DNA of 64,000 nt from a bacterium (GTDB lineage Bacteria > Patescibacteriota > Saccharimonadia > Saccharimonadales > Saccharimonadaceae), in NCBI GenBank assembly GCA_004561445.1, contig SFVX01000001.1, positions 318,266-382,265 on the forward strand, written 5' to 3'. Below are positions 1-64,000 of this stretch, in pieces. A program made the position numbers and the translations under genes. Below the pieces are notes generated by a model. That model was not told the origin of the DNA. It saw nothing but the letters and a program-made list of their open reading frames with translations, and searched no databases. Within the stretch, counting starts at the first letter, position 1. Each line of letters begins with the position of its first letter.

Positions 1-177
1 GCAAAAGTTGGTAGGGTTAGTGCCCAAAAAATCAATTACCTGGCAACACGTGGAATCTCAGAAGAGATGGCAGAAAAATTAGTTGTATGCGGCTTTATTG
101 ACAGCGTGTCGAGCGAGCTACCTTTTGAATATGCACAGGAAATGAATAAACTGATCCGACAGAAGGTAAGAAAATGA
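1..177 (+). CDS. sufB: Fe-S cluster assembly protein SufB, C-terminal fragment (5' end outside window)
   Basis: Frame 1 is open from the window edge to TGA 175-177. ...INYLATRGISEEMAEKLVVCGFIDSVSSELPFEYAQEMNKLI resembles the conserved SufB C-terminus. ATGA overlap with the next gene. Confidence 0.7.
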   Translation, partial: AKVGRVSAQKINYLATRGISEEMAEKLVVCGFIDSVSSELPFEYAQEMNKLIRQKVRK

Positions 178-704
178 AAAAGCTACGCATAGAGATTAAT
201 GATAATCATTATCAAAAAGATTTTGAGATAAAAGAAGATACCGACCTTCTGCTTGTGATAAAGAAAAATACTAAGACCGAAGTTAGTTTTAATGTTTATG
301 ATAATATAACTGTTCGTATAAAAATCTTATCTTTTTGCGATAGCGACTCTGAACTTTTTTGCGAAGCAAGAATGCTCGGCAATAACATTAATTATTCCCT
401 ACAATCACTTGCGCTTATTAATAATACTTCTCGCAAGTCCGAGATTAGTATTATTATTCCAAAAGGTTCAATATCTTGCACTGCGTCCGAAAAGGAAGAA
501 GCATATCTTCTGACGAGCAATTCAAAAAACAATGCAACGGTTGCAGTATTCTCAAACGAAAAAGACTCCACAGCTAATCATAGTTACTCTTGTAATAAAA
601 TCTCTAAACAGGAACTGTTACTACTTGCCGCACGTGGCATCGATGCGCCACAAGCACAAAAATTAATAATAGACACGAAAATAAGAAGCTTTATTAATTT
701 TTAA
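174..704 (+). CDS. SufB/SufD-family protein, unusually short (176 aa)
   Basis: Translationally coupled to sufB. The C-terminus ...QELLLLAARGIDAPQAQKLII mirrors the SufB/SufD tail motif. The beta-helix-like repeat region is short. Confidence 0.55.
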   Translation: MKKLRIEINDNHYQKDFEIKEDTDLLLVIKKNTKTEVSFNVYDNITVRIKILSFCDSDSELFCEARMLGNNINYSLQSLALINNTSRKSEISIIIPKGSISCTASEKEEAYLLTSNSKNNATVAVFSNEKDSTANHSYSCNKISKQELLLLAARGIDAPQAQKLIIDTKIRSFINF

Positions 705-1278
705 CAATTATCTTTAAATCGTTATATTTTTCTTCGTAATCTTTGATAGCTTGCTCTGGAATTGGTTTCTTTTTGAGCACTTCTAAAACCGCACCAAAAA
801 ACCAAACCTCACGTTCTTTGTCAGCATAAAAAGCATTCCAAATACGTGGGCCATTGGTGCCATAATCGCGCAACATCTCGGACATATTATGTATTTTATC
901 GGAAGCCGAAACAATTAGAGGTCTGACATCGTTTACGGTCTCGAGATGTGCAATATAGGAATCTTTACGCACCTGCCAAGCACGCCAAGCTTCAGCTTTA
1001 ATATCCGGCTCAGTAACATCTTTGATAATTTTTAAAACTTCGTCACCGAAGTCGTGATAGATATCGTCGGCAGAATAAACGCGTTCTGGAACATCTTCTA
1101 AAACATCATGCAAGAGGCAGGCAATAAAAACGTCCTCGTCGCTAATGTAGCGCTGAGAGATTAAAGCAACAGCAAAAGGGTGTGCTACGTATGGCGTAGC
1201 AGAATTACGACGATATTGCCCATCATGCGCCGTAGCAACACGTCGGATTGCTAGATTAATACGGTCACTGTATTGCAT
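694..1278 (-). CDS. HD-domain phosphohydrolase (SpoT/RelA-hydrolase-like, stand-alone)
   Basis: 194 aa with H...LLHDVLED HD motif; no synthetase domain. Confidence 0.6.
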   Translation of the reverse strand: MQYSDRINLAIRRVATAHDGQYRRNSATPYVAHPFAVALISQRYISDEDVFIACLLHDVLEDVPERVYSADDIYHDFGDEVLKIIKDVTEPDIKAEAWRAWQVRKDSYIAHLETVNDVRPLIVSASDKIHNMSEMLRDYGTNGPRIWNAFYADKEREVWFFGAVLEVLKKKPIPEQAIKDYEEKYNDLKIIVKN

Positions 1279-1288
1279 TTATGCTTAA

Positions 1289-1294
1289 ATTATA
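1289..1294 (-). promoter_or_regulatory. -10 box TATAAT, 10 nt upstream of ATG 1278
   Basis: Read on the - strand; no SD between box and start. Confidence 0.4.
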
Positions 1295-1322
1295 ACGCGA
1301 AGCGGGGATTTAACGCAAAAAG

Positions 1323-2447
1323 CTAGTCGCTAAAATCAAGATCAATAGATATAACAAAATGATAATATGGATAAACGCGCTTGAGTTCTTTAATTATGCG
1401 ACGACGGAGAGCGTTTTGGTCTTTGACGCTAAAATCAATCACAACATCGAAGGTGATTTCTTTAGCTTTCTCATCGATGCGAAAGCCGTGAATTTGACGG
1501 ATATGATCGTTCATTAGCATCATAGCCTTGATGTTATTACGAACCTCGACGGTATGCTTATCTTTAGTGTTAATTGGGAAGATACCGACAGACGAAACGT
1601 AAATACGAAAACGTTGGCCAACTAAGCGACGTACTTCACGCGAGATGTCGTCAACTTCGACTACGCTTAGCGTGTCGAGCACATCAATATTTACTGATGC
1701 ATAGCTGCGGCCAGTGCCATAATCATGAATTAGTAGATCATATGCGCCATAGACGCCATCAATTTCGCAAATCGCCTGCTTGATGCGACGAGACAGATCC
1801 GAATCAACACGCTCGCCCAAAATGACGCTGAAAGATTCGCGCAACATTCTGAAGCCCGAGTAGATAATAAAGACCGAGATAAGTGTTGCAAGATAAGCTT
1901 CGATGCTAATTCCCCAAATCACATAGATGAGACCAGCGACAATCGTCGCTGCTGAAATAAGTGCATCCATCATAGCGTCGAAACCGGAATTTTTAAGCGA
2001 ATCCGAGTCTACCTGTTTTGCAATTTTTTTATAATAACAGCCAAGGAGGATTTTAATAATAACAGATACAGATACGACCAAAAAAGTAATAAAAGTATAG
2101 TTTACTTCATTTGGATTGATGATTTTTCCGATAGATTCAAAGATAGCCGTGAAGCCGATATAAGAAATAACAGTAGCAATTATAGCAGCACCGAGATATT
2201 CAAAACGACCGTGTCCAAGCGGATGATTTTTGTCTGGAGCGCGATTAGCAAACTTAACTCCAACAATCGTAACGATAGATGAGAGTGTGTCGCTGAGGTT
2301 GTTGACAGCATCGAGAATGATTGCAATTGAGCCCGAAAGAAAGCCAACGACTACTTTAAAGATAGCCAAAATAAAATTGGCGATAATGCCAATGATGCTT
2401 GTTTTGATGATTTTTTTGTTACGCGTCTCGGAGGACATTTTGTTCAT
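1323..2447 (-). CDS. cation diffusion facilitator (CDF) family transporter
   Basis: 374 aa with six N-terminal TM helices, ...NHPLGHGRFEYL... motif and a C-terminal cytoplasmic domain. Confidence 0.85.
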   Translation of the reverse strand: MNKMSSETRNKKIIKTSIIGIIANFILAIFKVVVGFLSGSIAIILDAVNNLSDTLSSIVTIVGVKFANRAPDKNHPLGHGRFEYLGAAIIATVISYIGFTAIFESIGKIINPNEVNYTFITFLVVSVSVIIKILLGCYYKKIAKQVDSDSLKNSGFDAMMDALISAATIVAGLIYVIWGISIEAYLATLISVFIIYSGFRMLRESFSVILGERVDSDLSRRIKQAICEIDGVYGAYDLLIHDYGTGRSYASVNIDVLDTLSVVEVDDISREVRRLVGQRFRIYVSSVGIFPINTKDKHTVEVRNNIKAMMLMNDHIRQIHGFRIDEKAKEITFDVVIDFSVKDQNALRRRIIKELKRVYPYYHFVISIDLDFSD

Positions 2448-2456
2448 GATTATTTT

Positions 2457-2484
2457 ATTTTACAATATTTTTAATATGTTGCAA
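2457..2484 (-). promoter_or_regulatory. promoter TTGCAA-16-TAAAAT, 9 nt upstream of ATG 2447
   Basis: Read on the - strand; no SD. Confidence 0.45.
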
Positions 2485-2513
2485 GTAGGTTTTTCAATTC
2501 CCTGTTATTATTA

Positions 2514-2519
2514 TATAAT
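2514..2519 (+). promoter_or_regulatory. -10 box TATAAT abutting ATG 2520
   Basis: Lies 6 nt before the second in-frame ATG at 2526, which may be the real leaderless start. Confidence 0.35.
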
Positions 2520-3482
2520 ATGAGTATGATTTCGTTTGTGATTCCCGTTTATAACGAGGAAAAGGGGTTTAAAAAATTTTATACGGAGATGTTATTGCCG
2601 GAGCTAAAAAAGCTCAAATACGGTTATGAGCTGATTTTGGTGAATGACGGTAGTAAAGATAAGAGCCTACAAATCATTCAAGAATTAGCTGAAGAAGATA
2701 AGCATATTAAAGTGCTGAGCTTTTCGCGCAACTTTGGTAAAGAGGTAGCGCTGACAGCTGGAATTCGCGAAGCAGAAGGCGCGGCGGTCTTCACAATGGA
2801 TGCTGACGGCCAACAGCCGCCAAAGTTAATTCCAGAGTTTATTAAGAAATGGGAAAATGGCGCCGAGCTCGTGATAGGCGTGCGTGGAAAATATGAGAAA
2901 CACGGTTTTATCGCAAAATTGGGCTCAAAGTGGTTTTATCGCATTATGGGCTGGATGGGCGTTAAAGATATGGTGCCCGGAAGCACAGATTTTCGCTTGA
3001 TCGACCGCTGCGTAGCTGATGAGTATAATAAATTGACCGAGCATGGTCGCATTACGCGTGGACTTATGGATTGGATGGGTTTTCGTAAGGAATATATTGA
3101 TTACGTTTACGGTAATCGTCTGGCTGGCAAGCCGAGCTATAATTTTAAGAAACTGTTTCAGCTTGCAATTGATAGTTTTATTTCACTTAGTACTACTCCG
3201 TTGATGATTTTTGCGTGGATGGGCGGATTGATCACTTTTGCAGCACTCGTATTGGGAATTTTCGTACTGATTGAAGAGTTTATGATGGGCGATCCAATTG
3301 GACTCAAGTGGACTGGTACGACTTGCGTATGTATTTTTATCACCTTCTTGATTGGACTGGTGATGGTATCGCAATCCGTAACAGCGATGTACGTGTCGTC
3401 AATCCATGCCGAGGCGCAAAATAGACCACTTTATATCATCGATCGTAAGAACTCGAGGAATCTTAAAGATGGCAAAAAATGA
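2520..3482 (+). CDS. family 2 glycosyltransferase (polyprenyl-phosphate sugar transferase type, two C-terminal TMs)
   Basis: ISFVIPVYNEE...LVNDGSKD...DADGQ motifs with C-terminal TM helices. The start could be 2526. Confidence 0.85.
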   Translation: MSMISFVIPVYNEEKGFKKFYTEMLLPELKKLKYGYELILVNDGSKDKSLQIIQELAEEDKHIKVLSFSRNFGKEVALTAGIREAEGAAVFTMDADGQQPPKLIPEFIKKWENGAELVIGVRGKYEKHGFIAKLGSKWFYRIMGWMGVKDMVPGSTDFRLIDRCVADEYNKLTEHGRITRGLMDWMGFRKEYIDYVYGNRLAGKPSYNFKKLFQLAIDSFISLSTTPLMIFAWMGGLITFAALVLGIFVLIEEFMMGDPIGLKWTGTTCVCIFITFLIGLVMVSQSVTAMYVSSIHAEAQNRPLYIIDRKNSRNLKDGKK

Positions 3483-3966
3483 TTCTTTGAAGATTTCTGA
3501 AGATACTGAAGAGATTTCAAAACCTAACAATATCTTTGTGAAGCTATACAAGAAATTCGAAAAAGAGATTAAGTTCGTTTTAACTGGCGGACTTAATACA
3601 GTTTTTGATTTTGTGATTTTTAACGTCCTTAAGAGTGTCTTGGGCGCGGACGCTACAATTTCGAATATTGTTTCGACGTCGATTTGTATTGTAATTAGCT
3701 TCTATTTGAATTCAAAGTATGTCTGGAAGACAAAAAAGAGCGTCAGCGAAACGGCGCCGGGCTTTTTGGTGGTTTCGCTATTTTCGGCTTGGATTGTACA
3801 GTCAATCGCAATTAACGCCGTAATTGGGATTTGGGGCGATAGTGCGCTCATCTCGGCGATTGCGAAACTTTGCGGATCAGCTTGTGGAATGATCTCGAAT
3901 TATTTTGGATATAAGGTAATCTTTTCAGTTGATTTTAAAAAATACTTACGTAAGCTAAAAAAGTAA
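3469..3966 (+). CDS. GtrA-family membrane protein
   Basis: Start taken at MAKNDS (the ORF-track start 3406 lies inside the upstream gene). Four TM helices, ...KFVLTGGLNTVFDFVIFN... GtrA signature, paired with GT2. Confidence 0.7.
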   Translation: MAKNDSLKISEDTEEISKPNNIFVKLYKKFEKEIKFVLTGGLNTVFDFVIFNVLKSVLGADATISNIVSTSICIVISFYLNSKYVWKTKKSVSETAPGFLVVSLFSAWIVQSIAINAVIGIWGDSALISAIAKLCGSACGMISNYFGYKVIFSVDFKKYLRKLKK

Positions 3967-4013
3967 CCCGCAGGAGTGGGGCTACTTTTCTCTTCTATCT
4001 AGTTTTAGTTTAA

Positions 4014-4346
4014 TTAGCTAGATTTTTTGACAGTCTTAGCTTTGACTGTTTTCGGCTTGGTGGTCGAGGTTGTCTTTTTGACGGCTTTCTTTTTAGCACT
4101 TTGCTCTTTTGCCGGGATTTTTACGGCTGGTTTGACTATTTTTTCTTGCTCTTCTACTACATATTCGTCTTTGCCATCATCGGCAAAATCGTCTTCAAGC
4201 TCGTCATATTCTTCCATAAACTCATCATCGTCGATGAGGTCCTCATCATAATATTTTTCTTGATATTTCTTAACTGCTACAGCGGCTGCGGCTGCGAGAC
4301 CAGCAAGACCGATGAGCGTTAAGCCTACTTTTGTTCCTTTTTTCAT
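4014..4346 (-). CDS. hypothetical membrane-anchored protein (acidic block + Lys-rich tail)
   Basis: 110 aa with one N-terminal TM, a D/E-rich segment, then a K-rich C-terminus. Confidence 0.45.
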   Translation of the reverse strand: MKKGTKVGLTLIGLAGLAAAAAVAVKKYQEKYYDEDLIDDDEFMEEYDELEDDFADDGKDEYVVEEQEKIVKPAVKIPAKEQSAKKKAVKKTTSTTKPKTVKAKTVKKSS

Positions 4347-4367
4347 ATTTTTATTTTCCTTTATTTA

Positions 4368-4691
4368 TTATTGGTTTTTCTTAGATTTTTTAACAATCTT
4401 ATGATCGGTATGTTTTGCTTTATGCTCCATATATTTGCGAAGCTCAATGTAATAATATGCGCTACCGATAATAAAGCTAATGAGAATTGAAAGGATCCAG
4501 AAGGATAAATAATCAGCGTAACAGCAAATAATATTGTTTGGTGTGCCGAAAAGTTCGATCAAGACCGTTGCAATAGCAAGTATCAATGGAATTGCGTATG
4601 CAATAATAAATACCGTTTTGCCATATGCGCCCTTGTTAAAATCCGCTATTTCTTTTCTAATATCTTTAACTTTATAATTGTAAAAATCCAT
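4368..4691 (-). CDS. hypothetical membrane protein
   Basis: 107 aa with two predicted TM helices and a basic tail. Confidence 0.45.
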   Translation of the reverse strand: MDFYNYKVKDIRKEIADFNKGAYGKTVFIIAYAIPLILAIATVLIELFGTPNNIICCYADYLSFWILSILISFIIGSAYYYIELRKYMEHKAKHTDHKIVKKSKKNQ

Positions 4692-4815
4692 TTTTATTGT
4701 TTGCCTTTCTATTTTTATCTTATTGAATTTTGTTTTGCGTTTTTATTTATAATCGATTATGTCTCTATATTAGCACAAGCATTACTTTTTGTCAATACCT
4801 TTTGAATGTTTTGCA

Positions 4816-4852
4816 CAAAAATACAAGCATTACCCCATATATTTGCTTGTAT
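4816..4852 (-). terminator. intrinsic terminator after the priming-transferase gene
   Basis: Stem atacaagc/gcttgtat followed by a T-run on the - strand. Confidence 0.5.
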
Positions 4853-4859
4853 TAAAAGA

Positions 4860-6287
4860 TTATTTTGCGCCTTCGTGGCCGAGAACGGATGCGATAGTGC
4901 GGAAGATAATTTGAATGTCCATCGCTGGAGTCCAGTTTTGTACATAGTATACGTCAAAGGCGCGACGTTCATTAAAAGAGATATTGCGACGACCAGAGAC
5001 CTGCGCGAGGCCGGTTACGCCAGATTTGACAGAAAGAATAATACCGCGATCACCGTAGTTTTTAAGCTCGGCAGGCTGCAGAGCGCGCGGGCCGACTAGC
5101 GAAATATCGCCTTTTAAAACATTAAATAGTTGCGGAAGCTCATCGAGCGAGCTGCGACGCAAAAAACGGCCGAACTTCGTATAGCGAGGGTCGTTTTTGA
5201 GATAGTCGCCTTGCTTGCGATATTTCTCAGATAGCTCAGGTCTACCCATTTTTTCAAAAGCCTCTTCTGGCGTTAGGCCGCTATATTCTGGCTTAATGCT
5301 ACGAAACTTAAAGAGTTGAAATTCGCAATTAAACTTCGTGAGACGCGTATCTTTATAGATTGCAGGAGCGCGAGGATCAATAATCTTTTGAATAATGAAA
5401 ATAATAATCATTATCGGCAAAGCGATAATTGTTCCTATTAAGCTCAAGACAATATCTACGAAGCGTTTATAAACAATTGCGCCGCCGCTAAGTGGTGTGG
5501 TTTTAATCCGGATAATAGGCGTAGCCGCCAAAAAATCAACGTCGCGGCTGAGTGTAATGATAGAATCTTCGCGTGGTGAATAGTAAAAGAGAGCGTGGCT
5601 ATCAATAGCAAGCTTATTCATGCGCTCGATATCGGTGGCGCCGGTATATATAATTGCATCGGGCTTGAGACGCTTGATAGCAAGCTCAATATTTTCATAG
5701 ACACGAGTTTTATTGCCCTCTGGGATATACTTTTCTTTAGTTACAACACCAACAAGTTTAAAGCCAGTATCTGGAGTGACGCCAGCAAGAAGTTGACGAG
5801 TATTATCACTATTTCCGACCACAACTGTACGAAGTGCACCCATGTTGTGACGCAAGAAGAAAATACGCCCGAGGCCAATAATAAAACGTTCAATAATTAA
5901 CGCGAGATAGCAAAAAATCGCGGCGTAGACTGCAATTATCTTGACTGGAAAGAGCGAATTATGCCCCGGAAAGGCACTGAAGAAAAAATCGTAGCTGATT
6001 ATTGCCATCATAGCAATAATTGAGCCAATCAGCAGACGCCAACCAGTCAGAATGCGGCGACCGAGCACGCGGCGCGAATAAAGACCTAGACTCGCAAGGA
6101 TTAGAATCCAAATCGGCACAAGCGTAAGAGCTGAGAGTGCAAACTCTAGAAGCGACGAATCAAAGAAATATGGACGCGGATCGATATGAACGCGATAATA
6201 ATAAGCGAAAGAAAAAGATAAGATAATTGCGACGACATCGCCAAAGATTAACACCACACGGTAAAGCAGACCCGGCTCTTTTTTCAT
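4860..6287 (-). CDS. polyprenyl glycosylphosphotransferase (bacterial sugar transferase, WbaP-like)
   Basis: 475 aa with an N-terminal TM bundle and C-terminal ...DELPQLFNVLKGDISLVGPRA... motif. Confidence 0.85.
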   Translation of the reverse strand: MKKEPGLLYRVVLIFGDVVAIILSFSFAYYYRVHIDPRPYFFDSSLLEFALSALTLVPIWILILASLGLYSRRVLGRRILTGWRLLIGSIIAMMAIISYDFFFSAFPGHNSLFPVKIIAVYAAIFCYLALIIERFIIGLGRIFFLRHNMGALRTVVVGNSDNTRQLLAGVTPDTGFKLVGVVTKEKYIPEGNKTRVYENIELAIKRLKPDAIIYTGATDIERMNKLAIDSHALFYYSPREDSIITLSRDVDFLAATPIIRIKTTPLSGGAIVYKRFVDIVLSLIGTIIALPIMIIIFIIQKIIDPRAPAIYKDTRLTKFNCEFQLFKFRSIKPEYSGLTPEEAFEKMGRPELSEKYRKQGDYLKNDPRYTKFGRFLRRSSLDELPQLFNVLKGDISLVGPRALQPAELKNYGDRGIILSVKSGVTGLAQVSGRRNISFNERRAFDVYYVQNWTPAMDIQIIFRTIASVLGHEGAK

Positions 6288-6306
6288 TAATCTTATGATA
6301 GCACGT

Positions 6307-6792
6307 CTAGAGGTCGATTTCTAGAATGTCGGCGGCGCGCCTTAGAATGCTAATTTGCTCTTCTAGGGCTTCACTTTCGCGCATAAGAGCTGATATGGTT
6401 TTTTGAGCATCAGAGGCTGCTAGGGTGTTTTTAGAAGCTTCTGGAGCATTTCCATCTCCGAGTGATAGCTGAAAATTTGAGCTTGCAGCAATTCTGTCTT
6501 CGATTTGAGCCAATTCTTGGTCTAATTCGGCAAGGCGCTGATTGAAAAATTTAACAGTTTCTTCATGAGTTTCAACTGGAATGATGCGCAAAGTGCGGGC
6601 TTGATTTGGGAGTTTTTCAAGAAAACCGGCCGCAACGCAGTTGTTGATATGCTCTGCTACAGCCGAGACTGAGCGCAAACGAAGCGCAGCCATAATTTCA
6701 CGATAGCTAGGTGACATGTCGTGTTCTTCGGTGTATTCTTCAATAAATTTAAGAATTGCGGCTTGTTTTTTGGTCGGAGTCTTGGCTTTCAT
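6307..6792 (-). CDS. LexA-type winged-helix DNA-binding protein lacking the S24 peptidase domain
   Basis: N-terminus KKQAAILKFIEEYTEEHDMSPSYREIMAALRLRSVSAVAEHINNCVAAGFLEKL matches the LexA DNA-binding domain. The C-terminal half is coiled-coil-like with no Ser/Lys dyad motifs. Confidence 0.7.
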   Translation of the reverse strand: MKAKTPTKKQAAILKFIEEYTEEHDMSPSYREIMAALRLRSVSAVAEHINNCVAAGFLEKLPNQARTLRIIPVETHEETVKFFNQRLAELDQELAQIEDRIAASSNFQLSLGDGNAPEASKNTLAASDAQKTISALMRESEALEEQISILRRAADILEIDL

Positions 6793-6798
6793 AAGTAT

Positions 6799-6807
6799 AT
6801 TTTAACA
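6799..6807 (-). promoter_or_regulatory. extended -10 TGtTAAAAT, 6 nt upstream of ATG 6792
   Basis: Read on the - strand, immediately after the upstream terminator; no SD. Confidence 0.45.
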
Positions 6808-6837
6808 AAAAAGCTCCACCTCTTGGAAAGGTGGAGC
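6807..6837 (-). terminator. intrinsic terminator after the 68-aa gene
   Basis: Stem gctccacc/ggtggagc followed by TTTTTT on the - strand. Confidence 0.65.
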
Positions 6838-6854
6838 GAAAAACATCTTAGTGA

Positions 6855-7061
6855 TTATTTTTTGCGGGATACAGTCAAGAAGCCGTTGCGTGGGTTTTCG
6901 TTGACCTCGCGATCTTCTGGAAGATCACATGGGGTACCCTTCTCGTTTTTCTCGGTCTTGGTGAAGAAATAAATGGTCTGTGGTTTGCCGCCGCGGAGAG
7001 TAACTTCAGACTTGTGAAGGTAGTAAGTTACGCCTTTTGAGTTAGTGTGTTTGTAAGCCAT
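6855..7061 (-). CDS. small conserved-looking hypothetical protein (68 aa)
   Basis: Has its own promoter, a GGAGGA SD 9 nt upstream, and its own terminator. Confidence 0.55.
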   Translation of the reverse strand: MAYKHTNSKGVTYYLHKSEVTLRGGKPQTIYFFTKTEKNEKGTPCDLPEDREVNENPRNGFLTVSRKK

Positions 7062-7095
7062 TTTTAGCTTTCCTCCGTTATTTTGATACTTTTAT

Positions 7096-7123
7096 CTTAT
7101 AACCCCTGTTTTATAGGTGTCAA
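7096..7123 (-). promoter_or_regulatory. promoter TTGACA-16-TATAAG for the 68-aa gene
   Basis: Read on the - strand; roughly 28-nt leader containing the SD. Confidence 0.45.
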
Positions 7124-7194
7124 GGGGTTTAAATACAGAATATGTTTATTTTGCTTTTCCGTCAAGGTGTTTATGCTAATTTTTATAGAGGTGA

Positions 7195-7926
7195 CTAGTG
7201 GTCGATTTTGCTGATTACAAAGAGTGCAATTTTAGCAATAAACCAGATAACGATGCGAATGAGAGCCCAAACTAGGAGAATGACACAAGCGAGAATGACG
7301 AAGCCAGAGGCGCAAGGATACCAGATAGGCGAAGAATAATCGTAACGATAGAGGTCGGTACTCGGGATTTCGGCCGTCTCAAAAATATCTATACTGCCAG
7401 AACTTGGGAACTTGGCGAGCTCTGAAGTCCAGCAGTCAATATAGCGCTGATCTGGGTAGCGCCAGCCATAACGGCGACCTAGGGCGTCACAAATGTCTGA
7501 GACTTTGGAATAAATGTTTCCGTTTGGATTAGTTGCGGCGCCTTGTTTATCGGCGGCTTCCTGGGCTTTCTTAATCTCAGCTTCAGCTTTTCTAGTGTAG
7601 CTTTCCTCAAGATAAAATGGTCCGGTACCAAAAACGATTTCTTGGGCGCCGTTTTTGTCGAGCACGTTAAAAACAATATGCGTAGCAACAAATTCGCGAA
7701 GATTTTGCATATCTTCGACGAGCTGTTCGTCATCGGCGGCTTTATCCGAGGCGAGCACAGCATCGCGAAGCTCCGTCATCTTGATATGATCAAAGCGCAA
7801 GAGCGTAGCTGAAACAAAGGCAAGGATAATCGCAATTAAAATAAGTTTCCAGGCGCGAATACGAAAAATACGCACAAAAAGGTTAGCTTTCTGCTTTTTC
7901 TTCCCTTTAGCCCGAAAACCACCCAT
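7195..7926 (-). CDS. hypothetical membrane protein (N- and C-terminal TM helices)
   Basis: 243-aa ORF with no recognisable catalytic motif. Confidence 0.5.
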   Translation of the reverse strand: MGGFRAKGKKKQKANLFVRIFRIRAWKLILIAIILAFVSATLLRFDHIKMTELRDAVLASDKAADDEQLVEDMQNLREFVATHIVFNVLDKNGAQEIVFGTGPFYLEESYTRKAEAEIKKAQEAADKQGAATNPNGNIYSKVSDICDALGRRYGWRYPDQRYIDCWTSELAKFPSSGSIDIFETAEIPSTDLYRYDYSSPIWYPCASGFVILACVILLVWALIRIVIWFIAKIALFVISKIDH

Positions 7927-7937
7927 ATATATCTCAT

Positions 7938-7943
7938 ATTATA
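7938..7943 (-). promoter_or_regulatory. -10 box TATAAT, 11 nt upstream of ATG 7926
   Basis: Read on the - strand; no SD. Confidence 0.35.
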
Positions 7944-7973
7944 GTAAAATGTGGAATTTTTATCAAAATGCGT

Positions 7974-7979
7974 TATAAA
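7974..7979 (+). promoter_or_regulatory. -10-like TATAAA, 8 nt upstream of ATG 7988
   Basis: No SD before the Mur-ligase start. Confidence 0.35.
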
Positions 7980-7987
7980 CTAGAACT

Positions 7988-9223
7988 ATGAAAGTATACT
8001 TCTCTGGAATCTCTGGAACTGGAATTGGACCTTTGGCAGAATTGGCCTACGATGCTGGCTATGAAGTTTGCGGATCAGATTTAATGCGCGGCGCAATTGC
8101 GCCAGAAATAGATGAGCGAAATATTTCAGTGCATTACGGCGAGCAAACTGGCGAATTCTTGCGCCAAAAGCAAGCGGAGGGCGTAATTGATTGGTTCGTT
8201 TATACCTCTGCTCTGCCAGCCGACCATGCAGAGCTCTTGGCGGCTCAGGAGCTTGGAATTCATACGAGCAAACGCGATGAATTCATTGCGAAGTTTATTG
8301 AAGATAAGAAACTTAAGATGCTAGCTGTAGCTGGGACACACGGAAAAACCACAACAACGGCGTTGCTCATTTATGCGTTTACTAGACTGGGGATTCCGGT
8401 CAGTTATCTGATTGGGACGACTTTAGGATGGGGACGTGGCGGTAATTACTCTACTGATGCGAAATATTTTATCTATGAAGCAGATGAGTATGATAGAAAT
8501 TTCTTAGCGTATCACCCATTTGTGGCCGCAATTACTTGCGTAGACTATGATCACCCCGATATTTATCCGACACTAGGAGATTATCAAGGAGCATTCGCGC
8601 AATTTGAGTCCCAAAGTCAATATGTTGTAAAAAATACAACAATTAATGAAAAGCTTACGCTAGTTGGCGAATTACGTCGTCGCGATGCGAGCATCGCACT
8701 GGAAGTTTTACAGTATCTAAGATCTGTTGATGACGAAATAAACTGCTCCGATGAAGAAATTATAGCGGTTTTGAATGATTTTCCTGGCGCTGGACGTCGT
8801 TTTGAACGCATTGCAGAGGGCGTTTATTCGGATTACGGACATCACCCAAACGAGATTAAGGCAACAGTAGAGATGGCAAAAGAGCTACGCGATCGCGATA
8901 ACTATACTGGACTTGCCGTAATTTATCAGCCGCATCAAAATACGCGCCAGCACAAGGTTCGCGATGGGTATTTGGACGCTTTTAATGGCGCCGACAAGGT
9001 GTTTTGGCTACCAACTTATTTAACGCGCGAAGATCCAAATCTTGAGATATTAACGCCAGAAAATTTGATTTCTAATTTGAGAAATCCAGAAATTGCAGAG
9101 CCAGCAGAGCTAAATGACGACTTGGCATCAAAAATCTTACAGCTTAAAAAACAAGGCTGGTTAATACTATTATTGACGGCTGGACCGGCCGACGGTTGGT
9201 TGCGTAAGAATTTTGGCGATTAA
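7988..9223 (+). CDS. Mur ligase family protein, MurC/Mpl-like
   Basis: N-terminus GISGTGIGPLAELAYDAGYEVCGSD and P-loop AGTHGKTTTT are typical of MurC/Mpl. Shortish at 411 aa. Confidence 0.75.
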   Translation: MKVYFSGISGTGIGPLAELAYDAGYEVCGSDLMRGAIAPEIDERNISVHYGEQTGEFLRQKQAEGVIDWFVYTSALPADHAELLAAQELGIHTSKRDEFIAKFIEDKKLKMLAVAGTHGKTTTTALLIYAFTRLGIPVSYLIGTTLGWGRGGNYSTDAKYFIYEADEYDRNFLAYHPFVAAITCVDYDHPDIYPTLGDYQGAFAQFESQSQYVVKNTTINEKLTLVGELRRRDASIALEVLQYLRSVDDEINCSDEEIIAVLNDFPGAGRRFERIAEGVYSDYGHHPNEIKATVEMAKELRDRDNYTGLAVIYQPHQNTRQHKVRDGYLDAFNGADKVFWLPTYLTREDPNLEILTPENLISNLRNPEIAEPAELNDDLASKILQLKKQGWLILLLTAGPADGWLRKNFGD

Positions 9224-9227
9224 GTTA

Positions 9228-9650
9228 TTAAACCTGATCTTCGACCTCAGACGAGTCTTCAGACTCGTCTGTTGCTTCGATGCCTAGTTGATCATCTGAG
9301 AGTGGGTTGGTGGTAAAATCTTTTATGTAGTCGTCGGACTTTTTGCGCATTTGCTCAAGCTTTTGAAGATATTCATCTAAAACTTTAGCGTCAATTTCGC
9401 CGTCTTCGGAGAAAGTTTCTTTAATATTCTCTTCTGTTTGGTGTTTTTCCTCATCAGAAATAAAGCCTGGTCGCGAGCGATCAAGATAAACGTCGCCAGT
9501 ATCATGATAAATTTTTAGGCTTATGGAGGTCGTAATAATAGCGACAATCAGAGCGCCGATTCCCAAAATACAGAGATTGCGGCCACCATTTTGCGGAGCC
9601 TCACCCTGCTCGTCAGGTGACTGTTTTTTATGGTTCTTAAAGAAAGTCAT
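9228..9650 (-). CDS. hypothetical single-pass membrane protein, acidic C-terminus
   Basis: 140 aa; 4-nt overlap with the upstream gene. Confidence 0.45.
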   Translation of the reverse strand: MTFFKNHKKQSPDEQGEAPQNGGRNLCILGIGALIVAIITTSISLKIYHDTGDVYLDRSRPGFISDEEKHQTEENIKETFSEDGEIDAKVLDEYLQKLEQMRKKSDDYIKDFTTNPLSDDQLGIEATDESEDSSEVEDQV

Positions 9651-10165
9651 AGCGTCTCCTTAAGGTCTTTTACGGTCGCCGCGTGTTTATCTAGCAATTC
9701 ATTAAGACGTTCGATGCTTTCATAAACCGCGTCACGCTTGGTGCGAGTCTTATTAAGGTGTTTAGCGAAGTTGGTCGGATCAGCTTTGCAGTCAATTTTT
9801 AGCAGCGACTCAAGTTCTTGAGAGTAGCCAATATAGTCGTTTTTGAAGCGCTCGCGTTCACTAGCAAAGTCACTCTGTAAAGAAGTAAGCTCGGGATTTG
9901 TGATGTTATTTTTAACAAGACGAAGATTAAGGTTAAGCATTAAATCGGTATTAATAGATTCAAAATAACTACCTAATTGAACACGATTTTTGGTGTCATT
10001 TTTTTGAATTTGCGAAAGTTGGATTTTTATACTAGAACAGTTTTGTTGTATTTTGTCAAGCTTAGCCTGCTCTGTTTTTGCAAAAGTCAGATTTAACTGA
10101 AAAGCTGCGACAAAAAATGCGAGAAATCCTGCAAAAATACGGAAAATATTGCGCTTTTTGGTCAT
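9647..10165 (-). CDS. hypothetical secreted/anchored coiled-coil protein
   Basis: 172 aa with an N-terminal hydrophobic segment. Confidence 0.45.
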   Translation of the reverse strand: MTKKRNIFRIFAGFLAFFVAAFQLNLTFAKTEQAKLDKIQQNCSSIKIQLSQIQKNDTKNRVQLGSYFESINTDLMLNLNLRLVKNNITNPELTSLQSDFASERERFKNDYIGYSQELESLLKIDCKADPTNFAKHLNKTRTKRDAVYESIERLNELLDKHAATVKDLKETL

Positions 10166-10171
10166 GTATTT

Positions 10172-10180
10172 ATTTTAACA
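10172..10180 (-). promoter_or_regulatory. extended -10 TGtTAAAAT, 6 nt upstream of ATG 10165
   Basis: Read on the - strand; no SD. Confidence 0.45.
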
Positions 10181-10205
10181 TGCTTTAGAGCTAGCGTTTA
10201 GATGA

Positions 10206-10229
10206 CAAAAAGCCACCTTAGAGGTGGCT
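10206..10229 (-). terminator. intrinsic terminator after aspS
   Basis: Stem agccacc/ggtggct followed by a T-run on the - strand. Confidence 0.6.
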
Positions 10230-10234
10230 TTTAA

Positions 10235-12007
10235 TTATTCTTCGTCTTCTTCGACAATTTGAAGATGAAGATCTTTGATTTGATACTCGTCCACGTTAGA
10301 TGGAGAGTTCATCATAAGGTCGACGCCAGAACCGTTCTTCGGGAAGGCAACAATGTCGCGAATATTCTCAGTGTTCTCGAGAATCATGAAGATACGATCG
10401 ATGCCAAATGCGCAACCAGCGTGTGGCGGGGCGCCAAATTTGAAGGCTGACAGCATGCCACCAAAGCGAGCTTCGACATATTTTTCATCATAGCCAAGAA
10501 TACCGAAGACCTTGTACATGATTTCTGGATTGTGATTGCGAACGGCACCAGAGCAGATTTCGTAACCATTCATGACCATATCATACTGGTCGGCAATAAT
10601 AGCGAGCTTCTCTTCGTCAGTTTTTGCGCTTTCAAGAGCTTCGAGACCACCTTTTGGCATCGAGAACGGATTGTGGCCGAAATCGAGCTTATTTGCGCCA
10701 TCATCCCATTCATAAAATGGAAAATCGACAATCCAGCAAAGCGCAACTTCGTCTGGATTCTTGAGGCCAAAGTGATCGGCAAACGCAATACGAAGCTGAC
10801 CTAAGACTTTGTTAACCTTAGCGCGAGTGTCAGCACCAAAGAAGACAGCATCGCCAGCTTCAGCTCCGGTCTTCTTAGTGATAGCTTCGAGTTCTTCTTT
10901 ACTCATAAATTTGGCGATTGGAGACTTAATGCCATCCTCGGTATAAGTGAGATAAGCAAGACCGCCAGCACCGAGTTTGCGGGCCTGAGCAGTAAAATCG
11001 TCGATTTGAGAACGAGAGAGGCTAGCTGCGCCTTTAACACAGATAGCTTTGACGCATTCGGCTTTGGCAAAAACTGAGAATTCGGTGTTTTTGAGTTCTT
11101 CGGTAAGGTCGATGAGTTCCATACCGTAGCGAAGGTCTGGCTTATCAACACCAAAACGCTCCATAGATTCTTGGTATGGAATGCGCGGGATATTGTTTGG
11201 ATCGGTGAGTAGTTTTTTGCCGCCAAACTCAGTTGCGAGCTTGACAATCAATGGTTCCATAGTCTGACGAACAGTTTCACCATCTTCAACAAAAGACATC
11301 TCGAGATCGAGCTGATAAAAATCACCATAAAGACGATCAGCGCGCGGATCCTCATCGCGGAAACAAGTAGCAATCTGATAGTAACGCGGAATACCACCAA
11401 CCATCAAAAGTTGTTTAAACTGCTGTGGGGCTTGCGGTAAGGCATAAAATTGACCCGGATGAAGACGAGATGGAACGAGAAAATCACGAGCACCTTCTGG
11501 AGAAGAGTTAGCAAGGATAGGAGTGGTAACTTCAATAAACTCATGCTCTTCCATATAATCGCGCATAAACTTGTAATATTTAGCGCGGCGAGCGAGGCGT
11601 TTTTGCATAGAAGGACGGCGAAGGTCAAGATAGCGATATTTGAGACGAAGTTCTTCGCCAACATTAGCTCCCTCATCATGAGTTGGAACTGGGAGTGGTT
11701 CGGAACGGTTGAGAAGACGAAGCTCTTCGACGACTAGCTCAATTTTACCGGTTGGAATGTTTGGGTTTTCTAGACCAGCGCCACGCTTACGAATAGTGCC
11801 AGTGGCGGAAATAACATACTCATCGCGGAGATTTTCGGCGAGCTCAAAGGCTTCTTTGCTCTTTGGGTCAATGACAAGCTGGATGATGCCAGTATGATCG
11901 CGCAAGTCAATAAAGATAAGGCCACCGTGATCGCGGCGAGAATTTACCCAACCAGAAACTTGGACTTTACCGGATTTTTCAGTTAGATCGTGTGCTAGTG
12001 TTCTCAT
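10235..12007 (-). CDS. aspS: aspartate--tRNA ligase
   Basis: 590 aa with an OB-fold N-terminus and class II motifs (...FRDEDPRADR..., ...GGMLSAFKFGAPPHAGCAFGIDR...). Confidence 0.95.
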   Translation of the reverse strand: MRTLAHDLTEKSGKVQVSGWVNSRRDHGGLIFIDLRDHTGIIQLVIDPKSKEAFELAENLRDEYVISATGTIRKRGAGLENPNIPTGKIELVVEELRLLNRSEPLPVPTHDEGANVGEELRLKYRYLDLRRPSMQKRLARRAKYYKFMRDYMEEHEFIEVTTPILANSSPEGARDFLVPSRLHPGQFYALPQAPQQFKQLLMVGGIPRYYQIATCFRDEDPRADRLYGDFYQLDLEMSFVEDGETVRQTMEPLIVKLATEFGGKKLLTDPNNIPRIPYQESMERFGVDKPDLRYGMELIDLTEELKNTEFSVFAKAECVKAICVKGAASLSRSQIDDFTAQARKLGAGGLAYLTYTEDGIKSPIAKFMSKEELEAITKKTGAEAGDAVFFGADTRAKVNKVLGQLRIAFADHFGLKNPDEVALCWIVDFPFYEWDDGANKLDFGHNPFSMPKGGLEALESAKTDEEKLAIIADQYDMVMNGYEICSGAVRNHNPEIMYKVFGILGYDEKYVEARFGGMLSAFKFGAPPHAGCAFGIDRIFMILENTENIRDIVAFPKNGSGVDLMMNSPSNVDEYQIKDLHLQIVEEDEE

Positions 12008-12016
12008 AATTTTATT

Positions 12017-12025
12017 ATTATACCA
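12017..12025 (-). promoter_or_regulatory. extended -10 TGgTATAAT, 9 nt upstream of aspS ATG
   Basis: Read on the - strand; no SD. Confidence 0.5.
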
Positions 12026-12049
12026 TTTTTTAAGTTTTTTGCCTATCTG

Positions 12050-12472
12050 TTAATACCTTAGACGGCGTGATTCGCGGTCGAGGTCGCGATTTTTGATGGT
12101 CTGGCGCTTATCGTAGGCCTTTTTACCTTTACCGACGGCGATAATGAGCTTGATATAGCGCTTGGTCGGCTTGAGTTCGACTGGAACAATAGTTGAGCCT
12201 TCGACTTTAGCACGCTCAAAGGCGGCGATTTGGGACTTGGTCGCGAGAAGTTTAATATTTTCGGAAGTGTCGGAGCCTAACGTTAGGCCAAGAAGCCAGA
12301 GTTCGTGATTACGAATCGTAGCATAAGTACCCTTGAGCTGGGCGTGGCGGTCACGAATGAGGCGAACCTGCGGGCCAGTCAAAACCATTCCCACCTCAAC
12401 TTTGTCGGAGAGATTATAGTCGTAATGTGCGCGACGATTGAGGACAGGAGCTGGTTTTTTGACTTTTTTCAT
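12050..12472 (-). CDS. smpB: SsrA-binding protein SmpB
   Basis: Start set at MKKVKKPAPVLNRRAHYDY... The 45 upstream Ala/Val codons of the ORF track are antisense to the Gly/Ser tail of the next gene. Confidence 0.9.
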   Translation of the reverse strand: MKKVKKPAPVLNRRAHYDYNLSDKVEVGMVLTGPQVRLIRDRHAQLKGTYATIRNHELWLLGLTLGSDTSENIKLLATKSQIAAFERAKVEGSTIVPVELKPTKRYIKLIIAVGKGKKAYDKRQTIKNRDLDRESRRLRY

Positions 12473-12478
12473 ATTTAT

Positions 12479-12484
12479 ATTATA
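12479..12484 (-). promoter_or_regulatory. -10 box TATAAT, 6 nt upstream of smpB ATG
   Basis: Read on the - strand; no SD. Confidence 0.4.
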
Positions 12485-12500
12485 CAGATTAACAGAGGTT

Positions 12501-14894
12501 TTACCAAGAGGAAGAACCGCCGCCGCCTCCGCCGCCACCAGAGGAGCCACCGCCGCTAGAGCCACCAGATGAACCACCGGAGCTACCGCCGGAGCTTCTA
12601 CCGCCACCGCTAGAGCTGGATGGCGAGCTAGTCATAGTGCGGCTGACATTAGAGACGGTGTTATCCATGAAACTACGGAAGTGTCTGTAAGAGAATGGCT
12701 CATCCGACATATACCAATCCGGCTCAGTAATGGCAATATCTTCAAATTGACGCATCCATTTTTTAGAAACGCCGAGTACATAGGCATACGGAATGATGTT
12801 ATAGAAATAGCTCGGGTCCTCAGCGACGAGCATCTCGAGACGGGAGCGCTCGGCAGTCATAAGGAAGTTACGGAATCCCTCGATGCGAGCAAGCATCTCA
12901 GCGCCGCGCTGATTGCGCTTTGGTAAGTGCATAATAAGCACGATTTCGACAATAACCGCAATTAGCGTCTCTGGAATCGCTAAGAGATAGATAGGATTAA
13001 CATCATTTAGGATCCCAATAATACCGATGCTCGTAATTATACCGCCTAGCATAAGGAAGGCATGAATGCTAATAAAGCCAAGAATTATTAATTTTGCAAA
13101 GAACGGTTCTGCTTTAAAGCCAATAATAAAGAAAGGTGCGTAGAAGAGCGCGATTACGCAAAATATTATAAGCCCCCCGATAATCTCAATATTACCAAAG
13201 TCGACTGCGCAGGCAATCATTGGCGCTGCGACAGTCGCGATAACGCAGAGAACGCAGGATACAATAACGGTCTTTGGAAGCTCTTCAAAGATATGCTTTT
13301 TGTTAGACTTGCTATTGTTGTTGTCGACAATATGATCAACGGTGCGATAGAACTTATTACGCAACATGCTAGAAGTAACATCATCACTCGTGCTAAAGAG
13401 GTGCGTCATAAAATACCGCTCATCTTCGTCATTTCCGTCGTAATCTTTAACTTTGTGAATAATATATTTGCGACCGTTCTGCTCGATTGTGAGGTAGCCC
13501 TTTGAGGCTAAGTATGTTAATAGCGAAACAACGCCATCAGAATCGACTTCGCCCTTGTAATAGAACTGCATATCGAGACTATTCATGCCATCTGGTGGAT
13601 AGAATTCGACTGCCGAGACTTTTTTCTCATCGCGACCATAGAGATACCACAAGATAAAAACAACAGCAAGAAAAATTACGATAGCCGGAATGACAATTTT
13701 GATAGCTTTGCCTGGCGCTGGAGCTGAGACTCCTGGATTATTGTAGTAACCATCATCAAGTGCAACACGAGCCGTGATAGAACCGTAGCTGAGGATACCG
13801 TCATAAAAACCATGAATAGTATTGCCGTCGACGTAATAGATGACATTGTTGTTGGTAGAGCCAGCTATGCCGGAGCTAAAACCAATGCGACTGATATCAA
13901 ATTCTTTTGGTAATCTGATAGTAAAAGTAATATTACTAACATCGCGTTGCTCTTCGATGAGATTGTAATAGAATTCGTCAAAGCTGCTTTCGTTTTCTTT
14001 ATCGATTCGGTAAGTGTAGCCGATTTCGTAATGCTGGAGACCGCTAACTGTTTTTTCACTATCGCCAATACGAATGTCGAGCTCTTGGTTGCCTAAATCC
14101 TTTTCGGTAACAAATTTTGAGTCGACACTAATATTCTCGATGCTAGTACGGCGAGGAGTATTAATGGTGTCGGTTCGCCAACGAGTTGGAAGCTTACGGA
14201 TAATGCCGTGTTTTGGCGTGGCAAAATAGGCGTCAAAACTCTCGACAACTTTAATGCTCTCATCTTCACCAACTTGAACATTGATGTCGTAACTATCGTA
14301 AACATAATCGGAACCCATATAAGTATCAGATGCAAGTATGCCTTGGTTTGCAAACATTTCGTTTGCGACTAGATATACGCTAGTTGCAAAGCTAGTTGGA
14401 ACTGCTGCGTTGGTAGTATGTGTAGCGATGTCGTAGGAACGGAAGCTAGATTCATCTTCCATATCAACAAATTGCACGGTCTTGTTGGCTGGTGCGAGGT
14501 GAATGTTGCCGGTAGTGATGATGTGCTTGTTGTTGGCCGAGAAATATTCGTTTTGAAGTTTGAAGTAAATATCTTCGTCGGTAGTGTTTTCGACCGTGCC
14601 AGTGATACCAATGGCGCCAGTAGTGTCGTTTAGCACGGAATGGTTATGGAATTTGATATTTGTAATCTTGAGCCCATCCCTAATTATGTCGTCACCTTCG
14701 CAAATATACTCTACTTTTTCGCCGTCGCGATTGGTAGTGATCTGATAATATGTTTCGGAAGTTGAACTTGTGCTAAATTTTTGCGCCGAGACATTGGCTA
14801 AGGGATAAAATGCAAATGTTAAAGCGAGGAAAAAGGCAGATATTTTTTTGCAAGTGTTGTGTAATTTACAACATTCAGGCTTTATAATGCTCAT
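12501..14894 (-). CDS. DUF2207-type membrane protein with Gly/Ser-rich C-terminal tail
   Basis: 797 aa: signal peptide, large extracytoplasmic domain, TM cluster, and the tail ...SSGGGRSSGGSSGGSS...GGGGGGGGSSSW. Immediately downstream of LemA, which is the classic pairing. Confidence 0.75.
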   Translation of the reverse strand: MSIIKPECCKLHNTCKKISAFFLALTFAFYPLANVSAQKFSTSSTSETYYQITTNRDGEKVEYICEGDDIIRDGLKITNIKFHNHSVLNDTTGAIGITGTVENTTDEDIYFKLQNEYFSANNKHIITTGNIHLAPANKTVQFVDMEDESSFRSYDIATHTTNAAVPTSFATSVYLVANEMFANQGILASDTYMGSDYVYDSYDINVQVGEDESIKVVESFDAYFATPKHGIIRKLPTRWRTDTINTPRRTSIENISVDSKFVTEKDLGNQELDIRIGDSEKTVSGLQHYEIGYTYRIDKENESSFDEFYYNLIEEQRDVSNITFTIRLPKEFDISRIGFSSGIAGSTNNNVIYYVDGNTIHGFYDGILSYGSITARVALDDGYYNNPGVSAPAPGKAIKIVIPAIVIFLAVVFILWYLYGRDEKKVSAVEFYPPDGMNSLDMQFYYKGEVDSDGVVSLLTYLASKGYLTIEQNGRKYIIHKVKDYDGNDEDERYFMTHLFSTSDDVTSSMLRNKFYRTVDHIVDNNNSKSNKKHIFEELPKTVIVSCVLCVIATVAAPMIACAVDFGNIEIIGGLIIFCVIALFYAPFFIIGFKAEPFFAKLIILGFISIHAFLMLGGIITSIGIIGILNDVNPIYLLAIPETLIAVIVEIVLIMHLPKRNQRGAEMLARIEGFRNFLMTAERSRLEMLVAEDPSYFYNIIPYAYVLGVSKKWMRQFEDIAITEPDWYMSDEPFSYRHFRSFMDNTVSNVSRTMTSSPSSSSGGGRSSGGSSGGSSGGSSGGGSSGGGGGGGGSSSW

Positions 14895-14896
14895 AA

Positions 14897-15460
14897 CTAA
14901 AATTTTACTTTGACATTTTCGCGCTCAGTGGCGTCGATAGTAAACATTTCTTTCTTGTGATAGCCAAAAATCATCGCGAAGAGACAACCTGGGATCATCT
15001 GAACTTTATTGTTGTAGTTTTTGACGGCGCCGTTGTAGAATTTGCGGGCGTTACTGATATCTTTTTCAACCTCGGTTAGTTGAAGATTGAGATCCTTAAA
15101 GTTTTCACTAGCCTTAAGCTCTGGGTAGCTTTCGGCGAGCGCCATAATGCGAGCGATACCCTGCTGAAGTTGCTGGTTGGCGGCAATTTTTTCGTCGCTA
15201 TTCATCTTGGAGTAGGAAGAGTTGCGAAGCTCGACGACGTCTTTAAAGGTTTCTTTTTCGTGCTTTGCGTAACCTTTGACAGTCTCGACAAGATTCGGAA
15301 TGAGATCCCAACGTTTTTTAAGATAGACGTCCATAGTCGAGAAAGCTTCTTCGACTTGGTTAGAAAGGACGACAAAAGAATTTTTATAACCAATCCCGGC
15401 AATAATTAAAATGATAAGAATTGCGACGACCGCGATTAAGATAATAGCCCAAGCAGGCAT
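14897..15460 (-). CDS. lemA: LemA family protein
   Basis: 187 aa with an N-terminal TM and the LemA-like helical body ...YPELKASENF...L...E..I..AR..YN; GGGAGG SD. Confidence 0.85.
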   Translation of the reverse strand: MPAWAIILIAVVAILIILIIAGIGYKNSFVVLSNQVEEAFSTMDVYLKKRWDLIPNLVETVKGYAKHEKETFKDVVELRNSSYSKMNSDEKIAANQQLQQGIARIMALAESYPELKASENFKDLNLQLTEVEKDISNARKFYNGAVKNYNNKVQMIPGCLFAMIFGYHKKEMFTIDATERENVKVKF

Positions 15461-15514
15461 AAAACCTCCCTTATTAGTTCTTATGTTTATTTTACTATAT
15501 TTTAAGCAATATTA

Positions 15515-16279
15515 TTACGGAAGTTCTTTACGAATTTTGCGCTCGAGACTTTTATTGTAACCTTTTTCGAGTTTGGAGTATTTACGCGGACCAAGTGTTT
15601 TGAAACCAGCGAGAGCGAGATCATTCTTGGCCTTTTCGCTACGTTTATGCCAGGTGGAAGCATAGTGATGAAAGGCGATAGTATTTTCAGTAATGTGCTC
15701 TTCTCCGGTCAGATAGTGTTTTGGTGAAAAGTATTCAGGCGCGAAAGTAGCAAAAAGATTGTCGCCATAAACACGAGTTTCACCGTCGAGCTCGATATTA
15801 TAGATGTCTTTAGCATAAACAGATGGGCTGTGGACGGTCTTGAGAAAAGTGTCAGTAGTGATTGGCTTTTTAGGATTAACGAGTTCGTAGCGTTTGAGGA
15901 TTTTGGCAATCCATGGTGAATATTTTTTGGCGCCAAACATAGCAGTCGTGAACCAATATTGAGTTTCCCAACCAGCAAAGCCGTCATACTTAAGGAGTTC
16001 GTCGAGAGGTTTTAGGAGTTCGACATCAGTATCCATATAAATACCACCTTCAGTATAGATGGCGTACATGCGAATAATATCAGAGGCGAGCGCCCAACGT
16101 TTTTTCTCGATAGCTTTGGCCACTAAAGGAAAACGCTCAAGATCAATATCTTTCTCGGTCCAGTGTCGAATTTCATAGTCAGGGTTTAGTCGTTGCCAGC
16201 CCTCAATGTATGTTTGATCTTCTGCGGGTAATGGCGAGTCTCCCAACCAGACATAATGTATCTTTTTTGGTATTGCCAT
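15515..16279 (-). CDS. glycosyltransferase, DXD-type (GT32-like)
   Basis: IPKKIHYVWLG... and ...GGIYMDTDVE... motifs. Confidence 0.75.
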   Translation of the reverse strand: MAIPKKIHYVWLGDSPLPAEDQTYIEGWQRLNPDYEIRHWTEKDIDLERFPLVAKAIEKKRWALASDIIRMYAIYTEGGIYMDTDVELLKPLDELLKYDGFAGWETQYWFTTAMFGAKKYSPWIAKILKRYELVNPKKPITTDTFLKTVHSPSVYAKDIYNIELDGETRVYGDNLFATFAPEYFSPKHYLTGEEHITENTIAFHHYASTWHKRSEKAKNDLALAGFKTLGPRKYSKLEKGYNKSLERKIRKELP

Positions 16280-16280
16280 A

Positions 16281-16289
16281 TGCTAAAAT
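16281..16289 (+). promoter_or_regulatory. extended -10 TGcTAAAAT, 9 nt upstream of ATG 16299
   Basis: Lies in the 19-bp gap between divergent start codons; no SD. Confidence 0.5.
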
Positions 16290-16290
16290 T

Positions 16291-16299
16291 ATTGTAGCA
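16291..16299 (-). promoter_or_regulatory. extended -10 TGcTACAAT, 11 nt upstream of ATG 16279
   Basis: Read on the - strand; abuts the + strand box and overlaps the A (16299) of the opposite start codon (16299-16301). Confidence 0.45.
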
Positions 16300-17597
16300 T
16301 GAAAATTGTTATCTCTACCGATATCTACTATCCAATGATTAATGGCGTAGCGGTATTTTCTCGAAATTTAGCAGCGGGCCTGACGAAACGTGGCCACGAT
16401 GTGCTGGTACTTGCGCCGAGTATTTCTGGCGATTTTGAAAGTGAATACGACGAAGAATATGGCTTTAAGGTAGTGCGACTAAGCTCAAAAAAGATGATGC
16501 TCTACCCTGATCAGATTAACAAGGTGCCAGAAAAGAAAGATTTCTTAGGCATGAAGATGCCACAGTTGCTTTATAAGAATGGCTTGCACGTGAGCTATAT
16601 GCCGGATCTTGAGATAAAGCGCGTATTGTCGGAGTTTCAGCCAGACATTATCCATAATCAGACACCTGGGCCAGTGGCGCTCGCGATTTTGCGTTATGCA
16701 CGTCGCCATAAAGTGGCGCTGGTTTCGACAGATCACGCATATCCGGATAATTTGACGCAACAAGTGAAGTTGCCGGAACTAGCAAAAAAGCCAATTAATG
16801 CCGTAATGAATGCGTATTTTGTGAGTTTTTTGAAGCGCAGCGATTATGCGACGGTGCCGACTGAGCAGGTGCTAACGGATTGTATTCCAAAAAGTAAGTT
16901 ATTCTTCCGCGTGCCAATTGAGGCGCTAAGTAACGGTATTGATTTGTCGCGTTTTGCGAAAGGTCGAGTAAACCACGAGATTTATGAGCGCTATGATATA
17001 AATCCCCAAAAACCGACAATTTTATACATCGGACGAGTTGATCCAGAAAAAAGCCTCGATGTGTTAATGAATGCTTTTATTAAAGTACAGGAAAAAGTCG
17101 AGAACGCACAGTTAGTGGTGGTGGGCGACGGCACGATGCGTCCGAAGCTTGAAAAAATGGCGGAAAAGGCTGGGATTTCAGATAAAGTCGTGTTTACAGG
17201 GCGCGTGATTGGCAAAGATTTACCGCAACTTTATAGGACTGGAGATGTATTTGCAATTACATCAAAAACTGAAACACAAAGTATTGTACTCCTTGAAGCG
17301 ATGGCAACAGGGTTACCAGCAGTAGCTGTAAAGGCGGGTGCAATTCCAGAACTCGTACATAACGGCGAAAACGGCTATCTTTGCGAGGCGGACGATGTTG
17401 ATGCAGTAGCAAAGAGCTTGATTTGTATTTTACAAGATAAAAACCTACGCGAGACAATGTCGGAAAAATCGCTGGAATTAATTAAGAAGCATGACATTTC
17501 CTATACTTTGACACGTATTGAAGAAATCTATCATCGTGTTTTGGACGAGAAAAAGACTCATCTTGATGATTATGATGAGTCTATGGACGAAGACTAA
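16299..17597 (+). CDS. family 4 (GT-B) glycosyltransferase
   Basis: 432 aa with ...ETQSIVLLEAMATGLPAVAVKAGAIPELV... EX7E-type motif. Confidence 0.85.
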   Translation: MKIVISTDIYYPMINGVAVFSRNLAAGLTKRGHDVLVLAPSISGDFESEYDEEYGFKVVRLSSKKMMLYPDQINKVPEKKDFLGMKMPQLLYKNGLHVSYMPDLEIKRVLSEFQPDIIHNQTPGPVALAILRYARRHKVALVSTDHAYPDNLTQQVKLPELAKKPINAVMNAYFVSFLKRSDYATVPTEQVLTDCIPKSKLFFRVPIEALSNGIDLSRFAKGRVNHEIYERYDINPQKPTILYIGRVDPEKSLDVLMNAFIKVQEKVENAQLVVVGDGTMRPKLEKMAEKAGISDKVVFTGRVIGKDLPQLYRTGDVFAITSKTETQSIVLLEAMATGLPAVAVKAGAIPELVHNGENGYLCEADDVDAVAKSLICILQDKNLRETMSEKSLELIKKHDISYTLTRIEEIYHRVLDEKKTHLDDYDESMDED

Positions 17598-18370
17598 TTT
17601 TCACCAATAAACTCAGCAATAAGACGCGCGACAGTTTTTGGACATTCATAATTGATAAGATGACCTTTGTTTTTGATGATCTTGTAAGTTTGCTTTGCTT
17701 CTTTAATACGAGAAGTCGAGCGCTTTACGGAACCTAGTTTATCGCAATCGCCAAAACAAAAGAGGATTTCTTTATTCTCTGGGATAATAGTTTCTTTTTG
17801 CATGGAAATCTTGCAGTCAGCTAGTAAAGAATCAGCGGAAGCAAAGAGGCAGTACCGATAATGCAAGAAGTCGATTTCTTTTTGCTTTGATTTATCGACG
17901 GTTAGAAAATGCGAAATCAGGAAAGAGACCGGCTTGCTGCGCATAAGATTATAGCGCGGCTTTTTGGGAAGTAGATGAAGCGCACCAAACATAAGAGCAT
18001 ATTCGATGTTGCTGATTACTCTGCTAAATGGACTACGAAAGATTGGCGACAGTAGAACAACACGGCGGTCGACGAGCTCAGGATATTTATCGATAAAATA
18101 CGAAGTAACAATAGAACCCATCGAGTGACCAATTATGATTGGCGGCTGATCAAGTTTTAATTTCTTAATATAATTACAAAACCATTTTGCATACCCGTCA
18201 AGAGTTTTATCTTTAAGCTCGGGACGAGTACCAGAGCCTGGTAAATCTGGCGCAAAAACTTGATAGCCGTACTTTTTGGTCAAAGTTTTGGCGATATCTT
18301 GGACACCAAAATGGTTCCCGCGCAGGCCGTGAATAAGAATAATGGCAGGCTGAGCGGAAGTTTTAGGCAT
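17594..18370 (-). CDS. alpha/beta hydrolase
   Basis: 258 aa with HGLRG oxyanion region and GHSMGS nucleophile elbow. Confidence 0.75.
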   Translation of the reverse strand: MPKTSAQPAIILIHGLRGNHFGVQDIAKTLTKKYGYQVFAPDLPGSGTRPELKDKTLDGYAKWFCNYIKKLKLDQPPIIIGHSMGSIVTSYFIDKYPELVDRRVVLLSPIFRSPFSRVISNIEYALMFGALHLLPKKPRYNLMRSKPVSFLISHFLTVDKSKQKEIDFLHYRYCLFASADSLLADCKISMQKETIIPENKEILFCFGDCDKLGSVKRSTSRIKEAKQTYKIIKNKGHLINYECPKTVARLIAEFIGEN

Positions 18371-18612
18371 TATTTTTGCGCTTTCATGATTTTTTTGAAG
18401 GCTGGACGATCAAAACCGAGAATTTCTTGGCCATCAACGATAGAAACTGGCACGCCTTCGATTGGATGACCGAGCGCTTCTTCGGCCTTGGCGTGGTTTA
18501 CTGGATCAGAAACATCGATTTGCTCGTATTCAAAGCCTTCGCCATCTAGCCATTCCATAAGAGCGTGGCAGAAGATACAAGTTGGGGTAGTATAAATAAT
18601 AGCTTTACTCAT
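18370..18612 (-). CDS. glutaredoxin-like (NrdH/Grx family) protein
   Basis: 80 aa with CIFC active site, ...VP... and ...GF... thioredoxin-fold landmarks. Confidence 0.75.
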   Translation of the reverse strand: MSKAIIYTTPTCIFCHALMEWLDGEGFEYEQIDVSDPVNHAKAEEALGHPIEGVPVSIVDGQEILGFDRPAFKKIMKAQK

Positions 18613-18614
18613 TT

Positions 18615-19556
18615 TTACTCCTTAATCAGTGGTTCAATTATAGCACGAGCTTCGGCAATAGTTTTGGTATGCATAAGTTGCTCGCGAATATCAGATGCGC
18701 CCGGAAAATTATTAATGTAGATCTTAAAGAAACGCTTGAGCGGATCATATGGCGCGAGCTCGTACTTCTCGTAGAGGTCAAGATGGTATTGCATAAGTTC
18801 GAGAAGCTCTTGGCGCGTATGTTCGCACGGCTCTCTTTCAAAGCAAAAAGGATTTGCAAAAACGCCACGACCAATCATAATGCCGTCTGCACCGAGCGCA
18901 ACGTATTTTGGTGCCTCAGCAGCAGATTTGATGTCGCCATTAATAATGAGCTTAGTGCTTGGCGAAATTTCGTTGCGAAGCTCGGCAATCTCTGGAATAA
19001 GTTCGTAGTGAGCTTTAACTTTTGACATTTCTTTTTTAGTGCGAAGATGCACAGTGAGTGCTTCTGGTTTTTCTTCGAGAATATTGGTTAGCCAACTATG
19101 CCATTCATCGACGCTAGTATAGCCGAGACGAGTTTTAACAGAAGTAGAAAAACCAGCAGATTGAGTAGCACGGATGATTTCTTTAGCGAGCTCCGGCGTG
19201 CGAATGAGGCCCGAGCCACCGCCAGTGGCGACAACATGACGATCTGGACAGCCCATATTAATATCAACAGCCTGATAACCGAGGTCTTTTAGTGCAGCTG
19301 CAGTATCAGCAAAGAATTCGGGAGTTTTACCCCAGATTTGAGCCACGATAGGTTTCTCTATTGATTCGTAGCGGAGACGCTCTAGGGCGTTATGACGACC
19401 TTTTTCACTAGTATAGCTATTTACATTTGTAAATTCGGTATAAAAAATATCTGGGCGAGCCGCGCGCGCTACAACTTGTCGAAAAGCGATGTCAGTGACG
19501 CCCTCCATTGGGGCTAAAATAGTAAATCCTGGTTGGAATTGGTCCCAAAAACTCAT
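18615..19556 (-). CDS. dus: tRNA-dihydrouridine synthase
   Basis: 313 aa with APMEGVTD..., ...DINMGCP..., TIM-barrel Dus motifs. Confidence 0.85.
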   Translation of the reverse strand: MSFWDQFQPGFTILAPMEGVTDIAFRQVVARAARPDIFYTEFTNVNSYTSEKGRHNALERLRYESIEKPIVAQIWGKTPEFFADTAAALKDLGYQAVDINMGCPDRHVVATGGGSGLIRTPELAKEIIRATQSAGFSTSVKTRLGYTSVDEWHSWLTNILEEKPEALTVHLRTKKEMSKVKAHYELIPEIAELRNEISPSTKLIINGDIKSAAEAPKYVALGADGIMIGRGVFANPFCFEREPCEHTRQELLELMQYHLDLYEKYELAPYDPLKRFFKIYINNFPGASDIREQLMHTKTIAEARAIIEPLIKE

Positions 19557-19564
19557 ATCTATAT

Positions 19565-19573
19565 ATTATAGCA
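19565..19573 (-). promoter_or_regulatory. extended -10 TGcTATAAT, 8 nt upstream of dus ATG
   Basis: Read on the - strand; no SD. Confidence 0.5.
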
Positions 19574-19596
19574 CATTTTTGGAGATTTTGCTAGTG

Positions 19597-20355
19597 CTAT
19601 TTCCAGAGAGCAAGATAGGCTTTGGAGACTTCTTCTGGGTCACCTTCAGCGGCGATTTTGCCGTTTTCGATCATAATGGCACGATCACAGAACTTGCGAA
19701 CGTTTTCCATGGAGTGGGTGACAAGTACGACAGTTTGGTTACCTTTAAGAGAACGGAAGTAGTCGTTACACTTCTCTTGGAAAGCAGCATCACCGACAGC
19801 GAGGACCTCATCGAGAATAAGAATGTCACCACGAGCGCGAATCGCAATTGAAAAAGCAAGGCGAACTTGCATGCCGGAGGAATAGTTTTTAAGCTTTTGG
19901 TCCATAAACTGCTCAAGTTCGGCAAATTTGACAATTTCGTCATACATTTCGTCCATTTTCTCGTTTGAAAAGCCAAGTAGTGCGCCATTGAGATAAATGT
20001 TTTCACGGCCAGTGAGTTCTGGGTTAAAACCAACGCCAAGTTCGATGAAAGGCACAAGATTGCCATTAATTTCGACTTTACCCTTCTCTGGGACATAAAT
20101 ACCAGAAAGAACTTTTAGAAGCGTGGATTTGCCGGAGCCGTTGCGACCGACAATACCAAGAAACTCGCCTTGGTGAACATCAAAAGAAATGCCGCGAAGA
20201 ACTTTTTGCTCTTTGAAGCCTTTGACACCCTTGAGACGATTGAAAATGGCTTGCTTGAGGCCCCAAGCACGTTCGGTTGGAAGTTTAAAACTCTTGTGGA
20301 CGTCTTGGACACTAATCGCGATTTCTGAGCTAACTGGTTTTTTATTCTTAGACAT
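19597..20355 (-). CDS. ABC transporter ATP-binding protein (polysaccharide/teichoic-acid export type)
   Basis: Walker A GRNGSGKST, signature YSSGMQVRL and Walker B ILILDE. Confidence 0.9.
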   Translation of the reverse strand: MSKNKKPVSSEIAISVQDVHKSFKLPTERAWGLKQAIFNRLKGVKGFKEQKVLRGISFDVHQGEFLGIVGRNGSGKSTLLKVLSGIYVPEKGKVEINGNLVPFIELGVGFNPELTGRENIYLNGALLGFSNEKMDEMYDEIVKFAELEQFMDQKLKNYSSGMQVRLAFSIAIRARGDILILDEVLAVGDAAFQEKCNDYFRSLKGNQTVVLVTHSMENVRKFCDRAIMIENGKIAAEGDPEEVSKAYLALWK

Positions 20356-21168
20356 TTAGACTTCCTCCGCGAAATATTTGGAACGTTTACGGAAATAAAG
20401 TGCAGCGATAATGAGAATTATTACTACTAAGATAATAGGAATGATTTGCATTAGAGGGTTATTGATGTAATTCCAGATAGTTTGCGCCTCTGTTGTGATG
20501 AGATTATGGCGCACATCTTGGATGACTTGCGCAATCGGATTTAAAAGTAGAAGCTTGGCGAAAGTTTCACTAGTGGCCGAAACCATACTGAGCGGATAAA
20601 TAATCGGCACGGCGTAAAAGAGTGCCTGAGTAAGAACGTCCCAAATTGAGCTAATATCACGGAATTTAACATTAAAAGCGCCGAGCAAGAAAGAAATACC
20701 AAGACAAAGCGCATAAAGCTCGATCACCGAGAATGGAACTAGGAGCCAAGAGAAGCTAGGCACAACGCCGTTTAGTAGCGCAAAGATGATGATTACACAA
20801 AGGTTAATAGTGAGATTAATAAGTGCAGTAGAAGTAGCAGAAACAACAATAATCCACTTTGGAAAACTGATTTTACGGATGAGATCGCCACGCATAACAA
20901 TAGACTGAATACCTTGTCCGCAACACTCAGTAAAGAAGTTCCAAAGTACGGTACCGGTAAGAAGGTAAACTGGGTAGTGCGGAATGTCGCCACCGAAGCG
21001 CAAAATTTTTGCAAAAACGACATATAAAATTGCGAACATTAGGAGCGGACGCAAAACTGCCCAAAGGTAGCCAAGCATGGAACCTTGGTAACGAAGTTTA
21101 AAATCGGTTTTAATTAATTCTTTGAGGAGCACGCGATTTCGCTTGTTCCAGATTTTAGGGATTTTCAT
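20356..21168 (-). CDS. ABC-2 type transporter permease (Wzm/TagG-like)
   Basis: 270 aa with six TM helices, directly upstream of and abutting the ATPase gene. Confidence 0.8.
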   Translation of the reverse strand: MKIPKIWNKRNRVLLKELIKTDFKLRYQGSMLGYLWAVLRPLLMFAILYVVFAKILRFGGDIPHYPVYLLTGTVLWNFFTECCGQGIQSIVMRGDLIRKISFPKWIIVVSATSTALINLTINLCVIIIFALLNGVVPSFSWLLVPFSVIELYALCLGISFLLGAFNVKFRDISSIWDVLTQALFYAVPIIYPLSMVSATSETFAKLLLLNPIAQVIQDVRHNLITTEAQTIWNYINNPLMQIIPIILVVIILIIAALYFRKRSKYFAEEV

Positions 21169-21175
21169 TTCTTCT

Positions 21176-21184
21176 ATTTTACCA
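21176..21184 (-). promoter_or_regulatory. extended -10 TGgTAAAAT, 7 nt upstream of ATG 21168
   Basis: Read on the - strand; no SD. Confidence 0.5.
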
Positions 21185-21201
21185 TAAAAGGGGCGAGCGT
21201 T

Positions 21202-21207
21202 TATAAT
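21202..21207 (+). promoter_or_regulatory. -10 box TATAAT, 6 nt upstream of ATG 21214
   Basis: No SD; divergent from the permease promoter. Confidence 0.45.
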
Positions 21208-21213
21208 AGAGCC

Positions 21214-22146
21214 ATGAAGAAGACTTCAAAAACACCTCTAATTTCGGTAATTATTCCATTTTTTAATACAGGATTGTCGCTTGAGGGGCTCATAAAACAA
21301 ATTTCGAAGATTTGTCCGGATGCGGAAATTATCTGCGTAGACGATAAATCGACAGATGGAAGTTTGGCGCGGATTAAAAAACTGGCAAATGACAAAGTGC
21401 ATGTGATTGCACAAAAGAAAAATCAAGGATCAGCAGCAGCGCGAAATCGTGGAATCACGGAAGCAAAAGGTAAATATATCGTATTCTTAGATTCAGACGA
21501 CTTTATTCGTGACGATTTCTTTGAAAAAATGCTTTCTTGCATAAACGAAGCAGCGCTTGGCGTGTGCGGAATTCGTCAGATTTTTTTGAAAGACAATAAG
21601 TTTGTAGATAAATTTACAAAAGAGCCGAAAGCGCGAAATCCAAAAGATAATTGGCGTGAATACATTCTAAAATCGATGTTTAATGGCGCAGAATTATATT
21701 CGTCGGTAAATAAGATTTATCTCGGCGATGTAATTCGCGAAAATAATTTGAGGTTTGATGAAAAGTTGAATTTCGCCGAAGACACGAAGTTTGTGTTGGA
21801 TTATTTGGCTTGTTTTGATGATGACGCAAAGATTAATTTCGTATGTGAGCCGCTATATTTTTATAATTACGGCACGAATACGAGCGTCGTGGCGGACTCT
21901 TCCCTGCGCTGGGAGAACTGGCAAAAAAGTTATGACGATATTATTGCTTGGTTAGGACGCGAGAGTGATGGAGGAAGTCGCGTTATTTCGCGCCGGGAAT
22001 TAAGGCTCGCCAAGAAACTGCGTACGCGTTTTAAGATTTCGCATCTTTTGGCAGTGGCGCGTTCAAAAAAGAGCCGTGAAGAAAAGCTGAAATATGTTAA
22101 TAAGTTTGAGTTGCTGCTGGGCGAACTCGTGCTTAAGATTAGATAA
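21214..22146 (+). CDS. family 2 glycosyltransferase
   Basis: ISVIIPFFN...VDDKSTDGS...LDSDD motifs. Confidence 0.85.
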   Translation: MKKTSKTPLISVIIPFFNTGLSLEGLIKQISKICPDAEIICVDDKSTDGSLARIKKLANDKVHVIAQKKNQGSAAARNRGITEAKGKYIVFLDSDDFIRDDFFEKMLSCINEAALGVCGIRQIFLKDNKFVDKFTKEPKARNPKDNWREYILKSMFNGAELYSSVNKIYLGDVIRENNLRFDEKLNFAEDTKFVLDYLACFDDDAKINFVCEPLYFYNYGTNTSVVADSSLRWENWQKSYDDIIAWLGRESDGGSRVISRRELRLAKKLRTRFKISHLLAVARSKKSREEKLKYVNKFELLLGELVLKIR

Positions 22147-22148
22147 GG

Positions 22149-22154
22149 TATAAT
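22149..22154 (+). promoter_or_regulatory. -10 box TATAAT, 7 nt upstream of ATG 22162
   Basis: Lies in the 15-nt gap after the GT2 stop; no well-spaced SD. Confidence 0.35.
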
Positions 22155-22161
22155 AAAAAGT

Positions 22162-23259
22162 ATGAAAGTGGCGATAGTGTGTGACTGGCTCACGAATGTG
22201 GGTGGAGCGGAAAAGGTTTTGCTGGCAATTCACCAGATGTATCCAGAGGCGCCAATTTATACTTCACAATATAATCCAAAAGGCATAGATTGGTTTAAAG
22301 ATGCCGATGTACGAACGGGCTGGATGCAGATTTTTCCATCTGGTTTGCGACGTTTTTTGGCACCTCTTCGCCAGATTTATTTTAATCACCTAGATTTATC
22401 TGATTATGATGTGATTTTTTCGGTGACTGGAGCGGAAGCAAAAAGCGTCAAAAAAGGCGACGCTGTGCATTTTTGTTATTGCCACGTGCCGACACAGTAT
22501 TATTGGGGCTTTTACGATGAATATGTAAAAAATCCTGGCTTTGGAAAACTTTTAAATCCAATTGTAAGATTTTTCTTTAAGCTGCTTGTAAAACCGCTAC
22601 GAAAGGCGGATTATAAAGCGGCGCAAAAACCGGATTATTTTATTACAATTTCAAACTACGCGGCGGAAATGATTAAAAAATACTACGGACGCGAGGCAAA
22701 AGTTATTGCACCGGGAGTAGAGATTGAGAAGTTTAGTAATAAAACTGAGCCGAAAAAACGCAGTGGATTCGTGCATTATTCGCGCCAAGTTTCATGGAAG
22801 CGACAGGATTTGATTATAAAAGCTTGTATCGAAGCGGGCGAGAAGTTGACGATTATTGGCGACGGGCCAGAACATGAACAACTCGTCGAAGTAGCGCACG
22901 AATCAAAACTTGTGAAGTTTTTGCCAGCACAGAAATCTGATGAACTTTTGAAAGCATTAAACTCGGCAGAAGGTTTTATCTTTCCGAGCCTTGAGCCGTT
23001 TGGAATTGCGCCGGTAGAAGCGCTATCATCAGGATGCCCAGTGATTGCTTACAAAAAAGGTGGCGCAGCAGACTATGTGATTGATGGTAAAAATGGCGTT
23101 TTCTTTGAAAAACAAAATACGGCGTCGATAGTACGAGCAATTGAAAAGTTTAAAAAATGTAAATTTAAATATAAAGATGTAGTAAAAAGTGCGAAATATT
23201 TTGACGTGGCGCGTTTTAAGAGAGAGATTGCTGAGTTTGTAAATGAAAAAACTAAGTAA
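22162..23259 (+). CDS. family 4 (GT-B) glycosyltransferase
   Basis: 365 aa with ...EPFGIAPVEALSSGCPVIAYKKGG... motif. Confidence 0.85.
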   Translation: MKVAIVCDWLTNVGGAEKVLLAIHQMYPEAPIYTSQYNPKGIDWFKDADVRTGWMQIFPSGLRRFLAPLRQIYFNHLDLSDYDVIFSVTGAEAKSVKKGDAVHFCYCHVPTQYYWGFYDEYVKNPGFGKLLNPIVRFFFKLLVKPLRKADYKAAQKPDYFITISNYAAEMIKKYYGREAKVIAPGVEIEKFSNKTEPKKRSGFVHYSRQVSWKRQDLIIKACIEAGEKLTIIGDGPEHEQLVEVAHESKLVKFLPAQKSDELLKALNSAEGFIFPSLEPFGIAPVEALSSGCPVIAYKKGGAADYVIDGKNGVFFEKQNTASIVRAIEKFKKCKFKYKDVVKSAKYFDVARFKREIAEFVNEKTK

Positions 23260-24661
23260 ATTCTTGGATTCATTGGAGAGTTGGCTGATTTTTGCAACGC
23301 CGGTAGCGGTATTTTTCTCTTATTATCCAGTAATTCGGCTGGGTGCGACGGAAAGCATGAATTTAGAGCTGTCTTTGCCGCTAATTTTATTGTTCTTGTT
23401 GGGTCTTTTATCAATTAGAAGACTTGGCATAGTCTGGCGAAGAATTGGAGCAAGAAAGTTTTTAACGAGTGCGATAATTCCGATTTATATTTCGCTTTCG
23501 ATTTTATGGTCGCCAAATAAACTGCGCGGAATTTTAGTGGCGGGGATCGTGTGGTTGATTTGGCTAGTAGCTGCGAATGTCTTGTTTGGCCGGAAGTTAA
23601 AATCTAGCGAGATACGAAAATTAGTAAAAATATATTTACGTACAGCAGCGGTTTTTGCTTTGCTCTGTCTTATACAATGCCTATTAGATGTGTTTGGCGT
23701 GGCGCGTGATTATACGCTACTTTGTCAAGGATGTACGTATCAGACTTTTGGTTTTCCGCATCCAAACGGACTCGCAATCGAACCGCAATTTATAGGAAAT
23801 CTTCTCTTAGTTCCTTGCATTATTTCGATTTTTATTTTCTTTTATAACATTAAAAGTCATAAATGCAAGCGTGAAATCTGGAAGTCTTTTGGCTTGACTA
23901 TTTTTCTAGTTATGGTGCTATATGTAGTCTTTTCGCGGGGTGCAATTTACTCTTTCGTTATTGCGGCAGTGGGGATGTTTATCTACTTCTTAACGCAAAA
24001 GAAAAGCATAAAAACTTTGGTAATTCCGGGCGCTATACTAGTCGCATTCGGGCTAGCGCTAGTTTTTCAAGGTACGCTGGCTGCGATTTCGCCAACTACG
24101 GAAGGTTTTTCGGATGGGGTCGCAAGATCAATTAACCAGATGAGTCTCGGAATTATTGATTTGAGAAAACCAGTCGCAGAAGAAACAATAGAGTCAGATA
24201 ATAATTCAACTTTTGACGGCTACGTGGAAGAATCGACAGAAATTAGGCTATCTTTAAATGAAGTTGCTTTTAAGGCTTGGCAAAAGTCGCCAGTTTTTGG
24301 AGTAGGAATTGGTGGAGCTGGCGTTGCGATTCATAATATAGACAATAATTATTCCGCTAAAGAAATCGTACAAAACGAATATATAAGCATTTTACTAGAA
24401 CTCGGGGTTGTGGGGCTAGCGTTAGTGGTGGCTGGGATTATTTGGTTAGTTTATTTTGAATTTAAACAGCAGAATATGATAAATCTCGCCGCAATAACAG
24501 CTTATTTGATTAGCCTTTGCTTCTTTTCTGGACTGCCGAATGTACTCCATATATATCTATTAATGCCTATGCTTGGCAAAAGCAAAGATAAGTATTTTAT
24601 GGTAAAATATGAGAATGAGCAAGTCAATAGACGGCCTTCAAAGAAGGGATCAAAAATCTAA
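23243..24661 (+). CDS. O-antigen ligase/polymerase-like (Wzy_C-type) polytopic membrane protein
   Basis: 472 aa with about 10-12 TM helices and a periplasmic-type loop after ...FSRGAIYSF... Confidence 0.65.
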   Translation: MKKLSKFLDSLESWLIFATPVAVFFSYYPVIRLGATESMNLELSLPLILLFLLGLLSIRRLGIVWRRIGARKFLTSAIIPIYISLSILWSPNKLRGILVAGIVWLIWLVAANVLFGRKLKSSEIRKLVKIYLRTAAVFALLCLIQCLLDVFGVARDYTLLCQGCTYQTFGFPHPNGLAIEPQFIGNLLLVPCIISIFIFFYNIKSHKCKREIWKSFGLTIFLVMVLYVVFSRGAIYSFVIAAVGMFIYFLTQKKSIKTLVIPGAILVAFGLALVFQGTLAAISPTTEGFSDGVARSINQMSLGIIDLRKPVAEETIESDNNSTFDGYVEESTEIRLSLNEVAFKAWQKSPVFGVGIGGAGVAIHNIDNNYSAKEIVQNEYISILLELGVVGLALVVAGIIWLVYFEFKQQNMINLAAITAYLISLCFFSGLPNVLHIYLLMPMLGKSKDKYFMVKYENEQVNRRPSKKGSKI

Positions 24662-26303
24662 ACCAAAAACCGTACGACGTGTTGTAAAGAATACAACAGT
24701 TCGTAAAGCTGAAACTGCACCAGTCAAGGAAACTGTAGTGCGTAAAGAAGCAAAGGCCCGAGAAAGAGCCGAAGATAAAGCCGTACGCGAGTTTTTCGAC
24801 GAAGTAAAAGATTCTGATCCAACAAATTTACTGTCAACTAGTGAAGATTTGCCAGCTAAAAAAGAAAAGAAGGCAAAAAATCCAAAAAAGAAAAAGTCGG
24901 TCGGAAAAATTATTCGTCGCATTATTTTGGTTTTAGTACTTTTGATTATTGCCGGACTTGCAGTCGTCTATTTTATTGCAAATGACTTTATTAAAAATAT
25001 TACTAATGACGGAAGCTTAGTTGGACTAGTTTTTTCTGATCCAGACACGCCACTTTTAAAGGATGAAAACGGAAGGACGAATGTTTTAATCTTTGGTACT
25101 GAAGGTTATAACATGGACGATCCAGACTATGATGGCGGGCTTTTAACTGACTCAATGTTAGTTGTTAGCTTTGATCAAGATACTGGCGATGCAAAGGCCG
25201 TAAGTTTGCCGCGTGACTTAAAATCTCATACTTGCACGGCAACAAGTAAGATTAATGAGCTGTTTTACTGTAAATATATAAAGAACGACGGTACAGAAGA
25301 AAGTAAAAAGAAGTACGAAAACGAAGGTGGCGAGGACCTCGCGAATGCGTTTGAAGAAGTGCTTGGTATTGATATTCAATATCGCGTACATGTAAACTGG
25401 GCGGCTTTAATTCAGGCGATCGATGCAATCGGCGGTATCGATGTGGTATTTACTTATGGCGATCAAACTTGGGATGGACCAGAGACAACAATCCCTACTA
25501 CAGATAAGCGCGGTCTTGCAGACGGCGTACGCAAAAACGGCAAATATCCAATTCAATTCCCAAATGGCGAAGTTGTCCATTTGGATGGCGCTAATGCGCT
25601 TGCGGTAGCTCGTACACGCAACGCATATGGTGGATATGGTGCGTCAGCTGGTAACTTTAGTCGTGAGATTTTCCAACAGAAAATTATTGAGGCGACCGTC
25701 AAAAAGGCGAAATCTTCTAATATTACGCTAGATACGGTTTTGAAAATCAAGAGTGCAATCGGCGATAACCTACGCACTAATTTTAAAGATACTGAGATTA
25801 AAACTTTGATTAAACTCGGCAATAGCATGGATATTGGATCGCTAGAATCTATCTCGCTAGTTTCGCCTTCGGATGGCACGAGGCCACTTATGACGACTGG
25901 TATGATAAATCATATTTCTTATGTTTATCCAACGGCGGGCGTGGGTAATTATAGTAAAATTCATGAATATATCGCAAAGAAGCTCAGTAATGACTTTAAG
26001 AGCGAGGGTGCACAGTTGAGTATACTTAACGGTACATCCGCAAACGGTATCGCTTCTTCAGCAAAGGCGGAGCTTGAGGATGAGGGTTTTACGGTACTTG
26101 AGACAGCAAATGCGCCTGAAAGTGAACGCGACTTTGATGGTGCGAGAATTTATCAGCGCAATAGCGGTTTCTCGAAGACAGCAGCTAAGTTGGCTGAGAA
26201 ATATGGCGTATCTATTAAAGACAAAGTTCCAGAAGCACTGAAGAGCTTTAAGGGCGACTTTATTATAATTATTGGTAACGGCAGTAGTAAATCCGATAAA
26301 TAA
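24609..26303 (+). CDS. LytR-CpsA-Psr (LCP) family glycopolymer transferase with LytR_C-like C-terminal domain
   Basis: Lys-rich cytoplasmic N-terminus, one TM, and ...TNVLIFGTE...DSMLVVSFD...SLPRD... LCP core. The start could be 24615. Confidence 0.85.
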   Translation: MRMSKSIDGLQRRDQKSKPKTVRRVVKNTTVRKAETAPVKETVVRKEAKARERAEDKAVREFFDEVKDSDPTNLLSTSEDLPAKKEKKAKNPKKKKSVGKIIRRIILVLVLLIIAGLAVVYFIANDFIKNITNDGSLVGLVFSDPDTPLLKDENGRTNVLIFGTEGYNMDDPDYDGGLLTDSMLVVSFDQDTGDAKAVSLPRDLKSHTCTATSKINELFYCKYIKNDGTEESKKKYENEGGEDLANAFEEVLGIDIQYRVHVNWAALIQAIDAIGGIDVVFTYGDQTWDGPETTIPTTDKRGLADGVRKNGKYPIQFPNGEVVHLDGANALAVARTRNAYGGYGASAGNFSREIFQQKIIEATVKKAKSSNITLDTVLKIKSAIGDNLRTNFKDTEIKTLIKLGNSMDIGSLESISLVSPSDGTRPLMTTGMINHISYVYPTAGVGNYSKIHEYIAKKLSNDFKSEGAQLSILNGTSANGIASSAKAELEDEGFTVLETANAPESERDFDGARIYQRNSGFSKTAAKLAEKYGVSIKDKVPEALKSFKGDFIIIIGNGSSKSDK

Positions 26304-26311
26304 GACTAAAA

Positions 26312-26336
26312 GCACCTCGTAATGAGGTGCTTTTTT
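26312..26336 (+). terminator. intrinsic terminator after the LCP gene
   Basis: Stem gcacctc/gaggtgc followed by TTTTTT. Confidence 0.7.
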
Positions 26337-26398
26337 GACGCCTTCATATACGCTAGATGTAGCGTAGATACACTAGATATAGTGTATCTGTATGCGAG

Positions 26399-26417
26399 TT
26401 TTCCACAGTGTGGAATT
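26399..26417. promoter_or_regulatory. inverted pair of DnaA-box-like 9-mers (TTTTCCACA g TGTGGAATT)
   Basis: A perfect copy of the window's recurrent 9-mer plus an inverted 2-mismatch (TGTGGAATT) copy; palindrome TTCCACAgTGTGGAA. Confidence 0.55.
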
Positions 26418-26509
26418 ATTATGCTATTGTTTATTTTTTGAATTATGTTTTAGTTTATTATTCTAGTTATATTGATTTTTTGTAGTTTTATGTTTTTATT
26501 GTTTGATAG
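26418..26509. other. AT-rich tract (candidate DNA-unwinding element)
   Basis: About 90 bp of almost pure A/T, bracketed by DnaA-box-like 9-mers, between two convergent genes. Confidence 0.45.
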
Positions 26510-26539
26510 TTTTCCACAGTCTTTTTCTAATGTGGATTT
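26510..26539. promoter_or_regulatory. DnaA-box-like 9-mers (TTTTCCACA 26510-26518; TGTGGATTT 26531-26539)
   Basis: One perfect copy and one imperfect inverted copy. Confidence 0.5.
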
Positions 26540-26583
26540 CTTTGTTCGGTTTTTGCTTCCCTACCTCTGTTTTTTTGGGGTAT

Positions 26584-26613
26584 AAAAAATACGCCCCGAG
26601 CTCGAGGCGTATT
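26584..26613 (-). terminator. intrinsic terminator after jag
   Basis: Stem aatacgcc/ggcgtatt followed by a T-run on the - strand. Confidence 0.6.
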
Positions 26614-26618
26614 TGTGA

Positions 26619-27080
26619 TTATTCGGCTTTTTTAACAATATGAAGTCGACGCTCACGGCCTTCACCAGTACTAAAGGTTTCGATGTCACTGTAATCGCTA
26701 GCAAAGCGATGAACGACGCGACGATCGGCGGCGTTGAGGTCAAGAATGCGCTCTTTGCCAGTAGCGCGAACTTGGCGAATCCATTGCTCGGCTTGATGCT
26801 CGATTTTATCGGCGCGCTGGCGTTTGTAGTCGGCGACGTCGATATTTACGCGCGTAACTTCAGCATTGCGAGCGACTAGCGTCATTGAAACGATATGTTG
26901 AAGAGCGCGCAGGTTGTTGGCGTTTTTACCGATAAGTAGCGAATTCATACTGGTGCTTGGAACAGAGAGCTGAATTACATCGTCTTCGATAGTCGAATAG
27001 ACTGCTACGTTGATACCGAAAAATGAAAGCAAATCTTCTACATATTTCGTCGCAAAACGAATAGATTCATCTGTATTCAT
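26619..27080 (-). CDS. jag: Jag/KhpB-like RNA-binding protein (KH + R3H domains)
   Basis: 153 aa with a C-terminal R3H-like ...LNAADRRVVHRF... in the classic position downstream of yidC. Confidence 0.75.
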   Translation of the reverse strand: MNTDESIRFATKYVEDLLSFFGINVAVYSTIEDDVIQLSVPSTSMNSLLIGKNANNLRALQHIVSMTLVARNAEVTRVNIDVADYKRQRADKIEHQAEQWIRQVRATGKERILDLNAADRRVVHRFASDYSDIETFSTGEGRERRLHIVKKAE

Positions 27081-27083
27081 TGA

Positions 27084-28187
27084 TTATCTCCTTTTCTTTT
27101 TATTAGAATCCACGGAGATGCGAGTAATATGTTCTTTTGATTTTTTATTTTTATTGCTAGAAGCGTAATGAGATTTGCGCTCTTTTGCCTTCAAACGGGC
27201 AATTTTAGCTTCATCTTTAGCAATAGTTTCATCTTTGACGACGATGGCCTCTTTGGCATCACGAAGCTCTTTGAGGACCTTTTTCTCAGCTTTGAGCTCC
27301 ATCTCTTCATAGTTGCGACTGAGAATTACTTTTTGCTGGATGATAGTAATAGCGTTACTGAGTAAATAGTAGAAAACGACGGCGCCTGGAAGCCCAATCA
27401 TAATAAATAGCATCATGAGAGGCATTGTGAAAGACATCGTGCTCTGCGAAACAGCGTTGATTTCTTCTTGAGAAGGCTCTTTACCATCGGCAGCTTCTTT
27501 CATGAGCTGGCGCATAGTTTTGCGCTTTTTACCGTTTTGACGAGTCGGGTCCTGCTGACGTGACATAATAAACTGCGTAAAGGCGCTAGTAAGCGCAAAG
27601 ACTAAGATAATAATAGAATCGATAGAATTAAAGCCGGCTTTGGCGGAAAGGTCGACTACGCCAAAAAGTTTGGGCTGGAAATTATAGACGGCGTTTTCGT
27701 CAGTTTTGCGGGCTTCAAGATATTGATTTTGATGTTCGATAAGTTCTTTAATACGAGGGAGATCTTCGGTAATCTTATAAGCGGAATGTTCGACGGTGTA
27801 ATCTTTGCTGCGATTCTCTTCATTGATAATTGGGCGAACTGTAACGTTAATGGCAGTAAATAAAGCAATAAAAATTGGTAGCTGAATAAAGAGCATCAAC
27901 ATCGAGCGCATAGGCTTAATGTTTTTGCGCTTATAGAGATCCATCATCTGTAGCGACTCGAGTTGCTTGTTGCCGTTACAGTTTTTCTTAATCTCGACGA
28001 GTTCTGGCTGAATTTCGCGCATGACGCGAGTCTGGTGAAGTTGGCGCTTCATAAGTGGCCAGACGGCAAATTTGACGAGAATAGTAAAGATAATAATAGC
28101 TAGACCAAAATCGCCCACCAAGTTGTAAATCAAGAACATGATATTTACAAGCGGGCGGACGATTAATGCATCTAGAATTCCAAACAT
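27084..28187 (-). CDS. yidC: membrane protein insertase YidC
   Basis: 367 aa with the YidC/Oxa1 TM core (...KVWPLMKRQLHQTRVMREIQPE...) and a Lys-rich tail; synteny with rnpA and rpmH. Confidence 0.85.
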   Translation of the reverse strand: MFGILDALIVRPLVNIMFLIYNLVGDFGLAIIIFTILVKFAVWPLMKRQLHQTRVMREIQPELVEIKKNCNGNKQLESLQMMDLYKRKNIKPMRSMLMLFIQLPIFIALFTAINVTVRPIINEENRSKDYTVEHSAYKITEDLPRIKELIEHQNQYLEARKTDENAVYNFQPKLFGVVDLSAKAGFNSIDSIIILVFALTSAFTQFIMSRQQDPTRQNGKKRKTMRQLMKEAADGKEPSQEEINAVSQSTMSFTMPLMMLFIMIGLPGAVVFYYLLSNAITIIQQKVILSRNYEEMELKAEKKVLKELRDAKEAIVVKDETIAKDEAKIARLKAKERKSHYASSNKNKKSKEHITRISVDSNKKKRR

Positions 28188-28197
28188 AATAGTTTGA

Positions 28198-28539
28198 TTA
28201 TATTATATTTGCCTCTTTGAGTAAACTGCTTATAAGGGAACGCAGCTCTTTAAATGGCATTTTAAGAATTTCTTTATTATAAACAACAAAGATACAGTCA
28301 TAAGGCTGCTCAATGTGTGGATGCTCGAGGCGGATAGCCTCATAGACGCGACGACGGATGCGATTGCGGCCGACGGCGGATTTAAGAACTTTTTTACTGA
28401 CGACGACAGCGAAACGTTGTTTTTTGCGTGTATTAACAGCAAAAACCAGGGATATTTTTGGATCCCTGATTGTTTTACCATTTTGATAGGTACTGCGTAC
28501 CCCACCGCGCGAATGAAAACGGAATTTGCGTGATAGCAT
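28198..28539 (-). CDS. rnpA: ribonuclease P protein component
   Basis: 113 aa, basic, with ...AVGRNRIRRRVYEA... RNR motif; its start overlaps the rpmH stop. Confidence 0.85.
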   Translation of the reverse strand: MLSRKFRFHSRGGVRSTYQNGKTIRDPKISLVFAVNTRKKQRFAVVVSKKVLKSAVGRNRIRRRVYEAIRLEHPHIEQPYDCIFVVYNKEILKMPFKELRSLISSLLKEANII

Positions 28540-28676
28540 TAGGCGGTTAGACGAGCGCGACCTTTAATGCGACGACGAGCAAGAACTTTGCGACCATTGA
28601 CGCTATTATTACGTTTGCGGAAGCCATGCTCTACTTTGCGTTGGCGCTTGTGTGGCTGATAAGTACGTTTTGGCAT
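28539..28676 (-). CDS. rpmH: 50S ribosomal protein L34
   Basis: Hand translation gives [45 protein letters not shown]. Not in the ORF track because it is shorter than 60 aa. Confidence 0.9.
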
Positions 28677-28738
28677 AAGTTTAATCCTGACTTTATAATT
28701 ATTGTTTTATTATTTGAATTGTGTTTATTATACCAAGT

Positions 28739-28869
28739 TTTTCCACTTTTCTCAAGCTTTTTTCCACAGTACTAAACCCCTATTAAATAGCATTATGTGG
28801 AAAACTCTTATCTGTTATTTTAAAAACATAGTATAAAATATTATTTTTATCTGTTTTAACTGTGGAAAA
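28739..28869. promoter_or_regulatory. DnaA-box cluster in the rpmH-dnaA spacer
   Basis: TTTTCCACt 28739, TTTTCCACA 28760, TGTGGAAAA 28796, TGTGGAAAA 28861, in both orientations. Confidence 0.6.
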
Positions 28870-28908
28870 CTTTGTATAATAAGGGTAAGAAAAGGAGGTA
28901 TAAGGGAG

Positions 28909-30312
28909 ATGCCAAACGAGTGGCAGAGTGTGCTGGACGAAATAAAGAACTCCGTGTCCGATATGGCATATAATACTTATTTTGCGGGTAAGTTCAATTT
29001 TGAGTCTGTTGACGAGAATGGCCTACTTACAATTACCGTCCCTTCTATCTTTATTAAAAAACAGATTGAATCTAAATATATAGATGCAGTGCGTGATGCG
29101 CTTGAAGCAGTAGATTTTGGTTATGCCGATATAGAAATCAAGATCACTAAAGCCGAGAATAAGACTTTAGTACAGAAGGCGCGCGAAGTGACGCCAGAAA
29201 TGTTAAATTCAGCACGCGCTGCAGTAAAACCAAATATTATGACAGCAAATAAAGTTGTCACGAAGGATTCTGGGCAAAAATCTTTCTCGACGAGCGGGAG
29301 CGGGCTTAATCCACAGTTTAGGCTCGATAATTATGTAGTCGGCAGCAATAACGACTTGGCAGTAAGTGCCGCAAAAGCGATTATTGAGCATCCGGGTACG
29401 CGTTATAATCCGTATTTTCTTTATGGTGGACCAGGTTGCGGTAAAACTCATCTCGTACAAGCGATAGGCAATGAAATTCGCGAGCAACATCCGGAACTGC
29501 GCGTACGCTACACGACAATCGAGGAATTTTATCATGATTACGTCGAGTCGGTACGTAAAAAAATCGATGGGTTCGAGAATAAATATCGCAAATCAGTAGA
29601 TGTGTTAATTATTGATGATTTTCAATATATCGTCGGTAAAGAAAAAAGTCAGGAAGAATTTTTCCATACTTTTAATGAGCTGCACAATAATAATAAGCAA
29701 GTAATTGTGACTTGCGATCGTTTGCCAAGTGAATTAGCAAGCGTTGATACGCGTTTAAGCTCTCGATTGATGCAGGGGATGCCAATTGATATCCAGATGC
29801 CAGACTTTGAGACAAGGTGTGCAATTTTGCACATGAAGGCGGAATTGAGTGGATATAATGTGGATAATAAAACGATCGAATATCTTGCAGAGAATATTCG
29901 CTCTAATGTGCGCGAGCTTGAGGGAAAATTAAACCAAGTGGCAGCGCTAGCTGAAATGCGCAATATTTCCACTTCGGAAGTAATCGGTAGTATGGACGAG
30001 AGTAGTTTTTCGCCACAACGTCGTTCGGTTTCAGCACGTAGCGTGGTCGAAAAGGTAGCAAAGTATTATTCCCTGCTCCCGACAGATCTTTTGGGTAAAA
30101 GTCGCACGAAAGATATTAAGAACGCTAGACAGGTTGCAATGTTCTTGATGAATGATGAGCTTGGAATGAGCACGGTTAAAATTGGAGCCGAATTTAAAAA
30201 AGACCACACCACTGTTATGCACGGTATTAAGATGGTAAAACAAAATTTGAAGCTTGATTTTAACTTACGTGAGCAAATTTCAGAGCTGAGGGATAAAATT
30301 TATGCAAATTGA
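28909..30312 (+). CDS. dnaA: chromosomal replication initiator DnaA
   Basis: 467 aa with AAA+ GGPGCGKTHL and the C-terminal box-binding helix ...KKDHTTVMHGIK...; strong SD AAGGAGG. Confidence 0.97.
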   Translation: MPNEWQSVLDEIKNSVSDMAYNTYFAGKFNFESVDENGLLTITVPSIFIKKQIESKYIDAVRDALEAVDFGYADIEIKITKAENKTLVQKAREVTPEMLNSARAAVKPNIMTANKVVTKDSGQKSFSTSGSGLNPQFRLDNYVVGSNNDLAVSAAKAIIEHPGTRYNPYFLYGGPGCGKTHLVQAIGNEIREQHPELRVRYTTIEEFYHDYVESVRKKIDGFENKYRKSVDVLIIDDFQYIVGKEKSQEEFFHTFNELHNNNKQVIVTCDRLPSELASVDTRLSSRLMQGMPIDIQMPDFETRCAILHMKAELSGYNVDNKTIEYLAENIRSNVRELEGKLNQVAALAEMRNISTSEVIGSMDESSFSPQRRSVSARSVVEKVAKYYSLLPTDLLGKSRTKDIKNARQVAMFLMNDELGMSTVKIGAEFKKDHTTVMHGIKMVKQNLKLDFNLREQISELRDKIYAN

Positions 30313-30322
30313 AGCCCTTCTA

Positions 30323-30587
30323 TGTGGAAAACTTGTTGAAAACTACGTTTTTTGGCCTAATTTTGGTGGAAAACTTGAGCAAAAAGCCGTAGAAAAGTGC
30401 GTGCAAAATACGTGGAAACAAAATGTGCAAAAAATGAATTGGTGGAAAAAATCACAATTAAAACCTATAGCGAATGTTAAAAAGCAAAGTTTTACACGAG
30501 TTTTACCTAATAAATTGAACAATTATTTGCACAAATGGAAACGGTGGCTCTTCCCGAGAAAAAAGGAGGTTTTGCACATTTTCCACA
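30323..30587. promoter_or_regulatory. DnaA-box cluster in the dnaA-dnaN spacer
   Basis: TGTGGAAAA 30323, gGTGGAAAA 30365 and 30441, cGTGGAAAc 30411, TTTTCCACA 30579. Confidence 0.6.
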
Positions 30588-30636
30588 GAGTCTACTAATA
30601 CTACTACTAAATATATAAATAAAGGAGCTTATAAAA

Positions 30637-31743
30637 ATGGAAGTTGAAGTTTTACAGGAACGACTATCAAAAGCATTGAATATTGTAAGTCGAGTAGCAG
30701 CAAGTACAAAAGCTGGGTTGCCAATTCTAAGTAATATTCTACTTAGAGCGGACGGTAAAGAATTAGTTTTAACGGCAACCAACTTGGAACTTGCAACAGT
30801 TGATTTTGTAAATGCAGAAGTAAAGAATAGTGGTACGATTACGGTGCCAGCAAAGTTAATTGCAGAGTTTGTATCTAATTTACCGAGAGGCGAAAAAGTT
30901 TTGCTAAAGAGTAAAGACGATAAACTAATGATCTCGGCCGGTAAGTATAAATCTACAATTAATGGTATTTTGGCGGATGATTTTCCAGAGTTGCCAAAAA
31001 TAGATGAAAAAGAAGCAGCGATTTTTAAGATAGATGTAGATATCTTTAAAGAGGCACTCTCAGAGGTAATTCCGGCAAGTAGTAGTGATACGACGCGCCC
31101 TGCTCTAACTGGTGTATTCTTTAATACATTTGAAGGTGATCTTTATATTGCAGCAACGGATGGCTATCGCTTAGCGGATCGTAAGTTTGTTAATGGCGTG
31201 AGTAGCGAGATTAAAGCAATTGTGCCATCTACTGCCGTGCAAGAAGTTTTGCGTTCGATTTCGGATAGCGTTAAAGAAGTAGAAATCTTAATTTCAGAGT
31301 CACAAATTGTGTTTAGGCTAGGTGAGATTGAGATTACGTCAAAACTAATTGATGCGAGTTTTCCACCGTATAGGCAATTAATTCCGAAGACCTCCGAGAT
31401 TACGCTTGAGCTAGATAAGGCAGAACTAATTAGGATGACGCGCGTGGCGGCGCTGTTTGCGCGCGAATCGGGTGGTTCGGTGGTGTGCGAAACACAGGCG
31501 GAAACTGGTAATTTCTTGGTTTATGCAGTAGCGAGTGAGCTCGGCGAAAATACGGCTTCGATGGAGGCGGGCGCGAAAGCAGACGGAAAAGTGGTTTTGA
31601 ACTCACGCTACTTGATTGATGCATTAAATGCGACAATAGAAGATAAGATTAGCTTTGGTTTTTCCGGAAAACTGTCGCCAGTAGTAATTAAAAACGCAAA
31701 AAATACTGAATATACACATATCGTGATGCCGCTAAAGAGCTAG
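30637..31743 (+). CDS. dnaN: DNA polymerase III beta sliding clamp
   Basis: 368 aa with three-domain clamp pattern; follows dnaA; SD AAGGAG. Confidence 0.95.
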   Translation: MEVEVLQERLSKALNIVSRVAASTKAGLPILSNILLRADGKELVLTATNLELATVDFVNAEVKNSGTITVPAKLIAEFVSNLPRGEKVLLKSKDDKLMISAGKYKSTINGILADDFPELPKIDEKEAAIFKIDVDIFKEALSEVIPASSSDTTRPALTGVFFNTFEGDLYIAATDGYRLADRKFVNGVSSEIKAIVPSTAVQEVLRSISDSVKEVEILISESQIVFRLGEIEITSKLIDASFPPYRQLIPKTSEITLELDKAELIRMTRVAALFARESGGSVVCETQAETGNFLVYAVASELGENTASMEAGAKADGKVVLNSRYLIDALNATIEDKISFGFSGKLSPVVIKNAKNTEYTHIVMPLKS

Positions 31744-31750
31744 GAGTCTT

Positions 31751-32770
31751 GTGCGCATAGTTGAAAATGTAAAATTGAAGAATTTCCGCTGTCATGAAGA
31801 TTTTGAGCTGAGTTGTAATGAAGATACGACGCTAATAATTGGATCAAATGGAAGTGGAAAAACTTCGGTGCTCGAAGCAATTTATTTGGCTTTGCGCGGA
31901 AAGTCTTTTAAGGGGGTGGATAGAGAGATTTTGAGACGTGAAGCGGATTTTTATCGCGCGGAAATTCGATTACATGATTTTAAGACGGTGATTATTAGAT
32001 ACGATGGCGCAAAAAAGAGCTTCGAAATAGATGGCAAGAAAAATCTGAGATTGCCAAAGAAGAGCCGTTACCCGGTGGTGTTATTTGAGCCGGATGATCT
32101 TTATCTAGTTGGCTCTTCCCCGTCGAGGAGGCGTGATTATTTTGATGAATTGTTTCGTCAAATAGATGATAAATATGGAGTGACGCTAGGCAAATATAAT
32201 AAGGCACTAAAACAGCGAAATGATCTGTTGAAAAATGAATTTGTGGACGAAAATGATCTTTTTTCGTGGAATGTAATGTGTGCGAATTATGGGACGGAAT
32301 TAATTTTGTTTCGCAAGAAGTTTCTTGATGAAATAAATGCGCGAATGACGGAGATTTATCGAGAGATTGCGAAAAATGAGGACGAGTGTGCAATTTCTTA
32401 TGTTGGAACTGAGGTAGACGAGAATAAATATCTGAGTATTTTGGAGTCTAATTTTGAGAAAGATAGATATCTTGGTTATACGAGTTTTGGGGCGCATAGG
32501 GATGATTATGAGTTCGTGTTTAATGGTAAACGCGCGGATGGATCGGCTTCAAGAGGTGAGATTAGGAGCATGATTTTGGCCTTAAAATTTATAGAGGCGA
32601 AGATTTTGGAGCAAGAGACGGGTTTCTCTCCTGTAGTGCTGCTAGATGATATTTTTTCAGAGCTAGATGATGCTAGACAAAAGCATTTAATTAGCAACTT
32701 TAAGGATTATCAGATGATAATTACAAGTACGTCAGCGCCAATAGATATGAATATAGACGTGAATTTGTAA
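31751..32770 (+). CDS. recF: DNA replication/repair protein RecF
   Basis: GTG start, Walker A GSNGSGKTS, C-terminal ...LLDDIFSELD... Confidence 0.9.
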   Translation: MRIVENVKLKNFRCHEDFELSCNEDTTLIIGSNGSGKTSVLEAIYLALRGKSFKGVDREILRREADFYRAEIRLHDFKTVIIRYDGAKKSFEIDGKKNLRLPKKSRYPVVLFEPDDLYLVGSSPSRRRDYFDELFRQIDDKYGVTLGKYNKALKQRNDLLKNEFVDENDLFSWNVMCANYGTELILFRKKFLDEINARMTEIYREIAKNEDECAISYVGTEVDENKYLSILESNFEKDRYLGYTSFGAHRDDYEFVFNGKRADGSASRGEIRSMILALKFIEAKILEQETGFSPVVLLDDIFSELDDARQKHLISNFKDYQMIITSTSAPIDMNIDVNL

Positions 32771-32814
32771 ATATTTTGGTTTTAAGTGTTGTAAAAAATA
32801 AGTAAAATTATTTT

Positions 32815-32856
32815 TGTGGAAAAGTTTTGTGCAAAACTATATAGATATGTGGAAAA
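32815..32856. promoter_or_regulatory. two perfect DnaA-box 9-mers after recF
   Basis: TGTGGAAAA at 32815 and 32848, same orientation, 33 bp apart. Confidence 0.5.
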
Positions 32857-32861
32857 TATAT

Positions 32862-32900
32862 AAAAATGCGTCCTGGGCGATTTTAGACACCCCAGGACGC
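32862..32900 (-). terminator. intrinsic terminator closing the T4SS-like - strand gene block
   Basis: 10-bp stem gcgtcctggg/cccaggacgc followed by a T-run on the - strand. Confidence 0.55.
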
Positions 32901-32904
32901 AATT

Positions 32905-33843
32905 TTATAGCTGATTGCCGGCTATAATAACTTCTTTTGGTACGCCTGGCATATTGTGAGTAGTTAGATATGGTTGTGGATATTCGACGATTTGCCAAGT
33001 ATTACCCTGCTTTTTTAGAACGATACGGTAATGAGCAAGAAGTAAATCTTGATCGAAATTGTATTCTTGGATAGTGGTAACGTAATATTCGCCGATTTCC
33101 TGACCTTCACTGACGAGTTTGCTGTTTTCGCCTGATGGGTAACTTTCATTAATGAAAACTTGGGGATTGGAAGCGGTGCTAGCGACTGGGGCTAGGTATG
33201 GGTTATTATTGCCCGAGAAGAAGATTTTATAGGCGGTAAGGTCGTCGTCTTTGCCATAGGTTTTAAGTTTATTTATAGCGGCATCAAGATAAATATCTTT
33301 GGACTTGATATTAATAACTGGGCGTGAGCCTTCTTCCTCATAGTCGTAACTGATGGAATAAAGCGAACTATTGAATGGGAGATGGTTTAAAATAGGGTAT
33401 TTTTCTTTGGTGCGGAGGCCTTCTTCATTAAGATAGACGCCGACGCGACCTTCAACCTCAGTAAATTCCATTTTATGCTTTTCGAGATAAGTTTTTCCTT
33501 CGTCGTCGGAGGCACTAAGGGTACCAAGAAGCTTATTGTGGTCATTATCGATAGTAACCTGTTTTTTAATAGATTCAAAATGATCAAATTTTACTTCAAG
33601 TTCATAATTGCCTGGTGTGATGTAGGAGGTGGATTTATTTTTGATTTTTGTGCCGTTAAGGGTGACTTCGGCGCTATAAGGTGCAAAATAAATATCGGTA
33701 CGGATTTTTCCGGCGCGACTAATGAGGGTGACGACGGAATAAAAAATTGCGATGATTACAAAAAGCCCAAGTAAAAGAAAAGTGAGTTTTTGGCCTTTTG
33801 TAAGATTGTTTTTAATTGTGTTTTGCTTTTTCATATTTACCAT
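32905..33843 (-). CDS. hypothetical bitopic membrane protein (beta-rich ectodomain), T4SS-locus associated
   Basis: 312 aa with one N-terminal TM; overlaps the hydrolase gene by 7 nt. Confidence 0.5.
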   Translation of the reverse strand: MVNMKKQNTIKNNLTKGQKLTFLLLGLFVIIAIFYSVVTLISRAGKIRTDIYFAPYSAEVTLNGTKIKNKSTSYITPGNYELEVKFDHFESIKKQVTIDNDHNKLLGTLSASDDEGKTYLEKHKMEFTEVEGRVGVYLNEEGLRTKEKYPILNHLPFNSSLYSISYDYEEEGSRPVINIKSKDIYLDAAINKLKTYGKDDDLTAYKIFFSGNNNPYLAPVASTASNPQVFINESYPSGENSKLVSEGQEIGEYYVTTIQEYNFDQDLLLAHYRIVLKKQGNTWQIVEYPQPYLTTHNMPGVPKEVIIAGNQL

Positions 33844-36029
33844 CCGTATTTTGCTTTAAAAGTTGACCAAGAGACGCCTTTTTCGACGATGTAAATCCTG
33901 GCGGTGCTACTGGAACCGTATGGGGCTTTATTGTTATCGGAAGGATTTGGAACGTCGTGGAAGATGTCTAAGTCATAATCGCCATCGATCTTCCCTGCTC
34001 CAGTGTCGGTAATGAGGAAATATTTACCGTTGGCGTAGGAGGCTTCGCCGGTAGCTTGAGTTTGGACATAGACGACGGTGCCAAAATCTAGATGGCTACT
34101 AGCGGCTTGGCCTGGAGCGAGTTTGCCATCGTTATAACCGCTGGCATTCTTGCCGGCGTATCCGCCATTTTCGGAGGCGGCGGCGCTATAGAAAGTGACG
34201 TGATGATCTTTAAGTTTTGTTGCGCCAGTTGGAACGGTGTTTGAGACGGTGCCAGAAACGGAGTTGGTATCACTAGAGGTAGTTTCGTATGGATTAAAAT
34301 TTGGATTACGATACCAACGGACAATGGCGCCATTACCAAAGAGAAGATCCTCTTTGCCGGCCATAGGGGCGCGACCGGAGCCGCTGGTTGAATAGGAGGC
34401 GCTAGCAATATTACTGTCGAAGCCGCCAATTTCGCCGACATAAATGAAGGTGTGGCCGCTTGAAAAAGCGACGTCGCCTGGCTGAAGGATACTAGTATCG
34501 ACGCGGGTGCCGGCGGAACTATTGAGAAGTTCCCAGTTATGCGATTTTACCCAAGCTTCTTGAGTATCAGTGCCACCTTTGCCGTCGTTGTAATTTGGTT
34601 CAAGGCCAGAGTTTTGTACAAGAATAGTAACGAAGCCGCCGCAGTCGATACCCGGCACGCCAGCGACGGAGCCGCCGACATAGCGACCTTCGCTGATGGA
34701 TTGAGTGACAGCTTTGGCGTAGTCTGGCATGCGATCATGCCATGGGGCGCTGTGGTAGGTTGGCCAAGCATAGCCTTTGACGAGAGCCTGAAATTCGCCG
34801 TTGACGCTACACCCGTTAGCGTTAGTGTTGCTATTAATAGCCTTAAAGATAGTCTCAGCAAAAAGTTCAGCGCCGGCTTGGTTTGGGTGAATATTATCGC
34901 TAGCAAGATAAAGACCTGGGTCTTGATTTACGGTCTCGGCCCAGTCGGCGATGATGATGTTGGAATTATTTTTTGCGAGTTCTTTAAAATGAGTATTATT
35001 AGTATCGTAAGTGGTGTTTTTGCCGGAATAATTGGTGACAAAAACAATATTATGTTCTGCCCCAAGGAGATTGACTACTTCGTCGATAGCAGCAGCGGAA
35101 AGATTTGGCGAATTGGTGCCAAGTGCAAAGACGACGGTCTTTTTGAAAGTACTTTTGCCGTTTTGGACGATTTGGACACCTTCGCTCCAGGGGCGACTGA
35201 CGCGAGCATTAATGTTGCTAGCGGTGAGGTCTGGGAATTTTTTGAGGAGTGCGTCCTGAGCGCCAACGGTAATAGAATCGCCGATAATGGTAATATTCTT
35301 GCCGGTTTCTTCGGCGGCGGAACCATTAGCGACAGAGGTGCCTTTACCGGCGTATTTATCGAAAAATTCTTGTGCAAAATTGCGACGAGCTTCGGTACCT
35401 TGGTAGAGTTGACCGGCGTAAGGCGAATAATATTGAATAGCGGAGTTTCCGCCAACGGCGCGCTCAAAGAGTGTCAAAAAGATTTCGGCAGCTTCTTGAG
35501 GATTGTTGGTTTTTTTGATTTCGTCTTGCCAGTTGAGGTCTTTCTCGGACATAGTGTGCTCGAGCTCGATTTGGAGAATTTTGTCAAAATCTGCCTCAGG
35601 GATGTTTTTGTCGGCGCCGGAAGCCCAATATTCGCTAGAGAGATATTGTTCGAGGCCGGCGTCTTTAATTTTGTTTTGAAGTGCGACACGGCGTCCACCG
35701 CCCCACTGGAAGAGGCCCCAGAAGCTAGAGTTGCTGGCTCTAGTTGGGCCAAGGCCACTCTCGGCCATGCCGTTGCCGAGGAGACCAGCGGTTTGAGCGT
35801 CGTTAAAGCCCTGCTGGATAAAGAAATTCCAGATTTTTTCAGCAGTATCACTGCCTGATAAGGTGGTAGAGCTATTGTTACAATTATCGGCATTTCCAAC
35901 GGGATTATAGTAGTAAATCCCGTTTTTATTGTACATGTCGAGAATTTCATCAGATGGAACGAGAGCGTTGGCCGGAGAGGTAATAATTAGAGCCATCAGG
36001 ATGGCAAAAATACGAGCTAGCTTTTTCAT
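33837..36029 (-). CDS. secreted multi-domain cell-wall hydrolase (lysozyme-like + SGNH + NlpC/P60-like + 3D/DPBB-like)
   Basis: Signal peptide; ...LLGNGMAESGL...WGLFQWGGGRR...; ...IIGDSITVG...DNIHPN...; ...GIDCGGFV...GHTFIYVG...; ...ITDTGAGKIDGDYDLDIF... Confidence 0.8.
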   Translation of the reverse strand: MKKLARIFAILMALIITSPANALVPSDEILDMYNKNGIYYYNPVGNADNCNNSSTTLSGSDTAEKIWNFFIQQGFNDAQTAGLLGNGMAESGLGPTRASNSSFWGLFQWGGGRRVALQNKIKDAGLEQYLSSEYWASGADKNIPEADFDKILQIELEHTMSEKDLNWQDEIKKTNNPQEAAEIFLTLFERAVGGNSAIQYYSPYAGQLYQGTEARRNFAQEFFDKYAGKGTSVANGSAAEETGKNITIIGDSITVGAQDALLKKFPDLTASNINARVSRPWSEGVQIVQNGKSTFKKTVVFALGTNSPNLSAAAIDEVVNLLGAEHNIVFVTNYSGKNTTYDTNNTHFKELAKNNSNIIIADWAETVNQDPGLYLASDNIHPNQAGAELFAETIFKAINSNTNANGCSVNGEFQALVKGYAWPTYHSAPWHDRMPDYAKAVTQSISEGRYVGGSVAGVPGIDCGGFVTILVQNSGLEPNYNDGKGGTDTQEAWVKSHNWELLNSSAGTRVDTSILQPGDVAFSSGHTFIYVGEIGGFDSNIASASYSTSGSGRAPMAGKEDLLFGNGAIVRWYRNPNFNPYETTSSDTNSVSGTVSNTVPTGATKLKDHHVTFYSAAASENGGYAGKNASGYNDGKLAPGQAASSHLDFGTVVYVQTQATGEASYANGKYFLITDTGAGKIDGDYDLDIFHDVPNPSDNNKAPYGSSSTARIYIVEKGVSWSTFKAKYGW

Positions 36030-38803
36030 AGGATATAGTTCCTTTTATCGGTGAAAAAGTTAGGTATATTAGCGAGAATATATGCATCTGGTGATATATT
36101 TTTGGTGTTAAGATGGAAATTCTTTGGAGAGAAGTTTTCATTATGGAAGGCAAAAAGACCTTCGGTGGAATAATTGGCGAGATAGTTGGCGTATTTGGTA
36201 ACTTCGAGCAAGAACGCGATATCTTCTTTGGTTTGGCCGCTGATGCGAGCAAGCGTTCCTTCGAGGCTATAGTCGGTAGGATGTTCTTGTTCGTATTTTG
36301 CTTCATATGCAAGAATTGGGTTTGAGAATGTCTCTTCGGTGTCGGCCGTCGTAGCTGCTTCGCTATTGGCTTTATCATCCATGGTAGATAGATAACGCAT
36401 ATCTTGAATATAGCGTTGATAGTATTTAAATTCGTTTTCCCAACGTGGATTGTCGGCGGAATTCAGACAAATTTCGCCGGTTGCCCAGGCTTTATTAGCT
36501 TCGTCCTCGGCGGCATTAATAACATCTATAACATCGCCAATGACTGGCATACTGTTTACAACAACGCCGGCGTCAGTTTGAAGCACATTGAGAATGTTGG
36601 CATCTTGAACACCCCAAGGCGATTGACGATTCTTGCAGAAGTTAATAAATTTAGCAAGTTCGGAATTGTCGCGAACGGTTTCGCCGTCGTCTTCGAGATT
36701 AGCAGTAATGATGCGTTCGTAAGTTGAGTCATCTGGCGCGAGGTCATTAGTGGAATAATCTGAAGCGCCAATAGCTAAGCCATTCATATCGCAAACGGCA
36801 CCTTCTAAGTTGTCGCAATCTTTGTAGACGCTAGAATACATGAGTTCTTGATCGGCAGCGCTGGCGGCAGGAGATAGACTGGCGAGAGAACTTCTAATAA
36901 TATTACTCATACTAGTGAGACTGAGGGCGATGTTGTTAGCATGAGCCATAATGGCAAACTTTGAGAGGAGAGACCCCATAAAGGTATTAGTGCTAGTAAT
37001 ATCGAATGGACTACGATTTAGGCGATCGAGCTCAGCTTCATTAGTGTTTGCGATGACAATGTTGCGGTTTTGCTCTTTGACGCGCTCTTCGGAAGCTGGC
37101 ATATAAGCACTACCGTTTTGAGCAATTTCCCCGTTACTAATTGCGGCGCCTTGGAAAAAGAGATTGCCAGCTGGGACGCCTGTGTAGGATTCGAAGATGT
37201 TGGAAGCGAAAATTTTGGCAACATAAGGAATGATAGCATTAACGATAGCACCGACGGCTACTGACATAACGATGCCACCAACAGTCTGCATAAGAGCGCC
37301 GACGGCGATAGTAGCGAGACTGCCACCAGGAACGGCATTGGCTGCAAGCGAAACGATAGCACTAGAGGCCATGACGCCAGAACAAACGGAAGTAGTGACG
37401 CCAGTGCTTACAGCGATAGTTGTAGCGGCGCGAGTAATGTTATTGATGGAGTATGGTGCAATTTCTTTGTCGGTGGAGCGAGTTTGGCCAAGTACAAGCT
37501 TGGCGTTGGCAGATTCGAGTGCGGAGCCAGTAACGTCTTCTGAAATTGCATTGCCGTCATTATCGATATAATCGACTTTAGTGGTGGTTTGGCCGGTAAG
37601 GAAATTTAGAGTCTCGTTGATGGCAGCGGCGTCACCTTCTCCACTCATAGCTTTACTGACTGGCTCCATGAGACTTAAGAAGTAGGCGCCAGCTTTGACG
37701 ATTTGAACGGCAGAGACGGTGACTGCGGCGATATTAGCGACACGAAGTGCGGAACAGACTGGAACGCCAACAGAAGAAACTTTGCTGGCGATACCGTTTA
37801 CGAAAGAGCGAGCTTTAGCTTCGGGTGTGTCGCCGGAAACGTTTTTATTGTCGAGGTCGTCGCCGTTTTTGGTGGTTTTTTCTTCGCCGGTTTCTTCATC
37901 TTGCTCATGGCGGGCGGTGTTTACCTTAGTGTCGGCGCCAGTAACGCGATCGGAAACAGTTTTTTCAAAATTCTCGGTGTCTGTGTCGGTGTCGCCGGTG
38001 GATTTGAAATCGTCAAAAATATCGCGAGTATGGCCGTGACTTTCGTAATATTTGGAAGCGGATTTATCAAAGAAGCCAGCGATACGCCCGCGTTTGGCGC
38101 TATAGTAGGCGTCGCGAAAATTAGCATCAGAGGCAAATTTATCGGAGAAGGAATTGGCGTCGATAATTTCGTCATTATATTTTAGAACAGTTTTACTAGT
38201 AGAGAGAGTTTGGTCGGTTTTGAAAACGCCGTCGGAATCGATATAGCCGACATCGATACCTTTACTACTAAGACGCTTTTTAAGATAAGGTGAAAAAGTG
38301 CGGTATTTTTTGGTAAAATTACTGATTTTGACTTGTCCGTCGCCATCCATGAGATATTTAAAAAGGCGAGGGTTACGCATGGAATAGCTAGTAAATTGAA
38401 GATCGGTGTTCTTGGTAATAAGCGCAGAAAGATGCGGTCCAAGCATGCTTTGGGCGGCATAAAAGAAGAACCCGCCGCCAAAGATTAAGCCAGTAATAAG
38501 TGTGAGCGGAGCGGCTTTTTTGAATTTATTGGATTTCTTGCCGTTTTGCCCTGCTTTGCGAACGCCTTTAACGGAATTTCTAAAAGTGTTTCTTGAGGTT
38601 GTGTTTTCTTCAGATTTTTTAAGCTTGGAGGTGGCGCTAATTTCGCGAGCGGTTTTGATGCGAGAAGAAAGAGAGTCTTTGGAGGTGGCGATTTTTTCGG
38701 CATCAGAAAGATTTTGCCTAGCGATATTCTTCGGGCGAATTTCGGCACCTTCCATTTGATTATATGGATCGTGACTGCTGCGATAGCGGTGTTTTGAGTC
38801 CAT
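36026..38803 (-). CDS. large polytopic membrane protein of unknown function, T4SS-locus associated
   Basis: 925 aa: basic N-terminus, a TM, a roughly 200-aa ectodomain, a Gly/Ala/Val-rich TM cluster and a roughly 400-aa C-terminal domain. ATGA overlap with the hydrolase gene. Confidence 0.55.
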   Translation of the reverse strand: MDSKHRYRSSHDPYNQMEGAEIRPKNIARQNLSDAEKIATSKDSLSSRIKTAREISATSKLKKSEENTTSRNTFRNSVKGVRKAGQNGKKSNKFKKAAPLTLITGLIFGGGFFFYAAQSMLGPHLSALITKNTDLQFTSYSMRNPRLFKYLMDGDGQVKISNFTKKYRTFSPYLKKRLSSKGIDVGYIDSDGVFKTDQTLSTSKTVLKYNDEIIDANSFSDKFASDANFRDAYYSAKRGRIAGFFDKSASKYYESHGHTRDIFDDFKSTGDTDTDTENFEKTVSDRVTGADTKVNTARHEQDEETGEEKTTKNGDDLDNKNVSGDTPEAKARSFVNGIASKVSSVGVPVCSALRVANIAAVTVSAVQIVKAGAYFLSLMEPVSKAMSGEGDAAAINETLNFLTGQTTTKVDYIDNDGNAISEDVTGSALESANAKLVLGQTRSTDKEIAPYSINNITRAATTIAVSTGVTTSVCSGVMASSAIVSLAANAVPGGSLATIAVGALMQTVGGIVMSVAVGAIVNAIIPYVAKIFASNIFESYTGVPAGNLFFQGAAISNGEIAQNGSAYMPASEERVKEQNRNIVIANTNEAELDRLNRSPFDITSTNTFMGSLLSKFAIMAHANNIALSLTSMSNIIRSSLASLSPAASAADQELMYSSVYKDCDNLEGAVCDMNGLAIGASDYSTNDLAPDDSTYERIITANLEDDGETVRDNSELAKFINFCKNRQSPWGVQDANILNVLQTDAGVVVNSMPVIGDVIDVINAAEDEANKAWATGEICLNSADNPRWENEFKYYQRYIQDMRYLSTMDDKANSEAATTADTEETFSNPILAYEAKYEQEHPTDYSLEGTLARISGQTKEDIAFLLEVTKYANYLANYSTEGLFAFHNENFSPKNFHLNTKNISPDAYILANIPNFFTDKRNYIL

Positions 38804-38813
38804 AGATGTCTTT

Positions 38814-38822
38814 ATTTTACCA
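38814..38822 (-). promoter_or_regulatory. extended -10 TGgTAAAAT, 10 nt upstream of ATG 38803
   Basis: Read on the - strand; follows the hairpin downstream of virB4; no SD. Confidence 0.45.
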
Positions 38823-38848
38823 TATTTTAGCTTAAAAGTCGAATGCGT

Positions 38849-38879
38849 AAAAATACCGGCTAGGTGTTTTTAGCCGGTA
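38849..38879 (-). terminator. terminator-like hairpin between virB4 and the 925-aa gene
   Basis: Stem taccggcta/tagccggta followed by TTTTT on the - strand. Confidence 0.5.
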
Positions 38880-38886
38880 CTTTAAG

Positions 38887-40689
38887 CTATCTTTTATTTG
38901 AGACTGGATTGGTTGTGATGAGACTTTCTTCGGTGTCGGAAGCCACGATTTGAATGTGGACATGGTTTTGACCAGCAAAGAAGAGGCCTTGTCCAACTGG
39001 GAAGTTAGAAAGACGTTTGCGCTCCTCGTCAGTGAGCTTGAAGACATCAGATAGAACATCAACGGCGGAAGCAGATTGTTTAAGGAGTAATTGCATGGAA
39101 GAGTTTGCAACGATAGCGCGTCCCATTTTGCTACTCATAAAGTCCTCAACATCCTGCGTAATGGTAGTAAGACCGAGGTAGTATTTACGAGCGCGCTTGG
39201 CGAGGCTGAAGAGGAACTTGGCGGAATCTTCGTATTGCATGAGCTGCCAGGCCTCATCAACAATGAGGAGGCGAGGTTTCTTTTGAGCACGAGTAATGTT
39301 CCAAATATGGTTCAGGACGATATACATAGCCACTGGACGAAGTTCATCTTCGAGGTCGCGAATATTAAAGACGACCATTTGGTTGTTGATATCTATATTG
39401 CTCTGCTGGGAAAAGATACCAGCAAAAGTACCAGTAGTATATTTACGTAAACGCTGTGCAAGAGATGGACCGGTGCCACCCATATGAAGCAAAGTATCGA
39501 AAAGATTCATGATGGTTGGTGGAGTGGCGTTGTGAGTAAGTGGATCGTTAGTAATACCGGCACGAGCGTAAGTGTCGATGAGGGCCTGATCAAGATCCGC
39601 TTCTTCGTTTGGACTTAAAGCTGCAGCGGCGCCGCCGAGCATGAGACGGAAAAGACCGTGAAGAGTGGCGAGATTGGCACGCAAGGCGTCATTAGCTTCT
39701 TCTGGATCAACGACTTTTGGCAGGTCGAAAGGATTAATACGGACGTCGGAGCTAAGACTGAGACGAACATAAGCGCCACCAACGGCGTCGGCAAGTTTTT
39801 GATACTCATTTTCTGGGTCGATAATAAGAATTTCGGTGCCGAGCATCATAGAACGCAAGGCTTCGAGCTTGACGGTGAAAGATTTACCAGAACCAGATTT
39901 CGCGAAGACAACCATGTTGGCGTTTTCGAGCGAGAAACGATCAAAAATAACGAGGCCATTATTGTGCATATTAATGCCGTAGAGAATACCTTTTTCCTGC
40001 GTGAGGTCGGCGGAGGTGAATGGAAAACTGGTAGAAATAGCGCCAGTATTCATATTGCGGCGGATTTGGAGTTGGTCGGTACACTGAGGCATAGTAGAAT
40101 TCATGCCCTGCTCTTGCTGCGAAGTAGCGACTTTTGAGAAGACCATTTGCTGACCGAAGATATTTTCGATTTTGTGCTGAACAAACTGAAGTTCATCGAG
40201 CGAATCGGCGTAGATTGTAACGTAGAGGCCATAACGGAAGAATTTTTCGGCACCGACTTGGAGTTGATCGCGAAGGTCTTCAGCATCGGAAATAGCAGCT
40301 TCGAGCTCTGGATCACGAACTTTTCCCTTTTCGGAGTTGACGGACATGCTAGCTTCGAGCTGAGTCACCTTCTTGGTGAGGTTTTTCATGATGATACCAG
40401 TATCAACTGGATAGATGTACATGGAAATATCGAGAACTTCATCGATATTAATGATGGAGCTTAGCCAGCCAGTATAAAGCATACGAGGATAGCCGTAGAC
40501 ATAAATCGTACGGCCGTATTTGGTGCCAAGGCGGAAATAGTCGGAATTAATTTCGATAGATGAAGGCGAAATAAGGTCGCGAAGTGTAGTAATACCGGTT
40601 TCAAATGCTTTTTGAATTTCGACTTCTTCTTGAAGCTGGGATTGCGCGGCGATGTCGGCGGCGCTGAGTTGTTGATTTTTCTTGGCCAT
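38887..40689 (-). CDS. virB4: VirB4-family type IV secretion ATPase (Gram-positive-type, 600 aa)
   Basis: Walker A FAKSGSGKSF and Walker B LLIVDEAWQL. The N-terminal ...YGRTIYVYGYPRMLYTGWL... resembles TcpF/PrgJ/ConE-type VirB4. Confidence 0.85.
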   Translation of the reverse strand: MAKKNQQLSAADIAAQSQLQEEVEIQKAFETGITTLRDLISPSSIEINSDYFRLGTKYGRTIYVYGYPRMLYTGWLSSIINIDEVLDISMYIYPVDTGIIMKNLTKKVTQLEASMSVNSEKGKVRDPELEAAISDAEDLRDQLQVGAEKFFRYGLYVTIYADSLDELQFVQHKIENIFGQQMVFSKVATSQQEQGMNSTMPQCTDQLQIRRNMNTGAISTSFPFTSADLTQEKGILYGINMHNNGLVIFDRFSLENANMVVFAKSGSGKSFTVKLEALRSMMLGTEILIIDPENEYQKLADAVGGAYVRLSLSSDVRINPFDLPKVVDPEEANDALRANLATLHGLFRLMLGGAAAALSPNEEADLDQALIDTYARAGITNDPLTHNATPPTIMNLFDTLLHMGGTGPSLAQRLRKYTTGTFAGIFSQQSNIDINNQMVVFNIRDLEDELRPVAMYIVLNHIWNITRAQKKPRLLIVDEAWQLMQYEDSAKFLFSLAKRARKYYLGLTTITQDVEDFMSSKMGRAIVANSSMQLLLKQSASAVDVLSDVFKLTDEERKRLSNFPVGQGLFFAGQNHVHIQIVASDTEESLITTNPVSNKR

Positions 40690-40692
40690 AAA

Positions 40693-41532
40693 TTACTCCT
40701 CCATTCCTTTCTCGCCTTTTTTAACGTAGAGGTGGGCGAGTTTATTGAAGTCGCCGAGTGGTTCACGGACGGCAGTGTCTGGGTTATTAAAGTTGTAGTA
40801 GAGAGTGCTAAGTTCGCGAGTATTGAGACGAACAGCATGGATGCCCATCTGGAAGAGACCAGAGACGACGGTTTCGACGCGGTTATTGACTTCGGTGACG
40901 GCCTTATCGTAAGTAGCGCGGTCGATGCGGGTGATGCCTGGACCTTTGTTCTTACCGACAGCGGCAAAGAAATTCTTATTCTGCTCGACGGCTTGTTCGG
41001 CTTCCTTTGAGGTGTAATACGGAATTATGATAAAGAAAGATTTATCCATAATGTTGGCTTCTTGAGAGAGAATGTCGATGAAGTTGATGTAATCATCCAT
41101 GAGAACACCAAGAAGCATATTGTCGTTATTGCGGCGAAGCTCGGAAAGGCGATCGATGTATGGGCCAATATCAACGCGCTGAGAGCGGATAAGAATCTGA
41201 GTGGCAAAAGTGAGGGAGTTGAGGAAGTTTTGGTAAGAATACTCGACGCCTTCGCGTTCGGCTTCAGACATAAGATCGAAGTTGATGGATTTACAGGCAA
41301 CTACGGCGCGGAAAGAACCATCTTTCATAATAACCATAGAATCGCGAAGCTCTGAGATTAAAAGCGTGCCCTGAGTAGAATTTGGGTTTTGTGGAACTGG
41401 CGCTGGTGCGGCTGGGGCTTGCGATGAAATAGTTTGCCCTGGTATTGGCGCTGCGCCAGGTGTTGGCGTGGCGCCATTCATAGGCATGCCGGTTTGTGGA
41501 TATTGATTTGGATAGGCTTGGTTTGGCTGCAT
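40693..41532 (-). CDS. hypothetical T4SS accessory protein (P/Q-rich N-terminus; possible VirB4/TraC N-terminal-like domain)
   Basis: 279 aa, 3 nt upstream of virB4. ...KDGSFRAVVACKSINFDLMSEAEREGVEYSYQNFLNSLTFATQILIRSQRVDI... pattern. Confidence 0.5.
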   Translation of the reverse strand: MQPNQAYPNQYPQTGMPMNGATPTPGAAPIPGQTISSQAPAAPAPVPQNPNSTQGTLLISELRDSMVIMKDGSFRAVVACKSINFDLMSEAEREGVEYSYQNFLNSLTFATQILIRSQRVDIGPYIDRLSELRRNNDNMLLGVLMDDYINFIDILSQEANIMDKSFFIIIPYYTSKEAEQAVEQNKNFFAAVGKNKGPGITRIDRATYDKAVTEVNNRVETVVSGLFQMGIHAVRLNTRELSTLYYNFNNPDTAVREPLGDFNKLAHLYVKKGEKGMEE

Positions 41533-41541
41533 ATTTGTTCC

Positions 41542-42609
41542 TTAATGTAATGAAATGTATACTTCCCCGTCGTTCTTTTTGTTGATACGTTTAGCTTGTT
41601 GAGCGATAGTTTCAATTGAGAAATCTGAATTGTTGGCGAGATCGATAATGTCCTGGCTTGGTTCAGATTTTGGCTCTGGCGTAGGTTCTGGAGCTGGTTT
41701 TTGGGGTATTTCTTCGGCGATAGGCTGAACAACTACAGAATTGATCTGAGATGTTTCTGGCTCTTGTGGCTCAGTAACTGGAGTTGGTAGTGGTGGTGCA
41801 ACTGGCTGGATTGGCGCAGGATTAATTGGAGCAGAAGTTGGAACGCTGCCTGGAGTTGGTAGATTTGCAGTTGGCGTAAGGTTTGGCGAAAATGGCGCAA
41901 CTGGTGTAGCGGAAAATTGGCCAGGCGCGACAGTGACTTGGCTTGCGGAAGTGATATTTGGCCGAGCGGACTCCGGCTCATTGAATTTATTAATAGTAGC
42001 ACCAGCGGTGCTGAGTGAACGAGAATTATCGATAGCTTGGCGCATCTGAGCGACGAGTTCGTCATGGCGACTATCGGTGTTGTTTTGAAGAGTTTGGGAG
42101 ATATTGTAGCTTTGTGGAGTCTCAAAAATATCTTGAACAGTGCTAGCTTCGGCGTTGATTTCGTCGCTGAGTTGGTTGGTTACGTTGCCCTTAATGGCAT
42201 AACCTTCGGTATCAACAATGTCGGCAAGGAAAGAGAGGCGACGGGAGGCTTCTTCTTCGTTAAGGTTCTTAGTACGGTTTTCTTCAACTTTTTTAGGAGC
42301 GGTAATGACGATAGTGGATTCGGGCTCGCCTGGTTCCCAGAGGCGCTTGTGAGGCTTAGTGTAGTAGGAGATAACAGCGGCGAGATAAGTTTCCATAGGC
42401 TGGTCTTTTTTGAGCGGTAAGGCGAGTATCATCAAAAAGATAATAAAAGGTACTGGAATAATAACTAGAACTGGAAAGATTTTGAAAAGCAAAAAAGCTA
42501 CACCCGCGAGTGCGAAGGCTATCAAAAGGTATATGAACTGACGAAAAGTGAACGGTCCGAGGAGTTTATCTTCTGCCTCGACGTCCTGAGGTACCTTATA
42601 CTGAGCCAT
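41542..42609 (-). CDS. PrgI-family (VirB3-like) membrane protein with long Pro-rich C-terminal extension
   Basis: N-terminus YKVPQDVEAEDKLLGPFTFRQFIYLL followed by two TM helices; about 260 extra residues rich in P/T/Q. Confidence 0.6.
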   Translation of the reverse strand: MAQYKVPQDVEAEDKLLGPFTFRQFIYLLIAFALAGVAFLLFKIFPVLVIIPVPFIIFLMILALPLKKDQPMETYLAAVISYYTKPHKRLWEPGEPESTIVITAPKKVEENRTKNLNEEEASRRLSFLADIVDTEGYAIKGNVTNQLSDEINAEASTVQDIFETPQSYNISQTLQNNTDSRHDELVAQMRQAIDNSRSLSTAGATINKFNEPESARPNITSASQVTVAPGQFSATPVAPFSPNLTPTANLPTPGSVPTSAPINPAPIQPVAPPLPTPVTEPQEPETSQINSVVVQPIAEEIPQKPAPEPTPEPKSEPSQDIIDLANNSDFSIETIAQQAKRINKKNDGEVYISLH

Positions 42610-42618
42610 ATATTATTT

Positions 42619-42627
42619 ATAATAGCA
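42619..42627 (-). promoter_or_regulatory. extended -10 TGcTATTAT, 9 nt upstream of ATG 42609
   Basis: Read on the - strand in the 67-nt gap after the VirB6-like gene; no SD. Confidence 0.45.
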
Positions 42628-42676
42628 TAATCGCCATTTATTTTTAACTCAGTATAAGGCTGTAGTTGGATAATAA

Positions 42677-45373
42677 TTAGTCGAGGTCGATGCCGAGCAT
42701 CTTGCGGACTTCTGGGTTCATAGTAGCACGCTGCGAGGTTGCAGATTGCTTGTTGAGGGCGGTGCGCTGGTGTTCGAAGATCTCATAGAATTCGCGACTG
42801 ACGACAGAACCTTCGGCGGTCGTAACGGTATCGCCAGGATTAACATACTGCAAGAATCCATCAAGAGCTTTCATAGTGCCACTCTTTGAGGTAACGAGCT
42901 GACCAGCTGACATATCTTTGAGATAGCTAATAACGTTGTCTTTAATAGCGTCACGGTTGTTATTAAAGAATGCAATCTCTTGAGCATTAGCGGTGCCAGC
43001 TTGGATTTTATCTAAACCACCAGTGAGTAAGGAGTTGATAGTAGCAAGTGTTTCACCATCGACGGTACCGGAAGCGGCAGTTGAGCGGATCTGTTTCATG
43101 GATAGACCAAGGTTGTGTGGATCGCTAATAAGACCCTGGACGCGAAGATCTTGGATAGATTTCCAGAAGGTGCGGTCTTGGGTTTTACCAATGCCTGGAT
43201 CACCGATGTTTGGAATAAGCGTATCGATTCTTACTTTCGCAGCGGCGTTAGCGTCAATATCGCCAGCGAGTGGGGTGCCTTTAATATAGTCGGAAAGATT
43301 GACGTAGGCTTCGATACTTTTCCCTGCTCCGTTCATACCACGGCGCATCATTAAGGCTTTACTCCATGACCATAGCAAGGCGTCGTCTTTCTTCATAGTA
43401 ATAAGAGTATCGGCGAGTTGCTTTTGGACGCGAATATCGTTGGAAATATCGCCAGAGTGTTTGACGAGGACATTTGTAATAGCATCGTAGTCGCCGCGTT
43501 TTGCCATAACTTCGACGGCGGCGGTCATAGAGTTGTAATCTTTAGTCTGGAAGGATTTTTCGAGGTTTTTGCTAATTTCTGGACCAGCAAGCATATCGTT
43601 GTAAAGCTCGGAGTACATACTCTTACTCTCAGCGTCGGCTTTGCGTTTGGCGGCAATGGCATCAGAAAGTACAGCGTTCATGGCGCGGCTAGTAGTGTTT
43701 TGATAGGCCTCACGCTGAGCGTCGGTCATATTAGCGACGGCCGCAGCATCTTGATGTTGATAGTTGAAGCTCTTTGCGACTTGGCGACTAAGTTCAGAGT
43801 CGGCATCTTGGAGACCGGTTTGAATGGTATCGGCGCGACGTTTGAGGTTTTCCATATTAACGACACGCTGGCGACTGGCGTTGATGGCGCTTTGAGCGAT
43901 AGCTTTACTATAACCAGCATTTATGGCATCTACGCGAGCTGCATCGCGAGAGCGGATGTGCGCAGTATCATTTTTGTCGTAACCTTCATCCATGTCGGTA
44001 TTGAATTTAGTAATTATCTCTCCAGCGTTCATGCGAAGTTGAGCGTTGTTGTAGTAGCGCAAACCACGATTATTGAGCTGACCTTTGGAATTGTAGTGGC
44101 TTTGACGATGTTTGGCATTTGCTCTATCGTCGGCGGTTTTCTGCGCATCAGCAAGATCATTGGCGCGGTTAACATTGCGCTGATTGAGATATTGAGCGAG
44201 GCGGGTGCTTGGGCGGTAGCTAGTGCTACTAAGCTGGCGAGCCTTGGCAAGACGACGATTTTCAGCGGAAATACCACGAAGGCGAGTATCGGCTGGTCTG
44301 GCGGCACGGTGGACCATGCCGTCAATGCGGCCAAGGACGGTACCGCTCATACGTAGTAGCGGAATAGACATAAATAGAGGTAGGACCATAACGGCAACGC
44401 CAAGAACGACGCCAAGCCAGTTGGTGGCAGAAGTAATCATAACAAGGCCGGCGAGATTAGAAGCGCCGTAAAGGATGCTAAACATTGGATAAAAGACTAA
44501 CATGCTAATAAAAAGGCTAGTCCATTTTTTGAACCATTTCTCGGTGTTTGGCAAGAGATAGGCGACGAATGCGAGTGGCGAGATCATGACGAGTAAAAGA
44601 ATGAGGGCTTGACGAGCAGCCATAGTGATGAGTGCAGAAATAATGGCGAGTGCGCCAGATAGAATAATAGGAATAAGTAGCCAAATAAGACCGGTGAAGC
44701 CACCGGTGATAGCGAGTGCACCAATAGTGCCAGCTGTGCCGATACCGAGAATCGTAGCGACGATTCCAGCGACGGATGTGCTAGCAGCGGCATCACTGAC
44801 GGAGCCGTTAGCAAGTGCATTTTCGCCGATAGCATCAAAGATAGATCTAAAACCGCCACCCACGATGTTACTGAGATCGACGGCAATAGCACAAATAATA
44901 TAGCTTAGATTGAGAAGGATAGCGGCAATAATAAGTCGCGGGAGCATGCGCTTGATACCGTAATTACTAATCCCCACCCCAGTCATCTGGGAGTAGATAA
45001 TGATAATAAAGACGATAATGAAAGCAATGTTGGCGAGATTACGGAGATATTCCCAGACAACATGAATTGGGGCGTCCTGCTCCATCGAAACTGGTTCGAC
45101 ATTAATAAGCTCGTTTAGAATACCATAAGCGCCATCGATGATATTGGCAAGGAAAGAAGTTCCTGGGCAGACAAGCCAGCCAATACCACCAACTTCGTCA
45201 TAACAGGTAGTTTGTTCTTGATTCTCTTCTTCGGTTTGTTCTTCTTCGGAAGTATCAGGAGTGGGATTAGTATCGTTATCTGATGGGACGGCAAAAACTG
45301 GACCGCTGATTAGGAAGAGGCTGAATGCGGCCGCGAGCAGTATTATACCTAAGCGTTTTAGATACTTACCCAT
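42677..45373 (-). CDS. VirB6/TrbL-like polytopic membrane protein with large hydrophilic C-terminal domain
   Basis: Start revised to ATG 45373 (MGKYLKRLG..., signal peptide). The ORF-track TTG start is itself the -35 box. Acidic linker, about 8 TM helices, then a roughly 500-aa soluble domain. Confidence 0.55.
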   Translation of the reverse strand: MGKYLKRLGIILLAAAFSLFLISGPVFAVPSDNDTNPTPDTSEEEQTEEENQEQTTCYDEVGGIGWLVCPGTSFLANIIDGAYGILNELINVEPVSMEQDAPIHVVWEYLRNLANIAFIIVFIIIIYSQMTGVGISNYGIKRMLPRLIIAAILLNLSYIICAIAVDLSNIVGGGFRSIFDAIGENALANGSVSDAAASTSVAGIVATILGIGTAGTIGALAITGGFTGLIWLLIPIILSGALAIISALITMAARQALILLLVMISPLAFVAYLLPNTEKWFKKWTSLFISMLVFYPMFSILYGASNLAGLVMITSATNWLGVVLGVAVMVLPLFMSIPLLRMSGTVLGRIDGMVHRAARPADTRLRGISAENRRLAKARQLSSTSYRPSTRLAQYLNQRNVNRANDLADAQKTADDRANAKHRQSHYNSKGQLNNRGLRYYNNAQLRMNAGEIITKFNTDMDEGYDKNDTAHIRSRDAARVDAINAGYSKAIAQSAINASRQRVVNMENLKRRADTIQTGLQDADSELSRQVAKSFNYQHQDAAAVANMTDAQREAYQNTTSRAMNAVLSDAIAAKRKADAESKSMYSELYNDMLAGPEISKNLEKSFQTKDYNSMTAAVEVMAKRGDYDAITNVLVKHSGDISNDIRVQKQLADTLITMKKDDALLWSWSKALMMRRGMNGAGKSIEAYVNLSDYIKGTPLAGDIDANAAAKVRIDTLIPNIGDPGIGKTQDRTFWKSIQDLRVQGLISDPHNLGLSMKQIRSTAASGTVDGETLATINSLLTGGLDKIQAGTANAQEIAFFNNNRDAIKDNVISYLKDMSAGQLVTSKSGTMKALDGFLQYVNPGDTVTTAEGSVVSREFYEIFEHQRTALNKQSATSQRATMNPEVRKMLGIDLD

Positions 45374-45383
45374 AGCATTTCTA

Positions 45384-45412
45384 ATTATATCACACATAAG
45401 CTTTTTTGTCAA
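45384..45412 (-). promoter_or_regulatory. consensus promoter TTGACA-17-TATAAT, 10 nt upstream of ATG 45373
   Basis: Both hexamers are perfect on the - strand; no SD. Confidence 0.65.
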
Positions 45413-45467
45413 TAATATTTAAGGGGTCAAGGATAGAATGCTTAATATTATATATAATTTTAGGATT

Positions 45468-45495
45468 TTGAGTGAGAGGGTTTCTGTTATATAAT
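45468..45495 (+). promoter_or_regulatory. promoter TTGAGT-16-TATAAT for the pilin operon
   Basis: About 28-nt leader with SD GAGGA. The 7-bp inverted repeat ctgttat/ataacag (45484-45516) spans the -10 box and leader. Confidence 0.5.
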
Positions 45496-45523
45496 ATAAG
45501 CAACTGAAATAACAGAGGAAAAA

Positions 45524-45964
45524 ATGCGCAACAAAATGAACAAATACTTAAAAATCGCTGCGATTGCTGTTTTTGTGGTGTTGGCGGCTGGTTTTGTGAC
45601 GACCGTAGCGACGAGTCCGGCGATGGCGGAATGTGAGACGGCGGTTTTGCCCGATGAATGGTGCGATGGCAACAATGATATTATGGATGTCGTAAAATTT
45701 GTGGTCGGCATGCTAGCTGGTGGTGTCACTTTTATTGGCATTGTTGGTATCGTTATATGTGGCGTAATGTATCTTACGGCGCGCGACAATGAGGCACAGG
45801 TTGCAAAGGCGAAGAAGCGTTTGATAGATGTAATTATTGGTGTGGTGATTTGGGTATTATTTGCGTTTGGAGCGAATGGTATTTTGACGCTTTTGGTGCC
45901 AAAGGCGGAAGGAGTTGAAATTACTGAAATGCAAACTCAGATAATAGATAAGGAAATTGCGTGA
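45524..45964 (+). CDS. T4SS pilin-like protein (TrbC/VirB2-type hairpin), divergent paralog 1
   Basis: Signal peptide ...SPAMA, Cys pair, then two TM helices flanking YLTARDNEAQVAKAKKRL (degenerate motif). Confidence 0.6.
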   Translation: MRNKMNKYLKIAAIAVFVVLAAGFVTTVATSPAMAECETAVLPDEWCDGNNDIMDVVKFVVGMLAGGVTFIGIVGIVICGVMYLTARDNEAQVAKAKKRLIDVIIGVVIWVLFAFGANGILTLLVPKAEGVEITEMQTQIIDKEIA

Positions 45965-46626
45965 TGAAAAAAGTTTTAATCGCTTTTGTAATGCTTTGCT
46001 CCGTGATGCTTGGCTTGGTTATGCCTACGAACCAAGCGGCGGCTTTTAATACGAATTGTACTACGAGGTTCTTGGGTTTACCGGCCTGGTATGATGGATT
46101 GGTTAATACGAGTACCTGCGAGATAGAAAGCCCGGCAAAAGATGAAGCTAAGCTTAGGCAGTTTATCTGGACGGTGGTTGCGAATATTATGGCGCTCGTG
46201 ATGGGTGTGGTTGGATATCTAGCAATCGCATTTGTGATATTTGGTGGTTTTCAGTATTTGACGTCTTCTGGTGATCCTGGAAGAGCCGCCAAAGGTAAGA
46301 AAACGATTACAAATGCGCTTATTGGTACAGTGATTTGTTTGTTAGCTTCAGCGGTTTCGAGTGCAATTTCTGGTATTATAAGGGGCGCTACGAATGGTAC
46401 GGGCACCGCTGGGCAATTCTTTGCTAATCTGTTAAATACTGTGTTTGTTTGGGCGGGAATTTTGTGCGTTATAATGATTGTGATTGCTGGCATAGAGTAT
46501 GCGATTAGTATTGGCAATCCAGGCAAAGTTTCGAAAGCTAAGAACACGATTATGTATGCTGCGATTGGACTTGTAATTATTATTGCTGCAGCTGCGATTG
46601 TTAACTTTGTAGTAGGAGCTGTTTAG
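45964..46626 (+). CDS. tandem double T4SS pilin-like protein, paralog 2
   Basis: Two hairpin modules: ...GGFQYLTSSGDPGRAAKGKKTITNALIG... and ...AGIEYAISIGNPGKVSKAKNTIMYAAIG... ATG 45964 overlaps the upstream TGA; an alternative GTG lies at 45961. Confidence 0.7.
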   Translation: MKKVLIAFVMLCSVMLGLVMPTNQAAAFNTNCTTRFLGLPAWYDGLVNTSTCEIESPAKDEAKLRQFIWTVVANIMALVMGVVGYLAIAFVIFGGFQYLTSSGDPGRAAKGKKTITNALIGTVICLLASAVSSAISGIIRGATNGTGTAGQFFANLLNTVFVWAGILCVIMIVIAGIEYAISIGNPGKVSKAKNTIMYAAIGLVIIIAAAAIVNFVVGAV

Positions 46627-47004
46627 ATGAAGAAGGTATTTTTAGTAATTGCGATATTATTGTCTGGTTTTATGGTAATTAATATGCCAGTGAAAATTTA
46701 TGCAAAAGACTGTGGGGGTGTCCAAGTTGCAGACAAGGCTAATTGCCCTGGTGAGTTTACGGTTCCTGGTGATGGAGAAGGGTCACTTAAGAATTCCGTT
46801 CAAAAAGCCCTGAGTGCTATTTTTGGGATTCTTGGTATTATCGCGGCAGTAGTAATTATTATTGCGGGCGTTCAGTATATGATTTCGGCGGGCGATCCGG
46901 GAAAAGTTGCAACTGCAAAAAAGGCAATTCTCTATGCGATTATCGGACTTATCGTATCTTTGTCGGCGTATGCTATAACAAACTTTATTTTGGGAGCATT
47001 ATAA
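46627..47004 (+). CDS. T4SS pilin-like protein, paralog 3
   Basis: Signal peptide, Cys pair, ...AGVQYMISAGDPGKVATAKKAILYAIIGL...NFILGAL. Confidence 0.7.
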   Translation: MKKVFLVIAILLSGFMVINMPVKIYAKDCGGVQVADKANCPGEFTVPGDGEGSLKNSVQKALSAIFGILGIIAAVVIIIAGVQYMISAGDPGKVATAKKAILYAIIGLIVSLSAYAITNFILGAL

Positions 47005-47008
47005 ATAA

Positions 47009-47308
47009 ATGAATTTATATAAGATAATAGGTTTAGGCATTAAAGACCAGGTTACTGGTGCGGCGAATGGCACTACGGCTCAATCTATTGTTGGCAATGT
47101 AGTGAAGGCGGTTCTTGGCATTGCTGGCGTAATTGCAGTAGTAGTAATTATCATTGGTGGTGTCTTTTATATGACGGCGCAAGGTGATCCGGGAAAAATT
47201 ACAAAGGCCAAGAACTGTATCTTCGGTGGCGTGATTGGGCTCGTGATTTGTTTGTTAGCTTTTGCGATTGTAACTTTTGCGATGAATGCCTTTGCAGGAA
47301 ATATATAA
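47009..47308 (+). CDS. T4SS pilin-like protein, paralog 4 (no obvious signal peptide)
   Basis: 99 aa with ...GGVFYMTAQGDPGKITKAKNCIFGGVIGL...; the N-terminus MNLYKIIGLGIKDQV is not hydrophobic. Confidence 0.6.
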   Translation: MNLYKIIGLGIKDQVTGAANGTTAQSIVGNVVKAVLGIAGVIAVVVIIIGGVFYMTAQGDPGKITKAKNCIFGGVIGLVICLLAFAIVTFAMNAFAGNI

Positions 47309-47312
47309 TCTA

Positions 47313-47340
47313 TCGACAAAAGCTGAAGTTATGGTAAAAT
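47313..47340 (+). promoter_or_regulatory. promoter TCGACA-16-(TGg)TAAAAT for pilin paralog 5
   Basis: Extended -10; leader carries SD AAGGAG. Confidence 0.45.
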
Positions 47341-47377
47341 TAAACTAAAGTTCTTTGGAATTAAAAAAGGAGAAAAA

Positions 47378-47881
47378 ATGAACAAACTAAATAAAATCTT
47401 GAAAGCTGGTGTCTTTGCGGCTTTCTTGGCGGCTGTGATTGCTGGTCCAGTAATGGCAGCAGATTACTCTTGTATTACTGGTGGTACTGGTAAGTATCCA
47501 AACCTTTCTACTAGCGGTGGCGCCGGTACGGAATATCCAAACAAATGTGTCACGATTAATGACGGTGGTAATTATATTACTATCTATGGTAAAGACGCGG
47601 GCGCATGTGCACAGGCCGGTTCTCTTACTAGTGATCCAGATGCTTGTAATAGCCAAGATTTGAATGAGATTATTCATACAATTATTAATACCGTAATCTT
47701 TGTAGTCGGTATGCTCGCCGTAATTATGATTATTCTTGGTGGTGTTAACTATGCAACTTCTCAGGGTGATCCAAACAAGGTTAATAAAGCTAAGAGTACT
47801 ATTATGTATGGTATTATCGGTCTTGTGATTTGTCTCTTGGCGTTTGCAATTGTGAACTTCGTCCTTCAAGCTTTGGCTTAA
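47378..47881 (+). CDS. T4SS pilin-like protein, paralog 5 (4-Cys variable domain)
   Basis: Signal peptide ...GPVMA, four Cys, ...GGVNYATSQGDPNKVNKAKSTIMYGIIGL...NFVLQALA. Confidence 0.7.
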   Translation: MNKLNKILKAGVFAAFLAAVIAGPVMAADYSCITGGTGKYPNLSTSGGAGTEYPNKCVTINDGGNYITIYGKDAGACAQAGSLTSDPDACNSQDLNEIIHTIINTVIFVVGMLAVIMIILGGVNYATSQGDPNKVNKAKSTIMYGIIGLVICLLAFAIVNFVLQALA

Positions 47882-47899
47882 AGATAAGCGATTAATAAA

Positions 47900-47927
47900 T
47901 ACCCTGCTCTATTGCGGGGTATTTTTA
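47900..47927 (+). terminator. intrinsic terminator after pilin paralog 5
   Basis: Stem taccctgc/gcggggta (one G-U pair) followed by TTTTT. Confidence 0.55.
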
Positions 47928-47941
47928 TATGCTTAATATTA

Positions 47942-47950
47942 TGTTAAAAT
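47942..47950 (+). promoter_or_regulatory. extended -10 TGtTAAAAT for pilin paralog 6
   Basis: About 22 nt upstream of ATG 47973, with SD AAGGAG in between. Confidence 0.45.
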
Positions 47951-47972
47951 ATCTTTAGACAAAGGAGAAAAA

Positions 47973-48350
47973 ATGAAAGAAGTAATTAAAAAGATTGGTC
48001 TTGGAATCGCGAGCGTAGCGATGGTTGCTTGCGGTATGACTGCAATTGCGCCGAGTGTATATGCAAGCCCAGTTACTGAGGCTCAAGGTGGCGTATCTGA
48101 TATTACGCCAGCTGGCACAAATACAGACTTGATGGATATTATTAAGACTATCCTCAATACCGTCTTTGTAGTTGTAGGTATTGTAGCGGTTGTTATGATT
48201 ATCCTTGGTGGTATTAATTATGCAACTTCTCAGGGTGATCCTGGAAAGGCCTCAAAGGCTAAGAATACGATTATGTATGCGATTATTGGTCTAGTCGTTA
48301 CTCTACTTGCCTTTGCGGTTGTAAACTTTGTATTAAGCGCACTTGCCTAG
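47973..48350 (+). CDS. T4SS pilin-like protein, paralog 6
   Basis: Signal peptide ...PSVYA, ...GGINYATSQGDPGKASKAKNTIMYAIIGL...NFVLSALA. Confidence 0.7.
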   Translation: MKEVIKKIGLGIASVAMVACGMTAIAPSVYASPVTEAQGGVSDITPAGTNTDLMDIIKTILNTVFVVVGIVAVVMIILGGINYATSQGDPGKASKAKNTIMYAIIGLVVTLLAFAVVNFVLSALA

Positions 48351-48368
48351 GGGAAAATGATTTTAAAA

Positions 48369-48398
48369 ATATCTCACCAACTTGGTGAGATATTTTTT
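48369..48398 (+). terminator. intrinsic terminator after pilin paralog 6
   Basis: 11-bp stem atatctcacca/tggtgagatat followed by TTTTTT. Confidence 0.7.
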
Positions 48399-48445
48399 AG
48401 GTGAGTGCTTTAGGGCTTTGTATTTAGAATCTTTGAACTGTGAAC

Positions 48446-48476
48446 TAAAATATCTCCGCAGGATATGCGGAGATAT
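48446..48476 (-). terminator. intrinsic terminator after hsp20
   Basis: Stem tatctccgca/tgcggagata followed by TTTT on the - strand. Confidence 0.6.
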
Positions 48477-48480
48477 TGGA

Positions 48481-48993
48481 TTAGTTGACGAGAATGCGTT
48501 TTTTTGCTTCGGTCTTCTCTTTTTCGAAGGAGACGGTAAGGACGCCATCCTTAAGGACTGCTTCGACGCCATCTTCTTTGACCTGAACTGGTAAAGCGAT
48601 AGTGCGGCTAAATTCGCCCCAGTAGCATTCTTGAATGTGCCATTGAACGACTTTATCGTCTTCGCTGCCGCTAAGAACGCCAGAGATGGTTAAGATATTG
48701 TCTGAGATAGAAACATCGAGATCTTTGCGTTCAATACCTGCGGTGCGGGCTTTGATGATAAGTTTGTCTGCAGTTTCATAGACGTCAACAGCGAGCTGAC
48801 CTGGGATATCCTCGTCTTCATCCCAATCGTCGTCAGCGACTTCTTCTTCGTAGATTTGCTCTGTGACTGCGTTTTGAGTGTCGACAGGAGTATCCACCGG
48901 TTCCTCTTCGACTAACATGTCGCCACTATTGTCATCCATGAAGGCAGCGGCGAGCTCGTCATCTAAGCTCATCTCGTCTTGTTTTCGAGCCAT
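48481..48993 (-). CDS. Hsp20/alpha-crystallin family small heat-shock protein
   Basis: Acidic N-terminus followed by the ACD: ...DVYETADKLIIKARTAGIERKDLDVSI...GEFSRTIALP...AVLKDGVLTVSFEK. Confidence 0.9.
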   Translation of the reverse strand: MARKQDEMSLDDELAAAFMDDNSGDMLVEEEPVDTPVDTQNAVTEQIYEEEVADDDWDEDEDIPGQLAVDVYETADKLIIKARTAGIERKDLDVSISDNILTISGVLSGSEDDKVVQWHIQECYWGEFSRTIALPVQVKEDGVEAVLKDGVLTVSFEKEKTEAKKRILVN

Positions 48994-49091
48994 AATAAAT
49001 ATTTTCCTCCACTATTTACACTCTTAAGCTTTATTATAGAGAGCGTTTCTAATAAAATCAAGAAAAAAGAGGAGGTGTTGTAAAAAATACA

Positions 49092-49742
49092 ATGAATATT
49101 AGTCTGGCGGAGTTGTTTTGTCCTCACCACTGTATTTCTTGCGGTAAAATTGGCGGAATTTTGTGTGAGTGTTGTAAAAAATACATTTTAGATGAACGAA
49201 AGCTGAATTGTCTAAAATGTGGTGCGGAATTAATACATGAAAAATGCGTAAGATGCGACGCATTGCCCTGTTTGCAATTTTATGTAGGAAAGCGTAAGGG
49301 TGCACTTAAGAGTTTAATTAATAATTATAAATATAATTCGGTGCGAGCGTGCGGAGATGTACTAGCAGAGCTGTTGGCGGAATGTATTAATATCGAGTCA
49401 GCGGTTGTCGTTCCCCTGCCAACGATAGGAAAGCATGTGCGGGAGCGTGGCTTTGACCATACAAAGTTGTTGGCACGGAAATTAGTAAGACTAAAAGAAT
49501 GAAAATATGAATGCGTGATAGAGCGCGCAAATAATACAGTGCAGGTGGGTGCATCGAACGAAAAGCGCAAAGTACAGGCGAAGGAAGCGTATATTGTGAG
49601 ACAAAAACTCGATCCGCTTAAAACATATATACTACTTGATGACGTTTGGACGACGGGCAGTAGTATGATGGCGGCATATGAAAAAATCTTCCAGGCGGGG
49701 GCCCGGAAGATTGTGATCGCAGTAATTGCTAAGAGTGGATAA
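49092..49742 (+). pseudogene. comFC: ComF-family phosphoribosyltransferase-like protein interrupted by one in-frame TGA (49500-49502)
   Basis: The ORFs 49092-49502 and 49515-49742 are in the same frame. N-terminal Cys4 zinc ribbon, ...RERGFDH..., C-terminal PRT motif YILLDDVWTTGSS. Confidence 0.75.
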
Positions 49743-49744
49743 GA

Positions 49745-50146
49745 TTAAGCGGTAGTTCCACCAACAGCATTGATGACAAAGTTTACGATGGCGTAAGCTA
49801 GCAAGGCGATGATGAGGCCGATAATCGCGTACATGATGGTGTTTTTGGCGTCGGTAACTTTGGAGCTGTTGCCGCCGGAAATAACGTAACGGAAGCCGCC
49901 ATAGATAAGCATGATAACAGAAATGATACCAACAGCGTAAAGAATAGTGTTTACAATCTGAGTAAAGACGCCGTTGACGCCGATAAGTTCGGCTGGCATA
50001 CCGTTGCCACGAGCCATCTCTGCTCCGGCCTGGGCTGGATTTTTGAGATCGGCCATACCGCTAGCCATTACACGTCCAGCAAATAGTACGACGGCGGTGC
50101 TGGCGCCGGTGAGGATTTGGCTGGTTTTGACAATAAGTTTCTTCAT
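49745..50146 (-). CDS. T4SS pilin-like protein, paralog 7 (opposite strand)
   Basis: Signal peptide ...GRVMA, ...GGFRYVISGGNSSKVTDAKNTIMYAIIGL...NFVINAV. Confidence 0.7.
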   Translation of the reverse strand: MKKLIVKTSQILTGASTAVVLFAGRVMASGMADLKNPAQAGAEMARGNGMPAELIGVNGVFTQIVNTILYAVGIISVIMLIYGGFRYVISGGNSSKVTDAKNTIMYAIIGLIIALLAYAIVNFVINAVGGTTA

Positions 50147-50177
50147 ATTTGATTAATCTTATCCTTTAATTAAAATA

Positions 50178-50206
50178 ATTATACATTATTATAAAATAAT
50201 TGACAA
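50178..50206 (-). promoter_or_regulatory. promoter TTGTCA-17-TATAAT for pilin paralog 7
   Basis: Read on the - strand; about 25-nt leader with AAGGA SD. Confidence 0.45.
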
Positions 50207-50238
50207 ATTACTGAATGCTAGTCAGTGGGCGGATTTTG

Positions 50239-50247
50239 TGCTAAAAT
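50239..50247 (+). promoter_or_regulatory. extended -10 TGcTAAAAT, 9 nt upstream of the tRNA-Ser 5' end
   Basis: Same box-to-start spacing as the leaderless CDS promoters. Confidence 0.4.
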
Positions 50248-50256
50248 AAGAGTATT

Positions 50257-50349
50257 GGAGGGTTACCCAAGTGGCTGAAGGGGACGGTTTGCTAAATCGT
50301 TAGACTGGCGAAAGCTGGTGCGAGAGTTCGAATCTCTCACCCTCCGCCA
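50257..50349 (+). tRNA. tRNA-Ser (anticodon GCT), class II with long variable arm, CCA encoded
   Basis: Hand fold: acceptor ggagggt/accctcc, anticodon loop ttGCTaa, T-arm gagag-ttcgaat-ctctc. Confidence 0.85.
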
Positions 50350-50391
50350 AAAGATGCGCAGGAAACTGGGCATTTTTTGATGGTTTTAGTA

Positions 50392-50397
50392 TATAAT
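50392..50397 (+). promoter_or_regulatory. -10 box TATAAT, 6 nt upstream of ATG 50404
   Basis: Supports the internal start MAKKNMV... rather than 50377. Confidence 0.4.
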
Positions 50398-50403
50398 TTA
50401 AGT

Positions 50404-50868
50404 ATGGCTAAAAAGAATATGGTTAACTGGGAAGCACGCGAATATATCGCTCGCGAGAAAAATGCGGCTTGGTATGTTTGTTTTGGAATTGTGGTAGTTG
50501 GGCTTGCAGCTCTCGCAATTTTTATGCAACAGTTTACATTTTTGTTATTAATTATTGTGGCGGCAGTGGCATTAGTTGTCTACTCGGTGCGTCCACCGCG
50601 AGTATTACACTACTCTCTTAGTAGCAAGGGACTCTCGGAAGGCAATAATCTATATACTTTTGGAGATTTTAAGTCCTTTGGCGTATTAAATGAAGATAAT
50701 CATTATTCGATTGTTTTGATTCCGAAGAAACGTTTTGCGACAAGTGTGGTAGTTTACTTCCCTGAAACCTCCGGTGAGGAGATTGTAGATATTTTCGGTG
50801 CACATCTACCGATGGAGCCAGTGAAACTAGATGTACTTGATAAGTTAGTGCGCTTGTTGCGTATTTAA
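50404..50868 (+). CDS. hypothetical membrane protein (two TM helices + small C-terminal domain)
   Basis: Start set at MAKKNMVNWEAREY... Confidence 0.5.
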   Translation: MAKKNMVNWEAREYIAREKNAAWYVCFGIVVVGLAALAIFMQQFTFLLLIIVAAVALVVYSVRPPRVLHYSLSSKGLSEGNNLYTFGDFKSFGVLNEDNHYSIVLIPKKRFATSVVVYFPETSGEEIVDIFGAHLPMEPVKLDVLDKLVRLLRI

Positions 50869-50924
50869 CATAAACGTGTTAGATTATAAATAAGTTTTAA
50901 TATAGAAAAGTAAGGTGGGCAAAA

Positions 50925-51416
50925 ATGGACCAAAAACAGGACGAATTGCAGGCAGCAATTGACAACATCACCAATGCTAGCGCAGCTGTTGCGGATAGCA
51001 CGAGCAACGATGTTGTTTCTCAGATTGAAAACAAAGTAGCAGATGCGGAGCCAGAGATTGTGTCAGCACAAAGTGCTGAGCCTGCAGGAGATAAGGCGAT
51101 CAAAGAGGCGGAGGCTTCAAAGATTGAAATGACGCCACAGAAGGCAATGTATGGTGATCCGGATCTTGACCGTGTGAAAATCAATGCATTAAATGAGATT
51201 CGCCCGATTCTTGAAACAGTTGATATCCTACCAGAGAAGAAATTCACAATTTATAAAGATATTATTGAGCTTACCGACGATAAGGCTTGTATTGAGCCAG
51301 CTTACAATGCAGCACGTCAAATTGCCGATGAAAAAGAGCGCGCTGAGGCATTGCTTTATATTATCGAAATTATCGATGATCTGGGCGTTAAGATGCCAGC
51401 TGAAGATAAGAAATAA
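50925..51416 (+). CDS. hypothetical acidic protein
   Basis: 163 aa; SD AAGGTGG. Confidence 0.5.
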   Translation: MDQKQDELQAAIDNITNASAAVADSTSNDVVSQIENKVADAEPEIVSAQSAEPAGDKAIKEAEASKIEMTPQKAMYGDPDLDRVKINALNEIRPILETVDILPEKKFTIYKDIIELTDDKACIEPAYNAARQIADEKERAEALLYIIEIIDDLGVKMPAEDKK

Positions 51417-51427
51417 AATATCGCTTT

Positions 51428-51461
51428 AAAAAATAATCCCCGTTTTGGGGATTATTTTTTT
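51428..51461. terminator. bidirectional intrinsic terminator (50925-51416 gene / groEL)
   Basis: Stem ataatcccc/ggggattat flanked by an A-run and a T-run. Confidence 0.7.
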
Positions 51462-51482
51462 GTTTGTCTCTGAACGAATGGT

Positions 51483-53105
51483 TTAATACATTCCGCCATC
51501 CATGCCAGCGGCAGGAGTATTATCCTTTTCTGGAACATCGACGATAAGAGCACCCATAGTAATGGCAGTAGCGGCGATGCTGATGGAATTTTGGACAGCT
51601 TCGCGAGTGACGCGAGCTGGATCAACGACGCCAGCTTTCTTCATGTCGATAATGCCCTTCTCTGGGGTCATGACGTTAATACCTTGGCCATCTTTGGCTT
51701 TCTCGACTTGGTCAAGGAGGGCTTGGCTATTGAGTCCAGCATTTTCCATGATTTGGGTGAATGGAGCTTTGAGAGCTTTCTTAACGATAGATACGCCTGG
51801 GTCAGTCTCTTTGAGAGTTTTGCTGAGGTTGACAAGTGTGACACCGCCACCTGGAACGATACCTTCATCGAGAGCGGCTTTGGTGGCTGCAACGGCATCA
51901 TCGACGCGATATTTCTTTTCATCGATTTCGGTCTCGGTAGCACCACCGACCTTGATAACAGCAACACGGCCTTCGAGAGCAGCGGCGCGTTTGTTGAGCT
52001 CACCAGTTTCGTAATCGGAAGTAGAAGCTTCGGCTTGAGCCTTGATTTCGGCAATGCGAGCTTTAATTTCGGCTGGATCGCCGGCACCTTTGATAATAGT
52101 AGTATTGTCTTTGGTGGCGATAATCTTGCGAGCGTTACCGAGTACTTCGAGACCAGCGTCTTCGAGGCTCATGCCCTTTTCGCTAGAGACGACGGTAGCA
52201 CCGGTGAGGATAGCGATATCCTGCATGATTTCTTTGCGACGATCACCGAAAGCTGGGGCTTTTAGAACTAGAGAGTTGAAAACTCCCTTAAGTTTGTTGA
52301 GTACGAGGACAGAGAGAGCTTCGCCTTCAACTTCTTCAGCAATAATGACGAGATCTTTGTGGCCAGTTTGAGCCATTTTCTCAAGGAAAGGCACAATGTC
52401 ATTGGCGGAAGAAATCTTCTTGTCGGTGATAAGAATCTCTGGCTTGTCGAAGGTAGCTTCTTGGCGTTGGCTATCGGTGACGAAGAATGCGGAAGCAAAA
52501 CCTTTGTCGTAAGTGAAGCCTTCGGTGATCTCAGCTTGCATATCAAGGCCTTGGCCTGGTTCAACGGTAACGACACCTTCTTTGCCGATTTTGGTGATAA
52601 TGTCGGCGATAAGTTTGCCGATTTCTGGGTCGCCAGCGCTAATAGTAGCGACTTCGGAGACTTTTTGATTATCGCCAGCGATTTGCTCGGCAGTTTTATT
52701 GATACCTTTGATGATTTCGGCGCCAGCGGCTTCGATGCCCTTACGAAGCTCCATTGGATTGTAACCGGCAGCAATAAGCTTGTTGGCCTCGGCGATAATA
52801 TTGTAGGTGAGAACAGTTACGGTAGTAGTACCGTCGCCGGCAACTTTATTGAGTTTTTGAGCGGCGGTTTTGATGAGGCGAGCGCCAACTTGGTAACCGA
52901 GAGTAGCTTCGTCGGAGTTGCCGAGATCGACGGCTTCGGCAACAGTAACGCCATCATGGGTGATGGTTGGAGCACCGTAACTTTTTTCAATGACAACGTT
53001 ACGACCTTTTGGACCGAAAGTAACTTTGACTGCATCATAGAGAGCTTTGGCACCGCCAAGAACTTTCTCGCGGGCTTCGGCATCATAAAATACTTTTTTA
53101 CTCAT
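51483..53105 (-). CDS. groEL: chaperonin GroEL
   Basis: 540 aa with ...AVKVTFGPKGRNVV..., ...GDGTTT..., and C-terminal GGM-type tail. Confidence 0.97.
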   Translation of the reverse strand: MSKKVFYDAEAREKVLGGAKALYDAVKVTFGPKGRNVVIEKSYGAPTITHDGVTVAEAVDLGNSDEATLGYQVGARLIKTAAQKLNKVAGDGTTTVTVLTYNIIAEANKLIAAGYNPMELRKGIEAAGAEIIKGINKTAEQIAGDNQKVSEVATISAGDPEIGKLIADIITKIGKEGVVTVEPGQGLDMQAEITEGFTYDKGFASAFFVTDSQRQEATFDKPEILITDKKISSANDIVPFLEKMAQTGHKDLVIIAEEVEGEALSVLVLNKLKGVFNSLVLKAPAFGDRRKEIMQDIAILTGATVVSSEKGMSLEDAGLEVLGNARKIIATKDNTTIIKGAGDPAEIKARIAEIKAQAEASTSDYETGELNKRAAALEGRVAVIKVGGATETEIDEKKYRVDDAVAATKAALDEGIVPGGGVTLVNLSKTLKETDPGVSIVKKALKAPFTQIMENAGLNSQALLDQVEKAKDGQGINVMTPEKGIIDMKKAGVVDPARVTREAVQNSISIAATAITMGALIVDVPEKDNTPAAGMDGGMY

Positions 53106-53113
53106 AATTCTCC

Positions 53114-53368
53114 TTAGAGGGTAGCAAGAACATCTTCTTCTTTGATAATGAGATGCTCTACTCCGTCGATTTTAATGTTGGTAGTAGAATATTCTTTGTA
53201 AATAATGCGATCCCCGACTTTGACGTTCTTGACGTCTGGGCCGATGGCACTAACAGTTGCGGTGTTAGGGGTCTCTTTGGCTTCGCCGAGAAGGATGCCA
53301 GAAGCGGTCTTTTCCTGAGGGGCTTCTTTGACGGCGACAACTCGGTCGGCTAGAGGTTTAATAGACAT
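53114..53368 (-). CDS. groES: co-chaperonin GroES
   Basis: 84 aa, MSIKPLADRVV...; SD AGGAGGA. Confidence 0.95.
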   Translation of the reverse strand: MSIKPLADRVVAVKEAPQEKTASGILLGEAKETPNTATVSAIGPDVKNVKVGDRIIYKEYSTTNIKIDGVEHLIIKEEDVLATL

Positions 53369-53395
53369 GTTTCCTCCTATAAAAGTTATATTTTT

Positions 53396-53424
53396 AGTAT
53401 AGACAGTAGAATTAGCACTGTCAA
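53396..53424 (-). promoter_or_regulatory. groESL promoter TTGACA-17-TATACT
   Basis: Read on the - strand; the -35 box lies inside the CIRCE spacer and right arm. Confidence 0.55.
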
Positions 53425-53438
53425 GCGTCGAGTGCTAA
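53412..53438. promoter_or_regulatory. CIRCE operator (HrcA binding site)
   Basis: TTAGCACTg-N9-GAGTGCTAA versus the consensus TTAGCACTC-N9-GAGTGCTAA. Confidence 0.85.
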
Positions 53439-53469
53439 AAATTAGTTTTGTTCAGGATGGCTTAAGATT

Positions 53470-53478
53470 TGATATGAT
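53470..53478 (+). promoter_or_regulatory. extended -10 TGaTATGAT, 6 nt upstream of ATG 53485
   Basis: No correctly spaced SD. Confidence 0.35.
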
Positions 53479-53484
53479 AAAGGT

Positions 53485-54744
53485 ATGAGCATTAAAGAAA
53501 AAATTCCATTTTATGACAAACTTGTGCTTCCCTATCACGCTGGCAAGGCGGCGATTTATGGGACGATTTATGGTTTTCCGGGACGTAAATTAAAAGTAAT
53601 AGGCGTAACTGGAACTAATGGTAAGACGACGACATCTTTTATGATCTGGAAGATGCTGAATGAATCTGGGCGTCGCACGGGCGTAATGACGACCGTGGGC
53701 TGGGGTGTGGATGAGATTCATGAACAGATGGAACATATGACTACAGTGGATTGCGGTGTGCTGAATAGGCGTATTCGTAAGATTGTTGAGGCAGGTGCAG
53801 AATATTTGGTTTTGGAACTTACAAGTCATGCGTTGGCGCAATATAGGGCGCTAGGTGTGCCGATTGAGATAGCAGTGATGACGAATGTGACGCATGAGCA
53901 TTTGGATTATCATAAAACCTTTGAAAATTATCGTGATGCAAAGCGTAAACTGTTTAAGCAAGCGAAGTATGGCGTAATTAACGCAGATGATCCGTCAGCG
54001 GGCTATTTTGAAGAAGATGTCGATGAATATGTTACTTATGGCATAGATTATGGCGATTTGAAGGCTGAGAAAATTAAGTTGTTGCCAGATGGCGTGGACT
54101 ACAAGGCGGGTGATTTACATATTCGTACGCAAGTAGCGGGCAAATTTAATGTGTCTAATTCCCTAGCGGCTGCGGCAGTAGGTAAGCGTTTGGGGCTTTC
54201 AAATGAAGAGATTGAAAAAGGTATCTACGCGCTGACTGAGGTGGAAGGCCGTATGGTGACAGTAAATGAGGGGCAGGAATTTACGGCGATTATGGATTAT
54301 GCGCATACGCCAGATGCATTTGAGAAGTTGTTGCCAGATATGAAAAAGGCGACCCGCGGAAAGCTAATTGTAATGTTTGGTAGTGCGGGTGGTAGGCGTG
54401 ATCCAAGCAAGCGTGAGCCAATGGGCGAAATTGCGGGTAAAAATGCAGATATTGTGATTTTAACCGAGGAGGACGACCGCGACACGCCTGGGATGGAGAT
54501 TCTCGAACAAATCGCAAAAGGGGCACGCGAATATGGTAAGAAAGATGATAAAGATTTGTTCTTAATCTTGGATCGTCCGAGTGCAATTTTAAAAGCCTGT
54601 CAATTGGCTGGCGCGGGCGATACAGTACTCTTCCTTGGTAAAGGCAACGAAAAAACAATAGAGCGCGCACATGGTGCAGACGCTTATTATGAGCTAGATG
54701 AGATTAAGAAGGCGATAAAGAAGGTTAAAAAGACTGCTAAATAA
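53485..54744 (+). CDS. Mur ligase, MurE-like (short N-terminus)
   Basis: P-loop VTGTNGKTTT, ...DYAHTPDAFEKLL..., ...GSAGGRRDPSKREPMGEIA...; only about 45 aa precede the P-loop. Confidence 0.75.
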   Translation: MSIKEKIPFYDKLVLPYHAGKAAIYGTIYGFPGRKLKVIGVTGTNGKTTTSFMIWKMLNESGRRTGVMTTVGWGVDEIHEQMEHMTTVDCGVLNRRIRKIVEAGAEYLVLELTSHALAQYRALGVPIEIAVMTNVTHEHLDYHKTFENYRDAKRKLFKQAKYGVINADDPSAGYFEEDVDEYVTYGIDYGDLKAEKIKLLPDGVDYKAGDLHIRTQVAGKFNVSNSLAAAAVGKRLGLSNEEIEKGIYALTEVEGRMVTVNEGQEFTAIMDYAHTPDAFEKLLPDMKKATRGKLIVMFGSAGGRRDPSKREPMGEIAGKNADIVILTEEDDRDTPGMEILEQIAKGAREYGKKDDKDLFLILDRPSAILKACQLAGAGDTVLFLGKGNEKTIERAHGADAYYELDEIKKAIKKVKKTAK

Positions 54745-54772
54745 TTGCAACTTCGCATTGGTACTAGCTGAC

Positions 54773-54804
54773 AAAAATCCCCTCGAAAGAGGGGATATTT
54801 TTTG
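54773..54804. terminator. bidirectional intrinsic terminator
   Basis: Stem atcccctc-gaaa-gaggggat flanked by an A-run and a T-run. Confidence 0.7.
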
Positions 54805-54821
54805 TTACTCTTTTTTGTGGT

Positions 54822-55673
54822 TTAGCTGAGCCAGAGGCTGATGCAGCGGATATAACCGCCGCCTTTGAGAAGTTCAGTGATTTCCGGGGTGATGCAGATG
54901 AGGCCGCGAGCTTCGAGAGCGCTCTTAAGTTTTGGAGCGTTGGCAGACATGATGACATGCTTGCCGGTACTGACGAGGTTGCAGGCAAAACCTTTGGTGC
55001 ATTCGTCGTAGTCGACGATGATTTTGTCGAGGTCCTGGATAGCTTCGAGCTTTTTGTTGCTCTCTTCATCGAGAGCGCCTGGACAGTAAGCAATAGTATG
55101 TTCGTCAATGATGGAGATGGCGAGGTCGAGATCGTACCAGAAGCTGTCGGCATGGTTGGTAGCGGGATTGATGTGGATGCTACCATCAGCATTGAGCTGA
55201 GGATTGGCGTGAACTTGGATGAGCTCGAGGCCGAGCTTGTCGGCAACAAAAGTTTGTGCTTCGGGGTCGGAACGGTAGCCGCGACCAGCGAACAAGTATT
55301 TTCCACAACGGAGACTATCGCCTTGGCCGGAATAGAGGTAGTTCTCGGGGACGAGGTAGGTTTTGATGCCCTGCTCTTCGAGCTTTTTGCGAGCGTAGGC
55401 TTCTTCGCCTTTGCGAGCCTCAGGTAGGCGCGCCATGACGGCGATACCGTCTTTGACGATGGCCCAGTTGGCAGTATAAACGCCATCTTGGCAGTCTTTT
55501 GGTGGATCTACTTTGATGATTTCGATGCCAGCTTCGCGGAAACACTCGACGATACGAGCGTGCTCGGCTATGGCTTTCTCGCGATTGATTTTGGTTTCGG
55601 TGTAGTAGGGGTTGATTTTATAATCATCGGTAAAATAGTCTGCCCCGGAAACGAGGAGTTTTTGGTTGATCAT
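54822..55673 (-). CDS. guanidino-group-modifying enzyme superfamily protein (amidinotransferase/DDAH/arginine-deiminase-like fold)
   Basis: 283 aa with the C-terminal ...LLKGGGYIRCISLWL catalytic-Cys motif typical of this superfamily. Confidence 0.6.
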   Translation of the reverse strand: MINQKLLVSGADYFTDDYKINPYYTETKINREKAIAEHARIVECFREAGIEIIKVDPPKDCQDGVYTANWAIVKDGIAVMARLPEARKGEEAYARKKLEEQGIKTYLVPENYLYSGQGDSLRCGKYLFAGRGYRSDPEAQTFVADKLGLELIQVHANPQLNADGSIHINPATNHADSFWYDLDLAISIIDEHTIAYCPGALDEESNKKLEAIQDLDKIIVDYDECTKGFACNLVSTGKHVIMSANAPKLKSALEARGLICITPEITELLKGGGYIRCISLWLS

Positions 55674-55691
55674 TTGTGTTACTCTTCTTGA

Positions 55692-56429
55692 TTAATTTTT
55701 GCGTTCAAAGTTGGCAATGCCGTCAGTGATTTCGTCAAAATTTGCGCCAAGCGCAAGTGCGCCAAGAGCGGCGGCGGCCATGTAATTGACGGATTCTTCG
55801 CCAGTTTCGTAGGTGGCGACATCGAAGTTTTCGTTGCCGTAGCGAAGGTTGGCTTCGGTGCCCTTTTTGTAGAGCTTGAAACGATTGATGCTAAGGTCGG
55901 CACTGCGGTCGTGACCGTAGCTAAATGTGGCGGTCTTGACTGGATAGTTGCTTAGAGTGTCGAATTCTGGATGATCACGGCTGATAATGTTGAAGTTTGG
56001 CTGAGTGTTGAACAAAATATCGCGCGCATCGGACTCGACGGTGGTTGGAGTCATGATAGAAGCTACTGGCGGAAGAGGCTCAACATCGGTATTGATAGTT
56101 TCGTAAATTGGTAGCTGATAAAAAAGATGATTGGCGAGACCTTGGCTAGTGATAGAGATAACAACGTTGTTGGCGCCGGTTTTCCAGATACGAGAGAGCT
56201 GCTTGTAGAGGTCTGAAGTGGTAGCTGGATCAATGATGACGTCGACTTTATCGTCTTGGAATTTGATGATTTCTTTTAAGAAATGTGCAGTTACGTCCCG
56301 CCCACTATTGCCCGTAATAGCAATGATTCTGAGGTCCTTGGCCGGATTGCTATAGTAGGAAGCTAAAAATTTAGCTTTGGCTCGTTGCAATTTTGGCTTA
56401 AGGCCGGATTTCTTTTTCTGCTCCTCCAT
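55692..56429 (-). CDS. truncated Mur-ligase-like protein with degenerate P-loop
   Basis: ITGNSGRDVT in place of GTNGKTTT. It retains the ...NYMAAAALGALALGANFDEITDGIANF end of the central domain but has no C-terminal domain. Confidence 0.5.
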   Translation of the reverse strand: MEEQKKKSGLKPKLQRAKAKFLASYYSNPAKDLRIIAITGNSGRDVTAHFLKEIIKFQDDKVDVIIDPATTSDLYKQLSRIWKTGANNVVISITSQGLANHLFYQLPIYETINTDVEPLPPVASIMTPTTVESDARDILFNTQPNFNIISRDHPEFDTLSNYPVKTATFSYGHDRSADLSINRFKLYKKGTEANLRYGNENFDVATYETGEESVNYMAAAALGALALGANFDEITDGIANFERKN

Positions 56430-56437
56430 ATAATTTT

Positions 56438-56446
56438 AGTATACCA
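56438..56446 (-). promoter_or_regulatory. extended -10 TGgTATACT, 8 nt upstream of ATG 56429
   Basis: Read on the - strand; no SD. Confidence 0.45.
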
Positions 56447-56461
56447 TTTTTAGAGATAATG

Positions 56462-56470
56462 TGCTATAAT
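56462..56470 (+). promoter_or_regulatory. extended -10 TGcTATAAT upstream of the tRNA pair
   Basis: About 97 nt upstream of tRNA-Arg; assignment to the tRNAs is uncertain. Confidence 0.3.
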
Positions 56471-56566
56471 AGTATTTGTTATATCCTTTTGGGATATGAT
56501 GAACGTTTAATCTTTGAACGGTGGACAAGTAAAATGCCTTTTTTGGCGTTTTATTTCTCCACATTT

Positions 56567-56643
56567 GCACCCGTAGCTCAGTTGGATAGAGCGTTGGCTT
56601 GCGGAGCCAAAGGTCGTACGTTCGAATCGTATCGGGTGTACCA
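56567..56643 (+). tRNA. tRNA-Arg (anticodon read as GCG), CCA encoded
   Basis: Hand fold: acceptor gcacccg/cgggtgt, D-loop with A20, anticodon stem ttggc/gccaa, loop ttGCGga, T-arm gtacg-ttcgaat-cgtat. Confidence 0.75.
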
Positions 56644-56678
56644 TATTTTATAGTTACAAAGATTATTATGTTGCAAAA

Positions 56679-56701
56679 AGCATCCTTCGGGATGTTTTTT
56701 G
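56679..56701 (+). terminator. terminator-like hairpin after tRNA-Arg
   Basis: Stem gcatcc-ttcg-ggatgt followed by TTTTTT. Confidence 0.45.
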
Positions 56702-56759
56702 TTGCCCTGCTCCTCTCTTGCGGTTTATTTGGGGGCGAAAGTATGATAGTATTAGAGAT

Positions 56760-56847
56760 GGAAGCGTGGCCGAGTGGTTGAAGGCGCACGACTCGAAATC
56801 GTGTGGGCAGCAATGTCTCGGAGGTTCGAATCCTCTCGCTTCCGCCA
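56760..56847 (+). tRNA. tRNA-Ser (anticodon CGA), class II, CCA encoded
   Basis: Hand fold: acceptor ggaagcg/cgcttcc, anticodon stem cacga/tcgtg, loop ctCGAaa, long variable arm. Confidence 0.85.
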
Positions 56848-56857
56848 TTTTTTAGAG

Positions 56858-56881
56858 ATTGTCCCAGCGGGCAATTTTTTA
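56858..56881 (+). terminator. terminator-like hairpin after tRNA-Ser
   Basis: Stem attgtcc/gggcaat followed by TTTTT. Confidence 0.4.
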
Positions 56882-56911
56882 TTGGTATATAATGGATAAA
56901 AAGGAGGAAAG

Positions 56912-57286
56912 ATGGCGAGTATTTTTGCAAAGATTGTAGCTGGTGATATACCGAGCTATAAGATTTATGAGGATGAGAAGACTTATGCGTTTCTTGATAT
57001 ACATCCTGAAGTACGTGGACATGTGCTAGTAATTCCGAAGATTGAAGTGGACAAAATTTATGAGCTACCAGATGAAGACTACGTGGCTTTGTGGCAAAGT
57101 GTAAAGAAGATTGCTAAGCACATGGAAGAGGTGCTGGGCGCGCGTGTGATAATGAAAGTTGTGGGCACAGATGTGCCGCACGCACACGTGCATTTGACGC
57201 CATTGGATGAGAATTGGGAGTATGGTAAGACTTTGGAGCTCTCGGAAGCAGAATTTAAGGAGATTCAAGAGAAGCTCGCGATGTAG
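56912..57286 (+). CDS. HIT-family (histidine triad) nucleotide hydrolase
   Basis: 124 aa with IFAKIVAGDIPS... and HAHVHL triad; SD AAGGAGG. Confidence 0.9.
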   Translation: MASIFAKIVAGDIPSYKIYEDEKTYAFLDIHPEVRGHVLVIPKIEVDKIYELPDEDYVALWQSVKKIAKHMEEVLGARVIMKVVGTDVPHAHVHLTPLDENWEYGKTLELSEAEFKEIQEKLAM

Positions 57287-57370
57287 CCAATGTGGCTAAG
57301 CTTGACTTTTTGAACAAAGTGTGCTATAATTAGGTATGTTGCCAGAAACTCTGATAAGGGGGTGATATGA

Positions 57371-57658
57371 ATGGCAATGTACCCCATAGAGGCATGTGAT
57401 TTAGATCTTGGAAAGGTGGTTGTTGGGGATGATATTTATATCCACATAAGAACCGCCAATGGCGAAGTGGCTGTCGTTGATTTGCGCGTAGATATTGTTG
57501 AAGAACACGAGCTTTTGCGCGAAAGGACGATTGTCGCTACCAGGCCTATTGTGGGCTCGATCCGTCAGTATTTCACTTTAAAACATTATTATGACGACGA
57601 TTCGAAAGATCTTTGGTCTGCTAAAGACCTGAATCTTATGCCTATTCCAACTGATTAG
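57371..57658 (+). CDS. hypothetical protein (95 aa)
   Basis: SD AGGGGGTG; terminator immediately downstream. Confidence 0.5.
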   Translation: MAMYPIEACDLDLGKVVVGDDIYIHIRTANGEVAVVDLRVDIVEEHELLRERTIVATRPIVGSIRQYFTLKHYYDDDSKDLWSAKDLNLMPIPTD

Positions 57659-57682
57659 CCGCCCGGAAACGGGCGGCCTTTT
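57658..57682 (+). terminator. intrinsic terminator
   Basis: Stem gccgcccg-gaaa-cgggcggc followed by TTTT. Confidence 0.7.
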
Positions 57683-57699
57683 CATTTGTCTAAAGAGTA

Positions 57700-58896
57700 T
57701 TATTTTTGTCTGCTACACACAGAGGCATAAGCGTTCTTTGGAGTGCGACCATTTCTGTCTGGAGGTACGAATTGAATGCCTTGACTTTCAAGTTTGTCTA
57801 TCCACTTGCTCTCTGAATAAGCTTTTGGGTGCGTCATAAGAATATGGCCTTCTTGATATTCTTGATGCATAGTTTTAATTTCTCGCATAAGTTTACGGCT
57901 AGGTTGACCTGGCTCTTCGGCGAGATTTAACGGTGTGGCAAGTAGACTAGCGCCAAACCTTTGGGCGCGGTTTTTGGGATTTGGATATGCTTCGTATTTG
58001 CGCTTATAGTGCTCTGGATTTTTTGGGCCGATGCCGCGACCAAACTCAGATTTTGGCTTGTACCAGACTGGCGAAGATGCAATATCACTTTCGTCCTTTC
58101 CGATGACTACACCTGGATCCCAGAAAGTCGTAGTTTGAACATAGGCGTCTTTGAAAGCGTGAGAAACTAGATATTTTGCGATTTCTCGAGTAGAGCCAGT
58201 ACGAGAAACCTCGTCGACGATAAGGATGCGTTTGCCGTCTAAAGTGGCGGGTAGCTTCATGGTTTCGCTTGGATCCTCTGTATCGATCCCGCCTTCGATA
58301 TAAAGGGCGCGGAGCTGGGCGAATATTTCTGGCGGAAGAGCGTTGGCTTTGTCACGGAAGTTTTCAAAAGTAATTTTACTACGGTCCCCGCCAATCATGC
58401 GTCCGTCGTTATCGGTATCGATACCGACTTTTTTGAACCAGTCAGCGCGATCGATTGAGAGGTATGAGTGTGGAGGACGCTCCTTTTCTGTAAAGTCTCC
58501 CCAGAAAGTATTAACTAGCCACGAAACAGGACGAGCGGATTTATCCAAATAGATGATATGGTCGTATTTTGGCTCGCCTTCTCGTGATTCGCCAGCAATG
58601 GTAGCGATAGTGTCTGCTGTATTAGTGACATATCGGCTCATGGTAGCATCAAGGTTTTGTTCTAGTGATGGGCCACCATATACTTTTTTCTCGCCTTGCG
58701 TGCGGAAGATTGGAAAATCGTCTGGATTGACATGGTAGCGCTTGGCGGGGTCCTCCATGAGCTCAGCCTCGCTATACTGACGAGGATCCTCTGGAAAACG
58801 TGGTTCTGTGCGCTCTAGATCCTCGGTAGTTTGTGGCTCTTTGAGTGAATCCCAGCTTGAAGTGGCTGCGGACTTAGAAGATAATTTTTCGTGCAT
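57700..58896 (-). CDS. phosphoribosyltransferase-domain protein with long N- and C-terminal extensions
   Basis: 398 aa with PRT motif KRILIVDEVSRTGST; the rest is unassignable. Confidence 0.55.
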   Translation of the reverse strand: MHEKLSSKSAATSSWDSLKEPQTTEDLERTEPRFPEDPRQYSEAELMEDPAKRYHVNPDDFPIFRTQGEKKVYGGPSLEQNLDATMSRYVTNTADTIATIAGESREGEPKYDHIIYLDKSARPVSWLVNTFWGDFTEKERPPHSYLSIDRADWFKKVGIDTDNDGRMIGGDRSKITFENFRDKANALPPEIFAQLRALYIEGGIDTEDPSETMKLPATLDGKRILIVDEVSRTGSTREIAKYLVSHAFKDAYVQTTTFWDPGVVIGKDESDIASSPVWYKPKSEFGRGIGPKNPEHYKRKYEAYPNPKNRAQRFGASLLATPLNLAEEPGQPSRKLMREIKTMHQEYQEGHILMTHPKAYSESKWIDKLESQGIQFVPPDRNGRTPKNAYASVCSRQK

Positions 58897-58986
58897 GTTT
58901 TTAGTTTTTTATGTTTGATAATGATACCCTTATGGCTATATTAGCATAGTTCTTATGTTTTGTCAAGGTAGTAAAAAAGAGGGCTT

Positions 58987-59250
58987 TTACCCTCTGCTGT
59001 CAAGCGCATCGAAAATTTCGGCAGCGATTTTCCAGGCGTTAGCCCGTGACCTATCGTTGAGGTTGGCGAATACGATACGGATTATTCCTTCGTAAATATG
59101 CGTGATATCATACTCGATAATTACGCCCTCTTTAGTATACTTTTCTAGTATTTCGGTGAGTTTTTTGATCTTTTCGTCAACGCTCACTCCTTTGGTATTA
59201 AAAGTGATGACTGCGGTTTTTGCGCTTCTTGGTAATAAACAGCTTGCCAT
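58987..59250 (-). CDS. hypothetical protein (87 aa)
   Basis: Strong SD GAGGAGGGG 5 nt upstream. Confidence 0.5.
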   Translation of the reverse strand: MASCLLPRSAKTAVITFNTKGVSVDEKIKKLTEILEKYTKEGVIIEYDITHIYEGIIRIVFANLNDRSRANAWKIAAEIFDALDSRG

Positions 59251-59302
59251 TTTATCCCCTCCTCTTATGGCACGGTTTTATTGTAACATAAAATGGCGCA
59301 AG

Positions 59303-59328
59303 AAAAAGCAGCCCTGTAATAGACTGCT
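59303..59328 (-). terminator. weak terminator-like hairpin after valS
   Basis: 5-bp stem agcag/ctgct followed by a T-run on the - strand. Confidence 0.3.
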
Positions 59329-59341
59329 CTTCTCTACTCTG

Positions 59342-61912
59342 CTAGAGAGCTTTAAGCTCGGCGCGCATGTCGACGAGGAGTTTTTCTTTGTCGGCGAGCT
59401 GGGCGCGAGTTTCGGCAACGAGCTCGGCTGGAGCTTTCTTGACATAATTGTCGTTTTGGAGGCGTTTGGCGAGCGTGTCGTACTCTTTTTCGCATTTAAT
59501 GATGCGATCTTTGAGACTATCAACGTACTGAGCTTTAATATCGTCTGGGAGTTGGAGATAGATATTGTTGTGGCCGGAGATGGCGAGATGAAGGCCACTG
59601 GCCTGCTCTGGCTTGATAAGTGGAACAGCTGGAGCCTTGGTGAGATGCTGAATGAGAAGCTGGTTGGCGTACATAACATCGTCGTCAAAGAAGGCGATTG
59701 GGAAAGTCTCGGCACCTGGAATGGCTTGATAGTGGCTGCGAACGCAAGTAACAATGTCGATGAGTTGTTTGAAGTTGTTAACGCGTTCTTCGTCGACAGT
59801 GTAGAGTTCTGGCCAAGTGGAAGTAATTAGCATACCGCGAGTCCAAGAGAGGTTTTGCCAGATGGTCTCAGTGACGAAAGGCGCAAATGGGTGAAGCATT
59901 TTCAAGATTTGTTCGAGGCTGTCTTGAAGTAGGCCAATGTTCTTCCAGAGTTTTTGACATTCGAGGAACCAGTCGGCGTATTTGTTCCAGATGAGGTCGT
60001 AAAGAAGGTCACCAGCTTCGGCGAAGCGGTAATTTTCGATAAGCTTCTTGACTTCTTCGTTGGCTTGATTGATTTGGTCGCAAATCCAGTTTTCGCCGTA
60101 GTTCTTAAGCTCGAAGGCCTGCTTTTCGGCAGTATCTTTGGTGTTATCGTCGACCATTTGTTGAATGAGGCGGGAGATGTTCCAGAGTTTGTTGCAGAGG
60201 TTGCGCGAGGCGATGACTTTGCCGACACTAAAGGCTTGGTTGACGCCAGCGCTACGGGATGCGATGAGACCAAGGCGGAGCGCATCGGAGCCATATTCGG
60301 AAACGACAGTCATCGGATTAATGACATTGCCCTTGGATTTGGACATCTTTTGGCCTTTTTCGTCTAATACCATGCCATGCATATAGACATCCTTGAATGG
60401 GATATCATCAGTGACATAGAGGCCGAGCATAATCATGCGACCAACCCATTGGAATAGAAGGTCGGCACCAGTCTCCATAACAGAGGTAGGATAGTGGACT
60501 TCACTACTGCTTGTGGTGATATATGGCCATTGACCGGAGCTAAACCAGGTGTCGAAGGTGTCGTTGTCTCGGAGATATTTTTTACCGCCTATTTCGATTT
60601 CTTCTTCGTTGACACGAGTGTCGAAAATCCAGTCGGTTGGATCTTCGGCGTTTTTGAAGGCTGGGATTGGGATGCCCCACGGAATTTGTCGAGAGATATT
60701 CCAGTCGCGGATGTTTTTGAGATAGTTGATAAGAGCTTTTTTCTTGCTGGCTGGATGGAATTTGATTTTATTCTCATTGAGAACCTTGATGGCACGCTCG
60801 GCGAGTGGCTTAACATTGATGAACCATTGCTCTTTGAGTAGTGGTTCGATAACGGTGTCGCATTTGTAACAGTGACCAACGGAGTGAGTGATATTCTCTT
60901 CTCCACGGAGATAGCCGTTGTTGTCGAGATTGTTGAGGATTTTCTTGCGACATTCTTCGGTGGTAAGGCCTTCGTAGTTGGCGCCTGCTTTGTCGTTCAT
61001 GCGGCCATCAAAACCGATAACGGTAATCATTTCGAGATTGTGGCGCTGAGCAACCTCGTAATCGTTTGGATCGTGCGCTGGAGTAATTTTGACGGCGCCG
61101 GTGCCGTAACTCATATCGGCATGCTCGTCGGCAATAATAGGAATTTCACGGTCGGTAAGAGGTAGCTTGACTTTTTCGCCAATTATGTTTTGGTAGCGTT
61201 CATCTTTTGGATTAACAGCGATGGCGGTGTCGCCGAGCATGGTTTCTGGACGGGTGGTAGAGACAACGATGTCGGTGATGCCGTCTTTAGGATTGACAAG
61301 TGGATAAGAGATGCGCCAAAGTTTGCCCTTCTCGTCTTTGTGGGTGACTTCGATGTCGGCAAAAGCAGTTTGGTGTTTTGTGCAGTAGTTTACGAGCTTT
61401 TCGCCGCGATAAATAAGACCATCATGCCAGAGGCGTTCGAAAGTTTTATAAACGGTGTCGATGACCTTTTGATCTAGCGTAAAGGTGAGGCTATCCCAGT
61501 CACAGGATGCGCCAAGGGCGCGAATTTGAAGTTCCATGTTGCCCCGCTGTTCATGGACGAAGTTCCAGACCTGGTCGTAGAGCTCGTCGCGTGTATAGTC
61601 GAAGCGAGTTTTGCCCTGACTCTCGAGGTAGCGCTCGTAGACGACCCAGGTTTCGAAGCCGGCGTGGTCGGCGCCTGGGATATACCAGGTGTTGTCGCCG
61701 ATGAGGCGGTGGTAGCGGGTTAAGATGTCTTCAAGGGCGATCGTGAGGCCGTGGCCAATGTGAAGATTGCCGTTGGCGTTTGGTGGCGGCATTACGATCG
61801 AGTATGGATTAGCGTTTGCTTTGTTGCTAGGTTTGAATGCGCCAGATTTTTCCCACATAGCGTAGACATCTGGCTCGTATTGATTTGGCTCGTATGCTTT
61901 ACTGAACTTCAT
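59342..61912 (-). CDS. valS: valine--tRNA ligase
   Basis: 856 aa with HIGH-type PPPNANGNLHIGH, KMSKS, and a C-terminal coiled coil. Confidence 0.97.
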   Translation of the reverse strand: MKFSKAYEPNQYEPDVYAMWEKSGAFKPSNKANANPYSIVMPPPNANGNLHIGHGLTIALEDILTRYHRLIGDNTWYIPGADHAGFETWVVYERYLESQGKTRFDYTRDELYDQVWNFVHEQRGNMELQIRALGASCDWDSLTFTLDQKVIDTVYKTFERLWHDGLIYRGEKLVNYCTKHQTAFADIEVTHKDEKGKLWRISYPLVNPKDGITDIVVSTTRPETMLGDTAIAVNPKDERYQNIIGEKVKLPLTDREIPIIADEHADMSYGTGAVKITPAHDPNDYEVAQRHNLEMITVIGFDGRMNDKAGANYEGLTTEECRKKILNNLDNNGYLRGEENITHSVGHCYKCDTVIEPLLKEQWFINVKPLAERAIKVLNENKIKFHPASKKKALINYLKNIRDWNISRQIPWGIPIPAFKNAEDPTDWIFDTRVNEEEIEIGGKKYLRDNDTFDTWFSSGQWPYITTSSSEVHYPTSVMETGADLLFQWVGRMIMLGLYVTDDIPFKDVYMHGMVLDEKGQKMSKSKGNVINPMTVVSEYGSDALRLGLIASRSAGVNQAFSVGKVIASRNLCNKLWNISRLIQQMVDDNTKDTAEKQAFELKNYGENWICDQINQANEEVKKLIENYRFAEAGDLLYDLIWNKYADWFLECQKLWKNIGLLQDSLEQILKMLHPFAPFVTETIWQNLSWTRGMLITSTWPELYTVDEERVNNFKQLIDIVTCVRSHYQAIPGAETFPIAFFDDDVMYANQLLIQHLTKAPAVPLIKPEQASGLHLAISGHNNIYLQLPDDIKAQYVDSLKDRIIKCEKEYDTLAKRLQNDNYVKKAPAELVAETRAQLADKEKLLVDMRAELKAL

Positions 61913-61919
61913 AGGATAT

Positions 61920-61928
61920 ATTATACCA
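61920..61928 (-). promoter_or_regulatory. extended -10 TGgTATAAT, 7 nt upstream of valS ATG
   Basis: Read on the - strand; no SD and no room for a T-box leader. Confidence 0.5.
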
Positions 61929-62023
61929 TAAAAATAAGGTGTTTGAGATGTTGGTGGACGGACTGCCGATCTGCTCTTCCCTGCTCGATTTTGCTTATGT
62001 TAACAGGGGTGGATTTTGGGAAT

Positions 62024-62051
62024 AAAAAAACATGTGAAGCTTCTTTCACAT
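62024..62051 (-). terminator. terminator-like hairpin about 110 nt upstream of valS
   Basis: Stem atgtgaa/ttcacat followed by TTTTTTT on the - strand. Confidence 0.45.
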
Positions 62052-62329
62052 AAAAATGTATTAAAATCCGACCATTTTTGCCCGAAATTATTTCACACGA
62101 AACTTGACAAAATGGTTATAATATTCCGTACTAGTTGCGGGGTGACACTCGCCCTCACTAATGCAATTTTGTACACCTGCTATATTGTTCCAAACATGAC
62201 CTGAATGTTTGTTATGTTTAGTATAGCATAAGCGGGGTTGCTAGGGCAAGGGGGATTGTGGAATTATGGGGCATTTTGGTGGACTAGGGCGAGAATTTTG
62301 GCTGTCAATATGTGTAAAATGCTGTCAAG

Positions 62330-62338
62330 TGTTAAAAT
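62330..62338 (+). promoter_or_regulatory. extended -10 TGtTAAAAT, 9 nt upstream of ATG 62348
   Basis: No SD. A near-duplicate ctgtcaa...taaaatg unit lies just upstream. Confidence 0.4.
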
Positions 62339-62347
62339 GTAGATAGA

Positions 62348-62551
62348 ATGGCGTATATAAGAAGGTTCAAGACGACGAGTGGGGCAACGGGCGTGCAAGT
62401 TTGCTATAAAAAGGGTAGGGAAGTAGTGAGAACGGTGCATGTGGGGTCAGCAAATTCCGAGGTTGGACTAACGAAATTGCTGAAAAAAGCTCAGGCTATA
62501 ATAGACAAAGACAAAAATCCGTTATTTGACCTAAAAAAATATGATGATTGA
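62348..62551 (+). CDS. 67-aa hypothetical; resembles the N-terminal stub of IS1634/IS4-type transposases (tentative)
   Basis: MAYIRRFKTTSGATGVQVCYKKGREVVRTVHVGSANSEVGL... recalls the transposase N-terminal pattern ...G...VQ......I.H.GSA; no catalytic part. Confidence 0.35.
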   Translation: MAYIRRFKTTSGATGVQVCYKKGREVVRTVHVGSANSEVGLTKLLKKAQAIIDKDKNPLFDLKKYDD

Positions 62552-62553
62552 AC

Positions 62554-62581
62554 AAAAAATCTCCCTTTGCGGGAGATTTTT
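62554..62581. terminator. bidirectional intrinsic terminator
   Basis: Stem atctccc/gggagat flanked by an A-run and a T-run. Confidence 0.65.
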
Positions 62582-62592
62582 GGGTTTTTCGG

Positions 62593-63516
62593 CTATTTTT
62601 TGAGAATTTTGCGTTTGATGCGGTTGATTTTGCGGAGGTTTTTGTAGATGCGGTATTTCTTGGTATCGATTGGAAGATCGTAAGTGCCAGCGAATTCGAC
62701 TTGTTGGCCGCCGAAGGCATTTTTGAAGGAAGTGAAACCGTACCAGGGGTCATTTTTGTCGTCAGTGCCGCAAACACCCCACATATCGAATGATTTTTGA
62801 CCAGATTTTTTGGCGTCAAGTATCATTTGAATGACTAGAATGGTGCCGGCGGCGAGATTGCGATGTTCGTAGTCGGCTCCACCGTGAGTGAAATATCGGG
62901 TATTTTCGTCGTCATAAATTAAATAGGCGGCGATAGGCTGATTTTCGTAGCGTGCGACATATAATTTCGTGAAATTTTGCTCAAATTGGGCTTTGAGATA
63001 TTTTTTGTCGTGAGTGGCGAAATTGTTGGTTTTGGAAATTGCGGTGTAAAAATCGTAAAGCGCGTCGAAATCAGCGGGATTTTTGGAAATTTCGATCGAA
63101 ATGCCTTTTTTGGCATAGTTGCGCCAGTAGCGAACCTTGCGTTTTTCGATATCGGCGAGAATTTCTTCCTCTGGGCGCGTTAAATCGATGATTCGAGTGT
63201 ATTTTGGCTCGATATCTTTGGTTTTTTGTAAATTTAAGTCTTTTTGATCGGTTTCAGAGACTGGGAGTAGGGGTTCAATGCGAACAAAAATGGCTTTTTC
63301 GCGGGTTGCTAGCTCTTTTAGGGCGAGGATGCCAGCTTTTTGACCTTTTTTGGTGTCGGCGGCCGGTCCATAGGGTACAAAAAGATAATTTCCGAGCTTG
63401 GTTTGCTCAAGAATTGCGAGGTAGGAGTAGTCTTTGGCCTCTTTGTAAAAAGTTTTGCGGCCGATATTACGTTGAAAATCGTTCCAAGCTTGGCTTTGTA
63501 ATATGTGTTTTGTCAT
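62593..63516 (-). CDS. FemAB-family peptidoglycan interpeptide-bridge aminoacyltransferase
   Basis: 307 aa with MTKHILQSQAWNDFQ... and the paired-GNAT pattern typical of FemX/FemAB. Confidence 0.75.
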   Translation of the reverse strand: MTKHILQSQAWNDFQRNIGRKTFYKEAKDYSYLAILEQTKLGNYLFVPYGPAADTKKGQKAGILALKELATREKAIFVRIEPLLPVSETDQKDLNLQKTKDIEPKYTRIIDLTRPEEEILADIEKRKVRYWRNYAKKGISIEISKNPADFDALYDFYTAISKTNNFATHDKKYLKAQFEQNFTKLYVARYENQPIAAYLIYDDENTRYFTHGGADYEHRNLAAGTILVIQMILDAKKSGQKSFDMWGVCGTDDKNDPWYGFTSFKNAFGGQQVEFAGTYDLPIDTKKYRIYKNLRKINRIKRKILKK

Positions 63517-63522
63517 AAAAAT

Positions 63523-63531
63523 AGTGTAGCA
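63523..63531 (-). promoter_or_regulatory. extended -10 TGcTACACT, 6 nt upstream of ATG 63516
   Basis: Read on the - strand; no SD. Confidence 0.4.
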
Positions 63532-63578
63532 TAACTAGTAATATGCGTGTGGTGATATAATATGCGCGAGATGATATA

Positions 63579-64000
63579 TTATGCTTCTGGTGATATATCT
63601 TTTGGGTCGGCCATTAATTTGATAAGGCGACGACATTCGGTGTCTTTAATGTCGGTAGGTAAACATAAGACACGTGGGGCGATATCTTCGGCGATTGGCG
63701 CCATTTTGGGGCTGTAATGATAGGTGCGGTTGCTAGCTGGACCGGGGAATAGTAGTGGGGAATACCATCGGCGAATGAAAAACTTTGAACTCATGAGAAG
63801 ATCGTAGGCGAGATTGGCTTGATTTTGGTCTTTGAAGAGAATAGGGTAGGCAAGTAGTGGCTCGTCGACAGAGGTGAGCGCTTCGAATTTGTCGGATTTG
63901 AGATGTTTTTGATAGTGCGCGACATTTCTTAAACGGCGATCGTAATTGACAGGTAGAGTGGGGAATTGCTCGAGAATTTTTTCGTTAACCCAGAGAGTCG
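63579..64000 (-). CDS. C-terminal part of a larger protein, possibly a DegT/DnrJ/EryC1-type aminotransferase (5' end outside window)
   Basis: The - strand frame is open from the window edge (hand translation ...VNYDRRLRNVAHYQKHL...PILFKD...IRRWYSPLL...RVLCLPTD...). The ORF-track Met at 63794 is internal. Confidence 0.4.
   Translation of the reverse strand, partial: TLWVNEKILEQFPTLPVNYDRRLRNVAHYQKHLKSDKFEALTSVDEPLLAYPILFKDQNQANLAYDLLMSSKFFIRRWYSPLLFPGPASNRTYHYSPKMAPIAEDIAPRVLCLPTDIKDTECRRLIKLMADPKDISPEA

Follow-up and report, generated by a model that had tools for sequence, protein, structure and literature searches.

A gene cluster resembling a type IV secretion system (T4SS), found on the chromosome of a Candidatus Nanosyncoccaceae (Saccharibacteria) MAG, raises the question of whether it is a mobile conjugative element or a resident apparatus, and what such an apparatus would do for the cell. 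In the window (the whole 64-kb stretch of DNA that was analysed), all fourteen genes of the locus were found between 32905 and 50146 at the coordinates listed below. Seven co-directional genes form a minus-strand block in the order VirB6-like, PrgI/VirB3, TrsD-like, VirB4, 925-aa membrane protein, wall hydrolase and PEGA anchor protein. Six VirB2-type pilin genes diverge from the block, and a seventh pilin gene is separated from this array by hsp20 and comF. The position described in the original prediction was confirmed, with recF and DnaA boxes on one side and tRNA-Ser (at 50257) on the other. Nine DnaA boxes form a cluster spanning 26399-32856, including the pair at 32815 and 32848, and the neighbours of the locus are housekeeping genes.

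32815..32856, minus strand: two DnaA boxes TTTTCCACA (sites 32815 and 32848), between recF and the locus
32905..33843, minus strand: 312-aa bitopic PEGA protein, counterpart of SEML1_0005
33837..36029, minus strand: secreted multi-domain cell-wall enzyme with four modules
36026..38803, minus strand: 925-aa polytopic membrane protein of no annotated family, at the position of SEML1_0007
38887..40689, minus strand: VirB4 ATPase, CD1110 (MPF-FATA) family
40693..41532, minus strand: TrsD-like soluble protein (279 aa)
41542..42609, minus strand: PrgI/VirB3-like protein
42677..45373, minus strand: putative VirB6/TrbL-like polytopic membrane protein
45384..45412, minus strand: sigma-70-type consensus promoter (TTGACA-17-TGnTATAAT, extended TG) serving the minus-strand operon
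45468..45495, plus strand: promoter-like site for the pilin operon (TTGAGT, 16 nt, TATAAT; consensus match only)
45524..48350, plus strand: array of six VirB2-type pilin genes, all six above the PF18895 cutoff
45524-45964, plus strand: pilin 1 (PF18895; also passes PF04956 TrbC)
45961-46626, plus strand: pilin 2, a tandem of two pilin domains (PF18895, NF045849)
46627-47004, plus strand: pilin 3 (PF18895, NF045849)
47009-47308, plus strand: pilin 4 (PF18895, NF045849)
47378-47881, plus strand: pilin 5 (PF18895, NF045849)
47973-48350, plus strand: pilin 6 (PF18895, NF045849)
45820..46960, plus strand: dimorphic pilin cassette with two haplotypes in the species, spanning the 3' end of pilin 1 through the 3' end of pilin 3
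48481..48993, minus strand: hsp20 (PF00011, 1.9e-17), between the pilin array and comF
49092..49742, plus strand: comF, with an in-frame TGA at 49500-49502
49745..50146, minus strand: pilin 7 (PF18895, 43.9 bits; pN/pS 0.02)

The matches to PF12666, NF045971, Phage_lysozyme2, PEGA and PF18895 at these positions established that the predicted T4SS-like locus is real. The VirB4 ATPase matched NF045971 (conju_CD1110) with 387 bits against a cutoff of 325, covering model positions 172-732 of 752, and the usual N-terminal domain is missing. It also matched P-loop_TraG and AAA_10 in Pfam and, by profile, the Thermoanaerobacter VirB4 of PDB entry 4ag5 (4.4e-51). Its translation shows the Walker A sequence FAKSGSGKS and the Walker B sequence LIVDEAW, in which the GSGKS and DEAW motifs reported earlier are visible. 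The PrgI/VirB3-like protein (PF12666 8.5e-14, 52.3 bits, cutoff 27) has two transmembrane helices followed by a long Pro/Thr-rich C-terminal extension, and aligns to the fused VirB4 model NF045975 (Mbov_0397 family) at positions 19-166. The 279-aa protein had been called an accessory protein, a label that is corrected here. It matched NF041427 TrsD at 1.2e-7, under the cutoff, and aligned to positions 18-178 of TIGR00929 VirB4 and 109-253 of NF045975, and a PF26593 TraC-like match is precomputed for it. Compared with 79 other species, it has a median identity of 72%, and hhalign paired it with the 274-aa neighbour of the Pontibacillus VirB4 at 99.3% probability (E 9e-21). Judged from these alignments, the TrsD-like protein is the predicted detached N-terminal domain of VirB4.

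Within the TrsD/PrgI/VirB6 trio, the VirB6 assignment is the weakest, being based on a weak structural match and a weak Pfam match. The protein begins with a signal or anchor segment, has about seven transmembrane segments at residues 129-341 and ends in a helical domain of about 570 aa. The best PDB match of its AlphaFold2 model (pLDDT 77) in Foldseek was R388 TrwI/VirB6 (8rt9_F; probability 0.99, weak E of 0.06, TMt 0.38), with further TrwI/VirB6 matches to 8rtd_L and 7o3v. Of the family searches proposed originally, PrgI and T4SS_pilin gave matches above cutoff and AAA_10 matched VirB4, but TrbL was found only as a weak precomputed match (PF19590 TrbL_3, present for most homologues), and the Pfam scan of the window's protein returned none. 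The start of this gene was revised as well. The mechanical ORF extends to 45412, giving the 911-aa reading adopted earlier. Since a perfect promoter (45412-45384) falls within that ORF and Met14 of the 911-aa reading is nearly invariant among homologues, the gene probably starts at 45373 and would encode 898 aa. This ATG lies 10 nt past the -10 element, and therefore the mRNA would be nearly leaderless. On the other strand, a GAGGA ribosome-binding site lies between the promoter-like site and the ATG at 45524. The intergenic region at the divergent promoters is 99-100% identical in 7 other strains.

The remaining three genes of the block encode the wall hydrolase, the 925-aa protein and the PEGA protein. 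In the wall hydrolase, originally described as having four modules, a phage-tail-type lysozyme (residues 61-226; Phage_lysozyme2 4.3e-23, 82 bits; phi29 gp13 3csr 0.018) and an OatA-like SGNH esterase/acetyltransferase (residues 245-399; PDB 5ufy/5ug1 OatA SGNH 5e-14; GDSL_2 7.9e-5, under the cutoff) are solid, but the NlpC/P60-like (residues ~457-536; 4e-3) and 3D (residues ~648-694; 6.7e-3) modules are both under threshold. Orthologues of 592 aa are without the 3D module. The 925-aa protein had been called an orphan; it gave no match in Pfam, PDB or the plasmid collection, and its AlphaFold2 model (pLDDT 60) had no recognisable fold and no Foldseek match. However, its family comprises 1348 matched representative clusters, so that it is not an orphan, and relatives bear C-terminal CHAP, SGNH or phosphoesterase domains. 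The 312-aa protein has a single N-terminal transmembrane segment (residues 23-41) and passed PF08308 PEGA with 22.2 bits (cutoff 20.8).

All seven pilins passed PF18895 T4SS_pilin, and five of the seven (pilins 2-6) passed NF045849, whose NCBIfam name describes pilin-like proteins for conjugal transfer of ICE elements. Like VirB2/TrbC pilins, they are small proteins in which a leader peptide precedes two hydrophobic helices with a short charged loop between them. Most in the array carry a signal peptide and a two-helix hairpin; pilin 4 is a hairpin with no hydrophobic leader, and pilin 2 is the tandem of two pilin domains. Pairwise identity within the array is 22-67%. It had been argued that monoderm T4SSs generally lack VirB2 and that the locus combines two styles. 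Most Gram-positive conjugative plasmids are now reported to encode VirB2-like proteins. The premise is outdated because the pilins fall in NF045849 and because PF18895 pilin genes directly adjoin the nearest Bacillota VirB4 genes; the nearest plasmid-borne VirB4 genes are those of Bacillota and Actinomycetota.

Three megaplasmids of Bacillota (Pontibacillus sp. ALD_SL1, Aneurinibacillus sp. and Clostridium perfringens pJFP838A) carry clusters with the same relaxase-less order of pilin, PrgI, TrsD, VirB4 and hydrolase as the window; the pilin genes upstream belong to PF18895, and VirB4 is split, with a TrsD-like partner. The Pontibacillus VirB4 is 37% identical to that of the window, and all three replicons are typed non-mobilizable. 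They differ in having one or two pilin genes instead of seven, in lying on a megaplasmid and not beside oriC, and in VirB6 and large membrane proteins whose sequences are not detectably related to their counterparts in the window. The diderm R388/VirB-type system shares VirB2-type pilins, VirB3, VirB4 and, on the weak structural match to TrwI, a putative VirB6 fold, but VirB5, VirB7, VirB8, VirB9, VirB10, VirB11 and VirD4 were not detected in the window. On sequence grounds, a monoderm origin of the window's pilins is favoured.

The conjugative relatives of the core bear directly on mobility. CD1110-type CTn/MPF-FATA systems, such as Clostridium perfringens pSXP-169_2 and an Embleya plasmid, share the NF045971 VirB4 with a PrgI upstream and a large wall hydrolase downstream, as well as a TrbL-like protein, and a core of this conjugative type, with one end adjoining tRNA-Ser, is what an ordinary ICE or ICE remnant inserted at that tRNA gene would present. 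However, these relatives have VirD4 (CD1115) or another T4CP and a relaxase beside VirB4, and the window has none; their VirB4 retains its N-terminal domain (~750-780 aa), and they are without a pilin array. A scan of 33 flanking ORFs of 75 to 856 aa, among them every ORF of at least 240 aa in the window, turned up no VirD4, relaxase, VirB11 or integrase, in agreement with the original prediction, which had taken VirD4, a relaxase and an integrase just beyond the window, together with flanking direct repeats, as the signs of an ICE; no att-like direct repeats were found within the 64 kb either. Conjugative MPF-FATA elements and ICEs would also be expected to carry an oriT, of which the scan showed none, and to vary in presence among strains. 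Instead, the block occupies the same site in 17 of 17 strains sampled and in related species, and the synteny comparison proposed earlier recovered the same order beside dnaA-dnaN-recF in dozens of Saccharibacteria species; in related species the full order is pilin7-comF-hsp20-pilins-VirB6-PrgI-TrsD-VirB4-925aa-hydrolase-PEGA-recF-dnaN-dnaA. The GTDB species representative carries an identical (100%) VirB4, relatives occur in at least 591 GTDB species, and VirB4 identity to 79 other genomes, nearly all labelled Saccharibacteria, is 82-92%. In the same genomes compared, VirB4 was 84% identical and DnaA 47%. Within the species, pN/pS was 0.01-0.11 for every component (0.01 for VirB4), indicating strong purifying selection. 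The ICE explanation also conflicts with the housekeeping genes on either side and with the recF/tRNA-Ser position kept in Southlakia epibionticum, and we regard it as effectively refuted. Because the order recurs, purifying selection is strong, and DNA-processing genes and att repeats are absent from the 64 kb, the main conclusion of the original prediction holds: the locus encodes a non-mobile, T4SS-like apparatus resident on the chromosome of an episymbiont.

Comparison with the published gene and annotation tables of Southlakia epibionticum, an organism of the same class, showed that the gene order follows that of SEML1_0001-0024 nearly gene for gene. Both have dnaA-dnaN-recF, PEGA, hydrolase, large membrane protein, VirB4, a ~290-aa protein, PrgI and VirB6-like genes in the same order, then six divergent pilins, hsp20, comF, tRNA-Ser and an extra pilin nearby, and in both the cluster is without relaxase or T4CP. 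The two loci also differ. Upstream of PrgI, the window has one large polytopic protein and S. epibionticum two (SEML1_0011, 0013), and no second VirB6-like gene and no VirB8-like (NTF2) gene corresponding to SEML1_0012 was seen at the locus. A single 312-aa PEGA protein stands against SEML1_0004 plus 0005, the hydrolase has SGNH and 3D modules where that of S. epibionticum has a second lysozyme, and the C-terminal peptidase found in SEML1_0007 (1113 aa) is missing from the 925-aa protein. The extra pilin precedes tRNA-Ser in the window and follows it in S. epibionticum. The layout shows no material difference from the T4SS described across Patescibacteria, which has a monoderm-type, MPF-FATA-related VirB4 with adjoining TrsD, PrgI and VirB6, PF18895/PF04956 arrays of 2-11 VirB2-like pilin genes (common in Saccharimonadia), no relaxase and a dnaA-adjacent position (Quinonero-Coronel 2025, PMC12102498). 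The window agrees in VirB4 family (by profile and identity), TrsD/PrgI/VirB6-like neighbours, PF18895/PF04956 pilin array, absence of relaxase and coupling protein from the cluster, and proximity to dnaA. The same study reported a T4CP homologue in many Patescibacteria, and this genome may have one outside the 64 kb; it did not decide whether diderm systems had been the source from which the pilins were co-opted.

From the observed gene content, family membership, synteny, selection and absence of DNA-processing genes, the locus is very probably the Patescibacteria-type chromosomal T4SS of a gut Saccharibacterium, orthologous and syntenic to SEML1_0005-0019. Tn-seq, which had been proposed originally, has already been done in this relative: in S. 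epibionticum ML1, growth on the host required the cluster, pilins included (Wang 2023, Cell; PMC10633639). SEML1_0005-0011 and SEML1_0013-0020 were scored essential, among them SEML1_0005, annotated PEGA, and SEML1_0020 (hsp20), whereas comF (SEML1_0021) and the separate pilin near tRNA-Ser (SEML1_0024) were non-essential (PMC10633639). The essentiality for epibiotic growth is that of the S. epibionticum orthologue, as published (PMC10633639).

The neighbourhood of comF invites another reading, in which the apparatus takes up or exchanges DNA like ComB of Helicobacter or Ced of Sulfolobales. The hsp20 gene lies in the same place in the related loci laid out (match in 52 of 79 loci), and in those related loci that were examined comF adjoins hsp20 and the pilins; VirB4 is weakly similar to the CedB and CedD models, far under cutoff, and Saccharibacteria are unable to make nucleotides. 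However, competence in S. epibionticum depends on type IV pili and ComEC, and the T4SS is essential there, whereas a comEC deletion mutant is viable; comF is also non-essential in that organism and has an in-frame stop codon in the window. We therefore consider DNA uptake improbable, and comF probably lies outside the secretion machine. Despite its in-frame TGA, the window's comF is still under selection.

A different alternative is that the locus mainly builds a pilus for adhesion or host recognition without a translocated substrate, the pilin paralogues and the cassette setting host range. The cassette is 50-83% identical to strains L006 and L007 with flanks of 93-100% and sharp edges, its haplotypes differ by 17-50% per 60-nt window, and the amino-acid changes fall mostly in signal peptides, N-terminal extensions and the pilin 1 tail. 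Seven diverged pilins, within-species replacement mostly in predicted exposed parts and the absence of a coupling protein nearby suit such a pilus, but type IV pili are already credited with Saccharibacteria adhesion, and the extreme constraint on a complete VirB3/VirB4/VirB6 translocon points to something beyond a fibre. This alternative is unlikely as a full account, if less so than DNA uptake. It overlaps the Patescibacteria-type T4SS explanation and does not exclude it.

For the Patescibacteria-type T4SS, we infer the following assembly, pilus formation and substrate. Two divergent promoters by oriC would drive a machine operon and a pilin operon. PrgI/VirB3 would anchor a VirB4 hexamer, to which the TrsD-like protein would supply the N-terminal domain in trans. 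The VirB6-like protein may form the membrane platform, on which the VirB2-type pilins, by analogy with the VirB6 stalk of R388, would polymerise into a short pilus or conduit. The 925-aa protein, the lysozyme/SGNH/NlpC-P60/3D enzyme and the PEGA protein would open or remodel peptidoglycan, possibly including its O-acetylated form, in the epibiont's wall, the host wall or both walls. The apparatus would act at the contact between epibiont and host and would not serve conjugative DNA transfer; our best guess for its substrate is exported proteins.

A further proposal, which we offer only tentatively, is that pilins 1-3 are an exchangeable cassette with sharp recombination edges, swapped by strains to change the host surface or the phage or immune pressure met by the T4SS pilus, as the changes in predicted exposed parts may suggest, and that the entire layout, with pilins and without relaxase, came down from a monoderm (Bacillota-type) ancestor instead of being built from two T4SS styles. 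The same cluster has already been described and is essential in a cultured relative, and the locus is therefore a rediscovery, to which the two-haplotype pilin cassette within a species and a comF with an in-frame TGA that is nevertheless under selection are small additions.

The gene set predicted for the locus was present as described, with the following layout.

Features of the locus (window coordinates)
45412 (probably 45373) to 42677, minus strand, polytopic VirB6-like protein, 911 aa (probably 898 aa)
42609-41542, minus strand, PrgI, 355 aa
41532-40693, minus strand, TrsD-like protein, 279 aa
40689-38887, minus strand, VirB4, 600 aa
38803-36026, minus strand, 925-aa protein
36029-33837, minus strand, hydrolase, 730 aa
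33843-32905, minus strand, 312-aa protein
45524-48350, plus strand, six pilin genes
minus strand, hsp20, between the six-pilin array and comF
49092-49742, plus strand, comF, with a TGA stop codon at 49500-49502
49745-50146, minus strand, seventh pilin gene
50257, tRNA-Ser

A perfect sigma-70 consensus promoter was found at 45412-45384, within the mechanically called 911-aa ORF. This promoter of the minus-strand operon matches the consensus at 12 of 12 positions, carries an extended -10 element and ends 10 nt ahead of a conserved ATG. Since the promoter lies inside the ORF and Met14 is nearly invariant among the homologues, Met14 (45373) is likely the true start. No Shine-Dalgarno sequence precedes this ATG in the interval 45373-45412, and the operon mRNA seems to be nearly leaderless. 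A second site resembling a promoter is oriented towards the pilin operon.

Both core calls held against curated models, with PrgI scoring 52 bits (PF12666 cutoff 27) and VirB4 scoring 387 bits (cutoff 325) with the NCBIfam CD1110-family model of VirB4-like conjugal transfer ATPases. A profile of VirB4 and its orthologues matched the solved Thermoanaerobacter VirB4 (PDB 4ag5, 4e-51), and the nearest relatives in the plasmid collection were from Bacillota and Actinomycetota, at 30-39% identity. The window VirB4 covers positions 172-732 of the 752 in the CD1110 model; an alignment beginning at position 172 indicates that the usual N-terminal domain is absent. The 279-aa protein, predicted as an accessory protein, is indeed present and is better described as TrsD-like, resembling the N-terminal domain of VirB4. 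Its TrsD match (1.2e-7) was below the cutoff, it also matched two VirB4 models over their N-terminal portions, and it had a precomputed match to the TraC-like family PF26593. It is homologous to a 274-aa protein adjoining VirB4 in Pontibacillus (hhalign probability 99.3%). On NF045975, the 894-position model of Mbov_0397-family VirB4, three of the proteins align successively, PrgI first, then the 279-aa protein and then VirB4. From these alignments, the 279-aa protein would supply the missing N-terminal domain. By hhalign it showed no relationship to the window's own VirB4, which is expected because that VirB4 lacks the domain in question.

The 911-aa protein is likely VirB6. The best PDB matches of its AlphaFold2 model (pLDDT 77) were VirB6 (TrwI) chains of the R388 T4SS, with a Foldseek probability of 0.99, an E value of 0.06 and a TM score of 0.38, and TrbL_3 was precomputed in most of its homologues. 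In Gram-positive elements such as ICEBs1, a large polytopic protein follows VirB4 in the gene order. The 925-aa protein could not be assigned as its counterpart, as hhalign against the Pontibacillus 1050-aa protein was empty, nor as a second VirB6, with an hhalign probability of only 4.5% against the 911-aa family. It gave no Pfam match up to E = 5, and nothing was found in a profile search of PDB sequences, by tblastn against the plasmid collection or from AlphaFold2 with Foldseek. Its family comprises 1348 representative clusters, some members of which carry CHAP, SGNH or phosphoesterase domains at the C-terminal end.

Four modules were predicted in the hydrolase. The phage-tail lysozyme domain is solid, and so is the SGNH module (residues 245-399), which resembles the C-terminal domain of the peptidoglycan O-acetyltransferase OatA (PDB 5ufy, 5e-14; also 5ug1). 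The NlpC/P60 module and the 3D module that follows it were both sub-threshold, and in close relatives 592-aa orthologues lack the latter. The joining of SGNH and lysozyme in one protein suggests removal of lysozyme-blocking O-acetyl groups. The 312-aa protein has a single membrane anchor and a PEGA domain.

All seven pilins passed the PF18895 cutoff, in agreement with the predicted pilin calls. Five of them also passed NF045849 ("Mbov_0395 family pilin-like conjugal transfer protein"), which NCBIfam curates and labels as a family of pilin-like proteins for conjugal transfer in ICE elements. Within the species, a 1.15-kb block at about 45820-46960, running from the 3' end of pilin 1 through pilin 2 to the 3' end of pilin 3, occurs as two sharply bounded haplotypes. 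Compared with two same-species assemblies (L006, GCA_030526565.1, and L007, the GTDB representative), the block shows 50-83% identity per 60-nt window and its flanks 93-100%. The amino-acid changes cluster in the leaders, the N-terminal extensions and the C-terminal tail of pilin 1, and the hairpin cores are nearly identical between haplotypes. The second haplotype (B) was found in 2 of 17 sampled assemblies; the ten of these that were added by sampling through pilin 6 all carried haplotype A, so that haplotype B is known from two assemblies only. The pattern resembles that of a cassette replaced by recombination, or of balancing selection.

The original prediction took the locus as two styles combined, on the premise that monoderm systems lack VirB2. 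This premise is dated. A December 2025 preprint reported that pCF10 cannot transfer without a VirB2-like protein, and that almost all conjugative plasmids of Gram-positive bacteria have such a protein. In addition to the NF045849 matches of the window pilins, three Bacillota clusters from the top-matching plasmid records have PF18895 pilin genes directly preceding PrgI or VirB6, those of Pontibacillus sp. ALD_SL1 (NZ_CP062975.1, 351362-361354), Aneurinibacillus and Clostridium perfringens pJFP838A. Like the window, each has a large wall hydrolase, a short VirB4 with a TrsD-like protein, PrgI, and one or more PF18895 pilins. In Pontibacillus a TrbL-like protein is also encoded, and the cluster adjoins flagellar genes; those of Aneurinibacillus and pJFP838A adjoin a prepilin peptidase, a sigma factor and clpX. 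All three replicons are megaplasmids of 400-900 kb typed as non-mobilizable, and no relaxase or T4CP was found near the clusters, which may be T4SS-like machines of Gram-positive bacteria that do not serve conjugation. These pilin-bearing, relaxase-less clusters are the nearest look-alikes outside the Patescibacteria. The simpler reading would be that pilins are a native part of the layout in this monoderm branch. Particular to the Saccharibacteria are the expansion to six or seven pilin paralogues, the fixed oriC position and a cluster that has lost its DNA-processing partners.

The predicted absence of DNA-transfer genes from the window was borne out: none of 33 flanking ORFs scanned, which included all of at least 240 aa, encodes a coupling protein (VirD4), relaxase, VirB11 or integrase. 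These ORFs were either housekeeping genes or without a family match, and include yidC, dnaA, dnaN, recF, groEL, aminoacyl-tRNA synthetases, Mur ligases, glycosyltransferases and an ABC transporter. No att-like direct repeats were found in the window, and an Rfam scan returned three tRNAs and nothing else. One ORF (55692-56429) was considered as a relaxosome gene and rejected, its MobC_2 score being 18.9 bits against a Pfam cutoff of 27.5; its product looks like a Mur-ligase-type fragment. GC content was likewise discarded as a sign of foreign origin, the 44-49% of the locus being equalled elsewhere in the window, in other housekeeping stretches.

Of the nine TTTTCCACA DnaA boxes clustered at 26399-32856, two lie in the gap from recF to the locus. 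GC skew is positive to either side of dnaA and of the DnaA-box cluster (26.4-32.9 kb), and no skew switch at the presumed origin was seen within window positions 1-64000.

In the synteny comparison that the original prediction proposed, related species keep the gene order from the seventh pilin through dnaA. VirB4 is 100% identical to that of the Candidatus Nanosyncoccaceae MAG JBJFFO010000003.1 (735-kb contig), has relatives in at least 591 GTDB species, and occurs as the exact sequence in 409 indexed blocks of the assembly collection. Across the same genomes of other species (L008-L086), median identities are 84% for VirB4, 72% for the TrsD-like protein, 57% for DnaN and RecF, 47% for DnaA, and about 33-35% for the 925-aa protein, the hydrolase and the PEGA protein. 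By these identities, the secretion ATPase (38887-40689) is far more constrained than the adjoining replication proteins (e.g., 28909-30312). Few genes of the region are as conserved as those of the machine, and variation falls on the wall-crossing components and on the exposed portions of the pilins. Within the species, pN/pS was 0.01-0.11 for every locus component. The original reading of a non-conjugative apparatus that is not a mobile element was right in substance, given the synteny, the low pN/pS and the lack of DNA-processing genes in the window; on sequence evidence, the locus is best regarded as a fixed, strongly selected chromosomal system.

The comF gene beside the pilins contains an in-frame TGA (49500-49502) where related species most often have Trp, in an RGWK motif. 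It was present in all seven assemblies of the species aligned at that codon, and the split into 136-aa and 75-aa products was also called in ten further contigs. TGA is the normal stop of 6 of the 54 window genes, and a related species (L012) has a comF stop codon a few residues upstream of this position. The 79 codons past the TGA showed a pN/pS of 0.11 (17 strains); from this low value, comF seems to remain functional, through read-through, as a split protein or because the stop is very recent. That the locus itself is a DNA-uptake machine is unlikely, since in Southlakia epibionticum comEC can be deleted without loss of viability and comF is non-essential, whereas the T4SS is essential.

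A secretion system of this kind has already been described. Wang et al. 2023 (PMC10633639) reported an apparent T4SS, SEML1_0006-0019, in S. epibionticum, resembling Gram-positive conjugative systems most closely, with essential pilin genes inside and without recognisable coupling and relaxase proteins. The published order is dnaA, dnaN, recF, 0004, 0005 (PEGA), 0006 (lysozymes and Cys peptidase), 0007 (1113 aa), 0008 (VirB4), 0009, 0010 (PrgI), 0011, 0012 (NTF2-like), 0013 (TrbL/VirB6-like), 0014-0019 (pilins), 0020 (hsp20), 0021 (comF), tRNA-Ser and a further pilin, 0024 (PMC10633639). The window has the same gene order. Judged from the published tables rather than from an alignment, it has one large polytopic protein upstream of PrgI where S. 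epibionticum has two, and lacks the NTF2-like gene. By the same tables, it has a single PEGA protein in place of two small exported proteins, its hydrolase carries SGNH and 3D modules, unlike that of S. epibionticum, and its 925-aa protein lacks the C-terminal peptidase of the counterpart. The Tn-seq with host that the original prediction proposed had already been done in this relative, and nearly all cluster genes scored as essential (PMC10633639). A survey of 2,474 virB4 genes by Quinonero-Coronel et al. 2025 (PMC12102498) described MPF-FATA affinity, TrsD, PrgI, VirB6, pilin arrays of 2-11 genes, a lack of relaxases and proximity to dnaA; a 2025 review repeats the points of both studies.

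Hence, the locus is already described in the literature, and the original interpretation, right in substance, is partly superseded. Gene content, family membership, selection and synteny were established here; essentiality comes from the published work on the orthologue. The proposed part functions, pilus and cargo are drawn by analogy from solved diderm systems and from Gram-positive conjugation systems. The pilin cassette and the Bacillota look-alikes are modest leads. The window adds a gut-associated Nanosyncoccaceae example, common in public metagenomes, and leaves the published picture unchanged, in which the T4SS of Saccharibacteria is among the few machines shown to be essential to the epibiotic lifestyle of the candidate phyla radiation.

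Follow-up and report, generated by a model that had tools for sequence, protein, structure and literature searches.

The seven small genes between positions 45524 and 50146 of the window, the 64 kb stretch of DNA analysed here, are the pilin array of a Saccharibacteria chromosomal type IV secretion system (T4SS). This is a further example of a known system, not a discovery. Such an array has already been described, and is essential, in a cultivated relative (Southlakia); hence, the kind of system is known. The host genome is that of a Candidatus Nanosyncoccaceae (Saccharibacteria) species. We consider it likely that the genes are a VirB2-like array of the origin-proximal Saccharibacteria T4SS, encoding non-redundant subunits that comprise a constant core and an exchangeable set for surface or host contact. 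The product of the array is most likely a pilus or conduit built of several subunits, one part of which is constant while the other, at the surface, can be exchanged. Surface variation, host-range adaptation and a heteropolymeric fibre, all raised in the original prediction, are speculative readings that the literature already contains.

All seven open reading frames (ORFs; P1 to P7) predicted for the region are present (Table 1), with P2 starting at the ATG at 45964. Their proposed identity as T4SS pilins is supported. Each scores above the PF18895 (T4SS_pilin) gathering cut-off, which is 26.6 bits for the whole protein (P1 27.5, P2 88.8, P3 55.2, P4 53.0, P5 53.0, P6 53.4 and P7 43.9 bits). 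For PF04956 (TrbC/VirB2; cut-off 27.9 bits) P1 is the sole paralog above the threshold, at 30.0 bits. P5 (26.3), P4 (20.6), P3 (19.9) and P6 (14.9) fall short of this threshold, and there is no match for P2 or P7. The NCBIfam pilin-like model NF045849 (cut-off 40) gives 44-63 bits for P2 to P6, with P1 and P7 below. Classification as the Mycoplasma ICE pilin equivalog, which NF045849 describes, was rejected because only P2 to P6 reach the score and the ORFs scanned show no ICE context. An HMM made from the window's own modules found the same seven ORFs in the 64 kb, and no other match. Profile scores, predicted topology, and the linked genes for VirB4, PrgI/VirB3 and a VirB6-like protein all support an assignment as pilin paralogs of the VirB2/TrbC type.

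Table 1. Positions of the pilin genes, neighbouring genes and predicted expression signals in the window
Feature	Position	Strand	Size (aa)	Description
Cell-wall hydrolase	33837-36029	-		VirB1-like role; Phage_lysozyme2 + GDSL
VirB4-type ATPase	38887-40689	-		PF19044 99.7 bits + AAA_10
TraC-like protein	40693-41532	-	279	precomputed PF26593 in sister strains
PrgI (VirB3-like) protein	41542-42609	-		PF12666 52.3 bits
VirB6-like protein	42677-45412	-	906-911	polytopic membrane protein; weak precomputed PF19590 TrbL_3 in sister strains
Promoter-like site of P1	45468-45495	+		TTGAGT-16-TATAAT; 10/12, consensus match only
P1	45524-45964	+	146	signal peptide (AMA/E), 2-Cys segment, divergent TrbC/VirB2-like hairpin, acidic C-tail
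P2	45964-46626	+	220	signal peptide, 2-Cys segment, two tandem hairpin modules (4 TM helices)
P3	46627-47004	+	125	signal peptide, 2-Cys segment, hairpin module
P4	47009-47308	+	99	no signal peptide, ~24-aa hydrophilic N-terminus, hairpin module
Promoter-like site of P5	47313-47340	+		TCGACA-16-TAAAAT with TG; 10/12, consensus match only
P5	47378-47881	+	167	signal peptide, 66-aa 4-Cys N-domain, hairpin module
Terminator-like hairpin after P5	47897-47930	+		intrinsic type with U-run; -21.6 kcal/mol, z = -5.5
P6	47973-48350	+	125	signal peptide, Cys-free segment, hairpin module
Terminator-like hairpin after P6	48365-48402	+		intrinsic type with U-run; -18.5 kcal/mol, z = -5.6
Hsp20	48481-48993	-		synteny marker between P6 and P7; same place in Southlakia (SEML1_0020)
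ComF(C)-like gene	49092-49742	+		synteny marker; SEML1_0021 (K02242) in same place
Terminator-like hairpin after P7	49679-49712	-		with U-run, within convergent comF-like ORF; -20.6 kcal/mol, z = -5.1
P7	49745-50146	-	133	weak signal peptide, Cys-free segment, hairpin; separate, convergent, past Hsp20 + ComF
Promoter-like site of P7	50178-50206	-		TTGTCA-17-TATAAT; 11/12 matches

A leader, two hydrophobic helices and a short basic loop, the layout of VirB2, TrbC and TraA, are found in all of the proteins except leaderless P4. By charge counts and hydropathy, net charge is basic for the loops of the hairpins and acidic for the N-terminal segments. The same module and tail were expected throughout. 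While every protein has the hairpin, P1 lacks the G-D-P loop and N-F-V tail, and the C-terminal end of P4 is TFAMNAF. The P1 loop is ARDNEAQVAKAKK, and its acidic C-tail, of 20 residues, is 43% identical between strains. Nor does each gene encode one module; P2 carries two, so there are eight modules in seven genes. Two stretches of P2 match PF18895, the AF2 model places helices at residues 61-99, 105-143, 149-181 and 186-219, and there are at least 120 full-length homologues. Similarly, an AxA-type signal cleavage site was predicted in all cases. Six of the seven proteins have a type-I signal peptide, weakly hydrophobic in P7 according to hydropathy, but P4 has none, and its hydropathy profile contains two hydrophobic stretches only. 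Cysteine numbers in the N-terminal segments are, as claimed, 0, 2 or 4 (2, 2, 2, 0, 4, 0 and 0 for P1 to P7). The N-domain of P5 is modelled as a beta-hairpin with short helices (AF2 pLDDT 77.6). Among 68 sequences in the P5 family, there is no variation at C32, C57 or C77, and conservation of C90 is at least 90%. The modules of P5 and P6 share 74% identity. The AF2 models, for P5 and P2, contain long helical hairpins. When compared with the PDB using Foldseek, these two models had no hit of any kind at E <= 0.001, VirB2 and TraA included; note that helical hairpins are poorly informative. Sequence searches of the PDB found no solved structure related by sequence.

The signal peptides, in six of seven proteins, would also suit secreted effector or toxin subunits, exported via the T4SS. 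McLean et al. 2020 proposed this for a homologous array (PMC7427843), and a later transcriptome paper terms the array genes putative effectors. However, the mature proteins are dominated by two transmembrane helices (four for P2) and, while all match the pilin family, none matches a toxin family. Hence, soluble secreted subunits, resembling those of Pertussis toxin, are rejected, and export of the proteins as effectors of any sort is highly implausible.

The pilin array adjoins a monoderm-type T4SS operon and dnaA-dnaN-recF is approximately 3 kb away. The T4SS is related to the monoderm MPF-FATA class. Transcription of the VirB6-like gene is divergent from the array, and its counterpart, SEML1_0013, is annotated as TrbL/VirB6 by structure (PMC10633639). 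The sole Walker A motif of the operon is in the VirB4-type ATPase. The ORFs scanned in the window included no relaxase, coupling protein (T4CP) or integrase. The ComF(C)-like gene has an in-frame TGA at 49500-49502.

For VirB2 and TraA, the N- and C-termini are outside and the loop is cytoplasmic. Insertion by Sec and YidC would give the proteins encoded here the same topology, with the K-rich loop in the cytoplasm. VirB4, VirB3 and VirB6 may then extract the subunits from the membrane, for assembly into a pilus or a conduit spanning the cell wall. The conserved basic loop would line the lumen. Paralog-specific N-terminal segments would occupy the outer surface, presumably stabilised by disulfides in P1, P2, P3 and P5. 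This orientation, with the loop in the lumen and the N-terminus out, is carried over from Gram-negative pili. In the literature, there is no observation of a pilus on any Saccharibacterium and no report of one for any Patescibacterium.

Alternatively, the hairpin proteins could be T4SS parts that stay in, or just outside, the cytoplasmic membrane and form no extracellular pilus. Here, they would build a translocation channel, in the form of a hetero-oligomeric ring or pore, similar to a c-ring, or a short stalk crossing the wall. Consistent with this, monoderm T4SSs are generally described as pilus-less, the NCBIfam match of P2 to P6 is to a pilin-like ICE protein of Mycoplasma, which lacks a cell wall, and ATP-synthase subunit c is among the weak structural neighbours (Foldseek; also Table S2, PMC10633639). 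Furthermore, the two covalently joined modules of P2, and proteins elsewhere with up to 17, are no harder to reconcile with a membrane assembly of fixed stoichiometry than with a helical filament. Conversely, exposure to the outside is suggested by structured, disulfide-containing, extracytoplasmic N-domains and by cassettes that vary between strains. The family is also profile-related to true pilins. We consider such a channel without a pilus unlikely, and prefer a pilus or conduit with an exposed surface.

Mean identity between paralogs is 24% for full-length proteins and 40% for the module. As predicted, N-terminal segments of different paralogs are unrelated. In the orthologue families of P5 and P2, however, they can be aligned, with a mean identity of 41-48% (compared to 58-74% for modules) and invariant cysteines. 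P1, P2, P5 and P7 each have their own orthologue family, and orthologues of P7 can be recognised, along their whole length, in most related species. At about 65 of 80 related species loci there are arrays of 3-7 pilin genes. Values of dN/dS, between 0.02 and 0.37, indicate purifying selection on the pilin genes. All seven ORFs are intact in each of 22 strain-level assemblies, across which P5 (99.4-100% identical) and P7 (99.2-100%) are nearly invariant. In Southlakia epibionticum ML1, Tn-seq found every one of the pilins SEML1_0014-0019 to be essential (each scored GD/ES/ES) and individually required for epibiotic growth, noting that essentiality of upstream operon genes can reflect polar effects (Wang et al. 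2023, Cell; PMC10633639). The seventh, separate Southlakia pilin, SEML1_0024, is dispensable (PMC10633639). Given the orthologue families, purifying selection, genes that are intact across the 22 strains, and pilins that are individually essential in Southlakia, we favour paralogs that are old non-redundant subunits, rather than recent copies.

Junctions within the P1 to P4 group are as originally described: a TGATG overlap for P1/P2 (45962-45966), TAG-ATG abutment for P2/P3 (46624-46629), and a 4-nt gap for P3/P4 (TAA-ATAA-ATG at 47002-47011). A GGAG-like Shine-Dalgarno sequence is upstream in each case. Hence, P1 to P4 are translationally coupled and so co-expressed. P5, P6 and P7 were each expected to have their own promoter and terminator. 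Terminator-like hairpins were found for all three, and promoter-like sites for P5 and P7, but P6 has only an extended -10-like element. Note that the 17 promoter-like sites in the region are not in excess of the 13.3 ± 4.0 expected from shuffled sequence. There is no terminator in the gap between P4 and P5 (z = 0.2). Hence, P5 may be co-transcribed with P1 to P4.

Separate promoter-like sites and terminators, at P5, P6 and P7, might indicate that the array serves phase variation, antigenic variation or host-range switching, as a repertoire from which one or a few paralogs are used at once. The VirB2 paralogs of Bartonella and Anaplasma have been interpreted in this way (PMC12102498) and, in the transcriptome paper, TM7x array genes shift expression between infection phases. 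However, P1 to P4 are translationally coupled, and no silent, promoterless or truncated copies were seen in the window. Old orthologue families under purifying selection, and six operon pilins that are individually essential in Southlakia, also argue against selective use, which we regard as very unlikely. Variation by means of silent cassettes was rejected; the seven ORFs are complete, none lacks a start codon or Shine-Dalgarno sequence of its own, and the window contains no partial copies.

Comparison of strains identified two allelic cassettes for P1-P2-P3. These are approximately 27% divergent in DNA, while the backbone is 96-99% identical. DNA identity drops to 67-81% at positions 45700-47000, compared to a background of 95-97%. 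Between the two allele types, P3 is 70-72% identical. For P2 and P3, dS is approximately 1.35-1.40, compared to 0.05-0.33 for the other five genes. One assembly (L090) has a B-type cassette on an A-type backbone, and another (L094) has B-type P1 and P2 with A-type P3. From their sequences, these two appear to have arisen by recombination between the cassette types, although both are metagenome assemblies, in which chimaeras can result from mixed strains. That there are two allele classes is independent of these mosaic assemblies. Homologous recombination could exchange P1-P2-P3 cassettes between strains. We conclude that strain-level allelic variation is concentrated in P1 to P3. This points to a constant core (P4 to P7) and an exchangeable surface or host-contact set.

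The arrangement in Southlakia ML1 is closely comparable. In both cases, the order is VirB6-like (-), six PF18895 pilins (+), Hsp20 (-), ComF (+), tRNA-Ser and a seventh, convergent, pilin (-). Both loci are origin-proximal, near dnaA, and neither operon has a relaxase or coupling protein. Southlakia belongs to another family, rather than Nanosyncoccaceae, and counterparts were matched by gene order. Pilin sizes differ (146/220/125/99/167/125/133 residues here and 132/185/103/126/127/138/144 in Southlakia). Unlike in Southlakia, the second array gene here has two recognised modules. The Southlakia counterpart of P7 differs in being located past the tRNA and one further gene.

In Nanosynbacter lyticus TM7x, a 'Sec-secreted array' was read as Ptx-like secreted effectors (McLean et al. 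2020, Cell Rep; PMC7427843). As here, small proteins with signal peptides (4-6) are encoded in a block flanked by VirB4 and VirB6, and are conserved across Saccharibacteria. The hairpin of two transmembrane helices, and matches to pilin profiles, argue against the Ptx-like reading. The NF045849 Mbov_0395 family, of Mycoplasma ICEs, similarly consists of two-helix pilin-like proteins of a monoderm T4SS. However, that family is found on an ICE, whereas the genes here form an array without one.

Tandem virB2 and trwL paralogs, in Anaplasma and Bartonella, are thought to diversify the exposed surface. As here, several diverged VirB2-type pilin genes serve one T4SS in Anaplasma phagocytophilum (virB2) and Bartonella Trw (trwL) (PMC12102498). 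These organisms live inside animal cells as pathogens; they are diderm and have an outer-membrane core complex, whereas the array described here belongs to the FATA-like machine of a monoderm that is an epibiont of bacteria. Furthermore, the paralogs here appear non-redundant. Together with the arrays documented in Patescibacteria, these examples contradict the original premise that one T4SS normally needs one pilin. A survey of Patescibacteria, covering 383 assemblies, found 441 arrays of 2-11 tandem VirB2-like pilin genes (Quinonero-Coronel et al. 2025, Microb Genom; PMC12102498). Mean identity within arrays was 25%, and arrays were commonest in Saccharimonadia, often near dnaA (PMC12102498). 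With seven genes, and 24% mean identity, the array here is similar. Multi-module pilins, orthologue structure within arrays, and allelic cassettes within species, all noted here, are not mentioned in that survey. Beyond known arrays, we add the intactness of all seven genes in 22 strains, near-invariant P5 and P7, two P1-P3 cassettes, and two assemblies resembling recombinants.

The original prediction was largely right. All seven of its ORFs, here P1 to P7 in order of coordinates, were present where it had placed them (see table). Their identity as T4SS pilins was also confirmed, since each scores above the gathering cut-off of the T4SS_pilin family, PF18895. The weakest match is P1 (27.5 bits, cut-off 26.6), which also exceeds the cut-off of the classical TrbC/VirB2 family, PF04956 (30.0 versus 27.9). 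A lack of matches to T4SS_pilin or TrbC HMMs would have refuted the original prediction, and this was not the case. When an HMM was made from the modules of the window, it matched these seven ORFs, and no others, in the 64 kb. All seven had been expected to end in the same two-helix hairpin module and tail. This did not hold for P1, which is divergent, with the loop ARDNEAQVAKAKK where others have GDPGKxxKAK, no NFV tail, and an acidic C-terminal extension of 20 residues. P2 comprises two complete modules, detected as two Pfam stretches, and its AlphaFold model (pLDDT 79.8) has four long helices (61-99, 105-143, 149-181 and 186-219). Hence, there are eight modules in seven genes.

Coordinates of the pilin genes, with components of the neighbouring T4SS operon and unusual pilins at loci from other assemblies (L-numbers)
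Feature	Location	Coordinates	Strand	Remark
P1	window	45524-45964	+	from ORF listing
P2	window	45964-46626	+	ATG at 45964; start in ORF listing is GTG 3 nt upstream
P3	window	46627-47004	+	from ORF listing
P4	window	47009-47308	+	from ORF listing
P5	window	47378-47881	+	from ORF listing
P6	window	47973-48350	+	from ORF listing
P7	window	49745-50146	-	from ORF listing
PEGA protein	T4SS operon		-	
Phage_lysozyme2 + GDSL hydrolase	T4SS operon		-	
925-aa protein	T4SS operon		-	without family match
VirB4 ATPase	T4SS operon		-	
TraC-like protein	T4SS operon		-	279 aa
PrgI (VirB3-like) protein	T4SS operon		-	
Polytopic protein	T4SS operon		-	906-911 aa; weak TrbL_3 (VirB6) match
Long P1-like gene	L008	3933-4715		
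Long P1-like gene	L016	3742-4653		
Long P1-like gene	L073	20725-21777		
Six-module protein	L097	1777-3435		within a pilin array
17-module protein	L096	8001-13328		contig also encodes ribosomal protein L39e

A signal cleavage site had been assigned to every protein. Five have typical n-h-c signal peptides, ending AMA, AAA, IYA, VMA or VYA. P7 has a weakly hydrophobic signal peptide. P4 has none; ~24 hydrophilic residues precede its first helix. The possibility that these are type IV pilus (T4P) pilins was rejected, because the signal peptides are of the ordinary type-I kind and every family match is to T4SS pilins. Cysteine counts between signal peptide and hairpin are as predicted (2, 2, 2, 0, 4, 0 and 0 for P1 to P7). 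The hairpin loops have a basic net charge and the N-terminal segments an acidic one. Hence, by the positive-inside rule, the loop should be cytoplasmic and both termini outside. VirB2 and TraA have this same membrane topology.

The operon upstream of the pilins, on the minus strand, is a monoderm-type T4SS. Among its known ATPase-type proteins, only VirB4 has a canonical Walker A motif. No relaxase or coupling protein was found among 38 ORFs scanned. Saccharibacteria depend on few machines for life on host bacteria, and the T4SS is among them. The main rival to a pilus is that the hairpins form a membrane or cell-wall channel, which we judge unlikely. Foldseek comparison of AF2 models for P5 and P2 with the PDB gave non-significant helical-bundle matches, and neither VirB2 nor TraA. 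HMM and phmmer searches of PDB sequences, using the paralog alignment, P1 and the P5 family, returned nothing meaningful, and there is apparently no solved structure for any PF18895 member.

Genes for dnaA, dnaN and recF lie ~3 kb past the T4SS operon. Every 2-kb bin between 2 kb and 64 kb of the window shows positive GC skew, and the sign is kept across dnaA-dnaN-recF (28.9-32.8 kb). Either the origin of replication lies away from dnaA, or this genome is one in which skew carries no information. The G+C content rises from 0.38-0.41 at 20-34 kb to 0.44-0.49 over the T4SS operon (34-46 kb). Between P6 and P7 are Hsp20 and ComF-like genes, and tRNA-Ser follows P7. The ComF(C)-like gene (window 49092-49742, +) is broken by an in-frame TGA at 49500-49502. 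The same TGA occurs in a sister strain (L001), and a different stop is close by in L006. The gene is intact in L094 (216 aa), and in L022 the corresponding residue is Trp. The pattern resembles a nonsense polymorphism at the species level. Note that the ComF gene is non-essential in Southlakia (Wang et al., PMC10633639).

Gene junctions within P1 to P4 are as described originally (TGATG, TAG-ATG and a 4-nt gap), with a GGAG-like Shine-Dalgarno sequence upstream of each. P5, P6 and P7 had each been assigned a promoter and a terminator. The terminators stand: folding identified strong hairpins with U-runs downstream of all three (z = -5.1 to -5.6), including those of P5 and P6, overlooked by our promoter scan. 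No structure was found by folding in the P4-P5 gap (z = 0.2). Hence, the likely transcription units are P1-P4, possibly reading through to P5, then P6, then P7. The promoters are consensus matches only. While P5 is preceded by a promoter-like site of its own, such sites are no more numerous in the region than in shuffled sequence, so these calls are only suggestive.

A VirB4 scan of species-representative genomes yielded 80 Saccharibacteria loci. In about 65 of these, 3-7 pilin ORFs (5-8 modules) occupy the same place. A two-module gene is second in nearly all such arrays, and two loci have a three-module gene. P2 and P7 are recognizable across species over their full length, N-terminal segments included, and P1 and P5 in nearer relatives. 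The middle members, P3, P4 and P6, match proteins of other species through the module only. For P5 and for P2, database searches yielded at least 120 homologues of full length. Of the cysteines in the P5 family, C32, C57 and C77 never vary and C90 is conserved to at least 90%. The P2 family has an invariant C32 and an almost invariant C52. N-domains share a mean pairwise identity of 41%, versus 74% for modules, in the P5 family, and 48% versus 58% in the P2 family. Alignments thus indicate N-domains that are less conserved than modules yet not random, and paralogs that are old and distinct. The P5 N-domain is predicted to form a beta-hairpin and short helices. In some related species, P1-like (TrbC-like) genes have N-terminal regions that are much longer (260-350 aa) and have a high content of Cys, Ser and Asn. 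Hence, the first pilin of the array can gain large extracellular domains.

The best locus of the VirB4 scan belongs to a ‘Candidatus Nanosyncoccaceae bacterium’ MAG. Its DNA is ~95-96% identical to the window, indicating a different strain of the same or a sister species. Conservation within the species is sharply bimodal. Compared with this closest representative, P4, P5, P6 and P7 are 95-99% identical as proteins. The equivalent values are 86% for P1 (43% in the C-tail), 77% for P2 and 72% for P3. DNA identity is 67-81% at ~45700-47000 versus 95-97% elsewhere. By the Nei-Gojobori method, dS is ~1.35-1.40 for P2 and P3 versus 0.05-0.33 for the other five genes, and dN/dS for P2/P3 is 0.11-0.16. 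Such saturated dS and low dN/dS show that one allele has been replaced by another, deeply diverged and subject to purifying selection; this is not accelerated amino-acid change. Positive selection by point mutation was rejected on the same values.

Exact matches to the P5 and P7 proteins occur in ~2,400 assembly blocks; the species is thus very commonly assembled. All seven ORFs are intact in each of 22 strain-level loci. Hence, pseudogenization of some paralogs was rejected, and the disabling mutations that would have counted against the original prediction were not seen. The P1-P2-P3 set occurs as two cassette types. The window type (P1/P2/P3 of 146/220/125 aa) is found in 19 of the 22 loci and the other type (150/224/124 aa) in two. 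The remaining locus combines P1 and P2 of the second type with P3 of the first. One locus, L090, is an apparent recombinant between types. Its flanks are 97.8-98.6% identical to the window, its cassette only 73.6%, and that cassette is 96.7% identical to the other representative. From informative sites, one switch point falls within the VirB6-like gene (~44550-44700) and the other where P3 meets P4 (47040-47050). The tract reaches into the 5' part of the divergent VirB6-like gene (window 44550-45412), so the exposed VirB6 N-terminal region may co-vary with the P1-P3 allele type. Note that these strain loci are metagenome assemblies, so chimaeras may account for some of the mosaics. The existence of two allele classes is robust.

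Multi-module pilins are also found elsewhere. A profile made from the eight window modules matched 79,112 representative clusters at E <= 0.001. In the top matches (database proteins P0241-P0384), one signal peptide is followed by 3-17 hairpin modules in tandem on a single polypeptide, with a Cys-containing linker before each module. P2 of the window is the smallest such case. No T4SS gene was found within the 16 kb locus of the 17-module protein. Since L39e is an archaeal/eukaryotic ribosomal protein family, this contig is probably archaeal. We found no mention of module fusions in the 2025 Patescibacteria T4SS survey (PMC12102498).

We consider it probable that the locus is a T4SS pilin array, homologous to that of Southlakia and built of non-redundant subunits; we are considerably less sure of filament geometry. 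The basis is profile family membership, hairpin topology, signal peptides, linkage to VirB4, VirB3 and VirB6, array conservation, purifying selection and allelic cassettes. The hairpin proteins would be membrane-inserted, then extracted and polymerized by the VirB4 machine. If F and T pili are taken as the model, the lumen would be lined by the conserved basic loop, with paralog-specific N-terminal segments outside. Given the age, individual conservation and co-translation of the paralogs, a multi-subunit structure, with major and specialized or minor subunits or as a heteropolymer, is favoured over a set of alternatives. P1-P3 would be its exposed, strain-variable part.

We offer a more specific reading only tentatively. 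In one very widespread species of Nanosyncoccaceae, a constant part, P4-P7 (P5 and P7 at least 99% identical), would be joined to an exchangeable promoter-proximal P1-P2-P3. The discrete alleles, ~27% divergent in DNA, would reassort by homologous recombination, with crossovers in the conserved hairpin modules. The cassette might be a serotype-like determinant of which host bacterium is parasitized, or permit escape from host or phage recognition. P2 would be the smallest member of a broader class of single polypeptides, seemingly not yet described, whose tandem pilin hairpins number up to 17. The comparisons themselves give a sharper picture: the pilins look non-redundant, with P5 and P7 frozen within the species and P1-P3 swappable. 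If the cassette sets host specificity, it would offer a genetic way into the question of how epibionts and hosts are matched, in a lineage where such work is very difficult.

P2-P6 (window 45964-47881) score above the cut-off of NCBIfam NF045849, a Mycoplasma ICE ‘pilin-like conjugal transfer protein’. This suggests that, against the general statement in the literature, T4SSs of monoderms (MPF-FATA, Tenericutes) do not lack VirB2-like hairpin proteins. The matches bear on whether Patescibacteria inherited their pilins along with the machinery or co-opted them. Literature on the Mycoplasma family names Mbov_0395 and MMCAP2_0565 provided nothing useful, and a Gracilibacteria metaproteomics paper no evidence at the pilin level.

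The closest known counterpart is in Southlakia epibionticum ML1, where gene order is the same as in the window. There, SEML1_0013 (VirB6-like, -) is followed by six PF18895 proteins, SEML1_0014-0019 (+), then Hsp20 (-), ComF (+), tRNA-Ser, one more gene and SEML1_0024, a non-essential pilin (-) (Wang et al., PMC10633639, supplementary tables). SEML1_0014-0019 were each scored GD/ES/ES (PMC10633639). The homologous genes thus appear essential in Southlakia, with the caveat of transposon polar effects within the operon. McLean et al. (2020) had noticed this block in TM7x, interpreting it as a group of Ptx-like effectors secreted by Sec (PMC7427843). Quinonero-Coronel et al. (2025) surveyed 3,035 Patescibacteria genomes and described 441 arrays of 2-11 VirB2-like pilin genes in 383 assemblies, noting arrays near dnaA and likening them to those of Bartonella and Anaplasma (PMC12102498). 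Identity within those arrays averages 25%, and mean full-length identity of the window paralogs is 24%. Pilin arrays have therefore been described already for Saccharibacteria and Patescibacteria generally, and the locus is nothing new in kind. What our analysis adds is modest: recombining P1-P3 cassettes and multi-module pilins.
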